Source: Escherichia phage MLP3. Taken from it: 64,000 bases of DNA. The stretch lies in the sequence record OK148440; one strand, written 5' to 3'. The notes below the pieces were generated by a model. That model was given only the letters and a program-made list of their open reading frames with translations. It ran no database searches and was not told where the DNA came from. Positions 1 to 64,000 of this stretch are shown in pieces (within the stretch, counting starts at the first letter, position 1; every line of letters starts with the position of its first letter). Both the position numbers and the translations under genes were made by a program.

Positions 1-13
1 CCAACTCAGTCAG

Positions 14-853
14 ATGTACACCCCTAGAACTCAACAAGGGTTGGACCAGATGAATGAGTTGGCTCAGAAATATCAAAACCTAGTTAATAAGGGTGGTATC
101 ACTGCTCAGGATGTTAATAACTTTAGCTCTGGATTGAATAACTCTGCATTAGCTAAATCTACAGGTAAAGCTGCTGCTAATGTATCTCTTGGTAATGGTT
201 CTGATTCAGGTTCTCTTAGACGTGCTGCTGCTCAAGGTGCTGCTCTCTCTTCAGCGAATACAAACCTTTCTCGTTCTATTCAAGGTAAGAATATGGGTGT
301 TAACACTCTTCTGAATAACAACTCCTATCATCAAGGTTTGCTCAATGCTCAGTCTGGTTTAGCAAATCAGAACCTGAATCTAGGAGCTGCTGGGGTACAA
401 GCTGGTCAACAGGCAATACATAATCAGCTCACTGCCGGGAATCTTCAACAGCAGCAAGATCAACTCCAAGCTAACAACAATTGGGAGAATGCTATTGGCA
501 ATCAGCAGTATGGTTGGAATCAGCTTAACAATCAGCTTAATGTATTAAACTCAGTAAGCCCAATGGCTGGGTACACTATTACTAATAGAGGTGCTGCCCC
601 TAATGCTTCACAACAAATCCTTGGTGCTGGGGTTACTGGTCTTGGTATTGCTGGTCGTCTAGGTGCTTTTACCCCTAACCAGCAAACTACTAATGCTTGG
701 AATTCGTACAATGCTTCTGGAGGTCAAGCTGGGATGGCTGGTCCTATGATTGGTGGCTCAAACCTGTCTCAACAGAACGGTCAGAGCAACTGGTTATCTA
801 CCGCAGGGAGTAATATCTTAGGTGGTGTTCTAGGAGCCTTTGGAGCAAATTAA
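14..853 (+). CDS. virion-associated protein, Gln/Asn/Gly-rich low complexity (possibly 5'-truncated at window edge)
   Basis: ATG at 14 but frame is open back to window start; low-complexity composition typical of fibre or internal virion proteins; co-oriented with structural block. Confidence 0.45.
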   Translation: MYTPRTQQGLDQMNELAQKYQNLVNKGGITAQDVNNFSSGLNNSALAKSTGKAAANVSLGNGSDSGSLRRAAAQGAALSSANTNLSRSIQGKNMGVNTLLNNNSYHQGLLNAQSGLANQNLNLGAAGVQAGQQAIHNQLTAGNLQQQQDQLQANNNWENAIGNQQYGWNQLNNQLNVLNSVSPMAGYTITNRGAAPNASQQILGAGVTGLGIAGRLGAFTPNQQTTNAWNSYNASGGQAGMAGPMIGGSNLSQQNGQSNWLSTAGSNILGGVLGAFGAN

Positions 854-862
854 GGAGGAGCT

Positions 863-1831
863 ATGGCTTTATTTGGTGGTGGGAGTAGCAAGACTACTTC
901 TAAAATGACAAGACCTGACTACATTCAATCCTATATTGATCAGTTGGTCAATCAGGTTAATAACACTAGTTCAGGCGATTATGTGTATCGAGAAAATGTT
1001 GGACTTAATCAAAACCAGCAAGAGGCTCTGAACAATCTATCACAATCTGGTGCATTAGGTGCACTTTCTTCTCAATACATGGATGCTGCCCAATCTGGTT
1101 TAGGGTATCTAGATAACGCATACTCTGGATACAACAACCTTGCAAACTCTGGTCAAATCACTGGAGAACAGATCGGTGCTCTTGCAGGCCAGCTCTATGA
1201 CGACGAGGCTGTGCAAGCAGCTATTGCAGCGAATAATGAACAAACCCAACAGAGTTTGGCTAGGAATGCACTTCCTCAAATCTCTCAGCAGTTTGCTGGT
1301 CAGCAAGGTTCTGGTGCACGTATGGCTAAATCTTTTGCTCAGGGTGATGCTCTGAACCAGATGCAGAACACAGCAACTAATATTACTAATAGTGCTTATG
1401 ACTCCGCTCTAACTCAAGCACAGAACATTCTTTCTGGTAATAGACAAACACAAGCATCTGCTTTAGGTGGTTTATCTAACATTGGCTCCAATCTTGCTAA
1501 TCTAGGAAACCAAGCTGGTCAGTTATCACAACAGCAAATGATGAATCAGTGGAATGCAGGACTGCAACAGCAGCAACAACAGCAGTCTGATTTGAACAAT
1601 GCTTATGAGAATGCTCAGAATGCTGCTAATTGGGGTTGGCAGGATATTAACAATCAACTAGGTGCTGCCGGGGTTCTTAATGGAGCTTTAGGGACAACCA
1701 CAACTACTAAAACATCTGGTGGTAGTGGAGGCTTCCTAGGTGGTGCTGCGAGTGGTGCTGCTGCTGGTTCAGCTTTTGGCCCTTGGGGTGCTTTAGCTGG
1801 CGGTGTTATCGGTGGATTAGCTAGCTCTTAA
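863..1831 (+). CDS. virion-associated protein with Gly-rich hydrophobic C-terminal tail
   Basis: ATG preceded by AAGGAGG; Q/N/A-rich; C-terminal glycine-zipper-like segment. Confidence 0.55.
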   Translation: MALFGGGSSKTTSKMTRPDYIQSYIDQLVNQVNNTSSGDYVYRENVGLNQNQQEALNNLSQSGALGALSSQYMDAAQSGLGYLDNAYSGYNNLANSGQITGEQIGALAGQLYDDEAVQAAIAANNEQTQQSLARNALPQISQQFAGQQGSGARMAKSFAQGDALNQMQNTATNITNSAYDSALTQAQNILSGNRQTQASALGGLSNIGSNLANLGNQAGQLSQQQMMNQWNAGLQQQQQQQSDLNNAYENAQNAANWGWQDINNQLGAAGVLNGALGTTTTTKTSGGSGGFLGGAASGAAAGSAFGPWGALAGGVIGGLASS

Positions 1832-1845
1832 TTAGGAGAATAATT

Positions 1846-3513
1846 ATGCAACAAACTTCTTATGCGTATCTTCGCAGTCAAGACCCAAGAAATCAGATTT
1901 ATGGTGTTAAACAAGGGGCCGCTTCGGCCTCTCCATACATGGCAAGACCTGCTTATCCAGCTGCTGATGTTTCTATGTATAACCGGAGACCTCCTGCTTC
2001 TCCTGTAGGTTTGTCTTCTCTTGTTGCCAATGCTCAAGAAGACCAAGAAGCTATGTTAAATCCGGGATTTAAACAGCGCCTTATGGAAGCAGAGAATCAA
2101 GGAACTCCTACAAGCCTTCAGGGTATTGATATTGGTGAACCAGCTCCTGCTATGAATAACCCAGATCTATCCTCTGATGAGGGTCTACAAGCTGCTGGGT
2201 TGATGCCTAGTGACCCACTTCCTGTTACTCCTCCTCGTAAACCTCTGGAAGAAACAGATAAAGAGTTCTCTCCAGTTCAGGTGGAACAGGCTCAGAATGT
2301 TATTAACACTTTAGCTAATAGTAATCCAGCTCCTGAAGGTATGGCTGGTGCAACTCGTGCTAAAGACCAAGAACGTATTAATAATGATATTATGGAAGTA
2401 GCTAAAGCTAAAGACCCAGCACAAGCTTGGAATGAGCTTCAGAAGCAACCGTTCTATCAGAAGTCTAGTTTCTACACTGGCTTAATGGGTGTTGGTCTTT
2501 CTATCATGTCAGGTAAATCCCCTATTGAAGCTTTCCAGATTGGTTCTGGCTTAGCTGCTCAGGATGAAACTAAACAACAACTAGAAGCCAATCGCGATGC
2601 TCTGTTAGAACAAGGCTACTCTCAAGATTCAGTTGCTGCTGCAATTGCTTCGGGAGATCCTTCTCTTCTCAAGATGCGTCAGATGAGTCCTCAGGAGAAA
2701 ATGGCTCTTGCTGCTCAGGATGAAGAACGTGCCAATCGTGAGTGGGATAGACGTCAACAGATTCAAGAGAATTCGATGCGGGAACGTGCTGCTGAAACTC
2801 GTCGTGCTGCTGAAGAACGTGCTAATGCTCAGTTCGAGAAACAGAAAGAACTTATTGGATATCGTGATCAAGTTAAAGCAGAGCGTGCAGAGAAAGCTGC
2901 TCAGAGCTTTACTTTCAACCCTAAAGAAGTTCGTCTGGCTCAGAATACAGCAGAAGGTACTGTTGCTAAACAGTGGGCAGAAAAAGCAGGTCTATTTAAT
3001 CAGTCTCACAAAGACTTGGATTTAGCTGACAAAGCTATTAAAGATAAGGATTATCAAACTGCTCGTTCTGCTTACATGCAGGCTATCATGAACTCCGCAA
3101 GGGCAGAAATTGGTGCTAACCGCTCTCTCCAAGCTGATGACTTGGCTCACTTTGCAGAAGACCCGTCAATCTTTGTTAAGGTTGGTAATACTTGGTCCCT
3201 TAAAGCAGGCTATCGTCCTTCCGATGCTGCTCTGTCATATGCTCGTAAGCAGGCAACTGTTGGTGCTACTTCCGCTGAGAAAGGTGTGAAGGATGCTAAG
3301 AAAGCAACAATTGAGGCATATATCGGTTCTGGTATGGATAAGAAACGAGCGACAGCTCTTGTCAACCGTGCTATTCCTTCTGCTGGTTTCTATGACCCAT
3401 TCGGTACGTTTGAGAGTGAAGCTGAAGCAGCTGTTGGTGGAGATGCTACAAATCCTCGATTAACAGGTGCTCTTTCTTCTTCAGCGGCAGATACGAGTTG
3501 GATGTTCCAGTAA
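1846..3513 (+). CDS. virion internal protein, coiled-coil, Ala/Glu-rich
   Basis: ATG with upstream TAGGAG; 555 aa; position between virion genes. Confidence 0.5.
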   Translation: MQQTSYAYLRSQDPRNQIYGVKQGAASASPYMARPAYPAADVSMYNRRPPASPVGLSSLVANAQEDQEAMLNPGFKQRLMEAENQGTPTSLQGIDIGEPAPAMNNPDLSSDEGLQAAGLMPSDPLPVTPPRKPLEETDKEFSPVQVEQAQNVINTLANSNPAPEGMAGATRAKDQERINNDIMEVAKAKDPAQAWNELQKQPFYQKSSFYTGLMGVGLSIMSGKSPIEAFQIGSGLAAQDETKQQLEANRDALLEQGYSQDSVAAAIASGDPSLLKMRQMSPQEKMALAAQDEERANREWDRRQQIQENSMRERAAETRRAAEERANAQFEKQKELIGYRDQVKAERAEKAAQSFTFNPKEVRLAQNTAEGTVAKQWAEKAGLFNQSHKDLDLADKAIKDKDYQTARSAYMQAIMNSARAEIGANRSLQADDLAHFAEDPSIFVKVGNTWSLKAGYRPSDAALSYARKQATVGATSAEKGVKDAKKATIEAYIGSGMDKKRATALVNRAIPSAGFYDPFGTFESEAEAAVGGDATNPRLTGALSSSAADTSWMFQ

Positions 3514-3538
3514 TCTAAGACCTAAGTCCTATCTCTTA

Positions 3539-3549
3539 TAATGTATATA
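3539..3549 (+). promoter_or_regulatory. TAATGTATATA motif about 35 nt upstream of the 1481-aa gene (candidate phage-specific promoter element)
   Basis: exact motif; recurs upstream of other genes on both strands. Confidence 0.35.
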
Positions 3550-3583
3550 GGAGGTAGGACATTTTTATTTATAAGGAGACGTT

Positions 3584-6500
3584 ATGGCTAATTTAAAATC
3601 GTGGGAAGAAGCTTCCAAAGCTCCTGCGTATCTGAACGCCTCTCCAGAGCAACAGGCTCAAATGAGAGAACAATACAAGGCAGCAGGGGGCACTATTCCT
3701 GAGACTCAACCACAAGAGCAACCACAACAAGAAGAACGAGGTGCTATTGGGGAGTTTGCTCAAGGTGTGTCTAACGCTCTTCAATCAGGTGGTGCTAACA
3801 TTGCAGCTAGTGCTGCTAAAGGTTTAGGTGGGCTGGTAGAGATTGGTGAAAACTTAACTGGTTCGGAAACAAGCTATGGTAAGCGCATTCAAGAGAACTC
3901 TAAGCAATTGCTGGAAGAACGCTTATCTAAGATAGAAGATGGTTTTGGTAAAACAGCCGGTCAGTATGCTGGTGTTGCTGCTGATATTGGTTTGACAGTT
4001 GCAAACCCTGCTGTTGCTGCTGCTGTTATCGCAGCTCGTGAAACAGGTCGTGCTTATGCTGATCAAACTCCTAAAGAAGATGAAGATAAGTCAGTCTTAG
4101 ATGCTGCTCTTGTTGGTGGTGCTAACTACGCTGCTCAGAAGATCCTTCCGGGCATGACTGGTACAGCTTCTACTACTCTAGGTCGTGTAGGACAAAGCGT
4201 AGCCTCTAACGCGGTTGCTGGTGCTAAGGGTGGTGCTATTGTTGGTGCTGCTGAAGCTCAGAACAAATATGGAGATGATACTACTCTAGCTAACGTATTA
4301 GAAGGGGCTATTGAAGAGGGTGCACTCGGTGCTGCTTATGGTGGGACGATTGGTGGGGTTCATGGGTTAATAAGCCGTCCTAGCCCTCAAGTGTTTGATC
4401 GTACTCCTGAGCATGTTAAGACTGACATTGCTGCTGAAGATGAGGCTATTCGTAAAGCTGCTAACGCTGATGAACTTCGTGAAGCCTATGCTAAAGCTGA
4501 GAATGCTAATGCTGCCTCTGCTTTAAACCTTCTGGATGAAAATGGTTTCCGAATCACAGATGCAGTTGCTATGGACTCTCCTGCTGTTCAGCGTATATTA
4601 AATACAGACCAAAGTCGTGCAGAGAAGGCTGCTACGGTTCAGAAAGATAGCTCTAACGTTCCCGGTCTTAATCCTTTAGCTTCTCCTAAAAAGACTCAAG
4701 GTAAAGCTTTTGCTGACAATGAGTACAACCAGAAACAAGCTGTGGCAATGAAAGATGCAATGGCTGACTACACTAAAGATAACACCAAAGCCCTTACTGA
4801 TGTTCTAGACAACCTAGACCGAGAGTTAGTAGCTCTGAGAGCAAGTGGTGATTTTACTGGTAGTGCTATTGACATTAAAAACCGTACTCAAGCTGATCGT
4901 GATTTTATTGATGCTTATAAAACTTTTTACAGTGAAGCTAATCGTTTCAAAGCTCGTGATGGTGAAGACCTAAACAACTTCATTGATAAAGCTACTCAGT
5001 TGCAGAAGCTATCTGAAAATGTTTCTCCAGAAATGAAGAAGGCCATTGGTGGATTAAAGAAACTAAAAGGTATGCCTGAAGGTTTTAACCCTATCCAAGA
5101 TGCTTTCACTCTGAATAATACAGCTAAGTTCATGAGTAACCAAGACCGTGGTTGGACCTCTCTGACTGATGACGGTTTTCGTGAAGCTCCGGCTCCTGTG
5201 TTAGTTAAGAATCCTCTCGGTGCAGCCAAGTATGTACTTAACCGCTTTACTTCCGATCGTGCTCGTGCTCAACGTGAGAAGCAACAGTCAGCTAATAGTG
5301 AAGCTATCCGCTCTTTGGCTAGGGCTGATTTAGAAGTACAACGAGCTAGGACTCAGGCTGAAGAAGCAAGAGCAAAAATGGAAGAAGAACCAACCACAGA
5401 AGACATCAAATTCCGTACTCAAAATGATGCACCTTCCGAACCGGTTCGTGAGGAGCCTTCTGCTACTACTGTGACGGAAGAAATTCCTTCCTCTCCAGCT
5501 CCAACTGAAACACCTCTTACTGCGAGAGATTTGGTTGCTCAAAGACGTGCTCTCCAACAAGCAGAGCTTAGACGTCAAGAAGCTGAAGCTGCTCAGGCTC
5601 AAGAAAGTGCTACACCAGAACCTGAACCGCAGCAAGAAGCTCTTACAGCTAGAGAATTAGTAGCTCAGCGTAGGGCTGTAGCAGAGGCTAAGAAGCGTCA
5701 AGAGGCAGAGGAAGCAGAACGTGCTAAAGAAGCTCCTGAGGAGGCCGTAGAAGGGCCTAAAGAGAAACCTGAGCCATTACCTGCTCGTGCTCCTAAAGCT
5801 CCTGAGAAGGCTCCTGAGCCTGTTAAACCGTCACTTGGTGTAGAGCGTCTAGCTTCTATGTCAACTGCTGCTCGTCAAGCAACGAAAGACCGTGCTGATC
5901 GATTTGCTCGTTCTTTATATTCGGCTGCTGCTAAAGCTAAAGCCACTGCGGAAAACTTCCTTTCTTACAAAGGAGACCCTAAAGAGCTTATGCGTCGTAT
6001 CCGTCAGGAAGACCAAGCAAACAACACACAGCGTCATGAAGAGATGGCTAGAAACCAACTAGCTTCACAGCAAGGCATTGCTTCTGCTAAATCTCAACAT
6101 GTTCGTGCTTCTTTTGCTGATTGGGTGAAAGAACGTGGGTTGCCTTCTGATATTGCTACTAAGGCTTTACGGGCTGAAGAGAAAGGTTTAGGTGGGAACG
6201 TCACAAGTCTAGATTCACTGAAGCGAAGAGCTGAGCGTTTATATCAGAAACAAAGAGATGATGAGTTTGACCGTCTCTATCGAGAGGCTCTAGAAGAGAA
6301 TAAAGCTTTTGATAAGAGAGATACTCCTAAACTGGTAGACCAGAAGAAAGAGCTTCAGGATGAAATTGGTGCGTTGCTTGATGCTGAACCGTTACGTCCT
6401 GCTCAGAAAGATGCTATGCGTAGGATTATGGAAGACTTCGTGGAGAGTAAGTTTAAATCTTCAGAGAGAGCTGGAAGGGTTGAGGCTTTGGAAGTTGGTC

Positions 6501-8029
6501 AGATGAAGGATGTGTGGGATGGGTTTATTAATACCTATAACCGAGAAGTTAACATGTTCAACAAGGCTAACAAGAATTCTCAATACGAAGCAGCAGCTAA
6601 ACACTTGCAAGCACGTCAAGAACGTCTTGAGACGCTCCGTAACAGAGCTAAGGCTCGCAGTGATGCTAAGGCAGCCATGGAGGCTGAGAAGCAGTCCTTG
6701 GAGGCTATAGCGGCTCAGAAATCAGAGATAGAGAAGATGTTCAAAGAATTGCCTGAAAGTGTCAGAGAGGCTCAGGAAGGGCGTACTTTGAAACAGCTTG
6801 CTGCTCACCATGATAAGAACTCTCCAGTACCACCAGAGCGTTTCCGTAGTATCATTGAACGTATTCACAACGCTGAGAGTGATTACCTCGATCGCAAACG
6901 TCGTTTGACCGAAGCAGAGGAAGATGCTCGTGAAGCTAAGTGGAATAGGATGTATGAACAGGCTGAGGAAATGAACCGTAAGTTTGATATCGATGCTAGA
7001 GTGAAGAGAGATAAGGCTCTGAAGGAAGCTCAAGAACGAGAAAATGACTTAATGGCAGTTCAACGTCAGCGTGACGACATTCATAAGCGTTTGGTCAATA
7101 CTCTGGAAGAGAAGGGAGTTTCTAGAGAAGATGCTGAAGCATATGCTGGGTCTTACATGGATAATCGGTATGCTTTGTTAGAGAAACCAATGACTCCAGT
7201 GGAACATCAGAATGCTCGTGCTCGTATCGAATCTGACGTAGAGAAGTTTGTTAAGAAATACGAAACAGCTACTCCAATCGAAAGAGAGATTGCTAAAGCA
7301 ACTGGTGATGCAGATGGGAAACCTTCTGACTTAGATGCAGAAACATTAAAAGCTATCGAAGATGCTCGTAAAGTTGATTCCGATTTTAAGAAACTCTTAG
7401 ATGAAGAGAAGGAAATGGAGAAGATTCGTTCAGCTCTACCTGAAGATGAAAGATCTCAGGCGAACTCTGATATTCTGGAAAGTATTAAGAAACAGGAAGA
7501 TGATTTTGCTAGCAAAGCAGAGAAAGCTTTTATTGAAGGGAAGGACTTGCAGGAGTTAGCGAGTGTTGCAGAAGTTCTAGATAGGGTTCATGGTGCAGAC
7601 AAGGCTGGTAACAACCGTCGATTTGTACGTGCTCTACAGACTGCTGCCGAGAACAAGAAACGTTATGGGGATAATCCAGTGGCTTGGTTTAGTGCTGATG
7701 ATTACTCTGCTATTGCGAAACTTGGTGCTGCTTCGGCAGGTGGTAACAAATCTCGAGCACTTGAGAAAATCTTTGGTTCTACAGCAGAACAAGCTAAAGG
7801 GAAACTTTTAGGGCGGGATGATGTAGCTAAGATTAGACGTGTGATTGAAGCGAATCCCAATGTTAAGATTCCTTCTTACAAGACAACTACTCGACAAGAG
7901 TACATGCAGTTCTTGGAGAAGTATAATGACGAGGGAGAGTTGAAAGTCAAACGTGGTTCTCTGTCTGACAAGTTGGAGAGAAGTAAGCGTCAAGCTAAAC
8001 TCCGTGTTAGAGTTCGAGCTAAGGAGTAA
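3584..8029 (+). CDS. large virion protein (1481 aa), candidate internal core / DNA-ejection protein
   Basis: ATG with AAGGAG; long Ala-rich and coiled-coil segments; largest ORF; last plus-strand gene before terminator. Confidence 0.6.
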   Translation: MANLKSWEEASKAPAYLNASPEQQAQMREQYKAAGGTIPETQPQEQPQQEERGAIGEFAQGVSNALQSGGANIAASAAKGLGGLVEIGENLTGSETSYGKRIQENSKQLLEERLSKIEDGFGKTAGQYAGVAADIGLTVANPAVAAAVIAARETGRAYADQTPKEDEDKSVLDAALVGGANYAAQKILPGMTGTASTTLGRVGQSVASNAVAGAKGGAIVGAAEAQNKYGDDTTLANVLEGAIEEGALGAAYGGTIGGVHGLISRPSPQVFDRTPEHVKTDIAAEDEAIRKAANADELREAYAKAENANAASALNLLDENGFRITDAVAMDSPAVQRILNTDQSRAEKAATVQKDSSNVPGLNPLASPKKTQGKAFADNEYNQKQAVAMKDAMADYTKDNTKALTDVLDNLDRELVALRASGDFTGSAIDIKNRTQADRDFIDAYKTFYSEANRFKARDGEDLNNFIDKATQLQKLSENVSPEMKKAIGGLKKLKGMPEGFNPIQDAFTLNNTAKFMSNQDRGWTSLTDDGFREAPAPVLVKNPLGAAKYVLNRFTSDRARAQREKQQSANSEAIRSLARADLEVQRARTQAEEARAKMEEEPTTEDIKFRTQNDAPSEPVREEPSATTVTEEIPSSPAPTETPLTARDLVAQRRALQQAELRRQEAEAAQAQESATPEPEPQQEALTARELVAQRRAVAEAKKRQEAEEAERAKEAPEEAVEGPKEKPEPLPARAPKAPEKAPEPVKPSLGVERLASMSTAARQATKDRADRFARSLYSAAAKAKATAENFLSYKGDPKELMRRIRQEDQANNTQRHEEMARNQLASQQGIASAKSQHVRASFADWVKERGLPSDIATKALRAEEKGLGGNVTSLDSLKRRAERLYQKQRDDEFDRLYREALEENKAFDKRDTPKLVDQKKELQDEIGALLDAEPLRPAQKDAMRRIMEDFVESKFKSSERAGRVEALEVGQMKDVWDGFINTYNREVNMFNKANKNSQYEAAAKHLQARQERLETLRNRAKARSDAKAAMEAEKQSLEAIAAQKSEIEKMFKELPESVREAQEGRTLKQLAAHHDKNSPVPPERFRSIIERIHNAESDYLDRKRRLTEAEEDAREAKWNRMYEQAEEMNRKFDIDARVKRDKALKEAQERENDLMAVQRQRDDIHKRLVNTLEEKGVSREDAEAYAGSYMDNRYALLEKPMTPVEHQNARARIESDVEKFVKKYETATPIEREIAKATGDADGKPSDLDAETLKAIEDARKVDSDFKKLLDEEKEMEKIRSALPEDERSQANSDILESIKKQEDDFASKAEKAFIEGKDLQELASVAEVLDRVHGADKAGNNRRFVRALQTAAENKKRYGDNPVAWFSADDYSAIAKLGAASAGGNKSRALEKIFGSTAEQAKGKLLGRDDVAKIRRVIEANPNVKIPSYKTTTRQEYMQFLEKYNDEGELKVKRGSLSDKLERSKRQAKLRVRVRAKE

Positions 8030-8036
8030 ACAAGAA

Positions 8037-8077
8037 AAGCCCCCAACCTGTAAAAAGGAAGGGGGCTTCTTTATTTC
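8037..8077 (+). terminator. rho-independent terminator after the 1481-aa gene
   Basis: AAGCCCCC / GGGGGCTT 8-bp stem, 16-nt loop, then CTTTATTTC. Confidence 0.6.
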
Positions 8078-8146
8078 TAGATGTTAGAATCCATCAAATT
8101 CATCATACATCCCAATTTTCTTCTTCAAAGTCAATCATAAAACCTC

Positions 8147-8446
8147 CTAGATTAAATCGTAATACTTAATAATATCAGAGAGCTTAAACTCTCTAATGTC
8201 ATTCTTGTCATTATCCCAAGCAGTCATTATCCAACAAGGTTTGCCCCCATTATGATAAGGGGAAGAAGCAACTGAGGTTCGTATAGGAATAACGGAGCGG
8301 TCTGCAATCTCGCCTCTCCAATTACGATAGCTAAAGCGAAGAATTTGTTTCGTAGATACTTGATCATTTGTGCTTTCCTTGTTCATTGATTCAAAGACTT
8401 CTTTTTCTTCAGGAGTCTCTAGATTTTTTAAATTCACGTCTTGCAT
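8147..8446 (-). CDS. hypothetical protein (start placed at internal ATG with AGAGGA RBS)
   Basis: ORF overlaps 3' end of HNH gene; start uncertain. Confidence 0.35.
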   Translation of the reverse strand: MQDVNLKNLETPEEKEVFESMNKESTNDQVSTKQILRFSYRNWRGEIADRSVIPIRTSVASSPYHNGGKPCWIMTAWDNDKNDIREFKLSDIIKYYDLI

Positions 8447-8813
8447 CGTTTTCCTCTTTAGTTTTAATCTTATGGCACGGTTCTTTACATAAGACCTGAA
8501 AGCCATCTTTCTCAACCAAAGCTCTCTCAATAATCTCATCCCAAGTAGCTTCATGGTCCACTGGAACAATAGGCTCGATGTGGTCGACAGCCACCTCTTT
8601 CAGAGGAGAGTCATTACCGCACATGGCACACTTGTAGTGCATTGCCAGCTTGCCAGTCTTAGGGTTGATTTTACGTTCTGTCTGAGCTTCTTTGAGAGCA
8701 TCAAACATAGGCTTCCACTTTCTAGTCAGAGAACGAATCCCTGACTTAATGAAGGAGTTGTAACGTGCTTCAGTCCACTGATTTGAACATCTTGTCTTCT
8801 CAGCCTTCGCCAT
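8409..8813 (-). CDS. HNH endonuclease
   Basis: VDHIEPIVPVDH HNH core flanked by CxxC and C..CH zinc-finger-like pairs. Confidence 0.6.
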   Translation of the reverse strand: MAKAEKTRCSNQWTEARYNSFIKSGIRSLTRKWKPMFDALKEAQTERKINPKTGKLAMHYKCAMCGNDSPLKEVAVDHIEPIVPVDHEATWDEIIERALVEKDGFQVLCKEPCHKIKTKEENDARREFKKSRDS

Positions 8814-8991
8814 AACCTACATCCATATCAGCGTCTTCCCAAATGCGTTTATTGACTCGGTGTGATTCTTTATCAGCACGAGGGATACGACCTGTGCGAC
8901 GATCAAATGCTTGGTGCTTAATCTTTTGATCTTTACGAGATTCACGAGTAGAGAAGTTTTCATCATACGAACGATAGTCAAATTTACCCAT
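8800..8991 (-). CDS. hypothetical basic protein
   Basis: ATG with AAGGA RBS. Confidence 0.45.
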   Translation of the reverse strand: MGKFDYRSYDENFSTRESRKDQKIKHQAFDRRTGRIPRADKESHRVNKRIWEDADMDVGYGEG

Positions 8992-9001
8992 TATAATATC
9001 C

Positions 9002-9823
9002 TTATTCCCAAGTTTTATCTAACCATGACCAATCAAAGAGGTCACCTTCAGCTTGTCCAACGAAGAGCAATCGAGCGTTTTCTAACATCTTATCTTCTGC
9101 TTCTTCCTCGAACCTCTTATAGTATTCCATTCGTATAATATGATAAAGAGTCCACTTATCGAATACCTTCTCAATAAGTTTGATTGCAGCCTTGCTACCA
9201 ATGCCTTTACGGCGCATAACCAAGTTGCCACCCCACATCATTTCAACCTTCTCACCACAACCGGGAATATTATCTGTATTATCCCCAATCAACATTTGGT
9301 AGAAGAAATTCTGCCATGCTACTTCTTCTGATACATAATGAGGAGGTACTTCTTTCTGTCTTTCTCCACAAGCCCAACGATAATGCCATCCGGGAGTGAT
9401 TAACAAATCTTTATCACGAGTACAGATAATCGTATTCTTATCTCGTCTCTGTCTTTCAGCTAGGGCATCATCTGCCTCTCTCCCAAAGACTTCTACATAC
9501 TCGTAATTTTCTTTAATATAATCACTAACGTTCTGCCAGTGGTGGGGTCTTTCTCCCGGTGGGCGATTAGCTTTGTAGCCTTGCTGTTTAGCAATGTTAA
9601 ATCGAAAGTTACCACCTTCACTGAAGTAAAAGATTGTTTTCTCACAACCTGACCTTGCAATGATTACATCAATTTTGTGTTGAAGTCGTTCAATCAAGAA
9701 TCCATAATCAACTGGAACACGACCTGTGTCTAGAAAAGGATGCTCTTGTGTAAGAGCACCGACTTCATATCGCAGAACATCTGCATCCACAATTGCTACT
9801 TCAGGATAGATTACATCAGACAT
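9002..9823 (-). CDS. 5'-3' exonuclease / flap endonuclease (FEN family)
   Basis: GREADDALAE motif typical of 5' nuclease family; table start is TTG at 9850, ATG with GGAGAG RBS at 9823. Confidence 0.7.
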   Translation of the reverse strand: MSDVIYPEVAIVDADVLRYEVGALTQEHPFLDTGRVPVDYGFLIERLQHKIDVIIARSGCEKTIFYFSEGGNFRFNIAKQQGYKANRPPGERPHHWQNVSDYIKENYEYVEVFGREADDALAERQRRDKNTIICTRDKDLLITPGWHYRWACGERQKEVPPHYVSEEVAWQNFFYQMLIGDNTDNIPGCGEKVEMMWGGNLVMRRKGIGSKAAIKLIEKVFDKWTLYHIIRMEYYKRFEEEAEDKMLENARLLFVGQAEGDLFDWSWLDKTWE

Positions 9824-10412
9824 AGAGTTCTCTCCGTGTCCGTACAACAATCCAGTTTAAATAATCTACTGCATCTTCTACAGTAGAATTATTCGCTAGG
9901 TAGTATGTATTTCTCTGACTACCTTCAATGTAGGAACGAGAATCTCCTTTAAAATCACAACCTTCACGAATCACCTGAATTACCTGAACATGGAAATGTT
10001 TCTCTAGTTCTTCAACTTCGGCTTTGAACCCACCATCAGAGAAGACGATAACATCATTCTGTGATGGGATACGTTGTTGAATACTGCTAACAGCAAGTTT
10101 ACCCATGCAGGTCTCACCAAACATAGGCTTCAGGTAATTCTCGCTAGTTGCAATCATCAAGTCTCGAACTGACTTACCGTCCCATTCAGGACGGCTATGT
10201 TCTTTCCACTCACGATCGTTGTACAGCTCCATGAACTCATAAAGAGGTAGACCTAATGCAGCAGCAGCCACTCGATACATAGGCTCCTTAAAAGCCTTTA
10301 CATGAGGCCTAAACTCGGTGTTACCAAGTGTTTTCTCTAACCAAGAATTAGCGATTGTATCTTTACCACAACCCGGTGGTCCATTCAGAATTACTACTAA
10401 TGGTTTACTCAT
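9816..10412 (-). CDS. P-loop nucleotide kinase (dNMP kinase-like)
   Basis: Walker A GPPGCGKDT near N-terminus; about 200 aa. Confidence 0.5.
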   Translation of the reverse strand: MSKPLVVILNGPPGCGKDTIANSWLEKTLGNTEFRPHVKAFKEPMYRVAAAALGLPLYEFMELYNDREWKEHSRPEWDGKSVRDLMIATSENYLKPMFGETCMGKLAVSSIQQRIPSQNDVIVFSDGGFKAEVEELEKHFHVQVIQVIREGCDFKGDSRSYIEGSQRNTYYLANNSTVEDAVDYLNWIVVRTRRELYV

Positions 10413-11062
10413 TATTGAATCATCCCTTGAAGATCTTCTTTATCAAAGTGCTTCTCTACTACCGCTTCATACAGATCACGATTCTCTGAATAACGACGAT
10501 AGAAGGTTCCGTGTGAAATTCCCAACTCTTGCTGGATGTGATCATGTGGGATGCCGAGAAAGAGCATTGAGAACATGCTTGCCATCTTACGGTTTTCCAT
10601 AATGTCACTCAGGTCTTGGAAGAAGAAAAAGATTCTAGATTCCAAGAACGGGTCTCCAGTAGAATCATGCTTATCCATCGCAATCTCTAAAGGACTTTCC
10701 CATGAATTCATCTCAGGAGGTCTAAACATATCAGCCTCTGGAATAGAGTAGATACGTCGGTCTCCAACTGTCTGGCGATTAGAACGAATCGACCAGATGA
10801 TATTCTTGACACGATAAGTCATGTGCTCAATATCTTTTTCATCAGTGAGCAGAAGTTCTTCTTGCTTTGCAAACACAAAACGCCAAGCGTTCAGTAATAC
10901 TTCCTGAGCAACATCCTCTGCCTCGTGATAGTCTTTAATGTCATACATAAAATACTTATGCACAACTTTCCAGTTCTCTCGATAAAATTCATCGAAGGTT
11001 GGATAATATTTAATAGGAATGCCATGAATACGATAGCGTGTGGGTGTTGTCTTTTTCTTCAT
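10412..11062 (-). CDS. sigma-70 family (ECF-like) sigma factor
   Basis: region-2-like [15 protein letters not shown] and region-4-like [13 protein letters not shown] segments. Confidence 0.5.
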
Positions 11063-11086
11063 AAGTCGTCCTTAACTTATTTTATA

Positions 11087-11311
11087 TTAAACTACACAGA
11101 ACAAATACATTGCTGTGTCAGGACAAGGGATGTGATCGCTAGGTTGCCTAATTCTATCCCATTCACCATCTTCTGCTATATAATAAGCCCAATAAGACTC
11201 ACCATCGTTGATGAAGAATTTGAATGTTCGTCCCCAAATCTGATTATTATGTTCCCATACTGCATGAAATTGAGTAACACCTTCTGGTATTGTAAGTTCC
11301 GCTCTGATCAT
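11087..11311 (-). CDS. hypothetical protein
   Basis: ATG; ATGA overlap with upstream gene. Confidence 0.4.
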   Translation of the reverse strand: MIRAELTIPEGVTQFHAVWEHNNQIWGRTFKFFINDGESYWAYYIAEDGEWDRIRQPSDHIPCPDTAMYLFCVV

Positions 11312-11568
11312 TGTATTCCTCTCTCCTTGAGAGCTTTCAGTAAACCATTATGGTTAGCAGCACAGGTTGTGTAGTTGTCCTGATACCACTCTAATGTTGC
11401 TGCAAATGCCACTCCCTGTGCACTCTGAAGCAAAGGGAGATCAACATCACACTCAGCTTTTAGGTTTGTTGGTAAGGGCATTAGCTGCCTGCTGTTGTCG
11501 CTCGTTGAACAAGCTGACATACTCATCACTAGCACACACATTGTAAAAAACTGGCTTAGTCTTTTCAT
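11308..11568 (-). CDS. outer-membrane spanin (o-spanin) lipoprotein
   Basis: signal peptide with lipobox-like SMSAC; Pro-rich; overlaps i-spanin out of frame. Confidence 0.5.
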   Translation of the reverse strand: MKRLSQFFTMCVLVMSMSACSTSDNSRQLMPLPTNLKAECDVDLPLLQSAQGVAFAATLEWYQDNYTTCAANHNGLLKALKERGIQ

Positions 11569-11800
11569 AATGCATCTCTTTGTAAATAGTTTCCGTGTTC
11601 TTCTTCCAGTTAGATAAACCAGTCAGAACTTTCTGAGCCACTTCATCAGCAGCCTTAGCTCTCTCAATCTCAATCTCTTGCTGTTTCTTCTCTTGGTCAA
11701 GAGCATTGCTGTCATTTCGATATTGCTCAAACTTGACACCACCAAAGAAAACCAGAGCTGTGAAGATTAAAAAACCTATATTGTTTTGAAGCTTTTCCAT
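11453..11800 (-). CDS. inner-membrane spanin (i-spanin)
   Basis: N-terminal TM helix then coiled-coil periplasmic domain; start placed at internal ATG (MEKLQNN). Confidence 0.5.
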   Translation of the reverse strand: MEKLQNNIGFLIFTALVFFGGVKFEQYRNDSNALDQEKKQQEIEIERAKAADEVAQKVLTGLSNWKKNTETIYKEMHYEKTKPVFYNVCASDEYVSLFNERQQQAANALTNKPKS

Positions 11801-11813
11801 TTTAACTCCAACG

Positions 11814-11836
11814 AAAAAAGCCACCCGAAGGTGGCT
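11814..11836 (-). terminator. rho-independent terminator downstream of SSB-like gene
   Basis: on minus strand AGCCACC-UUCG-GGUGGCU followed by U6. Confidence 0.55.
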
Positions 11837-11858
11837 AAGCTATTACAAGGAGAGATTC

Positions 11859-12599
11859 TTAGAATGGGCTATCATCTTCTTCAAAGGTTGATTGCGGCTC
11901 TTCATTAATGGTAGGGATGCTTGGAGTAGCATCTTTCTGTTCAGTATCAGAAGCTTTAGTAACTTCACGACCAGCCAGAGGGATATTCTTAGCATCGTTA
12001 GCTTGAGTCAAGAGGTTACGTTGGAATGGGAAGATTGCTTGATAAGCAGCTAAGTTAGCGTCAGTCTCAGCATACGGTTCGAAGAAGATCAACTCACTAC
12101 GAGGAGCACCTACCGCGTCACGATATTTAGTCGGGATTGGAGTGATGCTTTTAATGGAGTTTTTCTTCTCACCAGCTTTATTGGTGTAAGAGTTAACCAG
12201 AATGTTAACAGGCTGACCTAACAGCATATCTTTAAACCAACCCAAATCACCTTTCAGTGCTTGAACACTTGGGTCGATCATTTTAATCAGATTTAGAATA
12301 CCAGAGTTCTTAGCTCGTGGGTTTACATCGAAAGATTTAAACTGGCAAGCAGGACGAGGGTCCAGAGGTTTGCCTTCATTATCAGTCCCTGTTGCATCCA
12401 CGCCAATCAGTTCAAAAGCCAAGTCCATACGGAAAGCTGGGTTCTTAGGAGTAACTGCTTTAGTCTTAGGGTCAATCCAAGGGTCACGATTGTGAACACC
12501 TAAACCTACAACACGAACAATACGTGCTTCGTACTCACCATCAGGGATTACATCGTAGTTGGATTTACGGGATACAGACAGTTCAGGGATCATAGACAT
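11859..12599 (-). CDS. ssDNA-binding protein-like, acidic C-terminal tail
   Basis: C-terminus FEEDDSPF resembles the SSB acidic tip ending in Phe; sits in replication block. Confidence 0.45.
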   Translation of the reverse strand: MSMIPELSVSRKSNYDVIPDGEYEARIVRVVGLGVHNRDPWIDPKTKAVTPKNPAFRMDLAFELIGVDATGTDNEGKPLDPRPACQFKSFDVNPRAKNSGILNLIKMIDPSVQALKGDLGWFKDMLLGQPVNILVNSYTNKAGEKKNSIKSITPIPTKYRDAVGAPRSELIFFEPYAETDANLAAYQAIFPFQRNLLTQANDAKNIPLAGREVTKASDTEQKDATPSIPTINEEPQSTFEEDDSPF

Positions 12600-12656
12600 A
12601 TTAATATTTCCTTATATAAATTTAAGATTGTTGCTCTCTTTGAGCGGTTTGTATAC

Positions 12657-12667
12657 TATATACATTA
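12657..12667 (-). promoter_or_regulatory. TAATGTATATA motif about 58 nt upstream of SSB-like gene
   Basis: exact motif on minus strand. Confidence 0.35.
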
Positions 12668-12729
12668 CACTTATACAGATAAGGTTCTATTATACTATAA
12701 CCTTTTTGGTAGTAGATAATGACAAGTAG

Positions 12730-12740
12730 TAATGTATATA
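12730..12740 (+). promoter_or_regulatory. TAATGTATATA motif, plus orientation, no downstream plus-strand ORF
   Basis: exact motif, divergent to the copy at 12657-12667. Confidence 0.3.
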
Positions 12741-13145
12741 TGGTATAGCTAGTAAAGCTATTGCAGGCTTGTATATTGGGCAATTCATAGAATCCCTTGC
12801 AAGTACCGAAGGGCAGGAGCCACCTGCGAGATAAAAATAGAGAATTAAGGAAATCCTTGATTTAGGTTGTAGGGACTCCTAGGGACTTTGATTCTCTATT
12901 TAAAAGAATATTAATTACTTACTACCTAAATAATTAACTAACTTACTTAAACCAAACTCAAGAATAATAGATAAAAAGATTATTCCTAAGAAAGCTAAAA
13001 AGTAAAGGATATAAGTTACCATTCAAGTAAACCTTTAAAGTTAGTTTGTTCTACTATCCTCTGATAATGAAGATTAGAATCAGCTTGTTTCTTTAACATC
13101 TCATTATATTTATCTCTGATAGAGTCTTTATAAACTACAGGTTCT

Positions 13146-13667
13146 TTAAATAATGAGATCTTGTTCTTTTCTTCTTTCATCGAAAACCTTCCTAATCTCT
13201 TGCAGAGAAACAGCTTTATAATTAATTTGCTCCATTGATGTACAGAAATATCTCCAATCATCAATTACATGATTATGGGTATGAGCATAAATATTAAACT
13301 TCCCTCTCATTTCATCAGTGTGAATAGGAATATGAGTTACCCAAAACTCTTTATATTTATAATCACCAGAGATTCTACGGAAGACTTTCATCATATCAGG
13401 GAGAAGTTCTAACCTGTCATGGTTTCCTAAGACTAGATGCTTCTCTCCTTTTACTTCAGCGATGATATCAAGGGCATACTTTTCAAACACCCAATCACCG
13501 GTAAAGAAAGTTTTATCACGTTTAGTAACATGGTCAAACGCTGCTAAGATAGCTTTGTCGTGTTCTTCAATACTACTAAACCTCTTCCTAAAGCTACAGA
13601 TGTTACGATGGCCTAGGTGACCATCACCTGCAAAATAAACTTCAGCCATTCTCGTATGTGTCCTCAT
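13146..13667 (-). CDS. metallophosphoesterase (calcineurin-like Ser/Thr phosphatase family)
   Basis: GDGHLGH and GNHD motifs. Confidence 0.7.
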   Translation of the reverse strand: MRTHTRMAEVYFAGDGHLGHRNICSFRKRFSSIEEHDKAILAAFDHVTKRDKTFFTGDWVFEKYALDIIAEVKGEKHLVLGNHDRLELLPDMMKVFRRISGDYKYKEFWVTHIPIHTDEMRGKFNIYAHTHNHVIDDWRYFCTSMEQINYKAVSLQEIRKVFDERRKEQDLII

Positions 13668-13792
13668 AATATGAGTAGTTGAAGGATTCAGCTTTCGTTT
13701 CAGCCTCCTCCATATCGTCTGTTTCCAGAATCACTTTCCAGCCAGAACCATCAGGATACTCAGCTCCTTCGTCTAGCCAGACTTTATATCGT

Positions 13793-13996
13793 TTAGATAG
13801 TGCAACCATCGCAGATGTAATCTCCGCTTAGAGACTCTTGCAAGAGCCGGGATTGTTCATCTGATACCAACTTGTCAACCTCTTCTTTCAGAGCCATAAG
13901 GTCAACAAAGGTTAGTAGCTCGTGTCGGTCAGCAATCACTTGGTATTTGTAGTCATTAGTATGTGGTGCGCTTTGTACGACGTAAATATTAGACAT
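13793..13996 (-). CDS. hypothetical small protein
   Basis: ATG with GGGAG RBS. Confidence 0.4.
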   Translation of the reverse strand: MSNIYVVQSAPHTNDYKYQVIADRHELLTFVDLMALKEEVDKLVSDEQSRLLQESLSGDYICDGCTI

Positions 13997-14220
13997 TATA
14001 AGATCTCCCTTTGTTTAGCGTTAATGACTGACATTGCTGTGATTGGGTTGTTTGTTCCAAGATACTCTAGAACAGGTGGACTACTAACTGGTTTACCAGC
14101 CTCCACGTAATTCTTAACCTTTCCACCAAGAACTGCTAGAGAAGCCTGAGCTTCTGCTTCATCAGTATGAACTCGGTCAACTACTTTCTTTCCAATCTTA
14201 TAAGTATGAACCCAAATCAT
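13996..14220 (-). CDS. hypothetical small protein
   Basis: ATG; contiguous with neighbours. Confidence 0.4.
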   Translation of the reverse strand: MIWVHTYKIGKKVVDRVHTDEAEAQASLAVLGGKVKNYVEAGKPVSSPPVLEYLGTNNPITAMSVINAKQREIL

Positions 14221-14423
14221 TTAACTTCCTCAATATCAACTAGTTCAAAACTTCCTATTTCTTCAAGCTGGATAATCTCTTTAACCTTCTCAACAGCTTT
14301 AATAGGGTTTTCTTCTTCTACAACTTTACACCCTGACACTTCAAGACTGCCTGTTCCACGAAGGTATAAATTCAACTTATAAACTACTTTGTAGTATTTC
14401 ATCGTGCTCCCAATTTCTTTCAT
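14217..14423 (-). CDS. hypothetical small protein
   Basis: ATG; ATGA-type overlap. Confidence 0.4.
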   Translation of the reverse strand: MKEIGSTMKYYKVVYKLNLYLRGTGSLEVSGCKVVEEENPIKAVEKVKEIIQLEEIGSFELVDIEEVK

Positions 14424-14556
14424 AATATCCAGAGTTGTAGTTTAGGGCGCATTTCTCGGCCTCTTCTATGTCGTCTGTGTTTAGGATATTAACCCAACCA
14501 CCAACTTCATCAAAACCCTCTTCTACCTCATTGAACCACACGCTGTATTTCTTCAT
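14377..14556 (-). CDS. hypothetical small acidic protein (start at internal ATG)
   Basis: ATG at 14556 overlaps upstream stop as ATGA. Confidence 0.35.
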   Translation of the reverse strand: MKKYSVWFNEVEEGFDEVGGWVNILNTDDIEEAEKCALNYNSGYYERNWEHDEILQSSL

Positions 14557-14732
14557 CTTGATAAGACCCTTCCCCAATCCTTGATGTAACATCGACCATC
14601 AACCCACTTGGTCTCTGATTTAAACTCTTGAGAGATTCTTGTTTCACAGTCTTCTTTACTGTAATCACCAAGAGCATCCATCACCCAAAGAAACAGAGCA
14701 ATTACAATAGACCAGATTAGAAACTTCTTCAT
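14553..14732 (-). CDS. small membrane protein (59 aa), below the ORF-track cutoff
   Basis: my translation MKKFLIWSIVIALFLWVMDALGDY...; hydrophobic N-terminal helix; ATGA overlaps at both ends. Confidence 0.4.
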   Translation of the reverse strand: MKKFLIWSIVIALFLWVMDALGDYSKEDCETRISQEFKSETKWVDGRCYIKDWGRVLSR

Positions 14733-15121
14733 CGTATCACCAGAGGCTCTTCAGAGTACACAGGAGAGGCTATTTCTACCGGAGGTGCTGCTCTAAGGTC
14801 ATTAAGCCTTACGCCCTTCAGCATACCATCTAGGTGGTCCATTTTAGGGATACCTACAGGGAAGTCATCAATCCAAACATCCACAAAGAAACCCAAGCTC
14901 TGAGTGACGGAATCCTTCTGAACACCATTGCAAAAGATAACAGGAATATCTAGACTTGCTGCATCTGCTAGAAGCTCCTCATTTGAATACCCATTAGGTT
15001 GAGCAAAACGATAGGTGACAATACGAACATCATGTCCACGAGATTTCATAAGACCTACAATGTGGGTCCACATCTCTTTGTCCACTGTAAAAGTATCATC
15101 ATAATCTAAACCAATATTCAT
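14729..15121 (-). CDS. HAD-like phosphatase (possible nucleotidase)
   Basis: N-terminal DYDDT (DxDxT) motif; RBS AAGAGG. Confidence 0.35.
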   Translation of the reverse strand: MNIGLDYDDTFTVDKEMWTHIVGLMKSRGHDVRIVTYRFAQPNGYSNEELLADAASLDIPVIFCNGVQKDSVTQSLGFFVDVWIDDFPVGIPKMDHLDGMLKGVRLNDLRAAPPVEIASPVYSEEPLVIR

Positions 15122-15137
15122 ATTAGCCTCTTAGACA

Positions 15138-15160
15138 AGAAAAGCCACCCGAAGGTAGCT
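15138..15160 (-). terminator. hairpin terminator/attenuator
   Basis: AGCUACC-UUCG-GGUGGCU plus U-rich tail on minus transcript. Confidence 0.45.
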
Positions 15161-15405
15161 TATTTATTCTGTGTTTCCAGTTCGCTGATACGAACTTTCA
15201 AACCGTTAATCTCAGCCTGAGCAGCTTCTAGTTTAATTAGAGCTTCTTCAGCGTCAGCTTCTGTTTGAAGAACCGCAGTGGTTAGTTCGTATAAAGCTTG
15301 GCGGAGAGAATCTTTTCCCATAGCATGAATCTGTGCAACAAAGAATTGCTTACCTTCCGTGGTTTCCAAAGTCTCTTTTAATTCTTTAGATGTTAAAGTC
15401 ATCAT
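15160..15405 (-). CDS. hypothetical coiled-coil protein
   Basis: ATG; 81 aa. Confidence 0.45.
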   Translation of the reverse strand: MMTLTSKELKETLETTEGKQFFVAQIHAMGKDSLRQALYELTTAVLQTEADAEEALIKLEAAQAEINGLKVRISELETQNK

Positions 15406-15572
15406 TACTCCCTTTCATAAATTTTAAGAACTGTACCGCCATCTGCTTCAATCTGAGCAACTACTTCATCGCGCTCTTCATCAGAATAAACCAGTTGGTT
15501 GTGAAATTTGCCTGTACTATCTTGGAAATACACATTCCATTTTGGAGCAGGTTTACGAATCAAATCCATCAT
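15405..15572 (-). CDS. small protein (55 aa), below the ORF-track cutoff
   Basis: my translation MMDLIRKPAPKWNVYFQDSTGKF...; GAGGAG RBS; stop overlaps next ATG. Confidence 0.35.
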   Translation of the reverse strand: MMDLIRKPAPKWNVYFQDSTGKFHNQLVYSDEERDEVVAQIEADGGTVLKIYERE

Positions 15573-15784
15573 TGATCTTTCTCCTCTCGTTCAACCCATG
15601 TATGGAAAAGCTCCCCATACACTTTGGCATCATCAAAACGTCCTTCTTCCTGTGCGAGTTTTTGTTGCTTCAAGCACCATTCAGAACTTTTTACTTCTTC
15701 CACTTCCTTGTCTCCTTAAAAAGAACTAATCAATAAGACTAGTTCATTTCGTAATACGATTCAGCTCTTCCACTGAACTAATCA

Positions 15785-16096
15785 CTACTTCTCCACCACA
15801 AAGAGGTTAACTTCAATGAAAGTTTCGTATTGTGTTGACTCCTGCTTACGGGTGTAGTAGAAATGACGACCTTCTAATGCACCTCCGTACTGAGTGGCAC
15901 ATCTTTTAACCATCTCTTTTATCACATCTACAACTGATTCGCCTTTCCACGGACGTAACCCCTGAGTTGGGACTTTTGCTGTACAGGTTACTTGTGTGTA
16001 ACCTACATCTTGTAGAGATATCTCAAGAATCAGCTTTGCCCAAGCATCAAAATTAAGCTTGGGGTTATATTTAACTTCAGTTTTGATATCAATCAT
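15785..16096 (-). CDS. hypothetical protein
   Basis: ATG overlapping polymerase stop (TAATG). Confidence 0.45.
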   Translation of the reverse strand: MIDIKTEVKYNPKLNFDAWAKLILEISLQDVGYTQVTCTAKVPTQGLRPWKGESVVDVIKEMVKRCATQYGGALEGRHFYYTRKQESTQYETFIEVNLFVVEK

Positions 16097-17940
16097 TAGT
16101 GAGTATGATTCCAGTTTAATCCAATCTTACAATCTGATGCAAGAGGACATTCCATCTTGAGGTATTCCCCTGCTTTACGAACACATTCTTCAGTGAGGAT
16201 ACGAAGTTTGTTAACATCATCACGATGTACAGTGAACTGTCCTTCATCATGCATGTCAATAACCTTCGCACAACGAACACCATCCCGCTCAATCCATTTA
16301 TTGAGGAATAGCATTGCATACTTCATAACAATCGCCCCAGCGCTCTGTAAGAGTGTATTTAAGGCTTTATGGACCATAACCTTTCCAGTTGCATCTCTTC
16401 TCATTGTAATACGACGTCCATCCACACCGTAGATGTATCCACTTTGCGCTTTCTCTGTCATACGTTCAATAAGGATTGCAATACAAGGGTTCTCTGCTAA
16501 GAATCTTGCTCTCATGATAGCCCCTTCGTCAGAGCCACCACCTACAATACTTCCTAATTTAGCGTCACCTGCCCCATAGTTAAAGGCATATATAAACGTC
16601 TTAGCGTTATCACGAGTAGGAAGACCAGCAAGTTTTTGGTTATGTGAGTGAATGTCTCCTTCTAAAAGAATATCTCTGTACATAACAGCAGAAGCTAGAC
16701 CACGTTCAGCTTCTCGTTTCTTAGCCGGGTTGTTTTCTCGCTCTGCTTCAGCGAGCATCTCACGACATTCTTTAATAAGGTAGTGAGCTAGCATCCTCAG
16801 CTCAAGACCAGAGCCATCGTAACCTAAGAAGATTTCACGACCAGCAGGAACATAGAACTTATAGGCACCTACAGGTTTGTCTTTCTTGCCCGGTTTTCCC
16901 ACTTCGTAGATAATGTTAGTACCCTTTCGTACGTAACACCCATCAGGGATATGGTTGGTAATGATGAAAGGATGGTTATGACTATCGTCTGAGGAATAGT
17001 CAGATTGAAAAAGACTGCGGCACTCGTGACCAAACAAACCGCGAGAAGGAATATTAACAACAATGCGATGTTTAAAACGAAATGTCGGAGTAGCGCAGCT
17101 ATTAGCTTCGGCGGACAACTTACCATCTTTACGTTCCTTGTCGATAAGCCCGCTAATCAAACCTAGCCTGTGAGCCGCTACAACGCGTCTCTTAAGCAAA
17201 CTTCCTACACCCCCTAGCTCACCCCCAAGCCCCTCTTCAAGAGTCTCCTCAAGGTTTGTAGGGGCTGTGGGCCACTTGTTTGATGTAGCCAAAGCTTTTT
17301 TGATTTCATCAAAGGTTACAGGTTTCTTCCTATTCGGATTAAGACCTAAACCACTGACGTAGGCTTTCATGTAGTTGACAGTGTGATAACGGAAATGTTT
17401 ATCCAAAAATCTTCGGATATCAGCATCTATCATCTCCGCTGTCTGTTTCTCTTTAGCATTACCTCGAATCCAAGCAGAATACCATGCAGAGTATGTACCA
17501 TACTTCTTCATAGCTCTACGGATTTCAAATGTATTCCAAGGTTTCTTAGAATAATTCCACTCTGGAGGTATGAAGCCCTCATCCATCAAGGCTTCTTTAA
17601 TACGTGCATCTTTCGATGGGTCGAAGTCTACATACTCAACGCAAGTAAACGCCCCACCGATATCTTCTCTTTTAAGACCAACCCTATCGCAATAGAGCTG
17701 AGGCCACTTCTGTAAAGCACCTGATTTCTTAAAAGGCTTAGCATAAGTTGAACCATCCACCCGCATTTTAGGGAGGAGAGGAATCAGTTCTTTATCAATA
17801 TTGACAATAATCTCTTTGAGAAGGTGAACAAACCACCGAGCGTTTCTTCTGTTGAAGTTGACTCCATGCTTCGCTTGTTTTGAGATTATATCAGCGACTG
17901 TCATCTCCGTTATGAAAGGTAACTTATCAGGGTTATCCAT
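16096..17940 (-). CDS. DNA polymerase, family A, polymerase domain only
   Basis: motif A DGSGLELRMLAHY, motif B RDNAKTFIYAFNYGAG, motif C VIDMHDEG; ATG at 17940 with AAGGAG RBS (table start is GTG at 17943); no exonuclease motifs. Confidence 0.85.
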   Translation of the reverse strand: MDNPDKLPFITEMTVADIISKQAKHGVNFNRRNARWFVHLLKEIIVNIDKELIPLLPKMRVDGSTYAKPFKKSGALQKWPQLYCDRVGLKREDIGGAFTCVEYVDFDPSKDARIKEALMDEGFIPPEWNYSKKPWNTFEIRRAMKKYGTYSAWYSAWIRGNAKEKQTAEMIDADIRRFLDKHFRYHTVNYMKAYVSGLGLNPNRKKPVTFDEIKKALATSNKWPTAPTNLEETLEEGLGGELGGVGSLLKRRVVAAHRLGLISGLIDKERKDGKLSAEANSCATPTFRFKHRIVVNIPSRGLFGHECRSLFQSDYSSDDSHNHPFIITNHIPDGCYVRKGTNIIYEVGKPGKKDKPVGAYKFYVPAGREIFLGYDGSGLELRMLAHYLIKECREMLAEAERENNPAKKREAERGLASAVMYRDILLEGDIHSHNQKLAGLPTRDNAKTFIYAFNYGAGDAKLGSIVGGGSDEGAIMRARFLAENPCIAILIERMTEKAQSGYIYGVDGRRITMRRDATGKVMVHKALNTLLQSAGAIVMKYAMLFLNKWIERDGVRCAKVIDMHDEGQFTVHRDDVNKLRILTEECVRKAGEYLKMECPLASDCKIGLNWNHTH

Positions 17941-17956
17941 CACCCACTCCTTATAG

Positions 17957-18310
17957 TTATTGGTATATTAAGTCTGTGAATGCTTGGTTGTCTTCAACAA
18001 TATCTAAAGCTTCATATGAATCAGCCAATTCATCCACATAAAAGACTGCTGGAATATCTTCTGCTCGCTGTCTACGAGATTCCCTTTGTTCATTGATATT
18101 TCTTTGAACCTGTGCAAGTTTCATACCCCACACCTGCTCATACAACTCTGGATATTTGTCACTAACCACTACATAGTTTCGAGCTGGTTGGTTTCTATTA
18201 ATCTTCGCTGTCAACTCAATAAACTGGCGAAACTCTTGAATAGAGAGGTTGTCATGAATATTATCCCATTTGAGAACGCAGTGACGTTCTAGGCGTTGAG
18301 GTACTGGCAT
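17957..18310 (-). CDS. hypothetical protein
   Basis: ATG; 117 aa. Confidence 0.45.
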   Translation of the reverse strand: MPVPQRLERHCVLKWDNIHDNLSIQEFRQFIELTAKINRNQPARNYVVVSDKYPELYEQVWGMKLAQVQRNINEQRESRRQRAEDIPAVFYVDELADSYEALDIVEDNQAFTDLIYQ

Positions 18311-18313
18311 AAC

Positions 18314-18571
18314 TTACTCCACTGTCGGGAATGGTTTTAGGTTGTTCATGGCTGTACGAACATCAGCACAGATTTCAGGATCACGATAAGAGAGGAATTT
18401 ACCATCCTTACCACGAATCATTACATTAGTCCGTGCTGTTTTATTAGGCAATAAAGAAATCCCTCCAATAAGATGGTTGGTAGGGTGTTGTCCTTGATTA
18501 ACCTTGTAGTCATGAGTCTGAGCGTCACCATTAAAGAGATGATCACGAATTTGGATTAAGCTAATCTTCAT
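18314..18571 (-). CDS. small protein, paralog pair member 1
   Basis: shares KTARTNV.IRG.DGKF.S.RD...NLKPFP with 18573-18824. Confidence 0.45.
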   Translation of the reverse strand: MKISLIQIRDHLFNGDAQTHDYKVNQGQHPTNHLIGGISLLPNKTARTNVMIRGKDGKFLSYRDPEICADVRTAMNNLKPFPTVE

Positions 18572-18572
18572 A

Positions 18573-18824
18573 TTATGCACCAAAGTTAGGGAAAGGTTTC
18601 AGATTTTCAATAGACTTAGCAATACGCTTAGGAACAGCCTTATCACGGAAGGAGATGAACTTTCCATCAGGACCACGAAGGGCTACATTAGTACGAGCTG
18701 TTGTTTTGTTAAACTGAATCATCTCAACAGAGCTTGTAACATTTTCTACAGGAAAAGTATAGCTCTCAGTTGTGTTCAGAGAAGGGAGGAAATCAGTTAC
18801 AGTGATGTAAGTTACTTTAGACAT
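18573..18824 (-). CDS. small protein, paralog pair member 2
   Basis: tandem paralog; ATG at 18824 with AAGGT RBS (table start is GTG at 18860). Confidence 0.45.
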   Translation of the reverse strand: MSKVTYITVTDFLPSLNTTESYTFPVENVTSSVEMIQFNKTTARTNVALRGPDGKFISFRDKAVPKRIAKSIENLKPFPNFGA

Positions 18825-18845
18825 ATTTATTACCTTAGGTTCTAT

Positions 18846-18875
18846 AAAAGAAAAGGCCACCCGAAATGGGTAGCC
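18846..18875 (-). terminator. rho-independent terminator
   Basis: GGCUACCC-AUUUC-GGGUGGCC plus U-rich tail on minus transcript. Confidence 0.55.
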
Positions 18876-18880
18876 TTATA

Positions 18881-19198
18881 TCAACTTGAGCTTAAAGCTC
18901 CTTTGCGACCGCCTGCTGATTTTCCAGCACGATCTCCACTTTTGCCGCCGTTCGAGCGATTTCGAGAGACTGATTCAACACGTAAGTTACTTGACGCATT
19001 AGAACCTCCCGACTTGATTGATCGTTTGTGTCCAACATCTTTACCTCGGACAGCAGCTTTTCCATCGCGCTTTTCAACGATGCGACGTGCACGGTGGCGC
19101 TGAGCATCTCCGCTCTTGCTACCAACGCCGGTCTCACCCCTTGCGATTGCAGTTCTTCGTTCTTGTGCATAATCACGTTTCGCCTTATCGGTCATCAT
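18881..19198 (-). CDS. highly basic low-complexity protein (R/K/G/S-rich), possible nucleic-acid-binding
   Basis: ATG ATG with strong AAGGAG RBS; fully overlaps an alternative-frame ORF. Confidence 0.4.
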   Translation of the reverse strand: MMTDKAKRDYAQERRTAIARGETGVGSKSGDAQRHRARRIVEKRDGKAAVRGKDVGHKRSIKSGGSNASSNLRVESVSRNRSNGGKSGDRAGKSAGGRKGALSSS

Positions 19199-19242
19199 AA
19201 CTCCTTAATATATCAGTGTACACTAAGGAGTATACATTATGT

Positions 19243-19980
19243 TTATGATTTTTCAGATTCCATTGCTTTAACAATAGCTTTACAGAAACCTGAACGAACA
19301 ATATCATCTGATTCGCCATCTACTAGAGCGGCAAATTCAAATAACTGGTGACGGTAGATGAAATCAGTAGCCCAATCAAGACCGCTCTCACCACGCATGT
19401 CGTGCTGGTTAGTGTCCCCCATGCAGAACATCTGAGAGGTTTCACCAAGACGTGTCATGATTGAATATGCTTCATCAGGAGTAGTGTTCTGGAACTCATC
19501 AACAATCACGATAGCATCGTTGAACGAGCGACCACGTAGATATTCCAGAGGTACGAACTCAATATTACCATTACCTACTTGACATTCGTAGAAACCTTTA
19601 CCGTAGCGCTGAGTAATAACATCAACGATTGGCATTAGGTATGGTTCAAACTTCTCACGAAGCCCACCGGGAAGTAATCCAAGACTATTACCCATACCAA
19701 CAGCAGGTCGGCTTAGGATAATCTTCTCAATCTTCCCACTCTTCAGAGCATCGATCACTGTAGAAGTGATTACGAAGGTCTTACCACATCCAGCAGGAGC
19801 ATCTGTGAATACAACCTGTTTTGTTTTGATTGCATCAAGCAATTCACTCTGGAATTGGTTCTGAGGTACTACCGGCTTAGCAAGAACTACTTCTTCAAAT
19901 TCCCGCTTTCCTTTCTTGGTGACGAGAGCTTCACGACGTAATTCTCTCCGTGATGCTTTCCGAGATTCTCTACGACTCAT
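19243..19980 (-). CDS. phoH: PhoH-like ATPase
   Basis: Walker A APAGCGKT and PhoH-like central region. Confidence 0.8.
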   Translation of the reverse strand: MSRRESRKASRRELRREALVTKKGKREFEEVVLAKPVVPQNQFQSELLDAIKTKQVVFTDAPAGCGKTFVITSTVIDALKSGKIEKIILSRPAVGMGNSLGLLPGGLREKFEPYLMPIVDVITQRYGKGFYECQVGNGNIEFVPLEYLRGRSFNDAIVIVDEFQNTTPDEAYSIMTRLGETSQMFCMGDTNQHDMRGESGLDWATDFIYRHQLFEFAALVDGESDDIVRSGFCKAIVKAMESEKS

Positions 19981-20158
19981 TTCCTACCTCCGTGTTCTTC
20001 ATATAAGAAGCTACAGGATTTACACTCTGAGCAATGGATACCTATAACCTTAATTTCGACAAACTTCTTATTCTTCCCTTTAGTCGGGGAGCCTTTGGCA
20101 AGCTCCCGTATTACTTTCGAGTCCAAATGGAGAAGAGTTGATTCACATTTAAAACATT

Positions 20159-20479
20159 TCAGATTGATTTGTCCTTATGTAAACGGTATACTTCAGTAGC
20201 CATACAAGCTATACGCTCGTCATGTGGGAGATGCATACCAGTAGAGCCGTTCCATCCTTCGAACTCTGAATCAAAGAATCCAATAGGCTCGGGATACATC
20301 TCTTGCAAGGTGGTTAAGTCATCAGCCACTTGTTGCCATTTATCGTCAGACCAGATTGGGTCATCCAACCAATAATACAAATAGGAGTGGATAAGCATCT
20401 GTGTTCTATGTCGTTTAATCACTTCAGCAGGACTGATTTCATTTCCGTTACCAGTCCTAAATGTATTATTGTTGATCAT
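20159..20479 (-). CDS. hypothetical protein
   Basis: ATG; 106 aa. Confidence 0.45.
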   Translation of the reverse strand: MINNNTFRTGNGNEISPAEVIKRHRTQMLIHSYLYYWLDDPIWSDDKWQQVADDLTTLQEMYPEPIGFFDSEFEGWNGSTGMHLPHDERIACMATEVYRLHKDKSI

Positions 20480-20955
20480 TCCAAAACCCTTTCTTCTAAA
20501 TCATAAAAGATTTGATTTGTCCCATTATTCTCAACAAGCACTGTTCCATTATCTAGCAGGGTAGCAACTTGGGAATAAGGAATGTTCTTTAACATCAGAG
20601 CATTAATGGTCGGCTTGTTTTTGAAGTAAGCGACAGGCTCAACATAGAAGGAAATCCCACGACTTCCTTTAATTGGGGTGCTTGAAGATAGAACCCAAAT
20701 TGTTTCTGGCTTGTCTATTTCCTTTTCAACACCAACCTCAACAAGCGAGTCAGCAGCGAAACCTACAGGACGACTAGAAGAGCCAAGCGCCCGAATAAAT
20801 CCCGGTAATTTTGACATATTAGACCAACTACCAGTGTTTTCATTAAACACAGGTCTTACATCACCATATGCCCAAACCAGATTATCATAGTCACGGGCTA
20901 TGTATTTGGTCCAATCAGGAACATCATACTCTCTTCCTTCAAAAATAGCTTTCAT
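20476..20955 (-). CDS. hypothetical protein
   Basis: ATG; ATGA overlap. Confidence 0.45.
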   Translation of the reverse strand: MKAIFEGREYDVPDWTKYIARDYDNLVWAYGDVRPVFNENTGSWSNMSKLPGFIRALGSSSRPVGFAADSLVEVGVEKEIDKPETIWVLSSSTPIKGSRGISFYVEPVAYFKNKPTINALMLKNIPYSQVATLLDNGTVLVENNGTNQIFYDLEERVLE

Positions 20956-21150
20956 TTAGATAACCTTGTGCTTGTAGATGCTAGGGTTGAAGTAATGCAA
21001 CCAGTTTATGTATTGTTTCTGTTCAAGGTAGTGTCTGCAATCATGACAAAAAGCATGACCCAAACCTGTTTCCTCGTTCAGCTTGAAGTTGATAAGAAGC
21101 TTCTGCTTTTGACAGAAGCTACATGCTTTAGTGGGCTTCACGTAGTGCAT
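20956..21150 (-). CDS. small Cys-rich protein (start uncertain)
   Basis: CSFCQK...CHDCRHY; long table ORF overlaps ThyX-like 3' end, so internal start chosen. Confidence 0.3.
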   Translation of the reverse strand: MHYVKPTKACSFCQKQKLLINFKLNEETGLGHAFCHDCRHYLEQKQYINWLHYFNPSIYKHKVI

Positions 21151-21778
21151 CCCATGAGATTGGGAAAAGTTTACGAAGCTCTTCATCAACAGTTGATGCG
21201 AACACTCGTACTTCATACTGAGCATGGTCGGACAGTCGCTGACGACATAACTCTGACCAGCCATATAAAGAACCTGTCCACACCCACTCAGTGATCATAC
21301 CTTGAGGTAGAACGAATCGGGCTTGCTCTGGAGCAATAAACTTAATCAACTCATCATATGACTCAAGAGCTGTTTCATATGCCCGATTAATCAGAACTAG
21401 TGCAGAGTTTTGCGCTCCTGTGGTGAGGAGATTCCCCGCACCTGCATGGAGGTCCGAAGGTCTTTCAAAAATCTCTTTAGGGATGAAGAGTTCAACTGCT
21501 CCATCTTTATACCGCCGGGACATTTCGTTCCACGAGAATCCAACTTGATGCTTGCCCAGCTGTCTCGCAATTGCGATTGGCGCTTTGCATCGGAAGCTAA
21601 TTGTCGGATGGCGGAATGGTGTGACATGCTTTTCTCTGGCAAGGAACTTGATAAGGCGTTCATCTCGTTCATTTAACTCTCCTTCACGAGTAACCCCAAA
21701 GGAAACTCGAGCTGCATTAACAACAGATTTATCAGAACCCATTGCTTCAATTAGTGTTGCTTGTAATTGTTCGTTCAT
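21128..21778 (-). CDS. thyX: flavin-dependent thymidylate synthase-like (ThyX family)
   Basis: HVTPFRH...KAPIAIARQLGKHQVGFSWNEMSRRY aligns with the ThyX core; canonical RHR appears as KHQ. Confidence 0.65.
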   Translation of the reverse strand: MNEQLQATLIEAMGSDKSVVNAARVSFGVTREGELNERDERLIKFLAREKHVTPFRHPTISFRCKAPIAIARQLGKHQVGFSWNEMSRRYKDGAVELFIPKEIFERPSDLHAGAGNLLTTGAQNSALVLINRAYETALESYDELIKFIAPEQARFVLPQGMITEWVWTGSLYGWSELCRQRLSDHAQYEVRVFASTVDEELRKLFPISWDALREAH

Positions 21779-21792
21779 CCTTGAATTCTTCC

Positions 21793-22008
21793 TTAGTAAT
21801 GAATCTTTTTATAAATCAGGTTGCTTCCACTTTCTGTTTCAATCCCTTTCTGGATTGTAATCTTAGAAGCACCGGTATTAGCAATTTTTAAAGCTCGTTT
21901 AAAGCGGCGAGCCTCTCTCCGTGTTGTGTATGAGGAGAAGCTAGGGATTGTACTATCAAAATTAAACCACTTAACTACCCAAAAAGTAATCCAAGGTTTC
22001 TTTTCCAT
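21793..22008 (-). CDS. small protein, TRQEAR-motif paralog family member
   Basis: shares W..W...TR(Q/R)EAR..K...KI.I.K...SG..(V/I)(H/Y)Y with 23665 and 23880 genes. Confidence 0.45.
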   Translation of the reverse strand: MEKKPWITFWVVKWFNFDSTIPSFSSYTTRREARRFKRALKIANTGASKITIQKGIETESGSNLIYKKIHY

Positions 22009-22009
22009 A

Positions 22010-22285
22010 TTAAATACCTTTCAGAGCTATATCTAAAAACGCACGGAGGTTTGATTCAGTTTGCATACCGGACAAGCTGTAGTGAGCACCACTGTTCATA
22101 TTAGGAACTACAAAGGCTGGGATACTACGAACACCGTATTCAACAGCTCGCTCTCGACCATCACCTTCAGTGATATTCACTTCTTCAACCTCTACGTTGT
22201 AATCAGCTACAACTTTCTTAAACACAGGAGCCATAGCTGCACAGGGTGCACAGGAATTACTATAAAACTTAATAACTTTACTCAT
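22010..22285 (-). CDS. thioredoxin/glutaredoxin-like protein
   Basis: CAPC active-site motif near N-terminus; ATG at 22285 with AAGGA RBS. Confidence 0.7.
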   Translation of the reverse strand: MSKVIKFYSNSCAPCAAMAPVFKKVVADYNVEVEEVNITEGDGRERAVEYGVRSIPAFVVPNMNSGAHYSLSGMQTESNLRAFLDIALKGI

Positions 22286-22462
22286 TCTATTCCTTGTTAA
22301 TAAACAGATTGATATGACGCTGGGTAGCAGGAACAACAATAAAAGACTTATACTGCCCTTTTGCTAAATCATGGGCAATCTTCTTCGTCTGACCAAGACC
22401 CATTACACAGCCACTAACGATAATGGCATGTGCTTGTAGCTCTTCAGGGAGGCTTAATTTCA

Positions 22463-22684
22463 TTATGCAGTCCACAGGTGGAGAAGGAAAGGAATCACAA
22501 CAGAGAAGACTACCAGAGCAATGCTGCCATGTTTAATGGGTTTAGCGTCATTCGGGTTCTCTTTAAGCATCTGTTTCTGAGCTACATAAACGATACCGCC
22601 AACAAAAATTGCCCATACAGACCATACGATTGCTGAAAACATACTCATATCCTTATAAAGAAGTTCGCCCCACCTCTTGAACAA
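22463..22684 (-). CDS. small membrane protein (two predicted TM helices)
   Basis: hydrophobic segments; start not verified. Confidence 0.4.
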   Translation of the reverse strand: MFKRWGELLYKDMSMFSAIVWSVWAIFVGGIVYVAQKQMLKENPNDAKPIKHGSIALVVFSVVIPFLLHLWTA

Positions 22685-22705
22685 AGAGACAGGGCGGAGG
22701 TTTGA

Positions 22706-23281
22706 TTAGTAAGACACGTCACCACTGGAGTGGGACATGTTGCTCTTGACGAAGTAACAGAACTTGCCAAGACCTTCATTAATTTCTTGAAGCATACTCT
22801 GATCAACTGGATAGGTGCACAAGTCTGAATCAAACTCGTCCATCTTCTCAATGATACACATAAGAGTCATGCACATGTCGGAAAGCATACCGTCCATGTC
22901 GAGATCAGCGTTACCTTCTCGGAACCAAGCGTGACCTAAATAGTTACTAGCAGTGGCATCCACCTTAACACAATGGAAGCGCATACGCTCTGCTATTCGG
23001 TCGCCTGCCTCACGGGCATAATCTTCTAGTTCATCGAACATACCATGAACACCTTGGAAACCAGCTCCAGAGACGTTCCAGTGGTAGTTCTTTGCTTTGA
23101 TGTGTAGAAGTTCAAGGTTAGCCTGCACACCACAAAGAATGTGCTCTAGGCTGTTACTGCTAATCAGTTTATTCATTCCCTCAAGACGAGAGATAGAAGA
23201 ATCAGTAGTAGAGAATGGATTACTAGAACCCACTCTTGTTAGTTCTGGTAAGTCGAAGACATTATTATGCATTAGGTGCAT
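22706..23281 (-). CDS. Dps-like ferritin-fold protein
   Basis: YHWNVSGAGFQGVHGMFDELEDYAREAGDRIAER resembles the Dps signature. Confidence 0.65.
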   Translation of the reverse strand: MHLMHNNVFDLPELTRVGSSNPFSTTDSSISRLEGMNKLISSNSLEHILCGVQANLELLHIKAKNYHWNVSGAGFQGVHGMFDELEDYAREAGDRIAERMRFHCVKVDATASNYLGHAWFREGNADLDMDGMLSDMCMTLMCIIEKMDEFDSDLCTYPVDQSMLQEINEGLGKFCYFVKSNMSHSSGDVSY

Positions 23282-23612
23282 CCCCTTCTAAGTTAGTTGA
23301 ATTAGCTACATTACGAGCAATGTTATCCATGACCTGCTGTGTAATAACAATGCAATTCTGAGGGTCTACCGATTTAGAACGCCCCATCTCAGGGTCATAG
23401 ACTTTGACTCGCTTGGCTGTTGAGCCAGTAACTTGCAACACTTTGAGAAGATAACCTTGGTTTCCAATAGACCATGCAACAACATCACGATTCTTGATAT
23501 AACGACCAAGCATATCACGATGATAGAACTGCTGCATAACTTTAGCTTTGCTAATCTCTTCAGATGGCGGGGCCACTTTACTCAAATCTAACATAACTCT
23601 CTCCTGTTTCAT
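23265..23612 (-). CDS. hypothetical protein
   Basis: ATG with GGAGAG RBS. Confidence 0.45.
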   Translation of the reverse strand: MKQERVMLDLSKVAPPSEEISKAKVMQQFYHRDMLGRYIKNRDVVAWSIGNQGYLLKVLQVTGSTAKRVKVYDPEMGRSKSVDPQNCIVITQQVMDNIARNVANSTNLEGDAPNA

Positions 23613-23628
23613 ACAATATTCTTATACT

Positions 23629-23640
23629 GTATATACATTT
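23629..23640 (-). promoter_or_regulatory. AAATGTATATAC motif (TAATGTATATA-like) upstream of 23265-23612 gene
   Basis: near-exact motif about 17 nt before RBS. Confidence 0.3.
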
Positions 23641-23664
23641 GAGAGTTATCATATCTACTACCAA

Positions 23665-23880
23665 CTAGTAATAAACCTTGCTGGATATGAATCCAGCACT
23701 GTTATGGATATTTTCAATCCAACGATGAATCTCCACCTTTTCAGCGATTCCTAAAGCTTTTGTAGCTTTTATAGTTTTCTTAGCAAGACGAGCCTCTTGT
23801 CTTGTGTTGAATAATTGAATACAATCACCACCAAGAGTTTTGTTAGCCCATTTAGTACGAACTGCCCATAATTTATCCAT
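23665..23880 (-). CDS. small protein, TRQEAR-motif paralog family member
   Basis: paralog alignment. Confidence 0.45.
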   Translation of the reverse strand: MDKLWAVRTKWANKTLGGDCIQLFNTRQEARLAKKTIKATKALGIAEKVEIHRWIENIHNSAGFISSKVYY

Positions 23881-24092
23881 TAGTAATGTACCTTTCCGCT
23901 GATATAGAAACGACCTGATTTAAAGTCTTGAGCTTTGTGGATAGTGATCTTATTAATTGTGCTTTCACAACTTAATAAGAACTTCTTATGAGCGCGAGCT
24001 TCTTGACGGGTATTCCTAATACCCATTGACTCTGTACCACTGCTCCAGTGAATACGAACTACCCAACGTCTTTTCATTGTTCCAAACTCCAT
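23880..24092 (-). CDS. small protein, TRQEAR-motif paralog family member
   Basis: paralog alignment. Confidence 0.45.
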   Translation of the reverse strand: MEFGTMKRRWVVRIHWSSGTESMGIRNTRQEARAHKKFLLSCESTINKITIHKAQDFKSGRFYISGKVHY

Positions 24093-24283
24093 TATCTGTC
24101 AACCGATTTAGGGACAAACTGCATTACACAGACCTGACTACGAGGGAGATTTATTTCACAAGCGGCTCTTCTCGTCTCAATCTTAACGCTAGAATCTGGA
24201 CCAACGTTAGATATAAATACTCCCATAGCAAATGCCCCAACTACAAAACCTATAGCTAAGTAAGTAGCTTTTTCTTCTTTCAT
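24092..24283 (-). CDS. small membrane protein
   Basis: ATG; one hydrophobic helix. Confidence 0.4.
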   Translation of the reverse strand: MKEEKATYLAIGFVVGAFAMGVFISNVGPDSSVKIETRRAACEINLPRSQVCVMQFVPKSVDR

Positions 24284-24288
24284 CTTGG

Positions 24289-24822
24289 TTATACACCCTT
24301 AGATGCAACTACACCATTACTGCCGTTGTATCGACCCTTCACTGCATAAGAGTCATCACCAGCGTGAGAGTGTTCGAACATAACCATTTGACCAACACGC
24401 ATCCCAGCACGAACTCGTAAGCTATGATTATGGGTAACGTTATGAAATTCAAAGGTTAGTTTACTGCTGTTAAACCCTGCATCAGCCCAACCAGCATGGA
24501 GGTGGTTTAAACCACAACGAGCCATTGAGGAGCGAAGTACAAACAGGCTTGAGATGTTATCTGGAAGGTTAAACTCTTCCATTGAGTGCGCTAAGAAGAA
24601 TTGCCCCGGAGTGATAACAATACCATCTTCAGGGATTTTTACTTCTTTCCACTTGAGGTTTTCTTTAGCATCAATGTCAACAATTCCGTCAGCCTGTTCT
24701 TCAACAAGGATAGTATCACCAATACGGATATCCACGCTAGCAGCGTTAACATATTTATGCTCCGCATCTAAAAAGCCATTATCAATAACGCTGTGTAATT
24801 CTTGAGAACCTAAAAGACTCAT
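24289..24822 (-). CDS. dCTP deaminase / dUTPase superfamily protein
   Basis: N-terminal NAASVDIRIGD as in dCTP deaminases; about 177 aa. Confidence 0.6.
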   Translation of the reverse strand: MSLLGSQELHSVIDNGFLDAEHKYVNAASVDIRIGDTILVEEQADGIVDIDAKENLKWKEVKIPEDGIVITPGQFFLAHSMEEFNLPDNISSLFVLRSSMARCGLNHLHAGWADAGFNSSKLTFEFHNVTHNHSLRVRAGMRVGQMVMFEHSHAGDDSYAVKGRYNGSNGVVASKGV

Positions 24823-26255
24823 GAGTTTCTGTTTCCTTGTACAGATGATGCCAAATTATTAATCATGTTACGAGCTGTTTCACGAGATAGTGTAACACCT
24901 GCTAAGTTGTTATGAAGCTCACCAGATAGCTCACGAGCAGCAGCTCGAAGTTCTGTACCAAGTGTAGTATCGGAGTGAGCCAAACCATTACGACGACTAT
25001 AAGGTCGAGGAGCTTCGTTAGCGTCATTAGCCAATGATGCAAAACCAATACGAGCAGCTTCACGAGCCGCTATAGTTGACACTCGATCTTCCGTAGGGGT
25101 TGGCAAATCACCAACTTCTACACGTTCTATATCACCAGCACGTAGACCCTGAGCGACTGAGCTTACTGTTTCCCATGAACGACGAGAACGCTGTAAATCA
25201 CCCATTGACGGAGAAGGAATAGGACGAGCAGTTCCTCCTTGGACATGCCATGTACGAGTATCCATTCCAGAAGAGCGTGCACTACCAAAACTGCCAGTGA
25301 AAGTGTCACGAGGTGCCATTGTAGGAGGAACTGCGAATCTTTCCTGTTGCCAAGAATCGCGTCTGTTAGTTCCCGGAGTCCAAGGTTGTTCAATTGCTTC
25401 AGCACCGATAGTAACTAATCCACTAGACCATTCTGTCTGTAGGTTAACTTCTTCATCAAGATAAATACGACCCCTTTCCTGAGGAATATTTAATGCAACC
25501 TCCATCATCTTCAGGGTATAATGACGACGTTGATTCTGGTATAAGTTTACACCAGCCATAGGTCCAACTAACTCACTGATTGGATAAACTTCTGGCTCAC
25601 CAAAAGCACCCATCGCAAGGTGCATGTATTCGGTAGAACTGCTATAAACTGCAACAGTTGCTTCAGGCCACTTTTTGTAGACATACTTCATTTCACGGCC
25701 TGTCACCACAGGGATAGAATCAGTATATGCCATTGCAAACAAACCTTCGTTTGACACATACATATCATTAAGAGTCATAAATCCTTGACAGATCATAGGG
25801 AAACGACGACTCAAAGTATCCATATCCAAAGGTAGATTAATCATCATCTGGATTTTAACTTGATCAATCTCAATTTCCAGAATCTCTTGGAAAGTGAAAA
25901 GTGATTCAGTATAGGTTGTTCCACTGATAGGCTGAACTAAGCGAGATGTGGTTTGAAGTCCTTTACTTTCTGTCCAAGATAAGAAGTTGTCAAGGAAAAG
26001 TGCAGCATTACCTGCGTTAGCAGGGCTGTTTTCCTGACGAGTGTTCCAACGAAACCCTCCTTGAACTAGGAAGATATCAACATCATTCGGAGTTCGATTT
26101 TGGAAGAACGTATCACGGATAGCACCACCTGCAATAACAGGATAGATGCCATCAGGAACTACGTTGTCTCTGATCAGATTGCGAATCAGATCAAGCCCTA
26201 CGCTGAGGGCTTCTCCTTCTTGAAGGTTTAATTCAGACAATGGAATCTTAATCAT
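24819..26255 (-). CDS. nucleotidyltransferase (pol-beta superfamily, CCA-adding / poly(A) polymerase-like head)
   Basis: IAGGAIRD...DVDIFL matches the GGxVRD...DxD head motif; C-terminal Arg/Ser-rich region; table start TTG at 26270, ATG at 26255. Confidence 0.5.
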   Translation of the reverse strand: MIKIPLSELNLQEGEALSVGLDLIRNLIRDNVVPDGIYPVIAGGAIRDTFFQNRTPNDVDIFLVQGGFRWNTRQENSPANAGNAALFLDNFLSWTESKGLQTTSRLVQPISGTTYTESLFTFQEILEIEIDQVKIQMMINLPLDMDTLSRRFPMICQGFMTLNDMYVSNEGLFAMAYTDSIPVVTGREMKYVYKKWPEATVAVYSSSTEYMHLAMGAFGEPEVYPISELVGPMAGVNLYQNQRRHYTLKMMEVALNIPQERGRIYLDEEVNLQTEWSSGLVTIGAEAIEQPWTPGTNRRDSWQQERFAVPPTMAPRDTFTGSFGSARSSGMDTRTWHVQGGTARPIPSPSMGDLQRSRRSWETVSSVAQGLRAGDIERVEVGDLPTPTEDRVSTIAAREAARIGFASLANDANEAPRPYSRRNGLAHSDTTLGTELRAAARELSGELHNNLAGVTLSRETARNMINNLASSVQGNRNS

Positions 26256-26257
26256 TT

Positions 26258-26806
26258 CTACATTTTCCAATTTAGAGATGGGGGATTCTTATAATCAAAT
26301 CCAGCCATTTGACAAAGACACATGTAAACTTTAACTGTCAAGTTAACGTCTTGCTCACAATAGGCGAACATGTCTTCAGTGAATGCGTCCCATGCCTCCT
26401 CCTGTTCTCCATAATCTCCTTTCAGCTCCCCAAGAAACTCGCCCCATTGTTTGAGGCCGTGACCACGAGGGCCATGTCTAGGGTCGCCTTTGGGGTATTC
26501 TGGACTATCACCAATACGGTCAGGCTTGAGATATCTACTCAGGCACAAAGTATCGAAGACGTTAAAGCGAAAAGGTATCACATGAGAATAAAACTTAAAC
26601 AAAGCAGGAAGGTCAAAATCAATAATATTGTGACCTATTACTACATCAGCTTCTTTCAGTTTGTGTAGTGCTTCTTCAATTTGGTGAGGGCGATACCCCC
26701 ACCGCTCTCCAGATAATACATCAAATATCCAGATACACCAGACATTCTGAATACCATCATAGAGATTATCCCCCTCAATATCAAACGCATACAGTTTCTT
26801 TACCAC
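26258..26806 (-). CDS. DnaQ-like 3'-5' exonuclease (stand-alone proofreading domain)
   Basis: Exo I FDIEGDN, Exo [13 protein letters not shown], Exo III YCEQDV; GTG start with GGGAGG RBS overlapping primase-helicase 3' end. Confidence 0.7.
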
Positions 26807-28590
26807 GGACGTGCCTCCCCTTCTTGTGCAAGTAAGGAAGCTGCATCCTCTCCATTGGTAACGGTAAAAGGATGCTCTTCATCAACTTCATGATCTTCTC
26901 GTTCTACAAGACGACCTGTTTCATTGATGTATTTGGTATAGCAAACCCCTGTCTGTCCATAGTTACGCTCTTTGAGCAGTCGTATGATTGACAAGTTTTT
27001 ACCTAACCCATCCGCTTGTTTGTTACGTTCAAAACCAATAATACACTGACACCAGCGCATCAATGAACGTGAACCAGTAAACTGTACTTCTTTAACCTGA
27101 CCACCTTCTTCGTGGGGTGCACCACCTGCCGGAGCGTTCAAGTGAGATAATACAAAAGCAGTGAAGTCTAATTCCTTACACATACCAGCAAGCTCTGAAG
27201 CAATCTTGCTGATTTCTGTGTTTACCTCAGATGGGGTTAAGTGAGATACCAATGCAGTGATGTTATCAAGAATGATAAATTTACACTGATTCTCAACTAC
27301 CCAAAAGCGAATACACTGCTTAATGTCTTCCCACTCGTTCTGCCCAAAGTTGTCATACAAGAAAAACTTATCAGCGTATCGAAGTGCTTCATCTCGTAGC
27401 TGGCTTTCTTCGTACTCAACATCCGGTCGGTGGAATGGAATAGATGCAGATTTACCTGCAATGTTCTTAACAGACATGCCTACCTTCTCTTCCAAGAAGA
27501 AGCCACCACCATTAAAACCATGCTCAAGGCAAAGCCATGCTACTAGTTCGTGTGCGATTAAGGTTTTACCTGAACCAACACCACCGCCGATTGCAACCAT
27601 CTCTCCCCAACGAATACCAAAGGTCATGTCGTTAAGAGTTTTCCACGGATAAGGAATACCCCATTCCGCTTTCTTCAGAGCATCTTCGAGGCAATCAAAA
27701 ACTGTAACAGCGCCGGCAGGAGATTCCCGCTTAGCTGAATACTTCAGATTGTTGAAAAGCTCTTGACCTCTCCCTGCAAGTAACATGTCGTTTGCATCTT
27801 TGATTTCCTTTTCTTGTCCGTTATAAGTGAACGTACCTTTTGGAATCCTTGCAAACTTAACATGCGGGTACAGAGAACGACCCTTAGTTAAAGCAATCTC
27901 ACCTGCATCATCATTGTCCATGCAGAGTACAATCTCCTCGAAACCATTAATAAAATCACGGTTTCTTGATAATACAGAAGAGATTGAACCTGCACCGAAC
28001 GGAAGAGAGACGCAAGCAGGTTTGATGTTAGTTGCGTTTGTAAACGCGGTAAGTACGTGGAACCCAGACATACAAGAGAGAGGATCTTCAAAGATGAAGA
28101 GTTTCTTGTTGTATACGTCACCACGTTGTGCTTGAGCCATACCAAACAAGTCGGCTTCTTTCACATTACCTACATAATAGAACTTCTTGCTGTCTAGAAG
28201 TTTTACTTCATATCCAACAATGTTCCCATCACGTTCACGAGGGAAGAAGTAGCTGTCAGGAGTTTGACCATCTGTTTGGCTTAAACCGATACGGCATCCA
28301 TAACGTTCAGATACAGCTTTAGGAATTAAGCGACGAGTCAACTCTCCCTGAGGAAGCTCTAAGCAATCGTCTAAGACTTCTCGGAGTTCTTCAGGGGACA
28401 GCTCTTTCTTTTCATTAGGAGTGGGCGTCGTTCCTTTCTCGAAGATTTCATACGCACCACATCTGTTACATGAACCCCACTCCTCACCGGACTCTTCATT
28501 TCGGAAGAGAATCATGTGATTGCGGGTCTTATCACGACCATGAGAGATACACTCTTTACAGCCTGTGTCTCCCAAAATGATCTTTGACAT
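26800..28590 (-). CDS. primase-helicase (T7 gp4-like)
   Basis: N-terminal Cys4 zinc motif, TOPRIM-like [10 protein letters not shown], Walker [10 protein letters not shown], Walker B FIILDNI. Confidence 0.85.
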
Positions 28591-28625
28591 GCTCTATCCT
28601 CCTTGGAATTCCTTGAGCAATCTTC

Positions 28626-28832
28626 TTAGTAAAACGATCGTATTTCTTCCCACACATCATCTTGCAAGTTTCTAAAACCCTGCAAGGTTTGCTTTGTTCT
28701 GTGAATAAATTCTTCAGAGTGCTTATCAGGTGTGAGCATACTGACAAACTTTTCATAGCGATTAATCTTCCACCGCATCTTCAAGTAGTCAGATTCCAGC
28801 TTTCTTAACTTCTGCCTGTCAGTTACTGTCAT
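28626..28832 (-). CDS. hypothetical small protein (start uncertain)
   Basis: table ORF overlaps neighbour; internal ATG chosen. Confidence 0.3.
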   Translation of the reverse strand: MTVTDRQKLRKLESDYLKMRWKINRYEKFVSMLTPDKHSEEFIHRTKQTLQGFRNLQDDVWEEIRSFY

Positions 28833-29250
28833 CCTTCTCACCTGCCAGATATGCTGTCCAGTCACCAGATTCAACCAGAACATCTTGTTCTTCGTCGATG
28901 TGATAAATCCATGCTTCCACAGTTTCACCGCTATCCAATAATACTGGAATCAGCGTACGCTTGTAAAAGGTGTATGGGTTATCATTACCACGATGACCTT
29001 CTAGACCGTCATACGGACCTTCCAGACCAGCTTGGGTTGTTTCAAAGACTTCTACACGAACAGGCTTACCATTGCTATCATGCTCCAAAGATACACTTGG
29101 GAAGTATGCTGTGCAATACTGATACAGGTTACAGTTGTTGACTGTCCACCCTTCACCAATAGACACACCACCTGCACGAGCGTTGATAGCGTGGTTGTGT
29201 TGACCTTTACGAAGAGAACCATACGTTGCAACTAATACTTTATCAGACAT
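28819..29250 (-). CDS. gamma-glutamyl cyclotransferase-like (GGCT/AIG2 fold)
   Basis: N-terminal VATYGSLRKG; about 140 aa. Confidence 0.6.
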   Translation of the reverse strand: MSDKVLVATYGSLRKGQHNHAINARAGGVSIGEGWTVNNCNLYQYCTAYFPSVSLEHDSNGKPVRVEVFETTQAGLEGPYDGLEGHRGNDNPYTFYKRTLIPVLLDSGETVEAWIYHIDEEQDVLVESGDWTAYLAGEKDDSN

Positions 29251-29254
29251 TACA

Positions 29255-29452
29255 TTACCTTTTGTTTAAGATTTCTTTTGTACAAGAAGTCCCGTTACAC
29301 ACGAGAATTGTTTGAGTTACAGAATCGACAACCGTTACATGACTGCCACATTGAGTTATGATTTGACCTCTCCCTGAATCTTTAGAGATACACTCATCAG
29401 CGGCAATTGCTGATACGCTGAACAAGGAGAGTAGGAGTAGAATCTTTTTCAT
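29255..29452 (-). CDS. small secreted Cys-rich protein
   Basis: signal peptide MKKILLLLSLFSVSAIAA; 4 Cys in mature part. Confidence 0.4.
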   Translation of the reverse strand: MKKILLLLSLFSVSAIAADECISKDSGRGQIITQCGSHVTVVDSVTQTILVCNGTSCTKEILNKR

Positions 29453-29458
29453 GGCAGC

Positions 29459-29875
29459 TTACCAATCATATTCGAAACCAGAATAGCCGGAGAAGAGGAT
29501 TGATCGGATTGTCTTTTCAGGAAATTCTTCAAAACTTTCCTTAATAGCCCCCTTGGTTTCATCAGACACTGATCCTTTTTCACCAAACCAATATTCTCCA
29601 AAAATGTCAGAGAAGGTATAGGTTCGATATTTTTCCAAGTAGTAACAACCTTCCACCGCATCGGTAACCTCCTCACTGATGACACAAGAAGCTACAGGGA
29701 AAAGTGAGCTGTGCTCCATAAACAAACACCAACGATTAAAGAGAGGAATCTCTTCATCTTTCAGAAGACTTTCTAATTCTTCCTTTGCCTCTTTCTTGTG
29801 CTTCTCAAAGAGGTTTTTGGAATACTCTACATCTAAGATATGGCTTTTAAACATATCCAGTTTATTGTCAACCAT
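29459..29875 (-). CDS. hypothetical protein
   Basis: ATG; 138 aa. Confidence 0.45.
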   Translation of the reverse strand: MVDNKLDMFKSHILDVEYSKNLFEKHKKEAKEELESLLKDEEIPLFNRWCLFMEHSSLFPVASCVISEEVTDAVEGCYYLEKYRTYTFSDIFGEYWFGEKGSVSDETKGAIKESFEEFPEKTIRSILFSGYSGFEYDW

Positions 29876-29932
29876 TTTACAACCTCCAGTTAAATTCGAA
29901 CTAGCCCCCTCTTTCGAAGAGGCTAAAGCAAA

Positions 29933-30118
29933 TTATTCTACTTCGAAGTGTTTGATCACACCAGTCAGTACATCAGATTGGAACGTACCTACTAGCTCTG
30001 TACCTCGGAAAAAGTTAACACTTGTTCCAAGTGATTCAAAGCGATCTGCTTGAATGTCCAGAGATTGAATATTTCCTTCTGCTGACATTGTACGAAACAT
30101 GATTGTGTATTTATTCAC
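29933..30118 (-). CDS. hypothetical small protein
   Basis: ORF only. Confidence 0.35.
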   Translation of the reverse strand: MNKYTIMFRTMSAEGNIQSLDIQADRFESLGTSVNFFRGTELVGTFQSDVLTGVIKHFEVE

Positions 30119-30357
30119 AGACTTGTTACTCCCTTATCTGCTTGTGCAATTGCGATGATACGCTCAGCACATTCCATTGAATATTTATCACCTCGTTTGA
30201 GGAAGGTGATGATTGCAGAGAACTGATTACCAATCATTCTCTTATTTGTGATACCGAACTCTTCACAGAGTTGGTTGATAGCTTTACGAGAGCCTACAAT
30301 CAGAGGCTCTTTTTCTTCGGTCATTCCACGGCTGATCAAATCTTCGATAGACAACAT
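30115..30357 (-). CDS. hypothetical small protein
   Basis: ATG. Confidence 0.4.
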   Translation of the reverse strand: MLSIEDLISRGMTEEKEPLIVGSRKAINQLCEEFGITNKRMIGNQFSAIITFLKRGDKYSMECAERIIAIAQADKGVTSL

Positions 30358-30383
30358 TACAAATTCCTTTTTGTTTAATTTAA

Positions 30384-31619
30384 TTACAGAGTTACTGCTA
30401 CTTCGCTACCCTCAACATTGACAGACTCTAACTTGCGAGGGTTATGAATCTGGACTGGATTGACCGGAACGTTCCAACCACTGCGGTAGAAGTTACGACC
30501 ATCACAGAACAGGATGACATTGGCAGACATTGCATTCGGTTGCAGGTTGTTGTGGACATGACGGATATTTGCAATCCAGTAGCCACGAGACAAAGTGTAG
30601 CCAGTAGGTGCATTACGAATAGTTTGAGTATTCATCTGACCTTCCAGTTGCATTTCTTCAGGAACCACATCAACTGAATCAATCGGCTGTGCTACTTGTC
30701 CTTCCAGTGCAAAGTTTTCATCATCAGCACTTTCAATATCATCCACCAACTCACCGTCTCCATCTTCAATCGGAGTCTGGTAAACCACTTTATACTGAGG
30801 AGTATAGAGAGGGTTTTGAGCTTTAACAAACTCAAGAATGTTATGACGGTAGGTATCCAGAGTTGTACCAGTCAGGCCCGGTGCTGTATTAACTTCCAGT
30901 ACCCACGCTTCTTGACCTTTGGTGATAATATCAACTGCACCGAAATCCAGACCCATTGATTCAACAGCTTTCACTGCATTGATCAGAGAGGCGTCATTCG
31001 GAGCATCTGTGAAGGAGCTTGAGTAAACCCAGCCAGTGTGGTGATTACGAATATCTTCACGATAGTTAGGGTCTTCGCGATAACCATTGCGACGAATCTT
31101 CTTCTGAACATAGGTGATTACACCTTTGAACACATGGACACGCCACTCACGACGTGGGCCTTGAATGCCTTTAGTGTACAGTTCAGCTCGACCAAGACCA
31201 TCACCCGGTTCTACAACAACAATGCCCGAACCAGAGTGACCAGTCAGCTCATGGCGCTCATACACAATATTACCAGTGTTTGACCACTCTTGAGCAGTCT
31301 CTTGAGCATCTGTGTATTCCACAGTTTTAACACCTGCTTGGTCCATCACGCTGAAAGCACGACGTTTGTTCGCTGCCATATGTAAGGCTGCGGTACGGTT
31401 AAGGACGGTTGCAGAACCAAAGAATGATTCAGGATAGCGACGGTTCCCGTAGTTAACAACCACATCACCTTCACGAGAACGCCAGCGGCTATTCTCTGAA
31501 AGAAGACCCATCACGTTAGCATTGATGCGTTCATCACGGATAGTATCACTGATAGCAGATACTAGAGCGTTAACAGAATCAGACGGGCCATACGGAAGAA
31601 CACGGATACGAGTAGTCAT
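30384..31619 (-). CDS. ATP-grasp family ligase with C-terminal extension
   Basis: GAVDIITKGQEAWVLEVNTAPGL matches ATP-grasp C-terminal catalytic motif (RimK-like). Confidence 0.7.
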   Translation of the reverse strand: MTTRIRVLPYGPSDSVNALVSAISDTIRDERINANVMGLLSENSRWRSREGDVVVNYGNRRYPESFFGSATVLNRTAALHMAANKRRAFSVMDQAGVKTVEYTDAQETAQEWSNTGNIVYERHELTGHSGSGIVVVEPGDGLGRAELYTKGIQGPRREWRVHVFKGVITYVQKKIRRNGYREDPNYREDIRNHHTGWVYSSSFTDAPNDASLINAVKAVESMGLDFGAVDIITKGQEAWVLEVNTAPGLTGTTLDTYRHNILEFVKAQNPLYTPQYKVVYQTPIEDGDGELVDDIESADDENFALEGQVAQPIDSVDVVPEEMQLEGQMNTQTIRNAPTGYTLSRGYWIANIRHVHNNLQPNAMSANVILFCDGRNFYRSGWNVPVNPVQIHNPRKLESVNVEGSEVAVTL

Positions 31620-31621
31620 TT

Positions 31622-31852
31622 TTAGATACCTTTTAGTTTAAGAATTTCGTTACGACAGGATTGAATTTTAGCTTCGATTGCCCAATACTCAGCGAACATT
31701 TCGTCTTCTTGGTCATCGCTTGGAGAGTCGATTAAGTTAAAAGCAAACGGATACAGCTTTCGCTGCTCCGTTACCAGTTGTTGAAGTCGGAGTTGTTGAT
31801 ACTCCAGCATTGTCAGGTGAGGCTTAGCTCCCTTGCTTGACATGAGGCTCAA
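31622..31852 (-). CDS. hypothetical small protein (TTG or internal ATG start)
   Basis: ORF only. Confidence 0.35.
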   Translation of the reverse strand: MSLMSSKGAKPHLTMLEYQQLRLQQLVTEQRKLYPFAFNLIDSPSDDQEDEMFAEYWAIEAKIQSCRNEILKLKGI

Positions 31853-32057
31853 CTTTAATCCCCTTCATTTTAACATAGTCAGCCAACACGTTATTGATAA
31901 CGGTTGGAAAAGGGATTTCTACTGGAGAGTCAACCAGCTTCCCAATACCTTCTTGCATCCACTTCTGGATTGCTCGGAGGTTATCACATCCTGTGCTTGT
32001 CATCGGAATACGGCGGGTAGTTACCACGTTATCCAACATCAGTTTACGAACTTCCAT
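31824..32057 (-). CDS. hypothetical small protein
   Basis: ATG. Confidence 0.4.
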   Translation of the reverse strand: MEVRKLMLDNVVTTRRIPMTSTGCDNLRAIQKWMQEGIGKLVDSPVEIPFPTVINNVLADYVKMKGIKVEPHVKQGS

Positions 32058-32068
32058 AACTATACCTC

Positions 32069-34102
32069 TTAGTGTTTACCTTTACAGTAATCTGAATTAC
32101 AGATCACCCTGTTTTCTTTGTTCAGTGAGCAAGTTTCTGCATCACGCCACGGAATTTGTTTATAACAAACTGCACAAAACCCAATTGAAGTCCAGAGGGC
32201 TTTTGTAAACTCAGCTGTTCGTTGTCCATCGTAACTGACAACTGTTTTTCGGAGAGAGGTTGACTTTTCTGGAAATGTCTCCGCTTTCTCAGCGGGTACC
32301 TCCTTTGGGGCATTCTTTGGACCATAAACAGAGATGGCATAAGTATCACCACCACGTTTTTCCAAATACGAATTAGGAACATCTGCAAGTGTGATGTCCC
32401 CTGAACGTTTTGCTGAGCTGACCATTACAATCATACGGCTAAGCATACGTTCATCAACACGAACAGCTACTTCAGGACGACGTGGGTTGGTTGTGTCCAC
32501 TGCTTTAGTCCAAATATAACCCTCAGACAGCGTAACATTCTTTACTTTGTCTTTGATTTCTTTGGAGCAGATATAACAAACATCTTCACCACGAAGTTTA
32601 CTCATTTCGTTGTCAAACTCGAAATCAGTCTTGACTTCACCACAGATAGCACATACACCCAAAGGCACATCTTCTTCCTCTTCAGAGGTTTTAGATAACG
32701 CTTCGAAGCATTCTGGATGCCAGTATGCCTGATAAGCAAACACAGCCTTACGAGCATCTTTCCAGTCAATGTGCTTATCACAACCACCACAGTCACCATG
32801 AGAGTGAGATTCCCAGAACTTACGAGTGACTTCTACACCATTCTTAGTGATGAAGGAGTCCTCTGCATCAAAAGGGATATCATCATCAAAATCAGCAGTA
32901 GTGCTTTGAGGCTCCTTATCTGTAGCATCAACAAACAGCCCTGAAGTTAGTACGAGGCGAATCATACTGTCCACTTCGGAGATACAAGCAATCGTCCCGC
33001 GATATACTACCTTTGGGTTTTCAAGAGCCTTAAGATATTCATCTTTGGCTACGTTGTGAACATCCCCTTCGACATACTCTTGAGCTTTATCATCGTAGAT
33101 GTAACCAACCATCTTACCACGATCTGTGTTGTTATAAGCATGGAACTCGTGAGGAATAATATCCACACGACCATCACGACGATAAGGAAGACCACGATCG
33201 GCAGCCAGTTTGTTCTGGTCTTCAATCGCTTTACGACGACGAATGTCTCCGCTTGTCACGCCGGGCTTGTCGTCTTTGTTTCCGTAAATGTCGCTTGTGC
33301 TGCTGCTTGATTTGTTTGTCTGTTGGTTCTGATAAAGAGAGGAGTTCGAGTAATAGCCGCCCCAGCGACTCGTTACCGTAAAAACCGGAAGCGTGTGCTC
33401 CACCTCTTGAACCAGAGTCATACGACTGTTAGACACATCAAAGATATACTCAGTTCCCACTTTACATTCGAAGTGGTCATTGATACGGTTCTTATGGGAC
33501 TTAGAACGCTCTAAAATCCACATAAGCATAGCTTCTTCAGAAGCTCCAAACCAATCCAAACCACAGCGGGCTAGGTGGAAAGGACGCTCATCATTACGGA
33601 TAATGTGAAGTGTGTTGTCTTTAGCATCATGCCAAATCAAAGTGAATGCACCATCCAGTTTTTGGATAGTCTCTGCTGCTCCAATGGTGTTAATTGAGTG
33701 GCAGATGTTTTCACTATCAACTTCGAAACGCTTACTGTCAGGAAGGAGATCTTGATCTAACAGGGTTCCATTATGAACCAGAGTAATATCCCCGTGAGTA
33801 AATGGGTGAGCATTTCGAGCATTGACAGCCCCACGAGTGGCATGTCGGCTGTGACCAACAATCCACGAAGGAGGAACTACGTAGTTCGTAAGCCCTTTGG
33901 TAATATTTGTATATTCTGTCTGGAGCATAAAAGCATAAGAAGGAAGAGCTTCTTTATAAGAGAAGACTTGCTTTTCACCTTTACGCTGACCAAACACACC
34001 AGTTGAGTGCTGTCCACGGAAAACACCAGCATACAGAAGTTGGTTGAAAATGTCCAAATCTGCTGAGGTCATGTTGCCGCCAGCTAATACGATACCACAA
34101 AT
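32069..34102 (-). CDS. class-II (Ntn) glutamine amidotransferase-like protein with C-terminal Cys-rich zinc-ribbon region; probable non-ATG (AUU) start
   Basis: CGIVLAGG...VFRGQHSTGVFG matches GlmS/PurF N-terminus; the Cys codon lies 9 codons upstream of the first ATG, after an in-frame TAG, with AGGTGG 8 nt before ATT. Confidence 0.6.
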   Translation of the reverse strand: MCGIVLAGGNMTSADLDIFNQLLYAGVFRGQHSTGVFGQRKGEKQVFSYKEALPSYAFMLQTEYTNITKGLTNYVVPPSWIVGHSRHATRGAVNARNAHPFTHGDITLVHNGTLLDQDLLPDSKRFEVDSENICHSINTIGAAETIQKLDGAFTLIWHDAKDNTLHIIRNDERPFHLARCGLDWFGASEEAMLMWILERSKSHKNRINDHFECKVGTEYIFDVSNSRMTLVQEVEHTLPVFTVTSRWGGYYSNSSLYQNQQTNKSSSSTSDIYGNKDDKPGVTSGDIRRRKAIEDQNKLAADRGLPYRRDGRVDIIPHEFHAYNNTDRGKMVGYIYDDKAQEYVEGDVHNVAKDEYLKALENPKVVYRGTIACISEVDSMIRLVLTSGLFVDATDKEPQSTTADFDDDIPFDAEDSFITKNGVEVTRKFWESHSHGDCGGCDKHIDWKDARKAVFAYQAYWHPECFEALSKTSEEEEDVPLGVCAICGEVKTDFEFDNEMSKLRGEDVCYICSKEIKDKVKNVTLSEGYIWTKAVDTTNPRRPEVAVRVDERMLSRMIVMVSSAKRSGDITLADVPNSYLEKRGGDTYAISVYGPKNAPKEVPAEKAETFPEKSTSLRKTVVSYDGQRTAEFTKALWTSIGFCAVCYKQIPWRDAETCSLNKENRVICNSDYCKGKH

Positions 34103-34179
34103 TTTCTAATCCACCTGAAGGGTAAACCCTTTCATCTAATTAACCTTTAAATGCGCCCTGTATAAGAGCGCCCGTTGTG

Positions 34180-35280
34180 TTACAGCAGTCGTTCTAATTG
34201 CATTTCCAGATGGTCTGGAATATAACCAGTGACGTTATCATCACTGCTACCTGATTCACGCATCAATGCAAACATGTGACGAATTTCACGAACCGTTGCG
34301 ATTCGAGTGCTTTCAATCTGAGGGGTGTAGTAGGTCATGATCTCTTCGTAGACACTGTTGGCATTACCGCGCACATATCCCAAGAAACCATAGAAGTCAT
34401 TCATATCACGTAAGTTGATAAGGACTTCACCATCAGGGCCAGTCTGTTGCACACGAACACGACCAACCAAAGTTACAGATTGCTCACGACAGAAGAGAAT
34501 ATCACGAGCAAGACGATACCCTTCAGTGAGATCACTGTCTCTTGGAGTATAGTCTAGGGGTAGATGTTGAATCATAGGAGCGAAGCGCAGCTCATTCAAC
34601 TTCTCAACATAAGCTTCATTGTCTAAATCTGCATATTCAACAGCAAGTTTCTTGAGAACCAAGAAGCGGTTGACCAGATTCAGAAGTTGGCTCTTTTTCC
34701 ACTTCGGCTCTGAGATACGGAACTCAACAGAACCAAATTGAGATAGAGGCAAAAGATTAAGGGAGGTATATTTATCCCAGCTATTAACAAGAGAGTGGAA
34801 GAAAGCTTCCCCGTCTCGGTTGAACGCTGACGAAGCATTCATAACTTGTGCTTGAACGACAGCAAAAGCTGGACAGAAGTTGCTACGATAGCGATGGTAT
34901 CCAGAACATTTGAACATCATCTTTTCATAGAACGTCCATCCAAGAATAACTTTCTTAAGGATATTACTATCAGCGTCACGCATATCCATATGAACGTGAG
35001 TGGAGCAGCGCCAAGTTCCCTCGGCTCCAGAATCCTGTACTGCTTCACTCAGATTGTTAATAGCACGAAGTAATTCTTCACCGTTGTAAGGTCGTGCACA
35101 TACTAATTCACAACCATCACGAAGAGAGCCATCTTCAGTACAAACCCACATATCAGCGTCAATGTCAGTTGTACCTTCGACTTCTAACTCAATACCAACA
35201 CCACACTGAAAAGCAATACTTGGATGCGGTTCAGATAAGCGAGGGTTACGGTATCCAAAAACTTGTGCTACGGTTGTCAT
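34180..35280 (-). CDS. amidoligase (glutamine-synthetase-like COOH-NH2 ligase family)
   Basis: VGIELEVEG and STHVHMD motifs. Confidence 0.55.
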   Translation of the reverse strand: MTTVAQVFGYRNPRLSEPHPSIAFQCGVGIELEVEGTTDIDADMWVCTEDGSLRDGCELVCARPYNGEELLRAINNLSEAVQDSGAEGTWRCSTHVHMDMRDADSNILKKVILGWTFYEKMMFKCSGYHRYRSNFCPAFAVVQAQVMNASSAFNRDGEAFFHSLVNSWDKYTSLNLLPLSQFGSVEFRISEPKWKKSQLLNLVNRFLVLKKLAVEYADLDNEAYVEKLNELRFAPMIQHLPLDYTPRDSDLTEGYRLARDILFCREQSVTLVGRVRVQQTGPDGEVLINLRDMNDFYGFLGYVRGNANSVYEEIMTYYTPQIESTRIATVREIRHMFALMRESGSSDDNVTGYIPDHLEMQLERLL

Positions 35281-35903
35281 AATGATTCCACCAACTCTAC
35301 ATTATATGATGACAGGTCTGAAGAAATATGCTTGAACTTCTCCAGAAGGTTTAAAGATTGACGACCATTGTCGCCATAACCAGCTTCAAGAAGCACGTTT
35401 CCAACGTAAGCCCCTTTGTAATAAACTTTTCCATCGACAGGATTGATATAGATGAAACGAGTAACCAACCCTTCAAACTCTGGATTAAACAGGTTATACA
35501 CCAAATCACCCGGAATCGAACGTCCGAGAGAAGGTGGAGTACCACGAAGTTTATTCCCCATCAAGCCTTTAGCTCGCTGACGAACAGGGTTGATATGGGT
35601 CCAGCTCACCATGTTATTACCATGCTGAAGGTATCCTACATCTGGAGACTCCAGAATGAGGCTGTGATCAAACACTGGGATATTACTAACAATCTGACGT
35701 TCAAACTGACCTTCAGAGTTTTTAGTCCAGCGTTCCGCCTCAAACACTAAAGACATTTCAGCGTCGTGTGAGTAGTCGTCAATATCAAAGTTACCTTGCT
35801 GACGAACATCAAGCACATATAGAGGGAGGTTTTTACCATCAGGTGATCGCTGAGCAATCCATGTTCCACAATAATAGTGTTGAAAATCTCTTAACAAGCT
35901 CAC
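35277..35903 (-). CDS. hypothetical protein in ligase cluster
   Basis: GTG start with AAGGTGA RBS; 208 aa. Confidence 0.45.
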   Translation of the reverse strand: MSLLRDFQHYYCGTWIAQRSPDGKNLPLYVLDVRQQGNFDIDDYSHDAEMSLVFEAERWTKNSEGQFERQIVSNIPVFDHSLILESPDVGYLQHGNNMVSWTHINPVRQRAKGLMGNKLRGTPPSLGRSIPGDLVYNLFNPEFEGLVTRFIYINPVDGKVYYKGAYVGNVLLEAGYGDNGRQSLNLLEKFKHISSDLSSYNVELVESL

Positions 35904-35912
35904 AATATCACC

Positions 35913-36719
35913 TTATACAATCTGGAGTTTAGAGGAGAATTTATCCGCTTCTTTAACATCGTTACTGTTGATGATGTTGTGAAGCTTTTCAATTGGAAGG
36001 CGAGAGTGAAGTGACATCAATACTTCCATATCACAGCCTTGAACAACCTTATCAACTTGCTCATAAACAAACTTGCGGGTTGACTTCTCGCCAATCCAGA
36101 AGTTAGAAAGAGAACGATATTCAATACCGTAATCTTTGTAGCGAATGGCAGAAGCCTTTCCGTATAACTCTTTACGACGAGTATCTTTATCCATGATCAC
36201 AGCTGGCAAGGACAGGAAGTAATCACACAACACACCCAACATCATTTGAGTCTGACGACTAATTTCCAGCGTACCAGTGACGCCAAGGTGAACATGACCG
36301 CCAGCAGTACGCAGACCTTTGTCTGTCGCTACTGGAGATGGGTTTTTCTGACCAGTGAAGGCGTTGAAATCAGGAGTACAACCAAATACAAAGGCTGACG
36401 GATGGAAAGATTCCAGCTCTTCTGAAGTGAACACATGAGAGCTAATCCCAAGTGCTGCCTCCATGCCACGTTCATTGAGAACTTTGTTAGTCAGATCAAT
36501 ACCACGCTGAATGTTATCATTAAACGCTTCAAACCCTTTCTGTGGGTTAATATCGAACTCGGCCAGAACGTTGTCTTCTTGAAGACGAACATCAGGGGCC
36601 AGATCAATTTTGTTGTCTTTAGAGCAGCCCAGCTTACCAGCCACAGAGGTGATAATACCAGAAGCAGTACGAACAAACATTTCAGGGTCAGAACCAATAA
36701 GGAAAGCACGCTTAGTCAT
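35913..36719 (-). CDS. amidoligase-like protein (second copy, divergent)
   Basis: FLIGSDPEMF and AGGHVHLGV motifs; ATG at 36719 with GGAG RBS (table start GTG at 36764). Confidence 0.45.
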   Translation of the reverse strand: MTKRAFLIGSDPEMFVRTASGIITSVAGKLGCSKDNKIDLAPDVRLQEDNVLAEFDINPQKGFEAFNDNIQRGIDLTNKVLNERGMEAALGISSHVFTSEELESFHPSAFVFGCTPDFNAFTGQKNPSPVATDKGLRTAGGHVHLGVTGTLEISRQTQMMLGVLCDYFLSLPAVIMDKDTRRKELYGKASAIRYKDYGIEYRSLSNFWIGEKSTRKFVYEQVDKVVQGCDMEVLMSLHSRLPIEKLHNIINSNDVKEADKFSSKLQIV

Positions 36720-37662
36720 TGTAATACTCCACGAGTTCATCAAAAAGGGAAACAACACGAGCACCAGCTTCTTCTGGTGTCATTGAGGAAGGTACTGCTT
36801 GCATCAGTCGTTCGATAAAACTGCGAACAGTAATTCTGTCCATACGCTGATCTAATACTTCTCTCTTGTGACCTGCACAAGTTGACCAGAGACGCAACCA
36901 CTCACTCATACTCTCGTAATGGTCAGGGTCTTGGTCACGACGACGTGCCATACGACGGAGAACTCCATCATTGTGGTTTCGTACATAACCATCTCGGTTA
37001 TCATCAACACCGAACACATTCTGAACCCATACGTTTTCAGAAAATTCATCAGTGGTGCAAATTAGTGGCAGAAATGCAATTGCACTCATGTCACCATCAA
37101 AATAAGTCGCTGCTGACTCGTCAGTTGAGTCTACGTCATTACTATAACACCAGCGACCAAAGAAGTTACGACTTAAACCAGCTAAGCGTAGAGCTAAACC
37201 GATTCGTTGTCGCTTAAGCAACTCTTCCTTGTCTTGTACGCCTTCCTGAAGGAACTCCATTCCATTAAAATCACCATCCAAATAGCTACGGATGGTCATT
37301 AGTCCAGTAAACACCTTGTCTGCTGGATGGTTTCGAAGGTTCACGGCAATGGAGTTCACCGAAGTGACAGAGAACATATCTTTATAGCAAGACATTGAGT
37401 TAAAAATATCTGTTGCTTCAACTAAAGCTCTTTCGATATCTTTAGCTGGCACGCCATAAAAATTGTGAGGCCAGAAGTTAATAACTTCAATTTCTGAAGT
37501 TCTATCACGAAGGCTTGTTCGGTTACGACTTTCACCGTTAATGTCTGTAACAGAATACATGTGCATACAGTTAAAAGTACCAAAGCAAGCTCTTCCTTTG
37601 AACACTGACTCACCGAAATCCTCTGCCGGTGTTACCGGAGCAATCGATGCGGAGATTGACAT
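36712..37662 (-). CDS. hypothetical protein in ligase cluster
   Basis: ATG; 316 aa. Confidence 0.45.
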   Translation of the reverse strand: MSISASIAPVTPAEDFGESVFKGRACFGTFNCMHMYSVTDINGESRNRTSLRDRTSEIEVINFWPHNFYGVPAKDIERALVEATDIFNSMSCYKDMFSVTSVNSIAVNLRNHPADKVFTGLMTIRSYLDGDFNGMEFLQEGVQDKEELLKRQRIGLALRLAGLSRNFFGRWCYSNDVDSTDESAATYFDGDMSAIAFLPLICTTDEFSENVWVQNVFGVDDNRDGYVRNHNDGVLRRMARRRDQDPDHYESMSEWLRLWSTCAGHKREVLDQRMDRITVRSFIERLMQAVPSSMTPEEAGARVVSLFDELVEYYND

Positions 37663-37670
37663 ATTCGCCT

Positions 37671-38888
37671 CTATTTATTAAAGAATAATTTTTCCATAAT
37701 GGTTTCCCACTCTTCTGAGGGGAGGGTTGAGAACCCGTTTCCGTGAAGCCTGTTTGTCATGCAACTAATAATATTGTACATGTTGTAGCTTCGGGTGGAT
37801 TCTGTTCCATTGTTCCAGTTATAACCGAAAACAATTTTATCGAAGGAGGTTTTATCCGTAGTTACTTCTCGGATGAACTCAACCAAGAGCGATTTCTCTG
37901 TGATGACCGCACGTTCACCATCTGGCAGATTACAATACTGAGGAAGAAGGATTGGTAAGAACATCGAATTGTTCACTCGACAATCACGAACACCTTCACT
38001 GCGATAGATTAGGCTTGAGAAGTCTTCATCACGCAGGTGTCCTTCACCTTCAGTGTATTCACACTGTCGCCATTTGGTCTGGCGAGGTTCAATCATTGTA
38101 CTGCCAACGCCTACTGTATACAGAGACGCTTGGAAGATACACGAGTCGTAATCATTCCCTGTTAAAGCAACTTGCTCATTGCCGAACACATCCACTGAAG
38201 AGTTAATCAGTCGGCTGAATGCAAGAGAGGCTAGTGGAGACCAACCTTTCTTATACATCTTGTTCAGCATTTCATACACAGCAGATTTTTCATCATCTGT
38301 ATAGAATGTACGATTCAGCATCAGATAGAACAGAGCGCGATCAGCAGGACAACCATCAGTACAAACACCCATGAATCCTACTTCATGCCATACCAGACAT
38401 GAGTCAGAATCTTTATCCATGAATGCTTCAAAGGCTTCCATTACAGCCCTGTCAGTAACATCAGGACGGTTGTTTTCTTCTGCCCATGTTTCTACATGAG
38501 AAGGAGGACGAGGGTCTCCATTCTCCACCCCTTCGCGGAAATATTGAGTGGTAATAGGCTTTTTATCACCATAACGTTTTACACCATAAGCGGGAAGGTG
38601 TGTACCAGAGTTCCAGATGTACTTAATTTCGGACATAGGCATCATGTTTTCGAGAACGTTCTCTTCAGCAGTGCCTTGACGAACCATCATATTTTCACTC
38701 CACACCTTAATGCGGATATTCCAGCCGTAGTTGCTGTCATACGTGTTATAATAATCAGGATCACCATCTTCATCTTCATCATAATCACCACCCTGATAGT
38801 AACCTGCTTTCAGGAAACCATAACAAGGAGGCCAGACGGTTACAACATCATCTGATTCTTTCCAGCTTTGAAGTGTTACAGGGAACAT
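37671..38888 (-). CDS. hypothetical protein in ligase cluster, acidic N-terminal segment
   Basis: ATG; 405 aa. Confidence 0.45.
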   Translation of the reverse strand: MFPVTLQSWKESDDVVTVWPPCYGFLKAGYYQGGDYDEDEDGDPDYYNTYDSNYGWNIRIKVWSENMMVRQGTAEENVLENMMPMSEIKYIWNSGTHLPAYGVKRYGDKKPITTQYFREGVENGDPRPPSHVETWAEENNRPDVTDRAVMEAFEAFMDKDSDSCLVWHEVGFMGVCTDGCPADRALFYLMLNRTFYTDDEKSAVYEMLNKMYKKGWSPLASLAFSRLINSSVDVFGNEQVALTGNDYDSCIFQASLYTVGVGSTMIEPRQTKWRQCEYTEGEGHLRDEDFSSLIYRSEGVRDCRVNNSMFLPILLPQYCNLPDGERAVITEKSLLVEFIREVTTDKTSFDKIVFGYNWNNGTESTRSYNMYNIISCMTNRLHGNGFSTLPSEEWETIMEKLFFNK

Positions 38889-38899
38889 CTTTTACCTCT

Positions 38900-39262
38900 T
38901 TACTCTGCTACCAAAAGGCTCAGAGATTTGCGAATGTAGTCAATACTACGGAAGTTTCGATAATTCTCTTGGAAGCGCATCTTTTCAAACTCTGCTTCCT
39001 GAAGCTCTACCTCTGCTGCTTTATATCCTGATAAAGCTAAACTTACCACATCCTGAGGTAAGGTATTACGACGGCGAATAAGATATTTATTCGCTTTTAG
39101 TTTACCTTGTGCACGAGCCATTTTGGCCTTTGCCGCCTTGATACCATGAGAAATCCAAAGCAGTTGCTGTTTCAGATCTTCCTCATCCATACCACCTAAA
39201 TCATTTGCTACTTTATGCAGCGTAGACAGGTTCACATGGCCTTTAATGGGGCGTAGGTTCAT
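38900..39262 (-). CDS. hypothetical protein
   Basis: ATG; 120 aa. Confidence 0.45.
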   Translation of the reverse strand: MNLRPIKGHVNLSTLHKVANDLGGMDEEDLKQQLLWISHGIKAAKAKMARAQGKLKANKYLIRRRNTLPQDVVSLALSGYKAAEVELQEAEFEKMRFQENYRNFRSIDYIRKSLSLLVAE

Positions 39263-39529
39263 AACTTCTCCTGTTTGTCACATTGATTGGTTAGCCAGTT
39301 GTAAGACCCACTGTTGTTCTTGCTTAACTCGCAAGATGCAAAAGAGTACATCCTGACAAACCCCACAGTGGCTAAGCAAATAAAGATTGCTGCCAATAAG
39401 AATTTAGCTTTCAACTTATTATCCATACAACCTCTTCTTTGAGCTTAAAAAAGGACTCTCCTAAGAGAGCCAAGCTTTAAGGCCAATTAAATAGATATCA
39501 CCCAATATCTGTGGATAACCTGCTCTTAA

Positions 39530-39670
39530 AATATTCTATCCGACGGATGTTCGAGGATTATTCCTCTCCCTAGCATCGGCCCCATACGGGAAAGATTAAA
39601 TTAAGTTTAGGTTAGTTGAGCCAGAATAGCTCACATAGCCCTCTGATACTCACAAGGGCTATAGATGTTA
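39530..39670 (-). repeat. conserved structured noncoding element, copy A (candidate regulatory RNA)
   Basis: about 70 percent identical over about 140 nt to copy at 44800-44957; conserved hairpin AUAGCCC-15 nt-GGGCUAU. Confidence 0.4.
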
Positions 39671-39916
39671 CTCTGTGGCTCCGTCGAATCGGAGGATTGC
39701 TGCTGGAACAGGGTATACTTCCAGATCTTCATCCAGTCGGTATAGATGCCCTGTACTTAAATTTACAGCTGTTACTGGCTTAGAGTGGCCTCCAGCCTGT
39801 ATGGAAGGAACTCTGATAAAGAACTCTTCTGGATATTCAACAGAGTGGAACACACTTCCTGAATAAAGATCTTTTATTTTAGAAGTTTGTTTAGGAGTTT
39901 TATCAGCAATTTTCAT
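39668..39916 (-). CDS. small protein, L.DL.PG.VF paralog family
   Basis: shares MKI...L.DL.PG.VF...NL.TG...V.PV with 41037, 41307, 44955, 45180 genes. Confidence 0.45.
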   Translation of the reverse strand: MKIADKTPKQTSKIKDLYSGSVFHSVEYPEEFFIRVPSIQAGGHSKPVTAVNLSTGHLYRLDEDLEVYPVPAAILRFDGATE

Positions 39917-40149
39917 TACAGACCTTTCTTAGCACGATCTTTGGCAGTTTTGCCAGTGCGGATACGATGGGAAACATTAACCAGCTCGCCACCTTCGACG
40001 ATGGTTACGCTTTTGTTTTTCGCAATATCAAACACAGTTTTCTCTGTGCCGCCCAGACGAATCTGTTTAGGCTCACTGTGGGTCTGAGTTGATTTAGACT
40101 GGAACTGGAACGGCTGACGGATGGCATCAATTGCGCTAACTTTAGACAT
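39916..40149 (-). CDS. hypothetical small protein
   Basis: ATG; TAATG overlap. Confidence 0.4.
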   Translation of the reverse strand: MSKVSAIDAIRQPFQFQSKSTQTHSEPKQIRLGGTEKTVFDIAKNKSVTIVEGGELVNVSHRIRTGKTAKDRAKKGL

Positions 40150-40177
40150 GTTTTTATTACCTTACATTAAAGAGAGA

Positions 40178-40591
40178 TTAAACAACGAATTGGAACGCTT
40201 CGTATCCAAACTTATATAAGAAATCGTGTTTGAACTTCGTTACACGACCACGGTCACGGAAAGATTTCAGACGGTTACTGAACCCAGCCATCGGCTCAGG
40301 GTCAATAGGACTACGAATCTTCATAGCTACAGAGTGCAGCTTGAAGCGCTTACCAGTGCTACATGCCATCATCACATACTCCATACGAGTAGTCCAGATG
40401 TTAAGCACCATACTTGTTTTCTCCGCTGACCAACCAGTCTTGCGGGCGATTTCCTTATGGATGTTAAGCTCCAAAGGAAGTGGGAATTGCTTGTTGAATG
40501 AAGCCGGATAGAGTTTGACCAGAAGATCAATGTTTTCTTTATACGTTAAGTAAGCTAATTTCTTGCTTACGTTGGGGAATTTCCCAGACAT
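40178..40591 (-). CDS. ProQ/FinO-domain-like RNA-binding protein
   Basis: LYPASF...PLPLELNIHKEIARKTGWSAEKTSMVLNIWTTRMEY follows the ProQ N-terminal FinO-domain pattern. Confidence 0.4.
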   Translation of the reverse strand: MSGKFPNVSKKLAYLTYKENIDLLVKLYPASFNKQFPLPLELNIHKEIARKTGWSAEKTSMVLNIWTTRMEYVMMACSTGKRFKLHSVAMKIRSPIDPEPMAGFSNRLKSFRDRGRVTKFKHDFLYKFGYEAFQFVV

Positions 40592-40789
40592 TTTTGAAGC
40601 TCCAAAACAGCGCCGAAAAGAGAGGCGTCATAGTAGCTAAAAGGAGGAGAGAAGAGGGCTTATTTACTTGCCTTTTTCTGTCCGTTAATGTACCAGATAA
40701 CTGAACCGTCAGGCTGTCGTTGACCGAAGCCTTTCAAGTTAACCATTTCTTCTTCAGAGTAGGCACGTTTTCTCACTGATTTTCTCCTG

Positions 40790-41047
40790 TCAGTAGAAGG
40801 TGTGTGTAGAGTCGTCGTTCATAGATAACCAAACGAAGAAGACAATCACACAGAAAGCAATAACACCGAGAATTGCAAGGATTATAGTGTTAGCTAATGT
40901 GATATCTAACACGCTTTGCAGATACATAAAGAACTGTACGACACCACATACCATCAGCACAACCCCAACGACAATGAGGAGCCAATATGTGCAGAGAAGG
41001 ACTGCATCTAATAGTGATACATACTTTGGATGATCTTTATGTCTCAC
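40790..41047 (-). CDS. small multi-pass membrane protein
   Basis: hydrophobic helices; start not verified. Confidence 0.4.
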   Translation of the reverse strand: MRHKDHPKYVSLLDAVLLCTYWLLIVVGVVLMVCGVVQFFMYLQSVLDITLANTIILAILGVIAFCVIVFFVWLSMNDDSTHTFY

Positions 41048-41303
41048 TGATCTTTTCCACTAAATCCAGAGTTGCTGATTCAAATACAACACCAACTACC
41101 ATATTAGGTGCCATATTACGAACGTATCCGCTCTGCATAGACACGGCCCGAGAGTATTCAGAACCGTTAGAACTTTTGTTTACCTTCATGTAAAGGGTTT
41201 GCTCTTTATCTTCTTTCAGAGTAAAGAAAGAGCCGGGAAGAAGCCTCTGAACAGTCAGAGGGATATCTGCAACATGAGTCTTATTGATAGTAAGAACTGT
41301 CAT
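41037..41303 (-). CDS. small protein, L.DL.PG.VF paralog family
   Basis: paralog alignment. Confidence 0.4.
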   Translation of the reverse strand: MTVLTINKTHVADIPLTVQRLLPGSFFTLKEDKEQTLYMKVNKSSNGSEYSRAVSMQSGYVRNMAPNMVVGVVFESATLDLVEKISET

Positions 41304-41306
41304 TGC

Positions 41307-41561
41307 TTATTCCTTAATAGTTGCTTCAGCTTTAATAGGAATAACAGCAACATCTTTACGAGGTGCTGTCGCTCGACCTGTGTTAAGGCAGGCTACAAGT
41401 CTATGCTCGTCCGCACCCTTGATGCAGAGTCGAGTTGAGAACTCAGTAGACAGCAAGATGTACAAATCATCATCTTCACTGTTAGGGTACATGAAGCAAT
41501 CCCCAAGTCGTAAAGCACTGAGAGGTATTGCACTCTTACCTGCTGGTTTATTAACTTTCAT
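41307..41561 (-). CDS. small protein, L.DL.PG.VF paralog family
   Basis: paralog alignment. Confidence 0.4.
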   Translation of the reverse strand: MKVNKPAGKSAIPLSALRLGDCFMYPNSEDDDLYILLSTEFSTRLCIKGADEHRLVACLNTGRATAPRKDVAVIPIKAEATIKE

Positions 41562-41837
41562 TTTACCACCTTTAGTTATGGACCAATTTATGAGAGAACT
41601 CTCGGAAGAATGCTTTCATAAATAGGGGGAGGGGACGAATCCTCCCATATCCTATTAATTAATATTGCATGTAAGATCTAACAATTCGATGCTGTAGTGG
41701 ATAGCGTAAAACGCTTACCGGCATTAAACCCAGCCCATGAGGGGCTTATGTGAATAAAATGCTCAACATTGAGCGGTTAGTTGATAGGAGATCTGAAGTC
41801 CTATCTCAAAGGACTCTCGTAAGAATCCTTCACGATA

Positions 41838-42104
41838 TTACTTAGTAATAAAGACTGTCACCTTATCCATTACCCAGCCTATCAGCATAAGGAAAGGTAA
41901 GAAGAGGATAAAGATCAGCATAAAAGGCCAGAAGAATATCACCGTCCAAATAGAGTATTCATCAGGCTTACCACTCCATGAGGAATGGAAGAAGTTGTAG
42001 AGTGTATTGGTTTTGAAGCACCATTTAACTACAATGGCTGCCAACCACCAACCAATAACATAAATCAGGAGGACATACGCTGCTGTAACCATTGACCGTT
42101 CCAT
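41838..42104 (-). CDS. small membrane protein
   Basis: hydrophobic helices; start not verified. Confidence 0.4.
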   Translation of the reverse strand: MERSMVTAAYVLLIYVIGWWLAAIVVKWCFKTNTLYNFFHSSWSGKPDEYSIWTVIFFWPFMLIFILFLPFLMLIGWVMDKVTVFITK

Positions 42105-42319
42105 TGATAGTTGCGAGTTACCACGTTTCCGTGGATAAGAAAGTGCTGGCGGCGAAGGATATCTTTAACGTTGTAATAGGCAGCGTTACCGAGATGGCCT
42201 TCTTTGATAAGCCAACGAAGATTACGAATATCAACCAACAGCATTTTTACTTGCTGTTGGCATGAAGTTTGAGCTGCTGTTTCAAGTAGAGCTTTCGTAT
42301 CAGAATAATGACCGGACAT
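42065..42319 (-). CDS. hypothetical small protein
   Basis: ORF only; overlaps neighbour. Confidence 0.3.
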   Translation of the reverse strand: MSGHYSDTKALLETAAQTSCQQQVKMLLVDIRNLRWLIKEGHLGNAAYYNVKDILRRQHFLIHGNVVTRNYQWNGQWLQQRMSS

Positions 42320-42320
42320 A

Positions 42321-42653
42321 TCACCACTCCTTACCTGTTGTTGTCACAGAGCCACCACACAGCTCACCACGGGAGATGAAGTCATAACGTGACCAATCAC
42401 CTTGGGTAGCCATATCACGATCTGCATAAGCTTTCTCGTCAACAGCACCGCCATTGGAACAAGAAGCACCGGCATAACGTATATCAACCTCACCACTAGG
42501 AATCTTCTCCCCGCTATGCCAACGGGAAACACAGACACCTTCTACAGATAATGCACACCATCCATCAGGACGATGCTGTACACAGCCTGTAAGAGCTACA
42601 CAGGCGATAAAGATACAGGTTAAGGTAATTACACCACCCCAACTCATAAGCAC
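42321..42653 (-). CDS. Cys-rich lipoprotein
   Basis: signal peptide with lipobox-like LTGC; start not verified. Confidence 0.4.
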   Translation of the reverse strand: MLMSWGGVITLTCIFIACVALTGCVQHRPDGWCALSVEGVCVSRWHSGEKIPSGEVDIRYAGASCSNGGAVDEKAYADRDMATQGDWSRYDFISRGELCGGSVTTTGKEW

Positions 42654-42787
42654 CTCCTATTTGATTTGGTGGACTATCTGGAATCGAACCAGAAGCTCAC
42701 TAAGAAAGCAATTCCCACTGTTATAAAAGCACTTGCCTCAACAGGGATACACTAACTCTGGTGCCGTACCCATACTAGCCCTAAATG

Positions 42788-42863
42788 TGGTGCACCCTAC
42801 AGGACTCGAACCTGTAACCAACGACTTAGAAGGTCGCTGCTCTGTCCGTTGAGCTAAGGGTGC
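42788..42863 (-). tRNA. tRNA-Arg, anticodon UCU
   Basis: hand-folded cloverleaf: acceptor GCACCCU/AGGGUGC, D-stem GCUC/GAGC, anticodon loop CUUCUAA, T-arm ACAGG-UUCGAGU-CCUGU, encoded CCA. Confidence 0.85.
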
Positions 42864-42872
42864 TGAATTTGT

Positions 42873-43082
42873 TTAACTGAAGATACGCAAGGCCACATCG
42901 TGACCGATATGACCGGGAACTTTATGCTGTTCTATTTTCAAACAGTGTTTACAGATACGAGATACACGAGATTCTTTTCTCTCTACTGGAGTGTCTTTAG
43001 CGTGAGTGATATGTAAGTTTTCAGTGACCACCCATTCATGTTTACATCCAGAATCTTCGGGCTTTTTCTTACGAAAGAACAT
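42873..43082 (-). CDS. small zinc-ribbon protein, paralog family
   Basis: CKHEW...CKHC pairs; similar to two tandem neighbours. Confidence 0.4.
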   Translation of the reverse strand: MFFRKKKPEDSGCKHEWVVTENLHITHAKDTPVERKESRVSRICKHCLKIEQHKVPGHIGHDVALRIFS

Positions 43083-43090
43083 AACACCCC

Positions 43091-43255
43091 TTAGATCAGA
43101 TCTGTTTTCTTGTGCTTACCACACACTTTACAGCGGGAATAGATACGCAACCCCTGTCGCTCTCCTCCAGCAAGACGATGTGTAACCTTCAATTCATAAG
43201 TAGAAAGATCTTCCCACTCATGGAAATGAAAGAGACGCTTGAACCATTTAATCAT
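43091..43255 (-). CDS. small zinc-ribbon protein (54 aa), below the ORF-track cutoff
   Basis: my translation MIKWFKRLFHFHEWEDL...CKVCGKHKKTDLI; paralogous to both neighbours. Confidence 0.35.
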   Translation of the reverse strand: MIKWFKRLFHFHEWEDLSTYELKVTHRLAGGERQGLRIYSRCKVCGKHKKTDLI

Positions 43256-43264
43256 AATGATTCC

Positions 43265-43426
43265 TTAGATTACATCACGATGACTAACATCACCACACAC
43301 CTTACACTGAATAACGTAACGTGTGCCCTTGTCATTGTTCCCATCTGAATCTGTATAGACCAGAGGACGGGTGTTAATAATCTTCCAATCATGACAATGG
43401 AAGACACGCTTTAGCCATTTAATCAT
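43265..43426 (-). CDS. small zinc-ribbon protein, paralog family
   Basis: MIKWLKRVFHCHDW...CKVCG; internal ATG chosen by paralog alignment. Confidence 0.4.
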   Translation of the reverse strand: MIKWLKRVFHCHDWKIINTRPLVYTDSDGNNDKGTRYVIQCKVCGDVSHRDVI

Positions 43427-43427
43427 A

Positions 43428-43685
43428 CTAAGCACACGCCGGTAATTCAATTAACTGAGGAGTACGACAAGGGCCATCCTCATACACACCTACTAGTGTT
43501 GGCATGTAAGGCCCAGCGCACTGGTATTCATCGAACAGTTCATTGTAAGTAGGCTTCCACTTCCAAGCCCACACATAACCCATTCGATCAATGGCAATGT
43601 AACGAGTGTTCAGAGGAACCTGCATCATCACATCACCAACTGCTATTACTTTCGTAATAACTACTGCTCGGAAGTTTGTCTTCAT
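43428..43685 (-). CDS. hypothetical small protein
   Basis: ORF only. Confidence 0.4.
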   Translation of the reverse strand: MKTNFRAVVITKVIAVGDVMMQVPLNTRYIAIDRMGYVWAWKWKPTYNELFDEYQCAGPYMPTLVGVYEDGPCRTPQLIELPACA

Positions 43686-43990
43686 GACTTTGCAGCCTCC
43701 ATCATTTTATTCATTTTAGCCACACCTTTACGGATAAGAGGCATAAATTCATCAGCCAGTTCAGTGGATAAAAGTTTAAGCCCGCCTGATTTAATACCGT
43801 TCACCGCCTTCTCAACTTCATCCGACAGCAATGTCATTGTTAACCACGGGGATTTTATTACCACAGTAAAGCCTGGTTCATACCGCGAGTGACTGTAGGT
43901 GAACTCTAAATGAGTAACACCGGGCATCTTAGACATTTGAGCACGGATATCTACATTAGGGTTGCAGCGAGTTGAAGATGAAATTGTCAT
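43682..43990 (-). CDS. hypothetical small protein
   Basis: ORF only. Confidence 0.4.
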   Translation of the reverse strand: MTISSSTRCNPNVDIRAQMSKMPGVTHLEFTYSHSRYEPGFTVVIKSPWLTMTLLSDEVEKAVNGIKSGGLKLLSTELADEFMPLIRKGVAKMNKMMEAAKS

Positions 43991-44238
43991 GGCGCTTTAA
44001 TCTCAATCTGAACGTTGACGACGAATACAGTATGGTTTGCACTGTACACTGAAGTGCCTATGATTGGCTTATCATCACTGAGGATTTCAACAGCGTGCTC
44101 AAGGTTAATCTTCAGATGAAGACGCCCTGATTCCATGAAGAAATCACCAGCACGTATCTCACCGAACTTAGCTGGCACACCGATAGAGGGTATCAGTATG
44201 TCAGTGCGACCTTTACGGTCAAATAAACGATTGAACAT
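43987..44238 (-). CDS. hypothetical small protein (internal ATG start)
   Basis: table ORF start would overlap terminator; ATG at 44238 with GAGAGG RBS. Confidence 0.35.
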   Translation of the reverse strand: MFNRLFDRKGRTDILIPSIGVPAKFGEIRAGDFFMESGRLHLKINLEHAVEILSDDKPIIGTSVYSANHTVFVVNVQIEIKAP

Positions 44239-44280
44239 ATCAACCTCTCTTGTTAGTTTAAGTAAGAGTTGTCCCTTAAT

Positions 44281-44312
44281 TAAAACAACAAAGGCCACCC
44301 CTAAGGGCAGCC
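44281..44312 (-). terminator. hairpin terminator
   Basis: GGCUGCCC-UUAG-GGGUGGCC with two G-U pairs, then U-rich tail. Confidence 0.5.
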
Positions 44313-44318
44313 TCTTAT

Positions 44319-44534
44319 TTAAGCGCAAGCACTACGCAGTTTGTTATTCAAGAAGCGATCTTCTGCATTATACAGGAATGCATAGAACAACTCTTTTGCT
44401 ACATCCCGATCGCAATTGAGACATTTAGAGATCTGTAACAACAAACCATCACGACTATTAGGATGATCAATTATCGCAAGACGAATAATCTCACGAATAC
44501 CAATGTCATGCTCAGCCGCCATAGAACCAATCAC
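44319..44534 (-). CDS. hypothetical small protein
   Basis: ORF only. Confidence 0.4.
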   Translation of the reverse strand: MIGSMAAEHDIGIREIIRLAIIDHPNSRDGLLLQISKCLNCDRDVAKELFYAFLYNAEDRFLNNKLRSACA

Positions 44535-44799
44535 CCTGACGTTTACGAATGTTAGTTGTCAGACGAAGCATGGCAGACTCAATCTTCAAAGCACCATTTG
44601 CTACTGCATCCATACGTTCAGGACGGTTCATACGTTTGGTTGTCTTTTTCATAATGTTCTCTCTTTATTGATGGAGGCAGGATTGCCAGTTAATATAAAG
44701 GGAAGCCCTACACGTTAAGGCTTCCGCTTGTACAAACTGTCGAGAACTCTCTACCCCTAGAATGTTCTCTATCCCAAACCGATACATACCCCTACATAT

Positions 44800-44957
44800 C
44801 GGAATGCCATTCGAAAATTAACAGGTTTTAGTCTATCACCGGATGTTTGAGACAAGTCTCTCCCTAGCGGTGAGCCATATGGCGTTGAGATTATAGTTAA
44901 TTGAGGAACACCCTCACATAGCCCTCTGATAAACACAAGAGCTATAAGTCGATGTTA
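44800..44957 (-). repeat. conserved structured noncoding element, copy B
   Basis: homologous to 39530-39670; overlaps stop codon of 44955-45179 gene. Confidence 0.4.
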
Positions 44958-45179
44958 CTTGTTGGTTAGTCGTGCGTTAGGTACAGGTCTGACTACAGTC
45001 GATTTACACTCAGAATCACGCTTACCTGTATAAAGGTTAACAAAATAACTTTTGTTTTCACCATAACACGCAGTACGCATGTAGTATTGAGTTTCATTGT
45101 AGTTAAACTGGAAGACTTCACCCGGATTTAGGTCTCCGAGAGTTACAACCTCTGGCGTACTATCAATGTCAATCTTCAT
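44955..45179 (-). CDS. small protein, L.DL.PG.VF paralog family
   Basis: ATG; paralog alignment. Confidence 0.45.
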   Translation of the reverse strand: MKIDIDSTPEVVTLGDLNPGEVFQFNYNETQYYMRTACYGENKSYFVNLYTGKRDSECKSTVVRPVPNARLTNK

Positions 45180-45410
45180 TTAACCACCAATATTAGTCAC
45201 TTGAACATCAAATACAGGGATAACTTCATGATGTTCCTGTAACTGGAATAGTGTTCCCTGACGAAGACCAACCACACGATGCATATCATTCAGGCAGGTG
45301 TCTGTCTTTAGATAGAGGTGTTCAGAGTTAGTTGGTAGACGGAATACATCACCCGGACGTAGATCGCTGAGTTTTTTAGTAACAACTAAAGATGGGAGAT
45401 TAATTTTCAT
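45180..45410 (-). CDS. small protein, L.DL.PG.VF paralog family
   Basis: paralog alignment. Confidence 0.45.
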   Translation of the reverse strand: MKINLPSLVVTKKLSDLRPGDVFRLPTNSEHLYLKTDTCLNDMHRVVGLRQGTLFQLQEHHEVIPVFDVQVTNIGG

Positions 45411-45598
45411 TTGATTAACACCAAATCAGTACGACGTTCGAAGGAAGGGGAGGATTCACCATTCCACTGAACAAGATAACAGAGAACACCATCAATCGTT
45501 GTTCTCCGACGAATAACACCTGTAACAGTTCCACCAACAAGGCGAACGGTGTCGCCAACGGTAAATTTAACCTTTGATCGCATCTCCTGTTTCCTCAT
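45407..45598 (-). CDS. small beta-rich protein
   Basis: ORF only. Confidence 0.4.
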   Translation of the reverse strand: MRKQEMRSKVKFTVGDTVRLVGGTVTGVIRRRTTIDGVLCYLVQWNGESSPSFERRTDLVLIK

Positions 45599-45872
45599 TC
45601 TGGCGTTTAATTTCTTCAGTGAGTTGTTTGTTTAGATCTTGAATACGCTTAATCTCCCAACCCAAAGAAGCCAAACGATCGTTACGTGCTTCGATTTGTT
45701 CCTGCATTTTGAGTAATTTGGAACGAACATCAGCATTAAAAACTTCTTCTTGCTTAAGAAGGAACTCGTAACGACGCTTCCAGCTTGCTGATTTATTTCT
45801 TAAAATAATAAACCCTAGAGTAGAAACCGTTACAGTGAGTACGAAAAGGAACTTATAAACCTCTAAAGACAT
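45567..45872 (-). CDS. membrane-anchored coiled-coil protein
   Basis: N-terminal TM helix then coiled coil; start not verified. Confidence 0.4.
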   Translation of the reverse strand: MSLEVYKFLFVLTVTVSTLGFIILRNKSASWKRRYEFLLKQEEVFNADVRSKLLKMQEQIEARNDRLASLGWEIKRIQDLNKQLTEEIKRQNEETGDAIKG

Positions 45873-46073
45873 ATCTTTATCCTCTTAAAGTAAGATATTA
45901 TAAGAAATATTATTTAGAATTTATTATTTCTAAACTTAATTTCTATCAATAATTTTCAGAGGTCTATATACAGTCATTACCTCTGGTCCCAAATCACTTC
46001 CACTTTTTACAGAGAAAATCATAAGTGTGTGATTTATAAGGAAATTTAGTTTGTCAATATTGGCACCTACGAA

Positions 46074-46460
46074 TCAGTCACGGGAGCTATTATTGAACAC
46101 TAAATCACCACAATACATCGGATTGGTATACCACTTTGGCACCCCTTCGCTCTTACTCTGAAAGTATGTACCACTGTATAAAGGCACATAATCTTTCTTC
46201 AGTGCACGCCTTGCAAGCCGCTCGCTTTCTCTGATTGATTTCTTTATCAGAGGGTTATCATCACGAATTAGCTTTACATAACGCTTAAAAGGTTTCTCCT
46301 TCTTTAATAGGACGGGTATCCACTCGAACTGGTTTCGTTGATTTATAACCTGCTCGGCAGTCAGTTTTCGTTGTGACATTCTGTTTATTACGGTATCCGC
46401 TACTAATGCTTTGCAAGCGGTTGGCTGATTCCCTGCCTCATAATAAATAGTCAATGTCAA
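46074..46460 (-). CDS. SleB-like cell-wall hydrolase (endolysin candidate), start codon unclear
   Basis: IYYEAGNQPTACKALVADTVINRM resembles the SleB/Hydrolase_2 N-terminal motif; no in-frame ATG or GTG. Confidence 0.4.
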   Translation of the reverse strand: MTLTIYYEAGNQPTACKALVADTVINRMSQRKLTAEQVINQRNQFEWIPVLLKKEKPFKRYVKLIRDDNPLIKKSIRESERLARRALKKDYVPLYSGTYFQSKSEGVPKWYTNPMYCGDLVFNNSSRD

Positions 46461-46513
46461 AAGTAGCTGGGCTGTCGTTATCAGAACTTACTACCCCCTT
46501 GTTTTACGGGCAT

Positions 46514-46539
46514 AAAAAAGCCCCATCCGAAGACGGGGC
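46514..46539 (-). terminator. rho-independent terminator
   Basis: GCCCC...UUCG...GGGGC hairpin followed by U6. Confidence 0.6.
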
Positions 46540-46699
46540 GACCTGAAAGAGTGAACATGACCTCACTCATTTAAGAATCCTCGTAAAGACTCTTAAAAAA
46601 GCGGCCTCGTTAAAGGCCCGGTCAAATGACCATCCAATAGGGATTGAACCATGCCAATGATTCACAAAGGGAGTTCCCTTTAGGTATCACTAGCTACGC

Positions 46700-46720
46700 A
46701 AAAAGCCGCACAAAGGCGGC
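46700..46720 (-). terminator. rho-independent terminator
   Basis: GCCGC-CUUUGU-GCGGC followed by U5. Confidence 0.6.
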
Positions 46721-46777
46721 AGACAAAGACGCTCAAGAAGAGCGTCATAGTAGTTGACCACTGGTACAGAAGAGGGC

Positions 46778-47221
46778 TTACTTAACTCTTGCTGTTTTGA
46801 GTGGGTCAATATATTTTTCAACTCCCCACTTATGTTTACTATCAGCGTAGAAAACATCTGGTGCACATTGGCTAGTAGTAGGAAATGCTTTCGGTGGCTT
46901 AGTGCTACCTTTATTCTTCTGCTTACCTTTAGTGCGACCGTTACAAAAGATTTCTAAACGCTTTTCTTGTTCCGTTTTCGCCGCCCCGTTGATTAACAAG
47001 GAACGCTTGTGATCAGCAAGAAGAAGCGCATCAGCACGATGAACACGACGACCTAGTACCTTTGGTACAGGAGATTCTTTATGTTCTTGAGCGGCCTGTT
47101 TCATAGCCCTGCGTTTAAGGCTACGTTTGCTAATATGGTTAACAGCGGCTGGCTTTTCTTTTTCCAGCTCATTCATAGAGAACACTCGTCCGCCTTTCAT
47201 GCTGATTTTAGATTTAGCCAT
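46778..47221 (-). CDS. basic hypothetical protein
   Basis: ORF only; K/R-rich. Confidence 0.45.
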   Translation of the reverse strand: MAKSKISMKGGRVFSMNELEKEKPAAVNHISKRSLKRRAMKQAAQEHKESPVPKVLGRRVHRADALLLADHKRSLLINGAAKTEQEKRLEIFCNGRTKGKQKNKGSTKPPKAFPTTSQCAPDVFYADSKHKWGVEKYIDPLKTARVK

Positions 47222-47291
47222 TGTTTTATTCCTTTCGCTGATAAATTATATCGTGCAAGCCTTACCACATAGCAAGGCTTAACCAAATAAC

Positions 47292-47501
47292 TTAATCAAT
47301 TAAACTAAACGATTTCCAACTACGTGTAATTGCTACCTTTTCGCCATCAAAGAGAACACTTACAGAGATCAGTTTACCGCGACAACTGGATACCGTGGTA
47401 ATACGTCCGGTTAATGCCTTACCTTTATTCAGGTAGTGATAGCGGACACGACGTCCTAACAAACGAGTAGCTTTCTTCTCTAACGTGCTTAAGCTGGTCA
47501 T
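47292..47501 (-). CDS. hypothetical small protein
   Basis: ORF only. Confidence 0.4.
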   Translation of the reverse strand: MTSLSTLEKKATRLLGRRVRYHYLNKGKALTGRITTVSSCRGKLISVSVLFDGEKVAITRSWKSFSLID

Positions 47502-47722
47502 TAAATAGCCCCTTTATATTGGAGTGATCTTACACGACGATACATAACAGTTGATGCACTAATCGCCGCTTGTTTTCTTTCGTGCTCATGCTGATTCTTT
47601 CGAATCTTATCCATCTCGGCATCATTACGACGACGTTGTAAGATTCTGCTACATTTGCGATGGTTATTATTAGCACGTGCTTTCTTACAGATAGGGCACA
47701 AATGGGATTGAGTTAAGATCAT
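47501..47722 (-). CDS. small basic CxxC protein
   Basis: HLCPICKK...HRKCSR. Confidence 0.4.
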   Translation of the reverse strand: MILTQSHLCPICKKARANNNHRKCSRILQRRRNDAEMDKIRKNQHEHERKQAAISASTVMYRRVRSLQYKGAI

Positions 47723-47943
47723 TTGCGTAACCCCAGCTTACGAAGGAATCGGCCTAACTTAGTTTCTTGCGTGATAGTGTAAGTAACAGAGTTATCAATC
47801 AAGGCTTGTTCTTGAATCGGCGACGGATACCATTCACCGGTAAGAATGCATTTGCATTCGATTCCATATTTATCGGTTTTACGATAGGTCATGTTGTTGA
47901 GAATGTTACGATACATCTTAACTTCTGTTTTCAGTTTTGGCAT
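47719..47943 (-). CDS. hypothetical small protein
   Basis: ORF only. Confidence 0.4.
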   Translation of the reverse strand: MPKLKTEVKMYRNILNNMTYRKTDKYGIECKCILTGEWYPSPIQEQALIDNSVTYTITQETKLGRFLRKLGLRK

Positions 47944-48050
47944 GGTGTTTATCTCTTTTTAGTTTCTTTGATTAGCACACTGAATCAATGCACTAGTAAA
48001 AGAAAAAGGCGCTACCCTTTCGAATAGCGCCTCATGTGTTTTATTGTTGG

Positions 48051-48953
48051 TTATGCTGCCAGTTGACGCGCCGCCATAATCTCGGCAGCTTTGCGTAACA
48101 CTTCCTCTTCTTCCTGCGCAGCTTTCTCATTAGCTTTGACAGTTGAAGCGTTTGAGATACGACCGCGAAGGTTAGACAATTTTTCAGTCATTTCATTGAT
48201 CACCTTTTCCATTTCATCGGCGTACGAGTCCAGAGATTCAAGCTCTTTAGTTGAGGCATTAATCAGGTAGTCATCGCTGATAGAAACAGTTGAAGCGGTT
48301 ACTTTCTTAAGGAGTGAATCGAAAGTTTTCTTAACTTTGCCTACTTCTTCACTCAATGCGATAGTATTGTCAGAAGATGCGCCGTTGCGTTCATCTGCCA
48401 GTAGTGCCGCTTCAATACGGATTGCAGCCAGACGGTCAACCAGTGCATAAATATCCTGATTAAAGTTTTCGTTAACCTTCTGGTTGATCTGGTTTGCTAC
48501 CGGAACATTGTCGTTGCAACCTTTGTAGAATGCTGGGTTATCAACCTGCACGTCTTCACCTTTAGCAAAGCGTTCAAAGGAATTAGACCAGCGGGCGCGG
48601 TTTTGTTCCATTTTGGCCTTAACTTGTTCCGGTTTAGCATCCTCTTTCGCTTTCGCTTCACCTTCCAGATTAATCCATTTCTTTTTACCGTTCGCCCCGT
48701 CGCTGTTGTACTTGATCGGGGTTAAGAAAGAGATGGCAACCGCAATCACGTCTAAGTCACGATAACGCTCAGTTAACAAGAAATCAACCGCCGCCTGCAA
48801 TACATCCAGTTTCTTACCGTTGGTGCGGAAGTGCTGCAAATGGCCTAACAGGAAGTTAGAAACATCTTGTTTGATTGCCGCGTTGTTGCTACGAATGTTG
48901 TTAGCCAGTGCATTAAAGCCGGATTCGTTAACCAGATTAAAAACTTTAGCCAT
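48051..48953 (-). CDS. hypothetical protein, first gene downstream of early promoter region
   Basis: ATG at 48953 with AAGGTG RBS (table start is GTG at 48962); C-terminal coiled coil. Confidence 0.5.
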   Translation of the reverse strand: MAKVFNLVNESGFNALANNIRSNNAAIKQDVSNFLLGHLQHFRTNGKKLDVLQAAVDFLLTERYRDLDVIAVAISFLTPIKYNSDGANGKKKWINLEGEAKAKEDAKPEQVKAKMEQNRARWSNSFERFAKGEDVQVDNPAFYKGCNDNVPVANQINQKVNENFNQDIYALVDRLAAIRIEAALLADERNGASSDNTIALSEEVGKVKKTFDSLLKKVTASTVSISDDYLINASTKELESLDSYADEMEKVINEMTEKLSNLRGRISNASTVKANEKAAQEEEEVLRKAAEIMAARQLAA

Positions 48954-49872
48954 GATATTCACCTTTCAATTGTAAGGGCACTATGCCCCGCTCTCTATGA
49001 GCTTTTTAAGTCACTATTGACTTATCAATAATCACTCAATATCAAGTAATTATTGATAAGCGAGGCGGTCTTATCAGGAGTTAACCTTGCCGCCTCCTTA
49101 TCCGTGATGTTTCATCTGGTATCTTTAATTAGTCGCTATAAATAAAGCCGACCTGATAGCGATGATCAATCATCACAATAAGGCAGTGCGTCCGACTCTA
49201 TTTAATTACTTTATCGTAACCGTCGGCAATATCGTCTACTTTGCTTTCGCTCCCGCCTATCCTTTTGTACTAACTCTCAATCGCTAACCATCGCCCACTA
49301 CGGGAGGTTATTGCGAAAGAGTCATTAGCCGTCTAATACATTGACGTTTTATATCTTTCAGCAGGTTTACTACATAAACTGATTATGTACGCCATCAATA
49401 GTGGCCTCAAATCATTCACATCGTAAACGTTCACACTAAACCTTATTGTTAAATAGCAATTTGCCACTTTTTAACCATTCACCGCCGCCCCCAATTGGGC
49501 GTTAATTCGTCGGATTTGCCTACCCTGATAAACTTCTTTCACTGTAGCACCTTGTTAGCGATGGCCGCCGCTACCCTTTAACCGTGGGCGATTAGTTTAG
49601 GCCGTTGCGTGTACTCAATGAATCCGTTTTATCAGTGGTGACGTTTCCAGTTAAGGGATTGTAAAAACTGTTTACCCTGATAATTTAGGGAGTCTTACGC
49701 CGTTTTATCTGGTATGTTTTCCGATGGTTATTATCATCCAACATATTCAACCGATATAGGAGAATGTTTAAATTGTTAAAGAGCGGTAAATCTATCAGTG
49801 TGCTTTCTCACACTATGCAACTGTTAGCCGTTGTTACGCTTTTCTTAAGCGGTGAATTGCTTAAGTGTGCTC

Positions 49873-49901
49873 ATTATGAATCATGCTGTTTTAGCTGTCA
49901 A
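49873..49901 (-). promoter_or_regulatory. sigma70-like promoter (TTGACA-17 nt-CATAAT)
   Basis: minus-strand -35 and -10 hexamers with 17-nt spacer. Confidence 0.45.
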
Positions 49902-50038
49902 CCGCTTTTTAATCTTTTTCGTCGTTCCCTTTATTGGGAGGATATATCAATCAGCTATATTTGATTGAAGATTAAGCGGTAAGGCTTAACTCGCGATTCA
50001 TATTTTTAAAGAGCGGTGTTTCTTACTGCTTGGTGAAC

Positions 50039-50066
50039 ATTCTATCAGAGTGTTTCACCTTGTCAA
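50039..50066 (-). promoter_or_regulatory. sigma70-like promoter (TTGACA-16 nt-TAGAAT, TG-extended) within repeat unit
   Basis: minus-strand hexamers; CCGCTCTTTAA about 22 nt downstream. Confidence 0.4.
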
Positions 50067-50197
50067 CTCTTTTTATCATCTTCTTTTATTCTATTCCCTT
50101 ATCTCGCTTGAATCTATGCGAAAGGGCAAGATGATAAATTGTTAAAGAGCGGGGCACTAAGTGCCGGATGTTTCAAGTCATCGCTGACCGTGTGAAC

Positions 50198-50225
50198 ATC
50201 TTATCATAGTGATTCGATGTGTCAA
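50198..50225 (-). promoter_or_regulatory. sigma70-like promoter (TTGACA-16 nt-TAAGAT, TG-extended) within repeat unit
   Basis: minus-strand hexamers; CCGCTCTTTAA about 46 nt downstream. Confidence 0.4.
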
Positions 50226-50286
50226 CAACTATTTTTCGATTAATGCATCTTGATAAACTAGCGACCATTAAGGCCGCTAACCTACC

Positions 50287-50487
50287 TCAGTTCATACGTT
50301 TAAAGGTTAAATCTTTATCCGTACTTACCAGCGAAAGCACCGCAATAGCTTTGCCTTTATCGGCATCGGCTACCATCTCTTTAGCTTGCTGTAGCGTACT
50401 ACCGACTATTCTCATAATCATGTTAGTAACGTTAATGCTAGTGCAAGTGATTTGCGTGTCTTTGCTTGAGAAGGTGTAAATATTCAT
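50287..50487 (-). CDS. hypothetical small protein inside early regulatory region
   Basis: internal ATG at 50487 with GAGGA RBS; lies between promoter-like repeats. Confidence 0.35.
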   Translation of the reverse strand: MNIYTFSSKDTQITCTSINVTNMIMRIVGSTLQQAKEMVADADKGKAIAVLSLVSTDKDLTFKRMN

Positions 50488-50836
50488 TGATAAATCCTCA
50501 TTATGGCATGGTTGGGAGTTTATCAAGATACACTAATCAGATTCTTAAAGAGCAAGGCTAAACATCTAGCCTATCAGGAGGTAATTTACTGCGTCACGTC
50601 CTGACAAGATTCAATATACACTATCCTAAAACCGTTGCAAGCCTTTTTCTAAAATAATTTCACTTTCTTTTAGGCATAGAGGAACACGCGCACGAATAGC
50701 ATCAAGGGAGGAAGAAAACAAGCCTTATAATCGAAAATAAGGCATACAGGAGGCGTTCTAACGAGCTAAACAGGGGCAAGATGTGCAATCACCTTAGAAA
50801 TGAAAAAAGCGCCTCAAAAGGGCGCTTAGGGAAGTT

Positions 50837-51208
50837 TTACGGATTGGTGCAAGTGCCGTTACCGGATGATATTTCGTTCATCGACTCATCAAACAACGTC
50901 ATGCTAGACCGCATCATGTGATCTATAGTGATTTGCTTTCCGGTAATTTCGTTAACAAGCATCGCATACTTGCCATCAACGACACGACGATCATAGTCAT
51001 TCAGGTCAATCAATACTACCTTGCTAGACTTCTTTCCAGTGTCGTAGTTTTCCATAAGGTAGGTGCATTGCAGACCATCAAGGCTAGACTCATTGAATAC
51101 GGCAGCATAGGACACGGAAGAAATAGCGAACAAAGCAGAACATACAGCTAATTTAATTTTCATGATCCAACCCTTAAGCGGAACGTGCAACAAAGAAAAA
51201 CAAGTCAT
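50837..51208 (-). CDS. secreted protein with signal peptide
   Basis: MKIKLAVCSALFAISSVSYAA signal-like N-terminus (likely start at internal Met). Confidence 0.45.
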   Translation of the reverse strand: MTCFSLLHVPLKGWIMKIKLAVCSALFAISSVSYAAVFNESSLDGLQCTYLMENYDTGKKSSKVVLIDLNDYDRRVVDGKYAMLVNEITGKQITIDHMMRSSMTLFDESMNEISSGNGTCTNP

Positions 51209-51255
51209 AGATAAATGCTATGATACAGAGAACTAACAGACAATGCAAAAAATAC

Positions 51256-51528
51256 TTATGTAACATTACTCACCACTTTATCTAGATGATCATTGAACGT
51301 TTCACAAATGGATTGCACTTCGTCAATATCTAATAGCAGACCGTGACGGGCAAAGAATTGAGCTAACTCAAGATAATCCGCACCAATAAGCATGACACCA
51401 TTGAAAGGGGCGATCTTAACATCTTGAGATGTTACCAATAATAAATTACCAATATCAGCAATAGCGTCATAATTCAGCGTAACGCCTACACCGTAATTGT
51501 GTGTTTCAATAATGGCAATAGTTTCCAT
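51256..51528 (-). CDS. hypothetical small protein
   Basis: ORF only. Confidence 0.4.
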   Translation of the reverse strand: METIAIIETHNYGVGVTLNYDAIADIGNLLLVTSQDVKIAPFNGVMLIGADYLELAQFFARHGLLLDIDEVQSICETFNDHLDKVVSNVT

Positions 51529-51530
51529 CG

Positions 51531-51779
51531 TTAATTATCCTCGACGGTTAGTAGTTCTTCCAGTGACAAACCGGATTTAACCAGCAAATCACGATATTCG
51601 TTAGCATCCATCGGATCGAGGCCGGATAATCGGGCAACGGTCATGCGTGCATGTGCTGAAGACAAGGAAGCTAAAGCACGGATAGGAATCAATACAAGCC
51701 CATACTTGCCACTAATAACTAAATCACCGTGCTGGATGCACATATGAGCATTTACTACGATTGCAAATGATTCGTTCAC
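51531..51779 (-). CDS. hypothetical small protein
   Basis: ORF only. Confidence 0.4.
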   Translation of the reverse strand: MNESFAIVVNAHMCIQHGDLVISGKYGLVLIPIRALASLSSAHARMTVARLSGLDPMDANEYRDLLVKSGLSLEELLTVEDN

Positions 51780-52639
51780 TTGATAGCCTCACAATTAGCA
51801 AAGTTAATAAAAGTTGTATAGACTGCTATACCGTCATTGTAGGCAGTGGTAGCGAGTACAGTTTCGCTAACATCGCCATAACTAACGAGATTAGTTACAA
51901 ACTGTAATTTCTCTTTCTCAATCTTCTGATATAGAGAATAAGTTACCATGTCATGATCACTATCAGCACGCTTTAAATTAATAACCGATTGAACGCCAGA
52001 CTTATCACCTAAGGGGGTAAGAGTGACACGCACACTACTAACACTGACGTCATTGAAACGAACACGCCAAAAGGCATCATTTCCATCACTTCCAACGTCA
52101 CGGCAAGCCATATCAGGAGCGTTTTTAAACGTGCTAACAAAGGATTGCAGACCAGTAGAAAGAGAGTCTTTTGCCTGAACATTGGTAGAGATAGCACTAA
52201 CACCGATAGCTGCAACCAGTGCATAAGAAGCCAGATTAACAGACTTCATAATCTTACTTGCAATAGAAGGCTTGCTATCTTTCTTCTTCTTGTTCTGAAT
52301 AGCTTCAACCATAGCAGACAAGCGGGATAATACTGCGTTAGCATCGCGGCAAGATTCAGGCCAATCCTTTTGAGTCCAACTATCTAAATTAGCCTGAATG
52401 TAACAGTTGATAGCATCTTGCATATCGGTAAAACCATTCTCTTTCATCGACTCTTTATCTTCACACTGTAAGGCGTTCGCGGTGGAATCAATGATGAGGC
52501 AAGCCAGAATGACAGAGTTTTTGAAGCTGGTACGAGCTTGCTGGTTATCCATCCATTGAGAAGGCACACCAACGGAAAGACCTAACGAAGAAAGTACATC
52601 ATTTGCTTGATTCAAGTATTTAATTGCTAACTTTGACAT
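51776..52639 (-). CDS. hypothetical protein with internal signal-peptide-like segment
   Basis: ATG; MKSVNLASYALVAAIGVSAISTNVQA at residues 131-156 could mark a second start. Confidence 0.45.
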   Translation of the reverse strand: MSKLAIKYLNQANDVLSSLGLSVGVPSQWMDNQQARTSFKNSVILACLIIDSTANALQCEDKESMKENGFTDMQDAINCYIQANLDSWTQKDWPESCRDANAVLSRLSAMVEAIQNKKKKDSKPSIASKIMKSVNLASYALVAAIGVSAISTNVQAKDSLSTGLQSFVSTFKNAPDMACRDVGSDGNDAFWRVRFNDVSVSSVRVTLTPLGDKSGVQSVINLKRADSDHDMVTYSLYQKIEKEKLQFVTNLVSYGDVSETVLATTAYNDGIAVYTTFINFANCEAIK

Positions 52640-52683
52640 TTCCTTATCCTTTCGGTTGATGTGAATTAAAAACTACGATTGCA

Positions 52684-52711
52684 ACTATATATTAAAGGAA
52701 AAACCTGTCAA
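52684..52711 (-). promoter_or_regulatory. sigma70-like promoter (TTGACA-16 nt-TATAGT) upstream of 51776-52639 gene
   Basis: minus-strand hexamers about 45 nt before ATG. Confidence 0.4.
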
Positions 52712-52830
52712 CCACTTATTTTCAAACTATTTCATAACTCACTGAATATAAAAGGAATTTAATTTACTAAACTTTCTTGTTCAGAGATACAGCTTACCAA
52801 ATAGATGTTATTTTATAACACTTACAGAAC

Positions 52831-53919
52831 GGGTAGCAGACCAACGGGATAGATAGATGGGTAAGACGTGCCGCATAGGTTAGCCAATGGGTAAGAAGCC
52901 TAACGAGGAAGGGGAAACGGGTAGGATATAATGTAAGTTAGTTACAGTTAACAGGTCAGACCATGCGGTAATAAATTACCAGTCAATTCGCTACTATCGT
53001 AGCTCATATCAAATTCCTACTCATCAAAGATAAAAGAAAAAGAAAAAAGAAACGCTGAAAAAGAAAAGAATAAAAGAAAGAATAAAAATAATAACTAAAG
53101 TAAACAACTACCAGTCTAAACATACATACATCAATAATCCACTCATGAATAATCACATAAGTTATTACATTCAAACTATGGGGGATGGTCATCAATGGTA
53201 TAGTTTACATAGGTTATCATTAATGTTCTTACTATTAATACCGGTTAGTTATAGTCTTCTATTAGTATGCCTGTACAGTGCTAGCCTTTCATCCCTTCTC
53301 AACATGAGTAAGAGAAATACGGGTAGGAAATCACTGGTTAGATATACATGGGTAAATAATCAATGTGTAATATCAATGGGTAGGTTATTTATGGGTAGGT
53401 ATGCCACTGAACGCAGGTAGGGCAAGGCTTAGAGCTTAAAGGCTGATTGATTTCCTAAAGGCAATTGCATTGGTAATAACCCTTTTTTAAATGAGGACTC
53501 CCCCCTTTTAGGAAACGCGCTCGGAGCGGCTAGGTCCATCCGGTCAAATTGAAATTTTAAACTCTTATATATAAGAATAAGGAACTATTTTATGTGGAAG
53601 ATTAAGTTACTAATTAAGCAATTCAAATGTCAACACGAATACTACCCGATACGGATATCGAGAGGAGATGAACGGTTACACGCTTATTACAAGAGTACAT
53701 GGAGATGTGCAGACTGTGGTAAGGTTAGGAATAGTAAATGGGTGGATAGACCATAGAGAGTATGGGGTGGCCTTAACATGACATGGCCTTAATGGGTAAG
53801 CACTACTTCGTAGTGACGATGCCTTAATGTGGGGTAGCCTTTATGGAGTCCCCTTTACATCAGCGTACACGGGTTAGTACACGGGTGGGCCTTTAGATGA
53901 GTACGCCTTTATGGGTTGA
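52831..53919 (+). repeat. iteron-like array of at least 15 GGGTAGG / ATGGGTARG repeats in divergent intergenic region
   Basis: repeats all in plus orientation; proximal copies extend to GCCTTWATGGGT. Confidence 0.5.
53592..53756 (+). CDS. small zinc-ribbon-like protein (54 aa), below the ORF-track cutoff
   Basis: my translation MWKIKLLIKQFKCQHEYY...CADCGKV; AAGGAA RBS. Confidence 0.35.
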   Translation: MWKIKLLIKQFKCQHEYYPIRISRGDERLHAYYKSTWRCADCGKVRNSKWVDRP

Positions 53920-53948
53920 TCACTCTCGTTTATCAGAGGAGAATAAAT

Positions 53949-54197
53949 ATGTTTCTAGACTTTTTATCAGAGGTACTTCCCTACTTCCGCACTGAGAAAT
54001 GTGCATTTGTATTTGATGAAGGGGAGGAGTCAATGACTTGTTTGGGTAGATTGGTAGACCTAGACGACGATGAAGATTTTGATGCTACGATGGACATTAG
54101 TTCATTGGGCTGGTTGTACATGAGATGCTTTGTAAGTTACAAGGCTGAAACGTTTAAAGATTATCGCTATAGCGCTGAAGGAGAGAATGATGAATAA
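53949..54197 (+). CDS. hypothetical acidic protein
   Basis: ATG at 53949 with AGAGGAG RBS (table start is TTG at 53916). Confidence 0.45.
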   Translation: MFLDFLSEVLPYFRTEKCAFVFDEGEESMTCLGRLVDLDDDEDFDATMDISSLGWLYMRCFVSYKAETFKDYRYSAEGENDE

Positions 54198-54843
54198 CAT
54201 GACAGGAACTAATACACTGAATGCAATCTATGAGAACATGGGATGTAAAGGCGAAGTTACTTACAATGGTTCACTCCGTCCTTTATCAGAGGACACTTTC
54301 TATCTGAATCGTGTTCATGAAACTACTGGAGGTAAATCCCGAGTTGAGATGGTAAAACAACTGGCTCATGGTTCTGTGTACGGTTATGCTCCTTCAACCC
54401 GTGAAATATGGGAAGGTTTGATTCCTCGTACAGAAGCTAAAGATGTGAAAGACTATTTCACTGTGGCAAAAGAAGTTAAACGTAAGTGTCCATCCAATTT
54501 AGAAGTTGTTCCGTATGTAGCTGACAAACATGCACACCTACCGGACTATGCCCGTGAGATGATTGAGATGATTGAAGAAGCCGAGTATGAAGCTCTGAAT
54601 AATTATTTAAATTCAAAAGATCAATGGTCACGTAATGTAGTAATTGATGAAGAAGGTAATGAAGTAGTTACGTGGGTACATGCTAGTGAACAAGCTCTGG
54701 ACCCCGAGCTTGAAGAATACAAAAAATTTTTGGCGTCCTCTTCTTTTGATGTAGAGAATGACAAATCTGTTCCAGTTAGCTGGGAAGGTGAAACTGTAGC
54801 TCTCCAGACTTTGTTCAACCTACACGTAGGTGATGTAGATTAA
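54187..54843 (+). CDS. hypothetical protein
   Basis: ATG with GAAGGAGAG RBS; 218 aa. Confidence 0.5.
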   Translation: MMNNMTGTNTLNAIYENMGCKGEVTYNGSLRPLSEDTFYLNRVHETTGGKSRVEMVKQLAHGSVYGYAPSTREIWEGLIPRTEAKDVKDYFTVAKEVKRKCPSNLEVVPYVADKHAHLPDYAREMIEMIEEAEYEALNNYLNSKDQWSRNVVIDEEGNEVVTWVHASEQALDPELEEYKKFLASSSFDVENDKSVPVSWEGETVALQTLFNLHVGDVD

Positions 54844-54854
54844 TAAAAGGTGTT

Positions 54855-54880
54855 GCCTCCTCTCGTGGGAGGCTTTTTGT
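54855..54880 (+). terminator. rho-independent terminator
   Basis: GCCTCC-TCTCGTG-GGAGGC followed by T5. Confidence 0.5.
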
Positions 54881-54908
54881 TATAACGATAATGTAGAAGG
54901 AGTATAAG

Positions 54909-55376
54909 ATGTTTGGAGAAAAAGGAGAACTCACGCCTGCACAGGTAGCTGAGATTACAGGAAGACTGCCCGGAGTAACGGAAGAACTTGAATCCAAGGG
55001 CATGGAACCAAGCACAGGGAAGTTTACTAAAGGTAATAAATTTGGACGTCCCAAAGGTAGTAGAGGTAAATTGACACAGCTCATGCTCGATCGTGTTGCT
55101 GCTAGTCATCTGTCTCCCGATGAAGTGTTGATTCAGATTTATGAAGATCCAAATATTCCACCCGATCTTAGATTCAAGGCTGCAAGTAAAGTCGCTGATC
55201 TGGTATATCCTAAGGCAGCTTCTGTTGAGGTTAAGATTGAGGAAGAGAATGTAATCAATGAAGAATCACTGAACGCACAGATTCGAGACTTCTTGACTGG
55301 TGCACTGAAAGTGGATGTGCTACCTCCAGAGGACTCTGAGGACGCTGAAAAGGAGGAGGAAGCGGACGAGAGTTAA
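54909..55376 (+). CDS. terminase small subunit candidate
   Basis: 155-aa acidic C-terminal protein immediately upstream of large terminase; positional inference only. Confidence 0.4.
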   Translation: MFGEKGELTPAQVAEITGRLPGVTEELESKGMEPSTGKFTKGNKFGRPKGSRGKLTQLMLDRVAASHLSPDEVLIQIYEDPNIPPDLRFKAASKVADLVYPKAASVEVKIEEENVINEESLNAQIRDFLTGALKVDVLPPEDSEDAEKEEEADES

Positions 55377-55442
55377 TAGGAATAGAGGGGAGGGTTCTTT
55401 TCGCGAGGGATCTCTCCCTTTTTTATTTTATTGGAGGAATAT

Positions 55443-56984
55443 ATGTCGTTAGATAAAGAAATCTATGAAGCTCTAACTGGAGACAAGTTGAGTATAGAGG
55501 AAAAGAAAGCTTTGCTCAATATGTTAAAAGAAAGGGACCAGTGGAGAAAATATAACAAGATGTTGGCTTTTAAAGCTTACGACTTTCAGAAGAAATTCTA
55601 TGCAGCAGGGTTGAAGCATCGCTTTCGATTCCTGTGCGCAGCTAACCGTGTTGGTAAATCTTACAGCGAGGCATACGAGTTTGCTTGTCATGTCACAGGT
55701 CGCTATCCAACTTGGTGGACAGGTTACAGATTTAATCGACCCATATTGGCTTGGGCAGTAGGGATTACAGGGGACTCTACAAGAAAGGTATTGCAAAAGG
55801 AATTGTTTGGAACACCTATCGGAAAGGATATGAATCTAATAGGAACAGGTGTTATTCCTCGTGATGCTATCGTATTGGACACGATAGAACGAGATGGGAA
55901 CAAATTACAGATTGTACAAATTAAGCATCAAAACGCGAGAGGCGAGTTTGACGGTTTAAGTACATTAGAGTTCCGTTCTACCCAACAGGGTGAACATACA
56001 TTGATGGGTGCTACAGTTGATTATATTTGGCTGGACGAAGAAGATCCATATGAATCTATGGCAATCTTCTCTCAGTGCGTAACACGTACACTTACAACTA
56101 AAGGTTTAGTTACTATTACAGCTACACCAGAGAACGGTTTAACAGAGCTGGTGGATAAGTTTATGAAAGGTGAAGGAGATGAGAACACAGGTTCTCTGTA
56201 TTTCCAGAATGCTTCTTGGTGGGATGCTCATGTAGATTTAGGTGGACATATCACTGACCAAGATATTAAAGACATGACTGAAGGTATCCCAACATGGCAG
56301 TTAGAGATGCGTTCAAAAGGTATGCCGTTGCTTGGTTCTGGTTTGATTTATGATGTATCAGATGACATGATTAAGTGTGATCCCTTTGAGATACCTGATA
56401 CGTGGAAACGTGTTTGTGCTATTGATATTGGTATCGATCACCCGACAGCCGCTGTTTGGACAGCATACGATGCTAACACTGATACGATTTATGTTTATGA
56501 CTGCTATAAAGAAGGTGGATTTACTCCGGTGTACCATGCACCAGCTATTAATGGTCGTGGTCAGTGGATTCCAGTTATTCTTCCTCACGATGCCGATAAT
56601 ATTGAGAAGGGAAGTGGTTCGTCTGTTGCTCAATTCTATAAGAATGCAGGGGTTAATGTACAGAGTGAGACCTTCTACAACAAGATTGGAATGGATGGTA
56701 AGAAGAACTTCTTTGTAGAGCCGGGAATTACTGATATTCGTGAACGTATGATGTCAGGTCGTTTTAAAATCTTTAACATTGCTTCGTGTGCTAAACTCTT
56801 TGAAGAGAAAGCTCGCTATCACCGTAAGGTTGGCAAGATTGTTAAGGAACATGATGACTTGATGGATGCTATGCGATATTCAGCTTGTTCTGTAACACAT
56901 CGTGGACGTAGTAAGCATGATGCTAGTTATGGTAGTTCATCGCTTTATCAAGACAATATTAACAGATGGAATTCGAGTTACTAA
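55443..56984 (+). CDS. terminase large subunit
   Basis: Walker A AANRVGKS, Walker B-like IWLDEED, C-terminal nuclease-like region; ATG at 55443 with GGAGG RBS (table start is TTG at 55431). Confidence 0.85.
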   Translation: MSLDKEIYEALTGDKLSIEEKKALLNMLKERDQWRKYNKMLAFKAYDFQKKFYAAGLKHRFRFLCAANRVGKSYSEAYEFACHVTGRYPTWWTGYRFNRPILAWAVGITGDSTRKVLQKELFGTPIGKDMNLIGTGVIPRDAIVLDTIERDGNKLQIVQIKHQNARGEFDGLSTLEFRSTQQGEHTLMGATVDYIWLDEEDPYESMAIFSQCVTRTLTTKGLVTITATPENGLTELVDKFMKGEGDENTGSLYFQNASWWDAHVDLGGHITDQDIKDMTEGIPTWQLEMRSKGMPLLGSGLIYDVSDDMIKCDPFEIPDTWKRVCAIDIGIDHPTAAVWTAYDANTDTIYVYDCYKEGGFTPVYHAPAINGRGQWIPVILPHDADNIEKGSGSSVAQFYKNAGVNVQSETFYNKIGMDGKKNFFVEPGITDIRERMMSGRFKIFNIASCAKLFEEKARYHRKVGKIVKEHDDLMDAMRYSACSVTHRGRSKHDASYGSSSLYQDNINRWNSSY

Positions 56985-57081
56985 AACATGGATGCCGGAG
57001 TCTAAGTTAACCGGATATGTAGGGGAGGCATAGTCCTCCCTTTAGTAATTCCTTCCAAGCTATCACCGAGGGAGAGATTAG

Positions 57082-59325
57082 ATGGCTAAGAAGAAATTTA
57101 GTGAAGATGTTTTGGATGAATTACGCGTTGACCTTCAACGTCGATTCAATTATGCTCAAGGATATGTAGACTTAGCTGTAAAAGGCTATGCTCGTGAGGC
57201 TTGGGAATACTTCTATGGGAACCTTCCTGCTCCAGTTACTGCTGGTAGTTCTAGTTGGGTAGACCGTACAGTATGGGAATCAGTGAACGGTACGCTCCAA
57301 GATATCATTAACGTGTTCTGTTCTGGTGACGAAGCGGTAACTTTCGTAGCCGATAACCAAGAAGATAGTGATGCTGCTGACGTAGCCACTAAACTTGTCA
57401 ACCAAATTTTGTTACGTGATAATCCGGGATACAATATTATCTCTTCAGCGGCACAAGAGTGTCTGGTTACACGTAACTCTTTTATTAAATATTATTGGGA
57501 TGAACAGACTTCTACTCAAACAGAAGAAGCAGAGGGTGTTCCTCCGGAAGCTTTGGCTGCATATGTCCAAGGTTTAGAAGCTGGTGGGCTTCAAGATTTA
57601 GAAATCTTTACCACTGACAATGAAGATGGTACAGTGGACGTTAAAGTAACTTACAAACAAACAGTAAAACGTGTTAAAGTAGAATATGTTCCTTCAGAAC
57701 AGATTTTTGTTGACGAACACGCTACCTCTTTTGCAGATGCTCAGTACTTCTGTCATCGCACACGTAAATCTAAAGAAGATCTGGTTGCTATGGGCTTCCC
57801 TAAAGACGAAATTGAAGCTTTTAACGATTGGACGGATATGATGGACACTACCCAATCGACTGTTGCTTGGTCACGTACTGACTGGCGTCAGGATATAGAT
57901 TCAGATATCGGTGTAGACACTGATGATATCGCTTCTATGGTTTGGGTTTACGAGCATTACATCCGTACTGGTGTACTGGATAAGAATAAAGAAGCAAAAC
58001 TCTATCAAGTTATTCAAGCAGGTGAGCATATTCTCAGTTGTGAAGAAGTAACTAGCATTCCTTTTGTAACATTCTGCCCTTATCCTATTCCGGGTTCATT
58101 CTATGGACAATCTGTTTATGATATCACCAAAGATATTCAGGATTTGCGTACCGCTTTGGTTCGTGGTTATATCGATAACGTAAACAATGCTAACTATGGT
58201 CGATATAAGGCGCTTGTAGGCGCGTATGACCGTCGTTCTTTGCTAGACAACCGTCCGGGCGGTGTAGTAGAAATGGAGCGTCAGGATGCGATTGATCTCT
58301 TCCCATACCATAATCTACCTCAAGGTATCGATGGCTTGCTGGGAATGTCTGATGAGTTGAAAGAAACTCGTACTGGTGTTACTAAGCTTGGTATGGGTAT
58401 TAACCCTGATGTGTTTAAGAATGATAACGCATATGCAACTGTTGGATTGATGATGAATGCTGCTCAGAACCGTCTCCGTATGGTCTGTCGTAACATTGCT
58501 CACAACGGTATGGTTGAATTGATGCGTGGTATTTATAATTTAGTCCGAGAAAATGGTGAGGTTCCTTTACAAGTACAAACCCCTCGTGGTATGGTTCAGG
58601 TTCATCCTAAACAACTGCCTGCTCGTCACAATCTACAAGTTGTTGTAGCTATCTCTCCTAGCGAGAAATCAGAACGTGCACAGAAACTCATTAGTCTGAA
58701 GCAATTAATTGCTGCTGATGCTCAGTTAGCACCTCTGTTTACTCTGGAGCAAGATCGTTACATGACTGCACAGATCTTCGAGTTGATGGGAATTAAAGAC
58801 ACTCACAAATACTTAATGCCTCTGGAACAGTATCAACCGCCAGAACCTTCTCCGATGGAAATCCTCCAGCTTGAGATGACTAAAGCACAGGTTGAGAACG
58901 TACAGGCTTCTTCTCAGAAGATGATTGCTGATGCATTCGACCAGCGTGAACGTACTACGTTTGAACAGCAGAAAGCTGCGGACGAGTTCAGCTTACGTCA
59001 AGAAGAACTGCAATTTAAGCAAGAGAATGCTGCTGATCAGATGACTTTGGAGAATCGTAAAGAAGACAACAGTGCTACACTTGAACAGGCTAAGCACAAG
59101 TTGGCTCTGCTCCAGCAACAGGTCCGTCAGTATGAATCTGTACTTAAAGAATTGCAGATGACTCTTAATCATCAGGTCGATGTTGAGAAAGTTGCAAATC
59201 AGGCTAAAATTCAAGATAAGACTTTGGAACTCCAAAAGAAAGAAGCAAATGAAACTAAGAAAGAACAGCAAAGTTCAATCAAAGATTCACGGATTCCTAA
59301 CCGTCGTCTTGGTAGTAGAAAATAA
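57082..59325 (+). CDS. portal protein
   Basis: 747 aa; follows terminase; C-terminal coiled-coil, charged tail. Confidence 0.7.
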   Translation: MAKKKFSEDVLDELRVDLQRRFNYAQGYVDLAVKGYAREAWEYFYGNLPAPVTAGSSSWVDRTVWESVNGTLQDIINVFCSGDEAVTFVADNQEDSDAADVATKLVNQILLRDNPGYNIISSAAQECLVTRNSFIKYYWDEQTSTQTEEAEGVPPEALAAYVQGLEAGGLQDLEIFTTDNEDGTVDVKVTYKQTVKRVKVEYVPSEQIFVDEHATSFADAQYFCHRTRKSKEDLVAMGFPKDEIEAFNDWTDMMDTTQSTVAWSRTDWRQDIDSDIGVDTDDIASMVWVYEHYIRTGVLDKNKEAKLYQVIQAGEHILSCEEVTSIPFVTFCPYPIPGSFYGQSVYDITKDIQDLRTALVRGYIDNVNNANYGRYKALVGAYDRRSLLDNRPGGVVEMERQDAIDLFPYHNLPQGIDGLLGMSDELKETRTGVTKLGMGINPDVFKNDNAYATVGLMMNAAQNRLRMVCRNIAHNGMVELMRGIYNLVRENGEVPLQVQTPRGMVQVHPKQLPARHNLQVVVAISPSEKSERAQKLISLKQLIAADAQLAPLFTLEQDRYMTAQIFELMGIKDTHKYLMPLEQYQPPEPSPMEILQLEMTKAQVENVQASSQKMIADAFDQRERTTFEQQKAADEFSLRQEELQFKQENAADQMTLENRKEDNSATLEQAKHKLALLQQQVRQYESVLKELQMTLNHQVDVEKVANQAKIQDKTLELQKKEANETKKEQQSSIKDSRIPNRRLGSRK

Positions 59326-59334
59326 GGATACTGA

Positions 59335-59571
59335 ATGAATACAAGACAGCAATTCAATAAAGAGCACGCCGCCGCTTTGGCGGCTCTCAATCACAACGGC
59401 ATTCTTGACGCAGCATTAGAGGCATTAAAAGAAACCCTCATGAGAGATATTGTATTAACCGAGGCTCATGAGAATAAGAAACGCGAAGAGTGTTATCAAA
59501 AGTATAAAATGGTTGGTAGCTTAAAAGAGGTCATAAAAGCTGCTATCAATAATGCAGGAGATATTTCCTAA
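59335..59571 (+). CDS. hypothetical head-module protein
   Basis: ATG; between portal and scaffold. Confidence 0.45.
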   Translation: MNTRQQFNKEHAAALAALNHNGILDAALEALKETLMRDIVLTEAHENKKREECYQKYKMVGSLKEVIKAAINNAGDIS

Positions 59572-60653
59572 TGGCAAATGATTATATTGACCCGAACGAT
59601 TTTAAATCTTTCCTCCAACTAGACGACTTAAAAGGCTCCTTCAAAGAAGAGCTTAGTCAATTAGAATCAGAACGTGAACCAGAAGTGAACATTGATGATG
59701 AATTCCCAGAACAGTCTGAGACTTTTGATCTTGATGCTTCCGACCTTCTCGGTGATGACGATACGTTAGCGTTCGAAGATGAAGATGGTTGGGAAGATCG
59801 TGAAGAGGAAGGCGAAGAAGAAGAGGAAGAGTCTGAGTTCTCTGATGAAGACGGTGAAGAAGATGATTCCGGTGAAGCAGATCACGATGAAGCTGCTAAC
59901 AGCGATGAAGATGGCGAAGAAGGTGAAGTCTTTGACGTAGATTATGAAACTGTTATCACCCTTCCTGATGGTCGTGAGATGACTATTGAAGAGTTGTCTA
60001 ATGGCTATTTGACTGGTGCAGAAATGTCCGAACGTGAGACTACTTTGCAGCGTCATGTTGAAGCTTTTGAAGAACGTGTTGCTGGCTTGGGGGATGTATT
60101 AGAACTAGCTGCCCTAGAAGCAGACCGAGTAATTGAAGATTACAACGGTTTTGATTGGGACAAACTTGCACAAGAAGATCCTCAAGCTTATGTAGAAAAC
60201 AAACGTTTCTTAGAAAAATATACAGCTCGTCGCCAACAGCTTGAACAAGCTCAGCTTAAAATCAAGCAAGAAGCACTAGCAAAAGAACAACAGCTCTTCC
60301 AAGCTAAATGTACTGAGTGTGTAAGCGTACTTAAACGTGAGATTCCTAATTGGGATGACAACTTGTATCAGAACCTGATGCAGTATGCAATCGACTTAGG
60401 TGCTACAGAAGAAGAAGTGCTGAAAGAGAACCGTCCGTCAATCTTCCTAGCTCTACACAAAGCATACCAGTTTGATAAAGGTAAGCAGCAGGTGATGGCT
60501 AAGATTAAACGTCCCGGCTCTCCACGCAAGGTTGTGAAGTCCGATGCTTCTAAGTCTCGTTCTTCCAATACGCCAGACAACGCTAAGGTTGCCAAGGCAT
60601 TCTCAGAGGGTCGTATTCGTCACGAAGACGCATTTAAGTATCTCGTAGATTAA
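59571..60653 (+). CDS. scaffolding protein candidate
   Basis: highly acidic N-terminal half, coiled-coil C-terminal half, immediately upstream of capsid gene. Confidence 0.55.
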   Translation: MANDYIDPNDFKSFLQLDDLKGSFKEELSQLESEREPEVNIDDEFPEQSETFDLDASDLLGDDDTLAFEDEDGWEDREEEGEEEEEESEFSDEDGEEDDSGEADHDEAANSDEDGEEGEVFDVDYETVITLPDGREMTIEELSNGYLTGAEMSERETTLQRHVEAFEERVAGLGDVLELAALEADRVIEDYNGFDWDKLAQEDPQAYVENKRFLEKYTARRQQLEQAQLKIKQEALAKEQQLFQAKCTECVSVLKREIPNWDDNLYQNLMQYAIDLGATEEEVLKENRPSIFLALHKAYQFDKGKQQVMAKIKRPGSPRKVVKSDASKSRSSNTPDNAKVAKAFSEGRIRHEDAFKYLVD

Positions 60654-60693
60654 TCGACAAATTTATTTTTAATAGTATAGGAGCTAATATAAC

Positions 60694-61749
60694 ATGGCAA
60701 ATCCAACTTTATTTGTATCTTACGACCAGAATGGTAAAAAACTTTCTTTTGCTAACTGGATTTCTGTCCTGTCTCCGCAAGACACTCCGTTTGTGTCTAT
60801 GACTGGTAAAGAGTCTATCAATCAGACTATTTTCAGCTGGCAGACCGATGCTCTGGCGAGCGTAGATGCTAACAACGCCCACGTCGAAGGCTCTCGTGCT
60901 GAAGACGGCGAAATGAAACCGACTGTAATCAAGTCCAACGTTACTCAGATCCTGCGTAAAGTTGTTCGTGTTTCTGATACTGCTAACACCACCGCTAACT
61001 ACGGTCGTGGTCGTGAACTGATGTATCAGCTGGAGAAGAAAGGTAAAGAGATTAAACGTGACCTCGAGAAAATCCTGCTGTCCGGTCAGGCTCGTACCGA
61101 TATTCTGGCAGACCAGTATCTGACCAACTCTGCAACTGATCCTGCTGTTGTAGGTCAGAATGATACCTCAGCTGCTCGTAAGACTGGTGCTTTCCAGTTC
61201 CTGTGTGCACACAATGGTGTTGCTGGTGGTGTTGTTAAGAAAGAAGATGGTCCTGCTGACCCGGATACTGGTGCAGTAACTGTTAAAGTTGCACAGAATG
61301 CTTCTAACCCGACTACTAACATCGGTTTTGATGAAGCTGATATCTTTGATATGACTCTGCAATTGTATACCGCTGGTTCTGAAGCAGACATCATCATGAT
61401 TAACCCTGCTCACGCTAGTATCTTTGCTAAGCTTCAGGAAAACTCTGTTGGTTCTCGTCAGCGTATCTTTGAGAACACCAAACAGTTCATCTATGAAGTT
61501 AACAGCATCACTGACCCGCTGGGCCAGAGCTATAAAATCATCGTTAACCGTTGGATGCCTGCTGATGCAGTTTACTTCTTCCGCAGCTCTGACTGGACTC
61601 AGATGGTTCTTCGTGCTCCGAAACGTACTGAACTGGCTAAAGATGGTTCTTACGAGAAGTGGATGATTGAAATGGAAGTTGGTCTGCGTCACCGCAACCC
61701 GTATGCTTCCGGCGTTCTGTTCACTGCTGCGGGAAAGGTGGCGGCGTAA
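60694..61749 (+). CDS. major capsid protein
   Basis: 351 aa after scaffold with strong TAGGAG RBS; position and size typical. Confidence 0.7.
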   Translation: MANPTLFVSYDQNGKKLSFANWISVLSPQDTPFVSMTGKESINQTIFSWQTDALASVDANNAHVEGSRAEDGEMKPTVIKSNVTQILRKVVRVSDTANTTANYGRGRELMYQLEKKGKEIKRDLEKILLSGQARTDILADQYLTNSATDPAVVGQNDTSAARKTGAFQFLCAHNGVAGGVVKKEDGPADPDTGAVTVKVAQNASNPTTNIGFDEADIFDMTLQLYTAGSEADIIMINPAHASIFAKLQENSVGSRQRIFENTKQFIYEVNSITDPLGQSYKIIVNRWMPADAVYFFRSSDWTQMVLRAPKRTELAKDGSYEKWMIEMEVGLRHRNPYASGVLFTAAGKVAA

Positions 61750-61760
61750 CAGTAGACAGT

Positions 61761-62273
61761 GTGACTGTTAGCCCTGCGTCTTTAGCAAGCCTAGAGACAG
61801 GGGCTACTCGGCAGTTCACTGCAAGCGCGGAGAAAAGTGATGGTTCTACCGAAACAACTGGCTTTACTTGGTCAGTGACAGGAGGTGGTTCTATCACTCA
61901 GTCGGGTTTGTATACTGCTCCGAGTGCGTCTCAATCCACTGATGTATCCATTACTGCAACTTTAGAAGGTGTTTCTGGTACAGCAACCATTTCTGAAATT
62001 GTTGCTCCTGCTCCTACTATTGTAGCTAAGGGTCCAATTACGGGTAAAACTGGTGGTTCTTCCACTAACTTCACTACCATGTTTACTGTAACTAATTCTA
62101 CTGCTGCGGATTACACGTTTGTTGTAACCCCTACAGAAGCTGGTACAGTAAGCGCCGCTGGTGCGTTAACCTTAGATGCTGCTGCAAGTGGCGAAGTTAC
62201 TGTTCAAGCAAGTTTGACAGCTGACCCGTCCATCAATGCAACATGCACTTTTACTGGTGTAACACCTGCTTAA
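61761..62273 (+). CDS. Ig-like domain ORF, probably expressed as a -1 frameshift C-terminal extension of the capsid protein
   Basis: Thr/Ser/Gly-rich beta-type sequence; no ATG or RBS (GTG only); frame open from 61671; slippery G_GGA_AAG at 61731-61737. Confidence 0.5.
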   Translation: MTVSPASLASLETGATRQFTASAEKSDGSTETTGFTWSVTGGGSITQSGLYTAPSASQSTDVSITATLEGVSGTATISEIVAPAPTIVAKGPITGKTGGSSTNFTTMFTVTNSTAADYTFVVTPTEAGTVSAAGALTLDAAASGEVTVQASLTADPSINATCTFTGVTPA

Positions 62274-62280
62274 AACTAGA

Positions 62281-62304
62281 CCCTGCCTTCGGGCGGGGTT
62301 TTTT
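62281..62304 (+). terminator. rho-independent terminator after capsid module
   Basis: CCCTGCC-TTCG-GGCGGGG followed by T6. Confidence 0.65.
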
Positions 62305-62332
62305 CGTTTTAAGACCTATACAAGCTAGTGTG

Positions 62333-62343
62333 TAATGTATATT
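62333..62343 (+). promoter_or_regulatory. TAATGTATATT motif upstream of HNH gene
   Basis: motif about 32 nt before ATG, directly after terminator. Confidence 0.35.
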
Positions 62344-62374
62344 CTTTGTCTACATATAACAAGGAGGACAACCT

Positions 62375-62887
62375 ATGGCAATGCCAGATTTCAGAGGAGC
62401 TTTTACATATAACCCAAATACAGGGCATCTTTTCTGGTCTATGAGTAACATATTCAATAAACAGAAAGGTCAACGTGCTGGATGTATTAATAGTAAGGGA
62501 TATCGTGTGTTAACCTTCAAGAAGAAATCTTACCTAGAGCATAGAGTCATAGCTGAACTCTTTCTTCCTAAAGTAGAAGGGAAGGAGTATGTCAACCATA
62601 AGAATGGAATAAAAGATGACAACAGGATTGAGAAGCTAGAGTGGTGTACTCAACAAGAAAACTGTGTACATGCTTATGAAACAAAACTCTCAACACCAAG
62701 GAATCTTGAGGATAATCCTAATTCCAAACTTACTAAAGAACAAGTTCTTTTCTGTTTAGAGAACTATAAACCGAGGGACAGACAGTTCGGAGCTAGAGCT
62801 TTAGCTAGGAAGTTTGGAGTCTCTTCAAGCACAATAAGCCTAATAATCAATGGCACAAACTGGAAGGAGGTATCCTATGTTGCCTGA
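62375..62887 (+). CDS. HNH homing endonuclease
   Basis: VNHKNGIKDDNRIEKLEWCTQQEN HNH core; own terminator and promoter motif. Confidence 0.7.
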   Translation: MAMPDFRGAFTYNPNTGHLFWSMSNIFNKQKGQRAGCINSKGYRVLTFKKKSYLEHRVIAELFLPKVEGKEYVNHKNGIKDDNRIEKLEWCTQQENCVHAYETKLSTPRNLEDNPNSKLTKEQVLFCLENYKPRDRQFGARALARKFGVSSSTISLIINGTNWKEVSYVA

Positions 62888-63626
62888 CGTTCAATACCCC
62901 ATCAATACCTATGGGTGGCTAAAGAAGGCCGTGTCCCTCTGGGCAGATAGGGACGATGACGAATTTGTTAATCAAATTCCAAACTTTATTAACTTTGCAG
63001 AGAAAGAGATTTATCGTAACTTACGTATTCCTCCTCTGGAAAAAGAAGTGTATTTAGATATTAAAGATGGAGTAGCTTATATTCCTCCTGATTACTTAGA
63101 AGCTCAATGGATGATGAGAGCCAAAGATGGCACAATCTTCCAAGTAACCTCTCCTGAAGAGATTAGCTATCGTAGACAGCATGGAACAATTAACCCATCT
63201 CACTGGAATAACCAACCTGTCAACTTTGCTCGTTTCGGTAGTCGTTTCATTTTCTACCCTAGCATCGAAGCAGATACTCCGTACTACCCTGATGATGGAA
63301 GCCCTTTGATTCCAGCAGAAAACTCAGTGATTCTTAGCTATTATGCAGACCCACCGGAATTCCATGAAGATACAGATACTAGTACTATTCTTACTATAGC
63401 ACCAGAACTTCTTCTGTACTTCACCCTACGTCATGCTTGTCTCTTTGTTCAAGATGATAATGGTGTTCAGAAATGGTCAGCATTAGGAAAAGCTATCCTT
63501 GATGAAATAGTAGAGCAGAATAAGAAACAAGAGTACTCAGGTTCACCTATCGCAATTCCGAATAACATGACTCGACTTCAGAGCAGCTTGCCTGATATTT
63601 ATGGTATTCGTACTTCTCGTGTATAA
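62877..63626 (+). CDS. virion structural protein (function unassigned)
   Basis: ATG at 62877 with AAGGAGG RBS, overlapping HNH stop. Confidence 0.5.
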   Translation: MLPDVQYPINTYGWLKKAVSLWADRDDDEFVNQIPNFINFAEKEIYRNLRIPPLEKEVYLDIKDGVAYIPPDYLEAQWMMRAKDGTIFQVTSPEEISYRRQHGTINPSHWNNQPVNFARFGSRFIFYPSIEADTPYYPDDGSPLIPAENSVILSYYADPPEFHEDTDTSTILTIAPELLLYFTLRHACLFVQDDNGVQKWSALGKAILDEIVEQNKKQEYSGSPIAIPNNMTRLQSSLPDIYGIRTSRV

Positions 63627-63635
63627 GGAGATAAT

Positions 63636-64000
63636 ATGATCGTTTATAATAACCAAGCACCCGATGCAGTGAATAATGTTGGGCAGTTTGGTGCTACTGA
63701 AGGCTCTATTGGAGCTTATAAGCAAGCCGCAGAATATGCAGCTGACTCTAAATATTGGGCACTGTTAGCAGAATCTAAGTTTGGTACAATTGATGACTTG
63801 ATCGCTGAAGTAGAACGTCTGTATCAACAGGGTGTTCTTATGAAGCAAGATATTGAAGATCTTAAGCAGGACTTTAAAGATCAAGATGCTCGTCTGATGA
63901 ACTTGATTGCTCAGACTAATGCAGCAGTATCTGATGCAAATAACGCAGTCGCCCTTATTAACCAGAAACTCATTGAGGTTCAGAAACAGCTTGATGTTCT
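63636..64000 (+). CDS. structural protein, 3'-partial (continues beyond window)
   Basis: ATG with AAGGAG RBS; open to window end; coiled-coil-like. Confidence 0.45.
   Translation, partial: MIVYNNQAPDAVNNVGQFGATEGSIGAYKQAAEYAADSKYWALLAESKFGTIDDLIAEVERLYQQGVLMKQDIEDLKQDFKDQDARLMNLIAQTNAAVSDANNAVALINQKLIEVQKQLDV

Follow-up and report, generated by a model that had tools for sequence, protein, structure and literature searches.

The DNA analyzed here, a 64,000-nucleotide stretch of Escherichia phage MLP3 (record OK148440; "the window"), comes from a phiEco32-like coliphage of the Gordonclarkvirinae that is 98% identical to vB_EcoP-101114UKE3 and has SU7 (genus Suseptimavirus) among its closest relatives. 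It encodes homologues of the phiEco32 sigma factor gp36 and of gp79, and it carries repeated copies of a short motif, flanked by proteins with 82 to 99% identity to their phiEco32 counterparts. The features are as follows.

10412-11062 (-): phage sigma factor, homologue of phiEco32 gp36 (80% identity, 216 aa)
30115-30357 (-): homologue of phiEco32 gp79 (76% identity over 80 aa)
54889-54897 (+): P6 orthologue, late; TAATGTAGA, near-identical to phiEco32 1677-1685, ahead of gene 6
62333-62343 (+): P13 orthologue, late; TAATGTATATT, context identical to phiEco32 9101 and MN05 5358
62310-62318 (+): upstream word TAAGACCTA of P13, -38 to -30, including A-34
3539-3549 (+): P26 orthologue, late; TAATGTATATA, orthologous to phiEco32 26014 and MN05 22456
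3516-3524 (+): upstream word TAAGACCTA of P26, -38 to -30; word and register common to P13
3526-3560 (+): terminator-like hairpin of 15 bp followed by a T-run, with the P26 -10 element in its apical part
12657-12667 (-): P40 orthologue, middle; TAATGTATATA; gene-40 homologue at 11859-12599
19229-19239 (-): P58 orthologue, middle; TAATGTATACT, leader identical to phiEco32 42944 and MN05 38465
23630-23640 (-): P68 orthologue, middle; AAATGTATATA; gene at 23265-23612
23652-23662 (-): -35 element GGTAGTAGATA of P68, -37 to -27, including G-37 and A-34
12730-12740 (+): seventh site; TAATGTATATA; phiEco32 36704, MN05 31886; predicted start ~12745
12708-12718 (+): -35 element GGTAGTAGATA of the seventh site, -37 to -27; word and 12-nt spacing as in P68
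43948-43958, 35296-35304, and 26257-26265 (all -): intragenic copies, not conserved in phiEco32 or MN05

A scan of the window, of the kind proposed in an earlier sequence-only reading, places the frequency of the motif above expectation: the published degenerate core WAATGTAKA has 10 matches in the window versus 3.18 expected, and TAATGTATATA with at most one mismatch has 7 versus 1.5 expected, counts that none of 100 shuffles attained in either case. Seven of the 10 core matches are intergenic (binomial P of ~6e-5, with ~13% of the window intergenic), a status called by orthology with the phiEco32 annotation; a cruder ORF-based call had treated 12659, 12730, and 62333 as coding on the strength of spurious ORFs and was overruled by that orthology. 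All seven lie at orthologous positions in phiEco32 and MN05, and AATGTA and the A at -7 are invariant across them in the three genomes. The three intragenic copies equal the number expected by chance. A match at 23625-23635 (+) arises only because the TATATA core of the 23630-23640 (-) site is palindromic and so can be read from the opposite strand as well. Every copy quoted in the sequence-only reading was found at its coordinates, but the list was incomplete, since the full copy at 19229-19239 (-), cATAATGTATACt, had been overlooked. The sequence that it described as a partial copy at 54888-54895 is present, but the label does not hold: TAATGTAGA is a natural variant of the validated phiEco32 P6.

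Six orthologues of phiEco32 gp36 promoters

Six gp36 promoters (P6, P13, P26, P40, P58, and P68) are described for phiEco32 in PMC8948821 and PMC4281155, which cite Pavlova et al. 2012 and give the consensus tAATGTAtA with a start site 6 to 8 bp downstream. The evidence consists of primer extension together with transcription in vitro (PMC8948821, PMC4281155) and a 2025 cryo-EM open complex (PMC12276001). Positional and sequence comparisons (tblastn, flanking identity) identify six window sites as orthologues of the promoters for phiEco32 genes 6, 13, 26, 40, 58, and 68, and these sites match the published six exactly, including the variants given in PMC8948821 (TAATGTAgA for P6 and aAATGTATA for P68). 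The repeated TAATGTATA motif is thus the already characterized promoter element of the phiEco32-like phage sigma factor. Because the six sites are the published gp36 promoters, the proposal that the motif serves a phage ECF-like sigma factor was correct, and it was already known.

Each of the three late sites is associated with a terminator-like structure. P6 lies directly 3' of a terminator (54855-54873), with a predicted start at ~54904, ~5 nt ahead of the ATG at 54909, and the downstream gp6 homologue has 93% identity. P13 (predicted start at 62348) follows a terminator at 62278-62301, in agreement with the sequence-only reading, which had also named the HNH gene downstream (62375-62887; Pfam HNH_3, E = 1e-11); this gene is an insertion, and the gene-13 homologue comes after it. 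P26 (predicted start at ~3554) serves the 1481-aa virion gene at 3584-8029, whose product is 82% identical to gp26. The P26 hairpin stem differs between the window and phiEco32 at five positions, all five of which still pair (G-U or Watson-Crick). Transcripts from P26 would begin within the 3' arm of this hairpin and therefore lack it.

The middle sites are all on the minus strand. P40 has a predicted start at ~12652, and its gene-40 homologue, annotated as an ssDNA-binding protein in some relatives, has no Pfam family and matches only unknown-function families in PHROGs. A weak "DUF2815 RNA" match in the gene-40 leader (12585-12670) was rejected; it aligns the ribosome-binding region only, without a hairpin. 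P58 (predicted start at ~19224) is 33 nt upstream of a 105-aa gene (18881-19198) whose product is 90% identical to gp58, and the predicted start of P68 is at ~23625. Upstream of the -10-like elements, A-34 is the sole invariant position (7/7 sites in the window and likewise in phiEco32 and in MN05), and the cryo-EM structure shows contact with this base. G-37 is found in the window at P68, the seventh site, P6, and P58, whereas P13, P26, and P40 carry a G at -35 instead.

The phage sigma factor and its proposed mode of action

The sigma factor predicted in the window matches chain F of PDB entry 9m7y (E = 1e-117) and has a weak Pfam match to Sigma70_r2. It keeps all ten DNA-contact residues (E79, H80, Y83, R84, W90, S91, S94, N95, and Y186/R187), which bears out the sequence-only reading in attributing the motif to a sigma factor of the phage. 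In the cryo-EM open complex on P68, gp36 reads A-14, A-13, T-12, and G-11 of AATGTA, and its C-terminal domain contacts G-37 and A-34 (PMC12276001). The phiEco32 promoters are transcribed in vitro by E. coli core enzyme plus gp36, with stimulation by gp79 (PMC8948821, PMC12276001), which inhibits the sigma-70 holoenzyme and activates the gp36 holoenzyme; P26 has been used for such in vitro assays (PMC12276001).

The motif is thus very probably the -10-like element (AATGTA at -14 to -9; extended form tAATGTAtA) of phiEco32-type middle and late promoters. The computations here show that the motif is present, enriched, and orthologous and that the sigma factor and its contact residues are conserved, while the biochemistry comes from the phiEco32 publications and is transferred to MLP3 by homology. 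On this model, the host sigma-70 holoenzyme would transcribe the early genes, leading to production of the gp36 and gp79 homologues, and the latter would displace sigma-70 region 4 and stabilize the phage sigma factor on the core enzyme of the host. This sigma factor would then use its N-terminal domain to read A-14, A-13, T-12, and G-11 and to melt the DNA from -11, and its C-terminal domain would touch the -35 region (A-34, G-37), with RNA synthesis predicted to begin 6 to 8 bp past the 9-mer. P68, P58, and P40 (-) would serve the middle genes, which act in replication and nucleotide metabolism, and P6, P13, and P26 (+), each at or just after a terminator, would drive late genes for packaging and virion structure. 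The seventh copy may also be active, giving a non-coding transcript from near 12745.

MLP3 and phiEco32 share the consensus, the P6 and P68 variants, the downstream genes, gp79, and the A-34 and G-37 contacts, and their sigma factors (80% identity) have identical contact residues. They differ in the HNH endonuclease gene inserted between P13 and gene 13 in MLP3 and in the -35 regions of P40 and P58. In Salmonella phage 7-11, too, a phage-encoded ECF-like sigma factor steers the core polymerase of the host toward a small set of highly conserved promoters, which occupy equivalent positions in the genome (PMC8948821). However, its late promoters (GTAAtg-N16-aCTA, read by SaPh711_gp47) have an overtly bipartite motif of another sequence, the sigma factors share only ~15% identity, and 7-11 has neither a gp79 homologue nor a middle class (PMC8948821). 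A comparison with sigma appropriation by T4 AsiA/MotA has been drawn (PMC12276001): in both systems, reading of a new upstream element in the middle phase is made possible by a small phage protein that displaces sigma-70 region 4 or remodels it, but T4 keeps sigma-70 and adds MotA, whereas the phiEco32 type replaces sigma-70 with a gp79-stabilized phage sigma factor.

The sequence-only reading had allowed for a -10 variant. In that case, host sigma-70 promoters would have the motif as their -10 element, in variant or extended form, and the unmodified host holoenzyme would transcribe the genes. The motif is indeed AT-rich and TATA-like, P58 overlaps a weak match (CTGAAA-16-TATACT, 9/12), and sigma-70 promoters were predicted close to the middle-gene sites in the publication on the SU10 genome (PMC4281155). 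Nonetheless, sigma-70 consensus scans of the window gave counts at shuffle level (33 versus 36.2 and 26 versus 27.0), with no match at the sites save the weak P58 overlap (P68 is outside the scanned regions). Recognition of a -10 element by sigma-70 requires A at -11. The sites instead carry an invariant G at -11 and an A at -7, a departure from the consensus TTGACA-N16-18-TATAAT, in which these positions are A and T, respectively. In phiEco32, moreover, it is the gp36 holoenzyme that uses these promoters, and transcription by sigma-70 is shut off by gp79 (PMC8948821, PMC12276001), all of which makes a host promoter highly improbable. That the repeats represent a chance AT-rich word, or the binding site of a regulator other than a sigma factor, is scarcely credible. 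The frequency of the three intragenic copies is indeed close to that expected by chance, but the shuffles, none of which attained the observed count, and the orthologous positions of the seven intergenic copies in three genomes refute such an origin, and in the structure it is the sigma factor that reads the motif (PMC12276001).

A seventh site and the region downstream of it

The remaining intergenic copy, 12730-12740 (+), was noted in the sequence-only reading as divergent from P40 and without a same-strand downstream ORF, as is indeed the case. It points against all neighboring genes, and it is also present in phiEco32 itself. The site has every sequence feature of a gp36 promoter except a position upstream of a phiEco32-type gene; it departs from the other six in this respect because no such gene lies downstream. 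Its -35 word GGTAGTAGATA has only two exact copies in the window, at P68 and here. Both its -35 and -10 elements are invariant in 13 aligned phages, in which the sequence of the 12-nt spacer varies. When IMG/VR and JGI metagenome contigs were scanned with GGTAGTAGATA-N10-14-AATGTATA for diverged relatives, none were found; the phage-derived matches belong to the same phage group, and the spacer is 12 nt in every one of them. Matches in which the spacing differed derive from unrelated contigs and resemble chance occurrences. P40 and the seventh site are 62 to 73 nt apart, or ~260 nt in myPSH2311, where an insertion of ~190 nt separates the two; there, the seventh site keeps G-37 and A-34 and still adjoins the downstream block. 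This variation in distance argues against a fixed composite architecture.

The seventh site is not among the six gp36 promoters named in the accessible literature (PMC8948821, PMC4281155). One published computational promoter search covered the gene-direction strand only and would therefore miss it.

The region downstream has the following layout.

12745-12906 (+): candidate non-coding transcript or cis element
12746-12762: 5' hairpin, followed by a variable middle module
12798-12906: near-invariant block, ending in a long hairpin

Predicted folding of 12745-12906 is more stable on the plus strand (minimum free energy of -46.8 kcal/mol, z = -2.2) than on the minus strand (-36.7, z = -1.6). Two compensatory pairs are found in the 5' hairpin, and 10 G-U pairs in the region are valid on the plus strand only; covariation is limited to this one short hairpin because the rest of the candidate RNA is invariant. 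The downstream block is 99% identical to phiEco32, versus 81% for the gene-40 coding sequence, and 98 of 98 records contain it, in each case unannotated. The terminator scan places no plus-strand intrinsic terminator after the seventh site before 17253. At the gathering threshold, Rfam 15 reports only a tRNA-Arg (42791-42863) in the whole window, and a search of 12550-13050 with E values up to 10 gave chance-level matches only (E > 1). The longest perfect complementarity of the candidate RNA to sense transcripts of the window is 10 nt, the chance level for trans targets, and the 162-nt region has no match across 5,426 complete E. coli genomes. Searches of the literature turned up no relevant work on Kuravirus transcriptomes or non-coding RNAs.

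From these sequence features, it is quite possible, if short of probable, that phiEco32-like phages have a seventh gp36-dependent promoter (12708-12740, +; phiEco32 ~36682-36714) that would yield a non-coding RNA of ~160 nt or an origin-activating transcript. Phage-specific promoters that serve no gene are known at T7 phiOL and phiOR and at the T4 middle-promoter origins oriF and oriG, which lie beside AT-rich DNA in or near replication functions and provide precedents for origin promoters. The seventh site would resemble these, although the region downstream of it looks like structured RNA. A role confined to activating or priming DNA replication at an origin beside an AT-rich unwinding region, with no RNA gene, is unlikely. 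Such a role would suit a promoter that faces away from all genes and adjoins the gene for an ssDNA-binding-like protein in the replication module, and it would suit a pair of direct repeats (TAGGGACT-CC-TAGGGACT, both one G shorter in 4 of the 13 aligned phages) within a conserved block next to a stretch of 78% A+T (12906-13022). However, that stretch also codes for a conserved 35-aa gene (PHROG 24970), the plus-strand-specific G-U pairs and the compensated 5' hairpin suit an RNA product better, and no mapped origin is known for these phages. It is also rather doubtful that the seventh copy is inactive, such that the block would simply terminate the upstream operon on the minus strand and the motif would be a sigma-binding decoy or relic. 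The minus strand does have a terminator-like 11-bp perfect stem (AAAUAGAGAAU/AUUCUCUAUUU) followed by UUUUUAUCU shortly ahead of P40, an arrangement also seen at P6 and P13, and the experimentally reported gp36 promoters number only six (PMC8948821). Against a relic stands the invariance of the 12-nt and 11-nt elements around a freely varying spacer in 13 phages that represent three genera.

Significance for phiEco32-like phages

The motif finding is a rediscovery of a well-studied regulon and in itself adds nothing to its biology, although it indicates that a reading of sequence alone can pick out the promoters of a phage-encoded sigma factor. For annotation, it allows the sigma factor and its cofactor to be assigned in the MLP3 genome, along with the transcription units of the middle and late classes, and the three late promoters are shown to be coupled to terminators. 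The orphan copy, if active, would give the model system a further output, either a non-coding product or a transcript at an origin; because that system already offers both an in vitro transcription assay and a cryo-EM structure, a direct test would be quick. If the proposal is true, one product of the phage sigma regulon would be non-coding and without annotation in 98 deposited genomes.

Motif copies and the gp36 promoter system

The sequence-only reading had described a recurrent motif, TAATGTATATA, upstream of genes on both strands, and a scan of the window confirms it and places it above chance. Seven copies with at most one mismatch are found versus 1.5 expected, a count that 0/100 dinucleotide-preserving shuffles attain; for the published degenerate core, WAATGTAKA, the count is 10 versus 3.18 expected (0/100 shuffles reach 10). 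Seven of the 10 core copies are intergenic. The other three (26257, 35296, and 43950; all minus strand) lie within genes, are not conserved in phiEco32 or MN05, and equal the number predicted by chance. All of the coordinates in that reading are correct, and a full copy that it overlooked lies at 19229-19239 (-). A candidate at 23625-23635 (+) was rejected as a separate copy; it is the palindromic TATATA of the 23630-23640 (-) site, read on the opposite strand.

The closest record is Escherichia phage vB_EcoP-101114UKE3 (98.2% identity, 100% query cover; megablast, first 20 kb), and the close ones among the 115 phage records matched by these 20 kb are all Gordonclarkvirinae, the phiEco32-like podophages. 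The GC content is 39 to 45%, and the gene arrangement is the phiEco32 layout, with minus-strand genes between ~8.1 and 52.7 kb and plus-strand genes in the remainder. A tRNA-Arg gene (anticodon TCT) at 42788-42863 (-) is likewise present in phiEco32 and MN05. A near-consensus sigma-70 promoter at 52684-52711 (-) (TTGACA-16-TATAGT, 11/12) heads the minus-strand early gene cluster, in agreement with the published early-promoter location in phiEco32.

The phiEco32 sigma factor gp36 is described in PMC8948821 as a distant sigma-70-family protein. As summarized there and in PMC4281155, both citing Pavlova et al. 2012, its promoters share a single element, tAATGTAtA, with start sites 6 to 8 bp downstream, and precede genes 6, 13, and 26 (late) and 40, 58, and 68 (middle) (PMC8948821, including supplementary table; PMC4281155). 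We listed every AATGTA in both the window and the phiEco32 genome and compared the flanks. Six sites correspond to the published promoters, which are numbered by downstream gene.

Window orthologues of the gp36 promoters
54890 (+), P6 orthologue; flanks near-identical to phiEco32; g variant, TAATGTAGA
62334 (+), P13 orthologue; flanks near-identical to phiEco32
3540 (+), P26 orthologue; flanks near-identical to phiEco32
12666 (-), P40 orthologue; flanks near-identical to phiEco32
19238 (-), P58 orthologue; flanks near-identical to phiEco32
23639 (-), P68 orthologue; flanks near-identical to phiEco32; a variant, AAATGTATA

The genes downstream of these six sites are phiEco32 orthologues (82 to 99% protein identity), and all seven sites, including an orphan copy that faces no gene, are also found in phage MN05. 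The sigma factor gene at 10412-11062 (-) encodes a protein with 80% identity to gp36, which matches PDB 9m7y chain F at E=1e-117 and Sigma70_r2 weakly; it keeps 10/10 reported DNA-contact residues, and the clamp-helix-binding acidic residues are likewise conserved. A homologue (76% identity) of the co-activator gp79, which displaces sigma-70 region 4 and stabilizes gp36 (PMC12276001), is encoded at 30115-30357 (-). The earlier interpretation of the motif as a promoter element for a phage sigma factor is supported, the factor being of the phiEco32 type.

Upstream contacts and the sigma-70 alternative

In the 2025 cryo-EM open complex on P68, AATGTA occupies -14 to -9; gp36 uses its N-terminal domain to read A-14, A-13, T-12, and G-11 and its C-terminal domain to contact G-37 and A-34, with Y186 touching the A-34 partner thymine (PMC12276001). 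When the seven promoters from three genomes (window, phiEco32, and MN05) were aligned by AATGTA, A at -34 alone proved invariant upstream of the -10 element. G-37 is carried by P68, the seventh site, P6, and P58, while TAAGACCTA at -38 to -30 is common to P13 and P26 and TTGGTAGTAGATA at -39 to -27 to P68 and the seventh site. The invariant A-34, G-37, and these shared words thus extend the agreement with the structural model past the 9-mer itself.

The motif had alternatively been proposed as a -10 variant, which would make the sites host sigma-70 promoters. Among the sites in the scanned regions, only P58 overlaps a sigma-70-type match, a weak one (9/12), and sigma-70 consensus scans returned no more matches than shuffles did. 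Furthermore, G at -11 is invariant among the sites and is not compatible with sigma-70 -10 recognition. The host sigma-70 alternative is not supported.

Late promoters and their terminators

Every late promoter (P6, P13, and P26) is placed at a terminator. Two of these are as follows.
54855-54873 (+), terminator before P6; hairpin and T-run
62278-62301 (+), terminator before P13; hairpin and T-run

At P26, a 15-bp hairpin (3526-3560, +) holds the -10 element in its apical part and is followed by a T-run, ATTTTTATTT; pairing is preserved at 5/5 stem positions where phiEco32 differs from the window. Upstream transcripts would meet this terminator-like hairpin, and P26 transcripts (start, ~3554) would begin within its 3' arm and so escape it.

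Transcription from P6 is predicted to start at ~54904, past the GGAG of the gene-6 homologue and only ~5 nt short of its annotated ATG (54889-54911, +); the transcript would be almost leaderless for this gene. The PHROG profile match of the 155-aa ORF begins only at residue 16. At gene 13, the start of the homologue is the exact insertion point of an HNH endonuclease gene (62375-62887, +; Pfam HNH_3, E=1e-11), which has captured P13 together with the ribosome-binding site and the five initial codons (MAMPD). Gene 13 begins anew at the junction (ATG 62877), where it has a GGAGG of its own and a recoded N terminus (MLPDVQY; in phiEco32, MAMPDVQY), an arrangement that looks like the insertion of a homing endonuclease.

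The orphan site and its conserved downstream region

The orphan copy at 12730-12740 (+), divergent from P40, is not among the six gp36 promoters listed in PMC8948821. One published computational re-analysis would have missed it, since only the gene-direction strand was scanned. Across 13 aligned phages from three genera, the gene-40/41 intergenic region keeps TGGTAGTAGATA and TAATGTATATA invariant and the sequence between them varies freely, which is the sequence signature of a two-element promoter. Register and spacing are the same as in P68, including G-37 and A-34, and the spacer is 12 nt in every phage-derived match from IMG/VR and metagenome scans. The distance to P40 varies from 62 to 73 nt; an insertion in myPSH2311 sets the two sites ~260 nt apart, with the orphan site still joined to its downstream region and G-37 and A-34 retained. 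Most likely, the orphan copy is an active seventh gp36 promoter.

The myPSH2311 insertion (L011, ~420-610; ~190 nt) carries a small minus-strand ORF between P40 and the orphan promoter, with a start codon overlapping the orphan -35 element, there GGTAGTATATC. The arrangement is the same in ES17, EcM-vB1, and EcK-vB.

As the sequence-only reading had indicated, no conserved ORF was found on the plus strand after the orphan site; the only small ORFs there are broken by a 1-nt indel in SU7-type sequences of the 13-phage alignment. From the predicted start (~12745), a 5' hairpin shows compensatory changes (ATAGCT/AGCTAT, AGAGTT/AACTCT, ATAGTT/AACTAT, and ATAGA/TCTAT) and a G-U variant whose pairing is valid on the plus strand only. 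A middle module follows, replaced by a different hairpin in some phages, and then a near-invariant block of ~100 nt (12798-12906) with 99% identity in phiEco32 and 95% in MN05, the adjacent gene-40 coding sequence being at 81%. The block is found in 98/98 matching records and annotated in 0/98. Folding energy is -46.8 kcal/mol (z -2.2) on the plus strand versus -36.7 kcal/mol (z -1.6) on the minus strand, and G-U on the plus strand makes up 10/51 consensus pairs. The sequences are too similar to offer more than thin covariation evidence for the region.

Searches with this region found no Rfam match and nothing related in E. coli genomes, and its complementarity to phage mRNAs is not notable; no plus-strand intrinsic terminator follows it. 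On the minus strand, the upstream operon could have its terminator in an outer 11-bp stem and the UUUUUAUCU after it; the block may thus serve both strands. A 35-aa hydrophobic ORF at 12915-13022 (-), a phi32_41 homologue (PHROG 24970; 89% protein identity to phiEco32 gp41), is antisense to any orphan-promoter transcript. With 10 G versus 16 C in 117 nt, the plus strand there is G-poor, which would suit a Rho-utilization region.

The gp36 promoter system is already known in detail; judging from papers citing Pavlova et al. 2012, the orphan promoter and the conserved non-coding region downstream may be the only new element. Two direct repeats, TAGGGACT, both lack one G in 4/13 aligned phages, and a 78% A+T stretch comes after the block. 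The orphan product would be a structured non-coding RNA or, alternatively, a transcript activating a nearby replication origin, the latter idea drawing on the repeats, the A+T stretch, and the precedents for origin-linked promoters in T7 and T4.

Follow-up and report, generated by a model that had tools for sequence, protein, structure and literature searches.

The gp36 protein of phage phiEco32 is an experimentally proven, very divergent factor of the sigma-70 family: it binds the core RNA polymerase (RNAP) of E. coli, directs promoter-specific transcription in vitro and has been captured in an open complex by cryo-EM (PMC12276001; PMC8948821, summarising Pavlova 2012). Residues D44, E47, E49, D50 and E54 of gp36 touch the beta' clamp helices; N95, S91, S94, E79 and H80 read the bases at -14 to -11; W90, Y83 and R84 stabilise the fork junction, where Y83 and W90 stack; and Y186 and R187 read positions -34 and -37 (-34A, -37G) (PMC12276001). 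In the C-terminal half, M138, I142, F166, L167 and F204 bind the beta flap-tip helix, and F146, M164, L167 and I169 form a groove for helix 1 of a second phage protein, gp79 (PMC12276001). Gp79 displaces sigma region 4, thereby inhibiting the sigma-70 and sigma-S holoenzymes, and co-activates the gp36 holoenzyme (PMC12276001). PMC8948821 lists six mapped gp36-dependent promoters, which serve middle and late transcription and lie upstream of genes 6, 13, 26, 40, 58 and 68, and gives their consensus as tAATGTAtA, with transcription starting 6–8 nt downstream. The promoter of gene 68 (P68) is the one used in the cryo-EM structure (PMC12276001). Four sigma-70 early promoters are reported for phiEco32 (PMC8948821). 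Nothing further on gene 36 was found in PMC4331800 or PMC12803456.

Two other phage systems invite comparison. Salmonella phage 7-11 is a related prolate-headed (C3-morphotype) podovirus whose own sigma factor, SaPh711_gp47, drives late transcription together with the host core RNAP; its promoters occupy similar genome positions (PMC8948821). Unlike gp36, to which it is only about 15% identical, SaPh711_gp47 is described as using a bipartite promoter, GTAAtg-N16-aCTA, and phage 7-11 is without a gp79 partner, sigma-70 shut-off or a middle class (PMC8948821). The authors of the gp36 structure drew an analogy with AsiA-MotA of phage T4, in which a small protein disables region 4 of sigma-70 and a second one gives early-to-middle promoter specificity (PMC12276001). 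T4, however, remodels sigma-70 and keeps it, whereas here a phage sigma replaces it, and there is no sequence or fold relationship between AsiA-MotA and the phage sigma system.

We analysed a 64,000-nt stretch of Escherichia phage MLP3 (record OK148440; hereafter the window, at its full length), in which a phage-encoded, ECF-like sigma factor of 216 aa had been predicted from the sequence. The gene and the two domains of its product are as follows.

nt 10412–11062, minus strand: sigma factor gene, orthologue of phiEco32 gene 36 (ATG-to-stop ORF, 216 aa plus stop)
nt 10763–11062, minus strand: N-terminal sigma2-like domain (about residues 1–100; residues mapped to phiEco32 gp36, AlphaFold2 helices)
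nt 10415–10693, minus strand: C-terminal sigma4-like domain (about residues 124–216; residues mapped to phiEco32 gp36)

The window comes from a coliphage of the phiEco32 type that belongs to the SU7 lineage (Suseptimavirus). The 6 kb surrounding the sigma gene are 94–97% identical to Escherichia phages HC-25922, 101114UKE3, IME267 and SU7, the last being the type of the genus Suseptimavirus in the subfamily Gordonclarkvirinae. Phage phiEco32 is placed in a different genus, Kuravirus; the window is collinear with its genome, with circular permutation, and the DNA identity is mostly 74–85%, rising to 95% in the last (capsid-region) segment.

The 216-aa ORF of the original prediction was recovered at the same position, and its strand (minus), which had not been given, is added here. 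An SD-like AAGGA lies about 8 nt 5' of the ATG, and the stop codon shares one base with the ATG of the next gene (TAATG). The ORF is not a chance one, as full-length homologues occur in the PDB, PHROG, phage genomes and metagenome clusters. The sole full-length match in the PDB is 9m7y chain F, which is phiEco32 gp36 deposited under the name 'RNA polymerase ECF sigma factor' (phmmer, E=1e-117, residues 1–215). The two proteins are 80% identical over their full length, the only insertion being two residues (N119, S120) in the linker between the domains of the window protein. PHROG 1740, 'RNA polymerase sigma factor', was matched at E=1e-43. Full-length homologues were found in 98 phage records, and proteins with 100% identity in at least four GenBank phages, some of them under a sigma factor annotation; homologues are labelled as sigma factors in Bas87, Bas88, EK010, phiEco32 and SU10, and as 'hypothetical protein' in most records. 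The family is small, with 20 clusters reaching down to 45% identity in a collection of 5.8 billion proteins that includes metagenomes, and it was found solely in phiEco32-like phage genomes and contigs.

The order sigma, dNMP kinase-like, 5'-3' exonuclease and then a convergent giant gp26-like gene is kept in relatives at 48–64% identity, and the position beside the dNMP kinase and exonuclease genes is the same as in phiEco32. The immediate neighbours include the dNMP kinase, spanins and a 74-aa protein (PHROG 30479). Unlike in phiEco32, gene 35 is absent downstream, and upstream the position of gene 37 (macro domain) is taken by the 74-aa ORF. Taken with the residue-level comparison below, the gene product is almost certainly the promoter-specificity (sigma) subunit that the phage supplies to the host RNAP, orthologous to phiEco32 gp36, and the prediction of a phage sigma factor is upheld in that the function of gp36 is proven in phiEco32. 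RNAP binding, promoter specificity and timing are properties that we infer for the window protein by transfer from this 80%-identical orthologue.

The residues through which gp36 acts are nearly all retained. All 13 contact residues of the sigma2-like domain are the same as in phiEco32 (D44, E47, E49, D50, E54, E79, H80, Y83, R84, W90, S91, S94 and N95). In the sigma4-like domain the equivalents are Y188 and R189 for the -35 contacts, L140, I144, F168, L169 and F206 for the flap-tip helix, and F148, M166, L169 and I171 for gp79. Overall, 23 of 24 contact assignments are identical (23 distinct residues, as L167 is counted twice), the sole change being M138 to L140. The acidic residues that bind the clamp helices are invariant throughout the family. 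Two peptides had been picked out beforehand as region-2-like and as a region-4-like helix-turn-helix (HTH). From the translation, the first corresponds to residues 47–61 (nt 10880–10924) and turns out to be the helix that binds the clamp helices, with E47, E49, D50 and E54; the second corresponds to residues 181–193 (nt 10484–10522) and holds the -35-reading Y188 and R189 (Y186 and R187 in phiEco32).

The partner protein is encoded in the window as well.

nt 30115–30357, minus strand: gp79 homologue, 80 aa (in phiEco32 the sigma-70 inhibitor and gp36 co-activator; tblastn, 76% identity, E=2e-40)

When the sequences were compared by eye, the gp36-contacting residues L6, L9, V10 and M14 of gp79 corresponded to I, L, I and M, so that their hydrophobic character is conserved, and the salt-bridge residues R26 and R68 were kept. 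The original prediction had overlooked this obligatory partner, which performs both sigma-70 shut-off and gp36 co-activation.

No general sigma profile reached its threshold. Pfam Sigma70_r2 (PF04542) matched residues 26–61 only, at E=0.0011 and 19.1 bits against a gathering threshold of 24, and the region-4 profiles (PF04545, PF08281) had no match in the 216-aa protein even at E up to 10. Thus, of the Sigma70_r2 and r4 profile searches that had been proposed as a check, the former gave a sub-threshold match and the latter none. All NCBIfam ECF models scored far under their cut-offs (TIGR02937, 20.6 bits against 42.9). Across the family, sub-threshold r2 matches were seen in 15 of 19 members (best E=1.9e-5) and a Sigma70_r4_2 match in one of the 19 (E=0.0036), and when the family alignment was run as a profile against the PDB, the ECF matches gained were only marginal (SigW, E=0.029; SigK, E=0.035). 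Lack of a significant hit to sigma-70 family profiles had been named at the outset as a ground for refutation; applied to the letter, this would have misled and come close to rejecting a true sigma factor. The profile results are decisive in neither direction, and the match to the solved gp36 structure takes precedence over them. Pfam thresholds evidently miss the gp36-type sigma family.

The best Pfam matches of the C-terminal part were to DUF1492 (E=0.028) and TetR_N (E=0.064), and there were matches to the TetR-family structures 2qwt (E=0.3) and 2eh3 (E=0.018). Together with the missing Pfam region-4 match, these could be read as signs of an ordinary HTH regulator, a repressor or activator of the TetR or DUF1492 kind that binds DNA but does not join core RNAP as its sigma subunit. 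The matches are non-significant, however, and cover only about 40 residues, the 80%-identical full-length orthologue occupies the sigma position in an RNAP open complex, and the acidic residues facing the clamp helices do not vary across the family, so that the probability of such a regulator is negligible. The TetR, DUF1492 and HTH_23 matches were dismissed as short HTH similarities.

A structure prediction had also been proposed at the outset. The AlphaFold2 model, built on the family alignment without the phiEco32 row, had a mean pLDDT of 76.6 and consisted of two helical domains and, between them, a linker predicted with low confidence, with helices at residues 23–42, 45–64 and 75–100. It shows a two-domain sigma2 plus sigma4 architecture without region 1.1 or region 3. 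Foldseek matched the model to 9m7y_F at E=5.5e-20, and the other top matches were nearly all ECF sigma factors (SigE, SigL and SigH of M. tuberculosis, AlgU, SigW, SigK and BldN), with probabilities up to 0.98 and E-values no better than 0.026. The low TM-scores reflect a different orientation of the two domains relative to each other.

How far the protein may be called an ECF sigma factor can be judged from these data. Like the bacterial ECF factors SigE, SigL, SigH, AlgU and B. subtilis SigW, it is about 200 aa long and built of sigma2 and sigma4, and these factors are its best non-self fold matches (Foldseek probability 0.92–0.98) and, over the region 2.1/2.2 helix, also the best of its weak matches in sequence. 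A true bacterial ECF (group 4) sigma acquired from a host, one that is restrained by an anti-sigma factor, regulates its own gene and recognises a bipartite -35/-10 promoter, would account for these best non-self matches and for the lack of region 1.1 and region 3; the name chosen by the PDB depositors for 9m7y_F and a cAATGTAtt element 41 nt 5' of the gene's own ATG can be cited in its favour too. Yet the identity to ECF factors is 12–20%, the Pfam and NCBIfam thresholds are not reached by the phage protein, and the gp36 structure, which does show a sigma4-like fold, departs from the ECF pattern, with helix 1 turned by about 70 degrees, recognition helix 4 shortened and the flap-tip helix docked differently (PMC12276001). 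An examination of the promoters for an ECF-type bipartite pattern, with a -35 (AAC) and a -10 element, was negative: one extended -10-like element, tAATGTAtA, dominates, and upstream of it only A at -34 is universal. No anti-sigma factor is present among the neighbours of the sigma gene, and the known partner, encoded 19 kb away, is a co-activator that takes the place of an anti-sigma factor. With the family also confined to phiEco32-like phage genomes and contigs, an origin as a host ECF sigma is very unlikely. By every family feature examined here (homology, contact residues, gp79 partner and cognate promoters) the protein belongs to the gp36 family. Because no sigma-70 profile matches it above threshold and both an ECF-type promoter and an anti-sigma factor are lacking, 'ECF-like' holds as a description of its resemblance in action and fold and not as a classification.

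The window contains both host-type early promoters and promoters of the gp36 type. The host-type sites are the following.

nt 49873–50225, minus strand: three near-consensus sigma-70 promoters (TTGACA-16/17-TAAGAT, TAGAAT, CATAAT)
nt 52684–52711, minus strand: fourth sigma-70-type early promoter (TTGACA-16-TATAGT), 5' of a 287-aa ORF at nt 51776–52639

A cluster of host-type promoters had been predicted at 49.8–50.2 kb, and three minus-strand sites are indeed present at 49.87–50.23 kb (nt 50225–50198, 50066–50039 and 49901–49873). Each has a perfect TTGACA and 10–11 of 12 consensus matches, two have an extended TG, and the cluster lies in an ORF-poor stretch 5' of the gene-124 homologue. The total of four sigma-70 sites is consistent with the four reported for phiEco32.

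Counterparts of all six mapped gp36-dependent promoters were also located, by comparison with Table S3 of PMC8948821.

nt 3539–3547, plus strand: P26 equivalent, late, TAATGTATA; 36 nt 5' of a 1481-aa gene (phiEco32 26014)
nt 12659–12667, minus strand: P40 equivalent, middle, TAATGTATA (phiEco32 36632)
nt 19231–19239, minus strand: P58 equivalent, middle, TAATGTATA (phiEco32 42937, identical downstream leader)
nt 23632–23640, minus strand: P68 equivalent, middle, AAATGTATA, with GGTA at -37 to -34 (phiEco32 46862)
nt 54889–54897, plus strand: P6 equivalent, late, TAATGTAGA (phiEco32 1677, with the same g deviation in Table S3)
nt 62333–62341, plus strand: P13 equivalent, late, TAATGTATA (phiEco32 9101)

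These six elements are syntenic with, and identical in sequence to, the published six, down to the deviations 'g' in P6 and 'a' in P68, and each is intergenic with an SD and an ATG 20–50 nt downstream. The exact TAATGTATA occurs five times in the window against 0.57 expected, always between genes, and none of 100 shuffled sequences reached that number, which bears out the non-sigma70 upstream motif of the original prediction. A is found at -34 in all seven gp36-type sites and G at -37 in four of the seven, in agreement with the structural contacts of Y186 and R187. In the metagenomic relatives L008 and L009, with sigma proteins of 64% and 70% identity, a tAATGTAtA-type element is present at the late (gp26-type) operon and at the gene-40 homologue; the L008 sigma has N at position 80. 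In a third relative (L007, 55% identity), no AATGTA element was found 5' of the gene-40 homologue, and gAATGTATA and TAATGTAGA occur 5' of other genes, so promoter placement is not fully conserved at 55% identity.

The promoters also bear on whether the gp36 orthologue could have drifted in promoter specificity or role within the SU7 lineage, for example towards another consensus or independence of gp79. One-fifth of the residues (20%) do differ, the linker has gained two residues and the upstream gene context is altered. Against this, the base-contacting residues are all identical, as are those of the gp79-binding groove, the six promoter elements are the same in sequence and position, and gp79 itself is present, which together make drift of this kind extremely unlikely. 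A sigma factor working in the manner of gp36 is the preferred reading. The temporal switch that had been proposed, away from sigma-70 early promoters and towards a phage-specific motif, agrees with the programme published for phiEco32, and the promoters found here fit it.

By analogy with phiEco32, the host sigma-70 holoenzyme would at first transcribe the leftward early genes from the strong sigma-70 promoters at 49.9–50.2 and 52.7 kb, and in a middle phase the 216-aa sigma factor and the 80-aa gp79 homologue would appear. Gp79 would settle on the RNAP clamp and insert its N-terminus into the RNA exit channel, displacing region 4 of sigma-70 and so turning off host and early transcription. 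The phage sigma would dock on core RNAP with its sigma2-like domain held to the beta' clamp helices by D44, E47, E49, D50 and E54, and with its C-terminal sigma4-like domain bound to the beta flap-tip helix and to helix 1 of gp79, which would stabilise it on the core. The tAATGTAtA element, at about -15 to -7, would act as a single strong element, read by E79, H80, S91, S94 and N95, while Y83 and W90 would stack at the fork; the contacts of Y188 and R189 with -34A and -37G in the -35 region would be weaker. The expected outcome is activation of the middle genes (P40, P58, P68) and of the rightward late structural genes (P6, P13, P26).

The region upstream of the sigma gene differs from that of phiEco32. 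In phiEco32 a sigma-70 promoter has been predicted within gene 37, and TGGACA-17-TATAAT lies 51 nt 5' of the gene 36 ATG. With gene 37 replaced by the 74-aa ORF, that predicted in-gene promoter is missing here: no sigma-70 promoter was found 5' of the sigma gene on the minus strand between nt 11063 and 11540, and the sole candidate is a weak one (9 of 12 matches) at nt 11568–11540. P40 lies upstream of the sigma gene, and a strong terminator-like hairpin is located downstream of P40 at nt 11836–11819. The sigma gene might be served by read-through of this hairpin or by a start near nt 11100. For the cAATGTAtt element near the sigma ATG, autoregulation is a possibility only, since the element falls within the 74-aa ORF and AATGTA is frequent, with 39 copies in the window.

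The finding of the sigma gene is in itself already known and adds no new biology, given that gp36, 80% identical, has been characterised biochemically and by cryo-EM. Its value is that of annotation transfer: in the genome paper on SU7, an alternative sigma factor was expected but could not be found (PMC8399022), and the identical protein is a 'hypothetical protein' in most SU7-lineage GenBank records. Annotation of gp36 and gp79 together with the six promoters gives a full, testable early/middle/late transcription map for the phage. Such a map would be useful for engineering therapeutic Kuravirus-like and Suseptimavirus phages, with payloads placed behind late promoters.

The sole potentially new lead is an extra, divergent promoter with a conserved non-coding element beside it.

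nt 12706–12738, plus strand: putative seventh gp36-type promoter, TTGGTAGTAGAT box and exact TAATGTATA (nt 12730–12738), divergent from P40

The promoter lies in the spacer that separates the gene-40 homologue from the gene next to it (nt 12600–13015). Its TTGGTAGTAGAT box, which P68 shares, places G at -37 and A at -34. The divergent pair is found in phiEco32 too, at 36632 (minus strand) and 36704 (plus strand), as well as in L008 and L009, the elements being 63–72 nt apart. The site is absent from the six promoters in Table S3 of PMC8948821; earlier phiEco32 literature may already describe it. It is directed against all surrounding genes, into an ORF-free stretch of about 180 nt.

This sigma regulon might, as a tentative and rather doubtful proposal, include a so far undescribed seventh promoter that either drives a non-coding RNA dependent on the phage sigma or activates, by transcription, a replication origin similar to T4 oriF or the T7 primary origin. 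The RNA or origin is offered as a lead and not as a result.

The non-coding element of about 180 nt was present in all 98 genomes of the family and was at least 90% identical in 94 of them. It is better conserved than the flanking coding DNA; the flanking segments are mostly 74–78% identical to phiEco32, and the 84% segment that spans the spacer includes the element itself. In L009, whose sigma protein has about 70% identity, some 100 nt of the element keep roughly 90% identity, and both TAGGGACT direct repeats bear the same change in that relative. No Rfam family matched the element, either at the gathering threshold or at E up to 5, and the sequences of the relatives are too alike for covariation analysis. 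Predicted RNA folding of the plus strand of the element was only modestly stronger than that of shuffled sequences (z=-2.07), and the minus strand gave z=-0.97. A local GC minimum of 0.24 occurs just after the element, at nt 12900–13100.

In most GenBank records of the SU7 lineage, the identical or 99.5% identical sigma protein is labelled 'hypothetical protein' (e.g., SU7_29 of MZ342906.1), and the authors of the SU7 genome paper state that they were unable to identify the alternative sigma factor (PMC8399022). The missing label is a gap in annotation, not in biology. The following features surround the sigma gene.

9816–10412 (−): dNMP-kinase-like gene, 198 aa, PHROG 139
11063–11311 (−): region preceding the sigma gene, with a 74-aa ORF (PHROG 30479)
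11819–11836 (−): strong hairpin resembling an intrinsic terminator, AGCCACCTTCGGGTGGCT and then TTTTTT

On the downstream side, the start of the kinase-like gene sits in the sigma stop codon, and this TAATG overlap suggests that the two genes are translationally coupled. In phiEco32, gene 35 ('GTP-binding domain') separates the sigma and kinase genes; it is missing from the window, and phiEco32 gp34 is longer than the kinase-like protein by about 100 aa. The upstream side differs as well, with the 74-aa ORF taking the place of the macro-domain gene 37 of phiEco32. The sigma-70 promoter predicted in gene 37 has no counterpart in the window region upstream of the sigma gene. A gp36-like sequence, cAATGTAtt, is found 41 nt before the sigma ATG, in SU7 as well, but falls within coding sequence. 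The terminator-like hairpin immediately follows the gene-40 homologue and separates the middle promoter P40 from the spanin and sigma genes. In a distant relative (L004), a similar terminator immediately precedes the sigma gene.

A seventh promoter of the gp36 (phage sigma) type was found divergent from P40, and the regions carrying upstream boxes were compared between promoter classes.

12706–12738 (+): seventh gp36-type promoter, with a TTGGTAGTAGAT box (12706–12717) and an exact TAATGTATA (12730–12738)
12700–12925 (+), flanks to 13015: seventh promoter and non-coding element
3500–3547; 62295–62341; 12659–12705 (−); 23632–23680 (−): upstream-box regions compared

The boxes differ between the classes: TAAGACCTA, at approximately −38 to −30, is common to the late promoters P26 and P13, the TTGGTAGTAGAT box is common to the middle promoter P68 and the seventh promoter, and the box of P40 is TAGAACCT. 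These differences could account for middle versus late timing, or a differential dependence on gp79, the co-activator of gp36.

The seventh promoter is directed into an approximately 180-nt non-coding element. This element was found in all 98 family genomes (at least 90% identity in 94 of them), a higher degree of conservation than that of most flanking genes (74–78%). It contains a hairpin (GCAGG-AGCCA-CCTGC), a TAGGGACT tandem repeat and a 14-bp stem (12835–12901); beyond it, the GC content reaches a local minimum of 0.24. The element may represent a non-coding RNA or a transcription-activated origin.

At P13, an ORF has been inserted between the promoter and the gene-13 homologue (62850–63626).

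62375–62887 (+): 170-aa ORF, HNH/NUMOD-like sequence

Relative to phiEco32, the insertion adds about 470 bp; it duplicates the original start region (MAMPD) and probably encodes a homing endonuclease.

Two further kinds of feature were mapped.

42788–42863 (−): tRNA-Arg, anticodon TCT (Rfam)
49032–50286; 52640–53140: long ORF-poor stretches containing four near-consensus sigma-70 early promoters

The window and phiEco32 differ by a circular permutation (window 54470 = phiEco32 1270), so genome ends of the phiEco32 type would be near window 53.2 kb. The tRNA, the sole Rfam match at the gathering threshold within the window, occupies the same position as that of phiEco32.

Follow-up and report, generated by a model that had tools for sequence, protein, structure and literature searches.

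The DNA analysed here (the window) is a 64,000-nucleotide stretch of Escherichia phage MLP3 (OK148440) that is 98% identical to the DNA of Escherichia phage IME267, and it very probably holds the DNA replication genes, as one module, of an E. coli podophage of the phiEco32-like type (Gordonclarkvirinae). The genes for a family A DNA polymerase and for a stand-alone DnaQ-like exonuclease lie about 8.3 kb apart in it, measured from the exonuclease stop at 26258 to the polymerase start at 17940, as the first-pass annotation had described. The features of the region are collected in Table 1.

Table 1 Features of the window discussed in the text and the evidence for each
Feature	Position	Strand	Evidence or remark
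5'-3' (FEN-type) exonuclease, T7 gp6 counterpart	9002..9850	-	PHROG 107 E 4e-61
T7 gp5-type family A DNA polymerase subunit lacking the exonuclease domain, 614 aa from ATG	16096..17940	-	Motifs, Pfam, PHROG, T7 gp5 alignment
Terminator-like hairpin	18877-18853		
PhoH-like ATPase	19243-19980	-	Pfam PhoH E 8e-56; absent from first-pass list
NAD-ligase Ia domain, stand-alone	20159-20479	-	Absent from first-pass list
Flavin-dependent thymidylate synthase (ThyX)	21128-21778	-	Pfam Thy1 E 1e-42
Phage thioredoxin, 91 aa, CAPC active-site motif	22010-22285	-	Pfam Thioredoxin E 2e-12
Terminator-like hairpin	22696-22666		
Dps/ferritin-like protein, weak partial match	22706-23281	-	Pfam Ferritin E 7e-8, residues 59-102 only
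dCTP deaminase-like protein (Dcd)	24289-24822	-	Pfam DCD E 1.6e-34; PHROG 1663
'Nucleotidyltransferase', 478 aa	24819-26255	-	PHROG 12715 only
3'-5' proofreading exonuclease subunit (predicted), 182 aa	26258..26806	-	Pfam, PHROG, motifs, fold
T7 gp4-type bifunctional primase-helicase, 596 aa	26800..28590	-	Pfam DnaB_C and Toprim_2; PHROG 239 'DNA primase/helicase' E 6e-175

The polymerase reading frame has an ATG at 17940 and a GTG just upstream at 17943. An AAGGAG ribosome-binding site stands 6 nt ahead of the ATG, which is also the start annotated in phages SU7 and IME267, and the extent first assigned to the gene was exact. In the 615-residue GTG translation, to which all polymerase residue numbers refer, motif A (GYDGSGLELR at 374, with D376 and E381), motif B (RDNAKTFIYAFNYG at 444, with R444, K448, and Y452) and motif C (H565-D566-E567) were all located as claimed, and these key residues are invariant across 45 exonuclease-less homologues. 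Pfam DNA_pol_A matched residues 363-612 with 83.7 bits (cut-off 34.3). The nearest relative is T7 gp5, whose Y526 corresponds to the motif B tyrosine, and the protein carries the palm aspartates of motifs A and C and the motif B R/K/Y of T7-like PolA cluster 5 (cd08643) but not the same-chain N-terminal 3'-5' exonuclease domain of that cluster, which already includes a variant with the exonuclease as a separate gene product (PMC10201439). A check of the polymerase frame for a hidden Exo domain by alignment to T7 gp5 found none: a profile of exonuclease-less polymerases aligned to T7 residues 212-704 only, and no exonuclease family in Pfam (E<=0.01) or exonuclease fold matched the protein. In the comparison with the T7 gp5 structure, 421 of the 615 residues aligned and further insertions were present. 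A vestigial exonuclease domain within the polymerase was rejected on this coverage and on the structural evidence. All of the best 120 homologues likewise lack the domain (369-618 aa), and the proteins of IME267, SU7, and others are 99.7% identical to that of the window.

The exonuclease gene starts with GTG behind a GGGGAGG ribosome-binding site, and its product contains the three Exo motifs expected from the first-pass annotation: Exo I (FDIEGD, with D9 and E11), Exo II (GHNIIDFD, with H59, N60, and D65), and Exo III (YCEQD, with Y149 and D153). These are the DxE, NxxxD, and YxxxD of a DEDDy enzyme, and all seven residues are invariant among 17 stand-alone homologues with identities down to 37%. 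The Pfam DNA_pol_A_exo1 match was barely over its cut-off (24.7 vs 23.6 bits), while the PHROG 'DNA polymerase exonuclease subunit' matched with E 1e-66 and a profile of stand-alone exonucleases aligned to T7 gp5 residues 2-197 with E 1.4e-33. The AF2 model (pLDDT 90.8) has the RNase H-like DnaQ fold; a Foldseek search with it returned T7 gp5 chains as the top 27 matches (E 3e-10 to 7.5e-8), followed by family B polymerase exonuclease domains, NrnC, and TREX-like nucleases. All 35 homologues are short (105-208 aa, and 163-208 aa in 34 of them). The 182-aa protein is predicted, with high confidence, to be the N-terminal, DEDDy 3'-5' proofreading exonuclease piece of a T7 gp5-type polymerase.

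As the first-pass annotation had noted, the start of this gene overlaps the 3' end of the primase-helicase gene, whose product has an acidic C-terminus ending in ...EGEARPW. The exonuclease GTG shares bases with the primase-helicase TAA (cgtccGTGGTAAag, 7 nt, 26800-26806), indicating that translation of the exonuclease is probably coupled to that gene. The corresponding overlaps are 17 nt in LUZ24 and 56 nt in a distant contig. Between the exonuclease and the polymerase stand about 20 genes, all on the same strand, which encode small proteins and nucleotide-metabolism functions. The Dcd, ThyX, and thioredoxin genes reported there were each matched by Pfam; the Dps-like gene was recovered by a weak, partial match (NCBIfam Dps fell far under its cut-off, and PHROG 3636 is a 'DNA binding protein'), and the nucleotidyltransferase by PHROG only, with no relatives in Pfam, NCBIfam, or PDB sequences. 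The ATG of the latter lies 2 nt past the exonuclease stop, the same start as in IME267 gp068. Given the two terminator-like hairpins in this interval, the exonuclease and the polymerase may be expressed separately and their stoichiometry may not be fixed. A sigma-70 promoter scan was uninformative, with fewer matches (18) than in shuffled sequence (27.8). On the far side of the polymerase, the 5'-3' exonuclease completes a gp4-gp5-gp6-like module; its matches to Pfam 5_3_exonuc_N and the NCBIfam 5'-3' exonuclease were under cut-offs, and its counterpart in SU7, SU7_27, is annotated 'exonuclease'.

Set side by side, the two products complement each other. On the PHROG 17 profile the exonuclease occupies positions 670-826 and the polymerase positions 837-1233, and in profile alignments they jointly span T7 gp5 with no overlap or loss, the break falling in the surface linker between the exonuclease and polymerase domains (T7 residues about 198-211). 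Neither gene is a chance reading frame, since dozens of deposited phages encode both with 80-99% protein identity, 8-9 kb apart in the same records. The stand-alone exonuclease and the exonuclease-less polymerase occur together in every relative examined, and distantly related phages keep both the split and the gene order. A 44-kb metagenomic contig has the order of LUZ24 (primase-helicase, exonuclease, polymerase, 5'-3' exonuclease). To count fissions, a neighbour-joining tree was built from the exonuclease domains of 159 proteins, both stand-alone and fused, and the window exonuclease grouped in a clade with 16 stand-alone members; a tree of so short a domain is weak, and noise and fragmentary reading frames have probably inflated its minimum of 25 state changes. 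A single fission shared by LUZ24 and the window's group is not proven, because LUZ24 gp25 was placed outside that clade.

The observation that this family A polymerase is divided between two genes is thus confirmed, and the interpretation first given to it is supported. We consider it highly likely that a T7 gp5-type polymerase is encoded here as two polypeptides that reassemble into a proofreading holoenzyme. The 182-aa and 614-aa proteins would associate non-covalently into a gp5-like enzyme, with the larger, C-terminal piece supplying thumb, palm, and fingers, and this enzyme would proofread as T7 gp5 does and act with the primase-helicase. The split itself would stem from an old gene fission followed by the insertion of genes into the gap.

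The phage thioredoxin is a candidate processivity cofactor of this polymerase, a hypothesis stated previously (PMC7881722), and may be bound to a shortened insertion in the thumb that resembles a thioredoxin-binding domain (TBD). The polymerase has a conserved insertion of ~50 aa at the thumb tip (residues about 57-106), which appears, at the sequence level, partly similar to the T7 TBD: residues 65-133 aligned weakly to T7 296-360, and the profile segment 91-135 matched T7 318-363 with E 1.9e-7. Such an insertion is present in only part of the T7-like PolA family (PMC10201439).

Proofreading might instead be a replisome-level function that is regulated apart from polymerisation, with the phage thioredoxin as a third subunit. 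This reading draws on the long separation of the genes, probably transcriptional as well, and on the conserved translational link between exonuclease and primase-helicase, and we regard it as unlikely; if true, the phage could vary the exo:pol ratio, and hence fidelity, during infection. It is quite improbable that the 182-aa protein is an independent nuclease of repair, recombination, or host-DNA degradation, leaving an unassociated polymerase to replicate without proofreading. The 8.3 kb and the hairpins between the genes would suit such a nuclease, as would the NrnC and TREX-like DnaQ-fold proteins among the weaker structural matches, but what it most resembles in sequence and structure is the exonuclease domain of T7 gp5 specifically, it stops exactly at the start of the gp5 linker with the polymerase beginning just past it, and its constant company in the relatives is a polymerase without that domain. 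The exonuclease domain is, moreover, reported to be required for the stability of family A polymerases (PMC10201439). We find it very improbable that the exonuclease is attached mainly to the primase-helicase, as a trans-acting proofreader of the replisome and not a fixed polymerase domain: the stop-start overlap is kept in the window phage, LUZ24, and the distant contig, but overlapping genes indicate co-expression and not binding, and the homologous T7 domain packs on the polymerase, an interface retained in the S-SBP1 model. Joining of the halves after translation by a split intein, or after transcription, is scarcely credible, as is an assembly or frameshift artefact. Phage replication genes fractured with split inteins are reported (PMC2677866), and relatives have an intron in the polymerase gene, but no introns were found in the window by Rfam, and the exonuclease profile reaches to ~10 residues from each end of its protein and that of the polymerase begins at position 7, leaving no room for intein halves; an artefact is ruled out by the about 20 conserved genes that part the halves in >100 independent genomes. 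Both the split intein and the frameshift artefact were rejected on the complementary coverage of T7 gp5 and on the structural evidence.

The two-polypeptide arrangement is already known in the phiEco32-like group. It has been noted in phiEco32-like and LUZ24-like phages since 2008-2012, was described in 2023 as shared by every Kuravirus-like phage, and has annotations in both RefSeq and PHROGs, so it carries little weight as a discovery. The survey of Czernecki et al. 2023 presented exo/pol splitting as first-seen and for adjacent genes only (PMC10201439). The split of the type found in the window is much older than that of S-SBP1-like phages, and its two genes lie much farther apart, which is a useful correction and not new knowledge. 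The phiEco32-like group would offer a convenient E. coli system for questions of exo/pol/thioredoxin assembly and fidelity tuning.

Proofreading in trans is found elsewhere in E. coli Pol III (alpha/epsilon) and archaeal PolD (DP1/DP2), which belong to other polymerase families and are analogous, not homologous; the same holds for the phiKZ-like family B polymerases, whose exonuclease has an ORF of its own (PMC3201878). Both pieces find their best match, in sequence and in structure, in T7 gp5, which has the same catalytic motifs including Y526, and the window matches the T7 gene order gp4-gp5-gp6. T7 gp5 is, however, one 704-aa chain as opposed to two chains with extra insertions in the polymerase, its thumb insertion is 72-76 aa long compared to ~50 aa, and its thioredoxin is encoded by the host and not by the phage. 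The split PolA of S-SBP1-like cyanophages is also T7-like and family A, with the domains as separate products cut at the inter-domain linker and a shortened TBD, and its exo-pol complex, modelled with AlphaFold2, superposes on an unsplit relative (PMC10201439); there the genes are adjacent and parted by a recent +1 frameshift, whereas the window's split is old and spans 8.3 kb.

Closer to the window, LUZ24-like phages (Bruynoghevirus) pair a 'DNA polymerase exonuclease subunit' (gp25) with a 'DNA polymerase part II' (gp34/36). In LUZ24 the primase-helicase gene is followed by the overlapping gp25, a 2.3-kb spacer, 'DNA polymerase part II', and a 5'-3' exonuclease, and the flanking amidoligase, gamma-glutamyl cyclotransferase, and 5'-3' exonuclease genes are shared with the window. 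The exonuclease-less polymerase is ~41% identical to the window's over 99% of its length, but gp25 is only 32% identical to the window exonuclease, and the LUZ24 spacer holds small ORFs where the window's 8.3 kb hold nucleotide-metabolism genes; the part of LUZ24 examined (8-26 kb) has no annotated thioredoxin, ThyX, or Dcd. The separation has been reported for phiEco32 and for the LUZ24 group (PMC3517423) and as common to all Kuravirus-like phages (PMC9965538). The phiEco32/Kuravirus-like pairs (IME267 gp069 and gp048, SU7_72 and SU7_51/49, YF01 gp70 and gp49) are the same genes as in the window, at 95-99.7% protein identity, with the same order, gap of ~8-9 kb, and primase-helicase overlap. 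In the SU7 polymerase gene, motif C is interrupted by a 607-bp intron-like insertion that holds an HNH gene and is missing from the window, and an endonuclease gene interrupts the polymerase gene in ECBP2, KBNP1711, and others; in essentially every other respect the window and these phages are alike.

The polymerase gene begins at the ATG at 17940, which has an AAGGAG ribosome-binding site 6 nt before it and corresponds to the start annotated in both SU7 and IME267. A GTG at 17943 is the earliest start codon in frame; the ribosome-binding site and the two annotations make the 614-residue frame of the first-pass annotation right, to the base. When numbered from the GTG (615 residues), residues 363-612 match Pfam DNA_pol_A (83.7 bits), with motif A as GYDGSGLELR (D376, E381), motif B as RDNAKTFIYAFNYG (R444, K448, Y452), and motif C as H565-D566-E567, and these residues are invariant among 45 aligned homologues with identity down to 41%. 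A Pfam search of the polymerase matched no exonuclease family, bearing out the description of a polymerase with motifs A, B, and C but without Exo motifs.

The predicted exonuclease carries Exo I as FDIEGD (D9, E11), the Exo II residues H59, N60, and D65, and Exo III as YCEQD (Y149, D153), as first described, all invariant among 17 stand-alone homologues with identity down to 37%. The start codon is a GTG, with GGGGAGG before it, and it overlaps the stop (TAA) of the primase-helicase gene (26800-28590) in the sequence GTGGTAA; the two genes belong to an overlapping or abutting run of primase-helicase, exonuclease, nucleotidyltransferase, and Dcd genes. The gap from exonuclease stop to polymerase start is about 8.3 kb, so the distance and the overlap with the primase-helicase 3′ end also agree with the initial reading. 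In these alignments, each active site is intact and evolves under purifying selection.

Profiles and co-occurrence are two of three independent lines of evidence that the exonuclease and polymerase are halves of one enzyme. On PHROG 17, a profile of T7-type polymerases, the exonuclease matches positions 670-826 and the polymerase 837-1233, adjacent and without overlap. HMMs were built from alignments of stand-alone exonucleases and of exonuclease-less polymerases, and each was aligned to T7 gp5, part of the check proposed at the outset. The exonuclease HMM covered residues 2-197 (E 1.4e-33) and the polymerase HMM 212-704 in colinear segments, without the exonuclease domain, placing the break in the linker of roughly 14 residues that joins the two gp5 domains, with no part missing or duplicated in the split pair. 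A split intein was rejected, as this coverage leaves no space for intein halves. All 35 word-indexed exonuclease homologues were 105-208 aa long (34 of them 163-208 aa), the exonuclease domain was absent from every one of the best 120 polymerase homologues (369-618 aa), and both genes occur in the same GenBank records, separated by 8-9 kb.

Features of the split-polymerase region and other genes of the window
Feature	Coordinates	Strand	Remarks
Stand-alone predicted 3′-5′ exonuclease, 182 aa	26258-26806	-	Exo I-III motifs
"Nucleotidyltransferase", 478 aa, conserved	24819-26255	-	PHROG 12715 only
Dcd		-	After 478-aa protein (gap order)
Dps/ferritin-like protein	22706-23281	-	Partial; Ferritin/Dps and PHROG "DNA binding protein" matches
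Thioredoxin, CAPC motif		-	After Dps/ferritin-like gene, before ThyX (gap order)
ThyX		-	After thioredoxin (gap order)
NAD-ligase Ia domain protein, 106 aa	20159-20479	-	Pfam Nlig-Ia, E 8e-34
PhoH-like ATPase		-	After NAD-ligase Ia gene, towards polymerase (gap order)
Polymerase, 614 aa	16096-17940	-	ATG start; Pfam DNA_pol_A
5′-3′ exonuclease	9002-9850		
tRNA-Arg (anticodon TCT)	42788-42863	-	Single gene

From about 8 to 52 kb, every gene is on the minus strand. The Dcd-, ThyX-, and Dps-like, thioredoxin, and nucleotidyltransferase genes reported between the two halves were all found, the Dps match being partial and the nucleotidyltransferase resting on PHROGs; Pfam, NCBIfam, and PDB sequence searches with this 478-aa protein, which starts 2 nt past the exonuclease stop, gave no match. 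The RefSeq name "integrase" for the Dps/ferritin-like gene in IME267 (gp062) is unsupported by its matches. The 106-aa protein comprises only the NAD+-binding domain Ia of an NAD-dependent DNA ligase, without adenylation or OB domain; its SU7 counterpart is annotated as an entire "NAD-dependent DNA ligase". The gap also holds a dozen or so small ORFs (20 genes are annotated in this interval of IME267), and two adjacent ORFs immediately before the polymerase gene, 18314-18583 and 18573-18860 (minus strand), share PHROG 6814 as a match, making them tandem paralogues. Between the exonuclease and polymerase genes, the minus strand has two strong terminator-like hairpins (22696-22666, 13 pairs; 18877-18853, 10 pairs) with a T-rich tail after each, and the subunits may therefore come from different transcripts. 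The second hairpin is at the site of a terminator in the SU7 annotation.

The polymerase gene is interrupted in some relatives. In SU7, a 607-bp insertion (15696-16302 of the SU7 stretch examined) with an HNH endonuclease ORF falls precisely at the junction of the H and D codons of motif C, corresponding to 16249-16251 (H565) and 16246-16248 (D566) in the window gene, which lacks it. A T ends the 5′ exon and a G the insert, and the Rfam group I intron match is below threshold (26.3 bits, E 2e-4). Seven relatives' polymerase ORFs of 437-457 aa (P0049-P0052, P0123, P0127, P0132) end inside motif B (RDNAKTF|IYAF), at about 16580-16610 of the window (residues about 448-455), which suggests, from sequence, a second hot-spot for intron or homing endonuclease insertion into a catalytic motif.

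By analogy, the exonuclease and polymerase would rejoin non-covalently as a gp5-like holoenzyme. For the split in cyanophage S-SBP1, the complex modelled by AlphaFold2 can be superposed on an unsplit relative; the authors of that study consider the exonuclease domain necessary for the stability of family A polymerases (PMC10201439). An insertion of some 50 residues at the thumb tip of the polymerase is conserved and can be aligned in part with the C-terminal half of the T7 thioredoxin-binding domain. The phage has its own CAPC thioredoxin, which the Privateer paper (PMC7881722) proposes as the processivity factor, a role that it might play through the thumb-tip insertion. The primase-helicase C-terminus (26803-26850, minus strand) is acidic with an aromatic last residue (...EGEARPW). 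The T7 gp4 tail, which contacts gp5, is also acidic but ends in Phe rather than Trp. The window tail would similarly contact the polymerase; the title of PDB 6P7E mentions a T7 gp4 tail peptide.

The observation is thus real, with coordinates right to the base, and its interpretation supported, but the arrangement is already known and annotated, and the split polymerase is of low interest. The 16-kb stretch around the genes shares 98% DNA identity with Escherichia phage IME267 and 92-98% with other Suseptimavirus or Kuravirus-like podophages (Gordonclarkvirinae, phiEco32 group), placing the split in a sequenced, annotated lineage. Separate polymerase and proofreading exonuclease genes were described for all LUZ24-group phages in 2012, in a paper whose text mentions a similar organisation in phiEco32, crediting Savalia et al. 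2008 (PMC3517423), and S-SBP1-like phages have the split between adjacent genes (PMC10201439, 2023). RefSeq and BASEL-collection records, like PHROGs 38876 and 403, name the small protein "DNA polymerase exonuclease subunit".

Stand-alone exonucleases are common, as a profile search across 1.84 billion representative proteins shows: the best 150 matches include 40 stand-alone (<=230 aa) and 78 fused (>=550 aa) proteins. A neighbour-joining tree places the window exonuclease within an all-stand-alone clade, the number of fissions being beyond its resolution. An ATP-grasp/RimK-like, amidoligase, glutamine amidotransferase, and gamma-glutamyl cyclotransferase cassette upstream of primase-helicase (28819-31619, minus strand) is common to SU7, LUZ24, and a distant contig (238-2422, 1-5076, and 1424-8035, respectively, of the stretches examined). 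Most simply, a gp5-like gene would have split long ago at the domain linker and genes would then have built up in the gap, where the phiEco32 group would have gained its 8.3 kb of nucleotide-metabolism genes. In LUZ24 (Bruynoghevirus), amidoligase, RimK-like, and gamma-glutamyl cyclotransferase genes precede the primase-helicase, followed by the overlapping "DNA polymerase exonuclease subunit" gp25, small ORFs, "DNA polymerase part II", SSB, and 5′-3′ exonuclease, an order shared by the 44-kb metagenomic contig with the most distant exonuclease homologue. LUZ24 gp25 is 32% identical to the window exonuclease over its full length, and the polymerases of LUZ24-like phages align with 99% of the query at about 41% identity, whereas the LUZ24 spacer is 2.3 kb against 8.3 kb in the window. 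T7 has the same succession of primase-helicase, polymerase, and 5′-3′ exonuclease as gp4, gp5, and gp6.

Follow-up and report, generated by a model that had tools for sequence, protein, structure and literature searches.

The gene at positions 24819–26255, on the minus strand of the 64,000-nucleotide stretch of Escherichia phage MLP3 (record OK148440) that was analysed here and is called the window, encodes a nucleotidyltransferase (NTase). Judged from its sequence, the NTase is a divergent enzyme of the class II type whose likeness to the class II enzymes is confined to the head. We tentatively propose that it is a catalytically competent stand-alone, template-independent nucleotidyltransferase of class II descent, of which only the catalytic head has been kept. 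The product already carries the annotation "nucleotidyltransferase". The initial annotation of the window, which took the motif GGAIRD...DVD for a pol-beta head and the gene for an RNA 3'-end nucleotidyltransferase, was correct on the first point: the fold is present and motif A is invariant in 27 sequences.

Overall organization of the NTase

The reading frame, taken from the list of open reading frames, comprises 478 amino acids and a stop codon, and its start is supported by the N-termini of homologues. Residues 1–471 align with positions 1–456 of the 457 positions of phrog_12715 (E 7.6e-159). The orthologues include phi32_73 of phage phiEco32 and, by annotation and size, CDS74 of phage SU10, a protein that is made, according to the detection of one peptide by mass spectrometry (PMC4281155).

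The polypeptide comprises a conserved N-terminal catalytic domain (amino acids 1–298; 25362–26255, minus strand) and a C-terminal tail (amino acids 299–478; 24822–25361, minus strand) delimited by its composition and conservation pattern. The catalytic domain begins with an N-terminal helix, followed by a class II-type NTase head (approximately amino acids 35–145) and a family-specific α/β extension (approximately amino acids 145–290). The tail is Arg/Ser-rich, as first described, with 22 arginines, 20 serines, no lysine and a pI of 10.2, and it lies within the longest lysine-free run of the window proteome, 229 amino acids. It consists of a variable linker and a conserved end, the last 21 amino acids of which, RETARNMINNLASSVQGNRNS, are invariant among close relatives. 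The tails of other NTase subfamilies are dissimilar in sequence and also contain no lysine, and a tail is missing altogether from the shortest members.

The catalytic domain is strongly acidic, with a net charge of about −13 in this protein and a pI of approximately 4.6–5.3 in nearly all family members. This acidity is not a decisive argument against nucleic-acid binding, as the head and neck of E. coli Cca are likewise acidic. Nonetheless, because the catalytic domain is acidic and many members are devoid of a basic tail, nucleic-acid binding is not evident from the sequence. The AlphaFold model of the N-terminal domain was built on a diverse alignment of 27 sequences. Prediction with 15 near-identical sequences gave a pLDDT of 36.9, and the tail is therefore without a reliable model.

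The catalytic head and its kinship to class II enzymes

Motif A, G43-G44-A-I-R47-D48...D58-V-D60 (26076–26129, minus strand), carries the two putative metal-binding aspartates. G43, G44, R47, D48, D58 and D60 are invariant in 27 family sequences that share 21–33% identity, so that both catalytic aspartates are conserved in 27 of 27. A candidate for the third catalytic carboxylate is E124 (25884–25886, minus strand), located on the strand adjoining the DxD strand. This position is occupied by Asp or Glu in all 27 sequences and falls within strand 122–130 of the predicted model; a catalytic role for E124 is suggested by analogy with the general pol-beta fold. The domain exhibits the elements of the minimal pol-beta fold, namely the α-β-α-β-α-β succession, the hG[GS] and DxD motifs, and a third carboxylate on the neighbouring strand.

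The class II kinship is revealed only by profiles and structure. Direct searches of Pfam, NCBIfam and the PDB with the NTase sequence returned nothing useful. The PolyA_pol profile PF01743, with a gathering threshold of 23 bits, does not match the window protein and matches 17 of the 27 relatives weakly, the best at 21.8 bits (E 2.5e-4) and mostly over profile positions 3–35 only. In an hmmsearch against the PDB, motif A was the sole segment matched to CCA-adding enzymes (6ibp and 7otr; E 0.005). Alignment of the NTase family with a class II reference alignment of nine sequences, assembled from phage and E. coli loci, yielded an hhalign probability of 88.9% and an E value of 2.4e-6. The nearest solved folds are those of class II CCA-, CC- or A-adding enzymes. 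A word-indexed search with the family profile retrieved hardly anything but close relatives, and the corresponding search with Cca returned only sequences at least 87% identical.

Beyond the head the resemblance ends. Motif B (RRD, in ...RRDFTINA..., involved in NTP ribose recognition) is present in all nine class II reference sequences and absent from the NTase family. A low-confidence extension of the hhalign alignment places the TINA strand on the family strand I-Q136-x-M138, ahead of which the family has x-G-[IV] in place of RRD. The R150-R151 pair of this phage is a look-alike of motif B that is not conserved across the family. No significant alignment past the head, and hence no motif C, D or E, was obtained against E. 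coli Cca, PcnB or the class II profile, and EDxxR, the amino-acid template of motif D, does not occur in the NTase. The family instead has motifs of its own: Q136, P153 and a helix motif, acid188-x-x-Y191-x-x-x-K195 (R-E-M-K-Y-V-Y-K-K; 25671–25694, minus strand; helix 186–195 of the model), in which position 188 is always acidic and Y191 and K195 never vary. Equating this helix with class II motif D was considered and dropped, since a guess from topology and the zero-confidence hhalign extension differ by two helical turns. The body and tail domains that bind tRNA or RNA (PF12627 and related profiles) were not found in the NTase, the extension (amino acids 145–290) matches no nucleic-acid-binding module, and the PADLOC models of defence and toxin NTases (CD-NTase, MenT/AbiEii) do not match the protein. 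The proposed likeness to CCA-adding enzymes and poly(A) polymerases consequently holds for the head and fails for motifs B–E, the body and the tail, and the proposed search with the PolyA_pol profile succeeded, below the cut-off, only with relatives.

Family distribution and genomic context

The NTase family is tiny: a set of 1.84 billion proteins contains 29 clusters of it at 50% identity, and among isolated phages it is confined to Gordonclarkvirinae. One further match, the 3044-residue P0042, is a repetitive artefact. The NTase is under purifying selection across this small phage-specific family.

A block of four genes, encoding a primase/helicase, the exonuclease subunit of a PolA-type DNA polymerase, the NTase and a dCTP deaminase, is present in every locus examined: those of phages Bas87, phiEco32 and LAMP, and two metagenomic relatives (L004 and L005) whose NTases are 26–32% identical. 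In the window, all genes of the block are on the minus strand. The T7 gp4-like primase/helicase gene (26800–28590) is identified by a DnaB_C domain, and its orthologues in L004 and L005 contain Toprim and DnaB_C domains. The upstream neighbour of the NTase gene (26258–26806; PF01612; phrog_403 and phrog_17) encodes a DNA polymerase 3'-5' exonuclease subunit, which matches the exonuclease domain of T7 DNA polymerase (residues 4–142; E 5.6e-8). This assignment led us to reject an RNase D-like identity, which would have paired the exonuclease with the NTase in tRNA 3'-end processing. The split T7-like polymerase is completed by the family A catalytic subunit (16096–17943, minus strand; PF00476), which corresponds to phrog_17 positions 837–1233, directly after the positions matched by the exonuclease subunit.

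The exonuclease stop codon lies 2 nt ahead of the NTase ATG. Downstream, the ATG of the dCTP deaminase gene (24289–24822; PF22769, DCD, E 1.6e-34; phrog_1663) overlaps the NTase stop codon (ATGA), an arrangement suggestive of translational coupling. A search for the phage-sigma promoter motif gave no exact match in the vicinity of the block. The genes for replication and nucleotide metabolism belong to the middle class in phiEco32 (PMC8948821). As a pointer to function, the location beside replication genes carries little weight, because the gene order is conserved within one phage lineage whose genomes are syntenic nearly throughout. The middle region of small podophages consists mostly of DNA-metabolism genes in any case.

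Comparison with known nucleotidyltransferases

The class II tRNA nucleotidyltransferases and bacterial poly(A) polymerase I (PF01743 head with PF12627; PDB accession numbers 1miv, 3h37, 1ou5 and 3aql) have motif A in common with the NTase. However, these enzymes possess helical neck, body and tail domains that measure and bind tRNA, whereas the NTase has an α/β extension and a variable lysine-free tail, and its gene, unlike theirs, is set in a DNA-replication block. The CCA-adding enzymes of other phages (Vequintavirinae, Schizotequatrovirus/KVP40-like phages and jumbo phages) are also of class II with the same motif A. They differ from the NTase in sharing 29–56% sequence identity with E. coli Cca over the head and neck, in their length of approximately 375–450 amino acids and in having motifs A–E. 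Among the matches listed, they occur in records of 85–640 kb, which are phages or contigs. The search with E. coli Cca did not detect the NTase.

A further group is formed by the "PolyA_pol head" proteins of phrog_1614, of approximately 170–220 amino acids, which are found in Autographiviridae and other phages (gp16 of Pseudomonas phage LKD16, LIMEzero, PP2, phiAS7 and Ahp1 ORF19) and appear to be remote relatives of the NTase. Among BFVD structures from outside the family, theirs match the NTase best (Foldseek E 1e-6 to 1e-4; TM on target 0.5–0.63). Members of the NTase family match phrog_1614 with E values of 3e-7 to 5e-6, in relatives over up to residues 33–136. The window NTase matches with an E value of 5e-6 over residues 32–72 only, a partial and weak match that does not make it a member. 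When the family was compared with LKD16 gp16 by hhalign, the alignment was limited to about 40 residues surrounding motif A (probability 39%). The NTase family is distinguished from phrog_1614 by an additional 80–280 amino acids, by its own motifs and by its fixed position between the polymerase exonuclease and dCTP deaminase genes. The phrog_1614 genes are located in replication modules of unrelated podophages, with the succession helicase, NTase, ligase, DNA polymerase in LKD16 and ligase, NTase, DNA polymerase in Ahp1. Many T7-like phages carry related head-only NTases in such modules. LKD16 has no tRNA, and its phrog_1614 NTase occurs without a dCTP deaminase. Our literature search found no reported function for head-only phage NTases, nor any reported activity for a member of the NTase family. 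A bacterial stand-alone "CCA-adding enzyme head domain", the 191-residue Streptococcus pneumoniae NP_344798.1 (PDB accession number 2la3), matches the NTase far more weakly than the full class II enzymes do and shares neither its extension nor its tail.

Proposed activity and alternative functions

In the reading that we tentatively favour, D58, D60 and E124 would support two-metal chemistry that transfers a nucleotide from a (d)NTP to a nucleic-acid 3'-OH. The NTase would act as a generic terminal transferase, in a manner nearer to that of a poly(A) polymerase than to that of a CCA-adding enzyme, and the Arg-rich lysine-free tail may supply nucleic-acid or partner binding in this subfamily. 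The acceptor would most likely be an RNA or DNA 3' end met in the middle or replication phase, and not specifically tRNA. As the NTase is devoid of motifs B and D, neither its sugar nor its base specificity is predictable. An unlikely form of such an activity is the tailing of host or phage transcripts in the manner of poly(A) polymerase, for faster RNA decay and nucleotide recycling during infection.

The initial annotation connected the NTase with the tRNA-Arg(UCU) of the phage (42788–42863, minus strand; ARAGORN; Rfam 70.3 bits) and suggested tRNA repair or maintenance, for example against host nucleases that attack the anticodon or the CCA end. The analysis found no evidence that links this tRNA to the NTase. 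The type of motif A, the nearest solved folds and the CDD-based annotation of the SU10 protein (PMC4281155) are in keeping with a role in the repair of tRNA 3' ends, perhaps those of the phage tRNA, and the NTase and tRNA-Arg genes occur together in every Gordonclarkvirinae genome examined. This co-occurrence is uninformative in the lineage, as no tRNA-less genome with the NTase was met; even LAMP, of the small-genome clade, retains the tRNA-Arg. The remaining evidence argues against CCA repair. The match covers the head only, and family members of 274–285 amino acids are too short for a tRNA-measuring architecture. The tRNA gene, which ends in ...AGGGTGC-A-CCA, encodes its own 3' CCA, and E. 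coli has its own Cca. The phage tRNA gene lies 16.5 kb upstream of the NTase gene, in the early region, and in no locus examined is there a tRNA within 10 kb of the NTase gene. E. coli Cca matches 474 phage records (E ≤ 1e-5), with no Gordonclarkvirinae among the matches listed; the related phrog_1614 NTase is found in LKD16, a phage without tRNA; and the annotation of the 43 kb of Bas87 that were examined includes neither an RNA ligase nor a Pnkp repair partner. The presence of the tRNA is explained by the supply of AGA codons, the other role initially offered for it: AGA makes up 14.5% of all Arg codons of the window and 18.2% of those in late genes, compared with approximately 3.6% in E. 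coli (PMC9965538). We consider the repair or maintenance of tRNA 3' ends, whether of the phage tRNA or of others, a quite improbable role for the NTase.

A target other than nucleic acid, either a host or phage protein modified by AMPylation or UMPylation or a small molecule, is unlikely. The NTase would then be a factor for host takeover or counter-defence, and its place among the replication genes would have no bearing on its function. Anti-defence genes are common in the middle regions of phages, and the acidic catalytic domain, the many members without a basic tail and the family-specific extension are compatible with this view.

The adjacent dCTP deaminase raises a further alternative, in which the two proteins belong to an undescribed pathway of DNA modification or anti-restriction that nucleotidylates DNA or makes or activates a non-canonical nucleotide. 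Such a pathway would explain why Gordonclarkvirinae resist restriction-modification systems so markedly. The BASEL paper describes this strong resistance in the absence of known modification or anti-restriction genes and suggests the dCTP deaminase and NTase locus as its possible source (PMC11990801). The overlap of the NTase stop and deaminase start codons and the retention of the pair at 26–32% identity agree with a joint function. Furthermore, 9 EcoRI, 24 EcoRV and 7 EcoKI sites remain in the window, so avoidance of sites alone cannot explain resistance to these enzymes. Class II motif B reportedly reads the ribose 2'-OH, and its absence leaves room for the use of dNTPs. On the other hand, we know of no pol-beta or class II NTase that modifies DNA bases. 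The presence of ThyX and of a dNMP kinase annotated in Bas87 fits a deaminase engaged in ordinary dTTP supply in a genome of 42% G+C, and the LKD16 NTase of phrog_1614 lacks a deaminase partner. Palindromes are strongly avoided in the window (PstI, 0 vs. 13.5 expected; SacI, 0 vs. 14; CCWGG, 1; GATC, 0.45), which suggests that the DNA is open to restriction rather than protected by chemical means. The literature searched contained no report of sequencing difficulties or modified bases for these genomes, and nothing usable on in vitro restriction digests of Kuravirus DNA. We regard a shared pathway as improbable, and its specific form, in which the NTase coupled to the deaminase performs the catalytic step of a covalent modification of DNA or DNA ends behind the resistance, as quite improbable; if true, it would be the first nucleotidyltransferase of the CCA-enzyme type recruited to DNA or dNTPs.

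As a stand-alone terminal transferase, the NTase would, if active, represent class II in minimal form, stripped of all but the catalytic head and provided with an extension of its own, and it would bear on the evolution of specificity in the lineage of CCA-adding enzymes and poly(A) polymerases. The substrate of one head-only NTase, once assigned, would inform the whole class. Genome annotations should not give these proteins labels such as "CCA-adding enzyme" or "tRNA nucleotidyltransferase". The NTase gene is also one of very few candidates for the unexplained restriction resistance of the Kuravirus group. The phages of this group are common coliphages and are used therapeutically.

Identification of the nucleotidyltransferase gene

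The DNA around the nucleotidyltransferase (NTase) gene is 97% identical to that of Escherichia phage IME267 and 90–96% identical to that of other phiEco32-like podophages, and the NTase protein is 100% identical to an MLP3 hypothetical protein. On the basis of these identities the window is assigned to a Gordonclarkvirinae (Kuravirus-group) coliphage. Early and middle genes occupy the minus strand and late genes the plus strand. An open reading frame for the NTase extends on the minus strand from a TTG at 26270 to 24819. All close homologues begin with MIKIP and the distant ones with MIxIP; thus, the ATG at 26255 is the true start, and the coordinates of the initial annotation, 24819–26255, correspond exactly to the coding sequence with its stop codon. 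The TAG stop of the upstream gene (26258–26260) is located 2 nt ahead of this ATG, and at the other end the stop codon of the NTase gene and the start codon of the following gene share an ATGA. The label "nucleotidyltransferase" is already present in RefSeq records and PHROGs, the BASEL authors drew attention to the gene (PMC11990801), and one peptide of the SU10 orthologue was detected by mass spectrometry (PMC4281155). The present analysis adds that the protein appears not to be a functional CCA-adding enzyme or poly(A) polymerase (PAP), that its family is small and lineage-restricted, and that its link to a tRNA is apparently coincidental.

Fold and catalytic head

With the NTase protein as query, Pfam, NCBIfam and the PDB sequences returned no matches in direct searches. 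PHROGs assigned it to phrog_12715, "nucleotidyltransferase", with an E value of 7.6e-159. The family is small: when 1.84 billion cluster representatives were scanned exhaustively with HMMER, only 29 relatives were recovered at E ≤ 1e-3. Three different family members used as queries retrieved the same 97 of 50,697 phage records, whose hosts are all Escherichia or Shigella.

The pol-beta head motif noticed initially, VIAGGAIRDTFFQNRTPNDVDIF, spans residues 40–62. In an alignment of 27 members, 21–33% identical to the query, residues G43, G44, R47, D48, D58, D60, F62, I125, Q136, P153, Y191 and K195 are invariant, and positions 124 and 188 are Asp or Glu in every member. The catalytic aspartates, whose loss would have spoken against the initial assignment, are therefore conserved. 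The AlphaFold model of residues 1–300 computed with this alignment is confident (pLDDT 83.7, pTM 0.82). Profile–profile comparison with nine class II (CCA/PAP-type) sequences, comprising E. coli Cca and PcnB, one enterobacterial Cca and six phage-collection homologues, gave a probability of 88.9% and an E value of 2.4e-6. Together, the conserved residues, the AlphaFold model, the PHROG assignment and the profile–profile match establish that the NTase is a pol-beta-fold nucleotidyltransferase with a head specifically of the class II type.

The significant class II alignment covers family positions 40–109 only, that is, the head. An hmmsearch of PDB sequences with the family profile matched CCA-adding enzymes over 27 residues, at motif A only, and hhalign with single E. 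coli sequences aligned, with low probability, 23 columns to Cca and 80 columns to PcnB. The PolyA_pol profile, proposed initially as a check, matched 17 of the 27 relatives, but weakly: the best score of 21.8 bits is below the gathering threshold of 23, and most matches span profile positions 3–35 only. Motifs B (RRDxTIN), C, D (EDPLRxLRxxRF) and E are present in all class II reference sequences. In the phage NTase family there is no RRD, the R150–R151 pair of the window NTase is variable, and motifs C–E have no alignable counterpart. Members of 274–285 aa end directly past the family-specific alpha/beta extension, and the family as a whole contains no tRNA-binding-type body or tail domain. 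Judged from these sequences, the NTase is not functionally a member of the CCA-adding/PAP family: it lacks four of the five sequence features that define that family, as well as the RNA-binding domains.

C-terminal tail

The Arg/Ser-rich tail reported initially was confirmed; residues 299–478 include 22 Arg, 20 Ser and no Lys, with a pI of 10.2. Among close relatives the tail is kept and its last 21 residues are invariant, with a variable, indel-rich linker beyond residue 298. In other subfamilies the tail is unrelated or absent. Lysine is absent and arginine abundant in every C-terminal tail of the family (180 aa with 22 Arg in the window NTase; 200 aa with 23, 165 aa with 19 and 117 aa with 17 in other subfamilies), although the tails are otherwise unlike one another across subfamilies.

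Several short-tailed homologues end with an aromatic residue that follows polar or acidic ones (...EYDF, ...TWDW, ...GWTF, ...RWQW, ...RFNF and ...REVW), whereas the window NTase ends with ...VQGNRNS. C-terminal docking tails occur in T7 gp2.5 and gp4 and in SSB, and the aromatic termini of the short-tailed NTases may be said to recall such replisome-docking tails.

Relationship to the tRNA gene

The tRNA-Arg(UCU) gene identified initially at 42788–42863 is present, in the early region, 16.5 kb upstream of the NTase gene. Its 3' end reads ...AGGGTGC-A-CCA, with CCA following the discriminator A; because CCA is genome-encoded, it need not be added. AGA accounts for 14.5% of the Arg codons in window ORFs and 18.2% in plus-strand late genes, compared with 20.2% in a related phage and 3.6% in E. 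coli K-12 (PMC9965538). The supply of a rare-codon tRNA, also suggested initially, fits these values, and is the usual explanation for such a gene. Genuine phage CCA-adding enzymes are readily detectable, since the head and neck of E. coli Cca matched 474 phage records at E ≤ 1e-5; the matches listed are all phages of 85–640 kb or larger contigs and include no Gordonclarkvirinae. The NTase and tRNA genes co-occur in every Gordonclarkvirinae genome checked, including the small-genome LAMP; given the genome-wide synteny of this group, the co-occurrence is uninformative on function. The annotation of a 43-kb stretch of Bas87 includes neither an RNA ligase nor a polynucleotide kinase-phosphatase. 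With the encoded CCA, the 16.5-kb distance, the codon supply and the lack of Gordonclarkvirinae among the listed Cca matches, the proposal that the NTase repairs or maintains tRNA is not supported, and the association is, as far as can be told, coincidental.

Genomic context and remote relatives

According to profile searches, the NTase gene is preceded by genes for a primase/helicase (26800–28590, minus strand; DnaB_C, with Toprim too in orthologues) and a 182-aa 3'-5' exonuclease subunit (26258–26806, minus strand), and is followed by that for a dCTP deaminase (24289–24822, minus strand; PF22769, E 1.6e-34). The exonuclease matches T7 gp5 residues 4–142 (E 5.6e-8) and is the N-terminal domain of a DNA polymerase of the T7 type. 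Genes for a Dps/ferritin-like protein, ThyX and a PhoH-like protein are located farther downstream. The order primase/helicase–exonuclease–NTase–dCTP deaminase is identical in Bas87, phiEco32 and LAMP, and is kept in two uncultured viral contigs with NTase identities of only 32% and 26%. The phage sigma promoter motif has no exact match around the NTase block, and there is no enrichment of sigma-70-like sites. Homing-endonuclease insertions are noted in the BASEL paper as the sole synteny breaks of the NTase/dCTP deaminase locus (PMC11990801). A metagenomic relative has an HNH endonuclease gene (11343–11801 of that contig) inserted directly after its dCTP deaminase gene, and HNH genes are scattered in the Bas87 middle region.

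Apart from one Kuravirus-group orthologue, which ranks first, the closest structures in the BFVD library are those of small proteins (about 170–220 aa) that carry the annotation "poly A polymerase head domain" or "nucleotidyltransferase". They are encoded by Autographiviridae and by other phages, including LKD16, LIMEzero, PP2, phiAS7, Cd1, Lullwater, RSB3 and Vibrio phage ICP1 (ORF223). The 199-aa gp16 of the phiKMV-like Pseudomonas phage LKD16 belongs to phrog_1614 (E 9.5e-40), which the NTase family matches weakly across the whole head. Its gene (9703–10302 of the LKD16 locus examined) has the helicase gene on one side and the DNA ligase gene on the other, and lies upstream of the DNA polymerase gene; in Aeromonas phage Ahp1 the same gene class sits between ligase and DNA polymerase. 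This placement, and the lack of tRNA genes in LKD16, indicate that the recurrence of head-only class II-type NTases in phage replication modules does not depend on tRNAs. The window family, small and lineage-restricted, has only a remote kinship with the head-only NTases found in T7-like phages. A literature search found no reported function for the LKD16 gp16/Ahp1 gene class and no experimental work on head-only phage NTases.

Proposed function

We tentatively favor a generic terminal transferase, which would act in the replication phase, adding nucleotides to the 3'-OH of a nucleic acid without a template; in the window subfamily, the Arg-rich tail may bind nucleic acid or a partner. A protein or small molecule as the target is unlikely. 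PAP-like tailing of RNA specifically is likewise unlikely, and CCA repair is slightly less probable still.

That the NTase takes part in DNA modification or counters restriction jointly with the dCTP deaminase is an idea from the BASEL paper, which reports strong resistance of Gordonclarkvirinae phages to restriction–modification systems (PMC11990801); it is given the same low probability as RNA tailing. Many 6-bp palindromes are strongly avoided in the window: twelve are absent, CTGCAG occurs 0 times versus 13.5 expected and GAGCTC 0 versus 14; CCWGG has one site and GATC occurs at 0.45 of expectation. Nonetheless, 9 EcoRI, 24 EcoRV and 7 EcoKI sites persist, so avoidance is not the whole explanation for resistance to these enzymes, which favors modification. 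Conversely, such heavy avoidance argues against chemically shielded DNA, and the presence of ThyX with dCTP deaminase is also consistent with a normal supply of dTTP to a genome that is AT-rich. The NTase matters mostly for its possible tie to restriction resistance and as one of the head-only phage NTases, a whole class for which no assigned function was found.

Other features of the window

The window encodes a split T7-like family A DNA polymerase. The exonuclease gene and the polymerase-domain gene (16096–17943, minus strand) are 8.3 kb apart and separated by about 20 genes, including those for NTase, dCTP deaminase, ThyX and PhoH; their products match consecutive stretches of one profile, phrog_17 (positions 670–826, then 837–1233). 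The "DNA binding protein" gene at 22706–23281 (minus strand) encodes a Dps/ferritin-like domain (PF00210, E 7e-8), which is unusual in a phage replication region.

Lysine makes up 6.2% of residues, and the 229-aa lysine-free run of the NTase (ORF 24819–26270, minus strand) is the longest in the window. Runs of 139–187 aa in several other proteins are also far above expectation (by chance, about 0.15 would reach a length of at least 140 aa): 187 aa at 14–853, 141 and 126 aa at 863–1831 and 172 aa at 59571–60653 on the plus strand, and 139 and 108 aa at 34180–35280 on the minus strand.

A conserved minus-strand cluster at 28819–38888 encodes peptide- or amide-bond-forming enzymes, with a GGACT/AIG2-like gamma-glutamyl cyclotransferase, a weak RimK-like ATP-grasp match, a class II glutamine amidotransferase, Amidoligase_2, a phiEco32-type COOH-NH2 ligase and three proteins without a Pfam match. 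We take this cluster to be the amidoligase system described for phiEco32.
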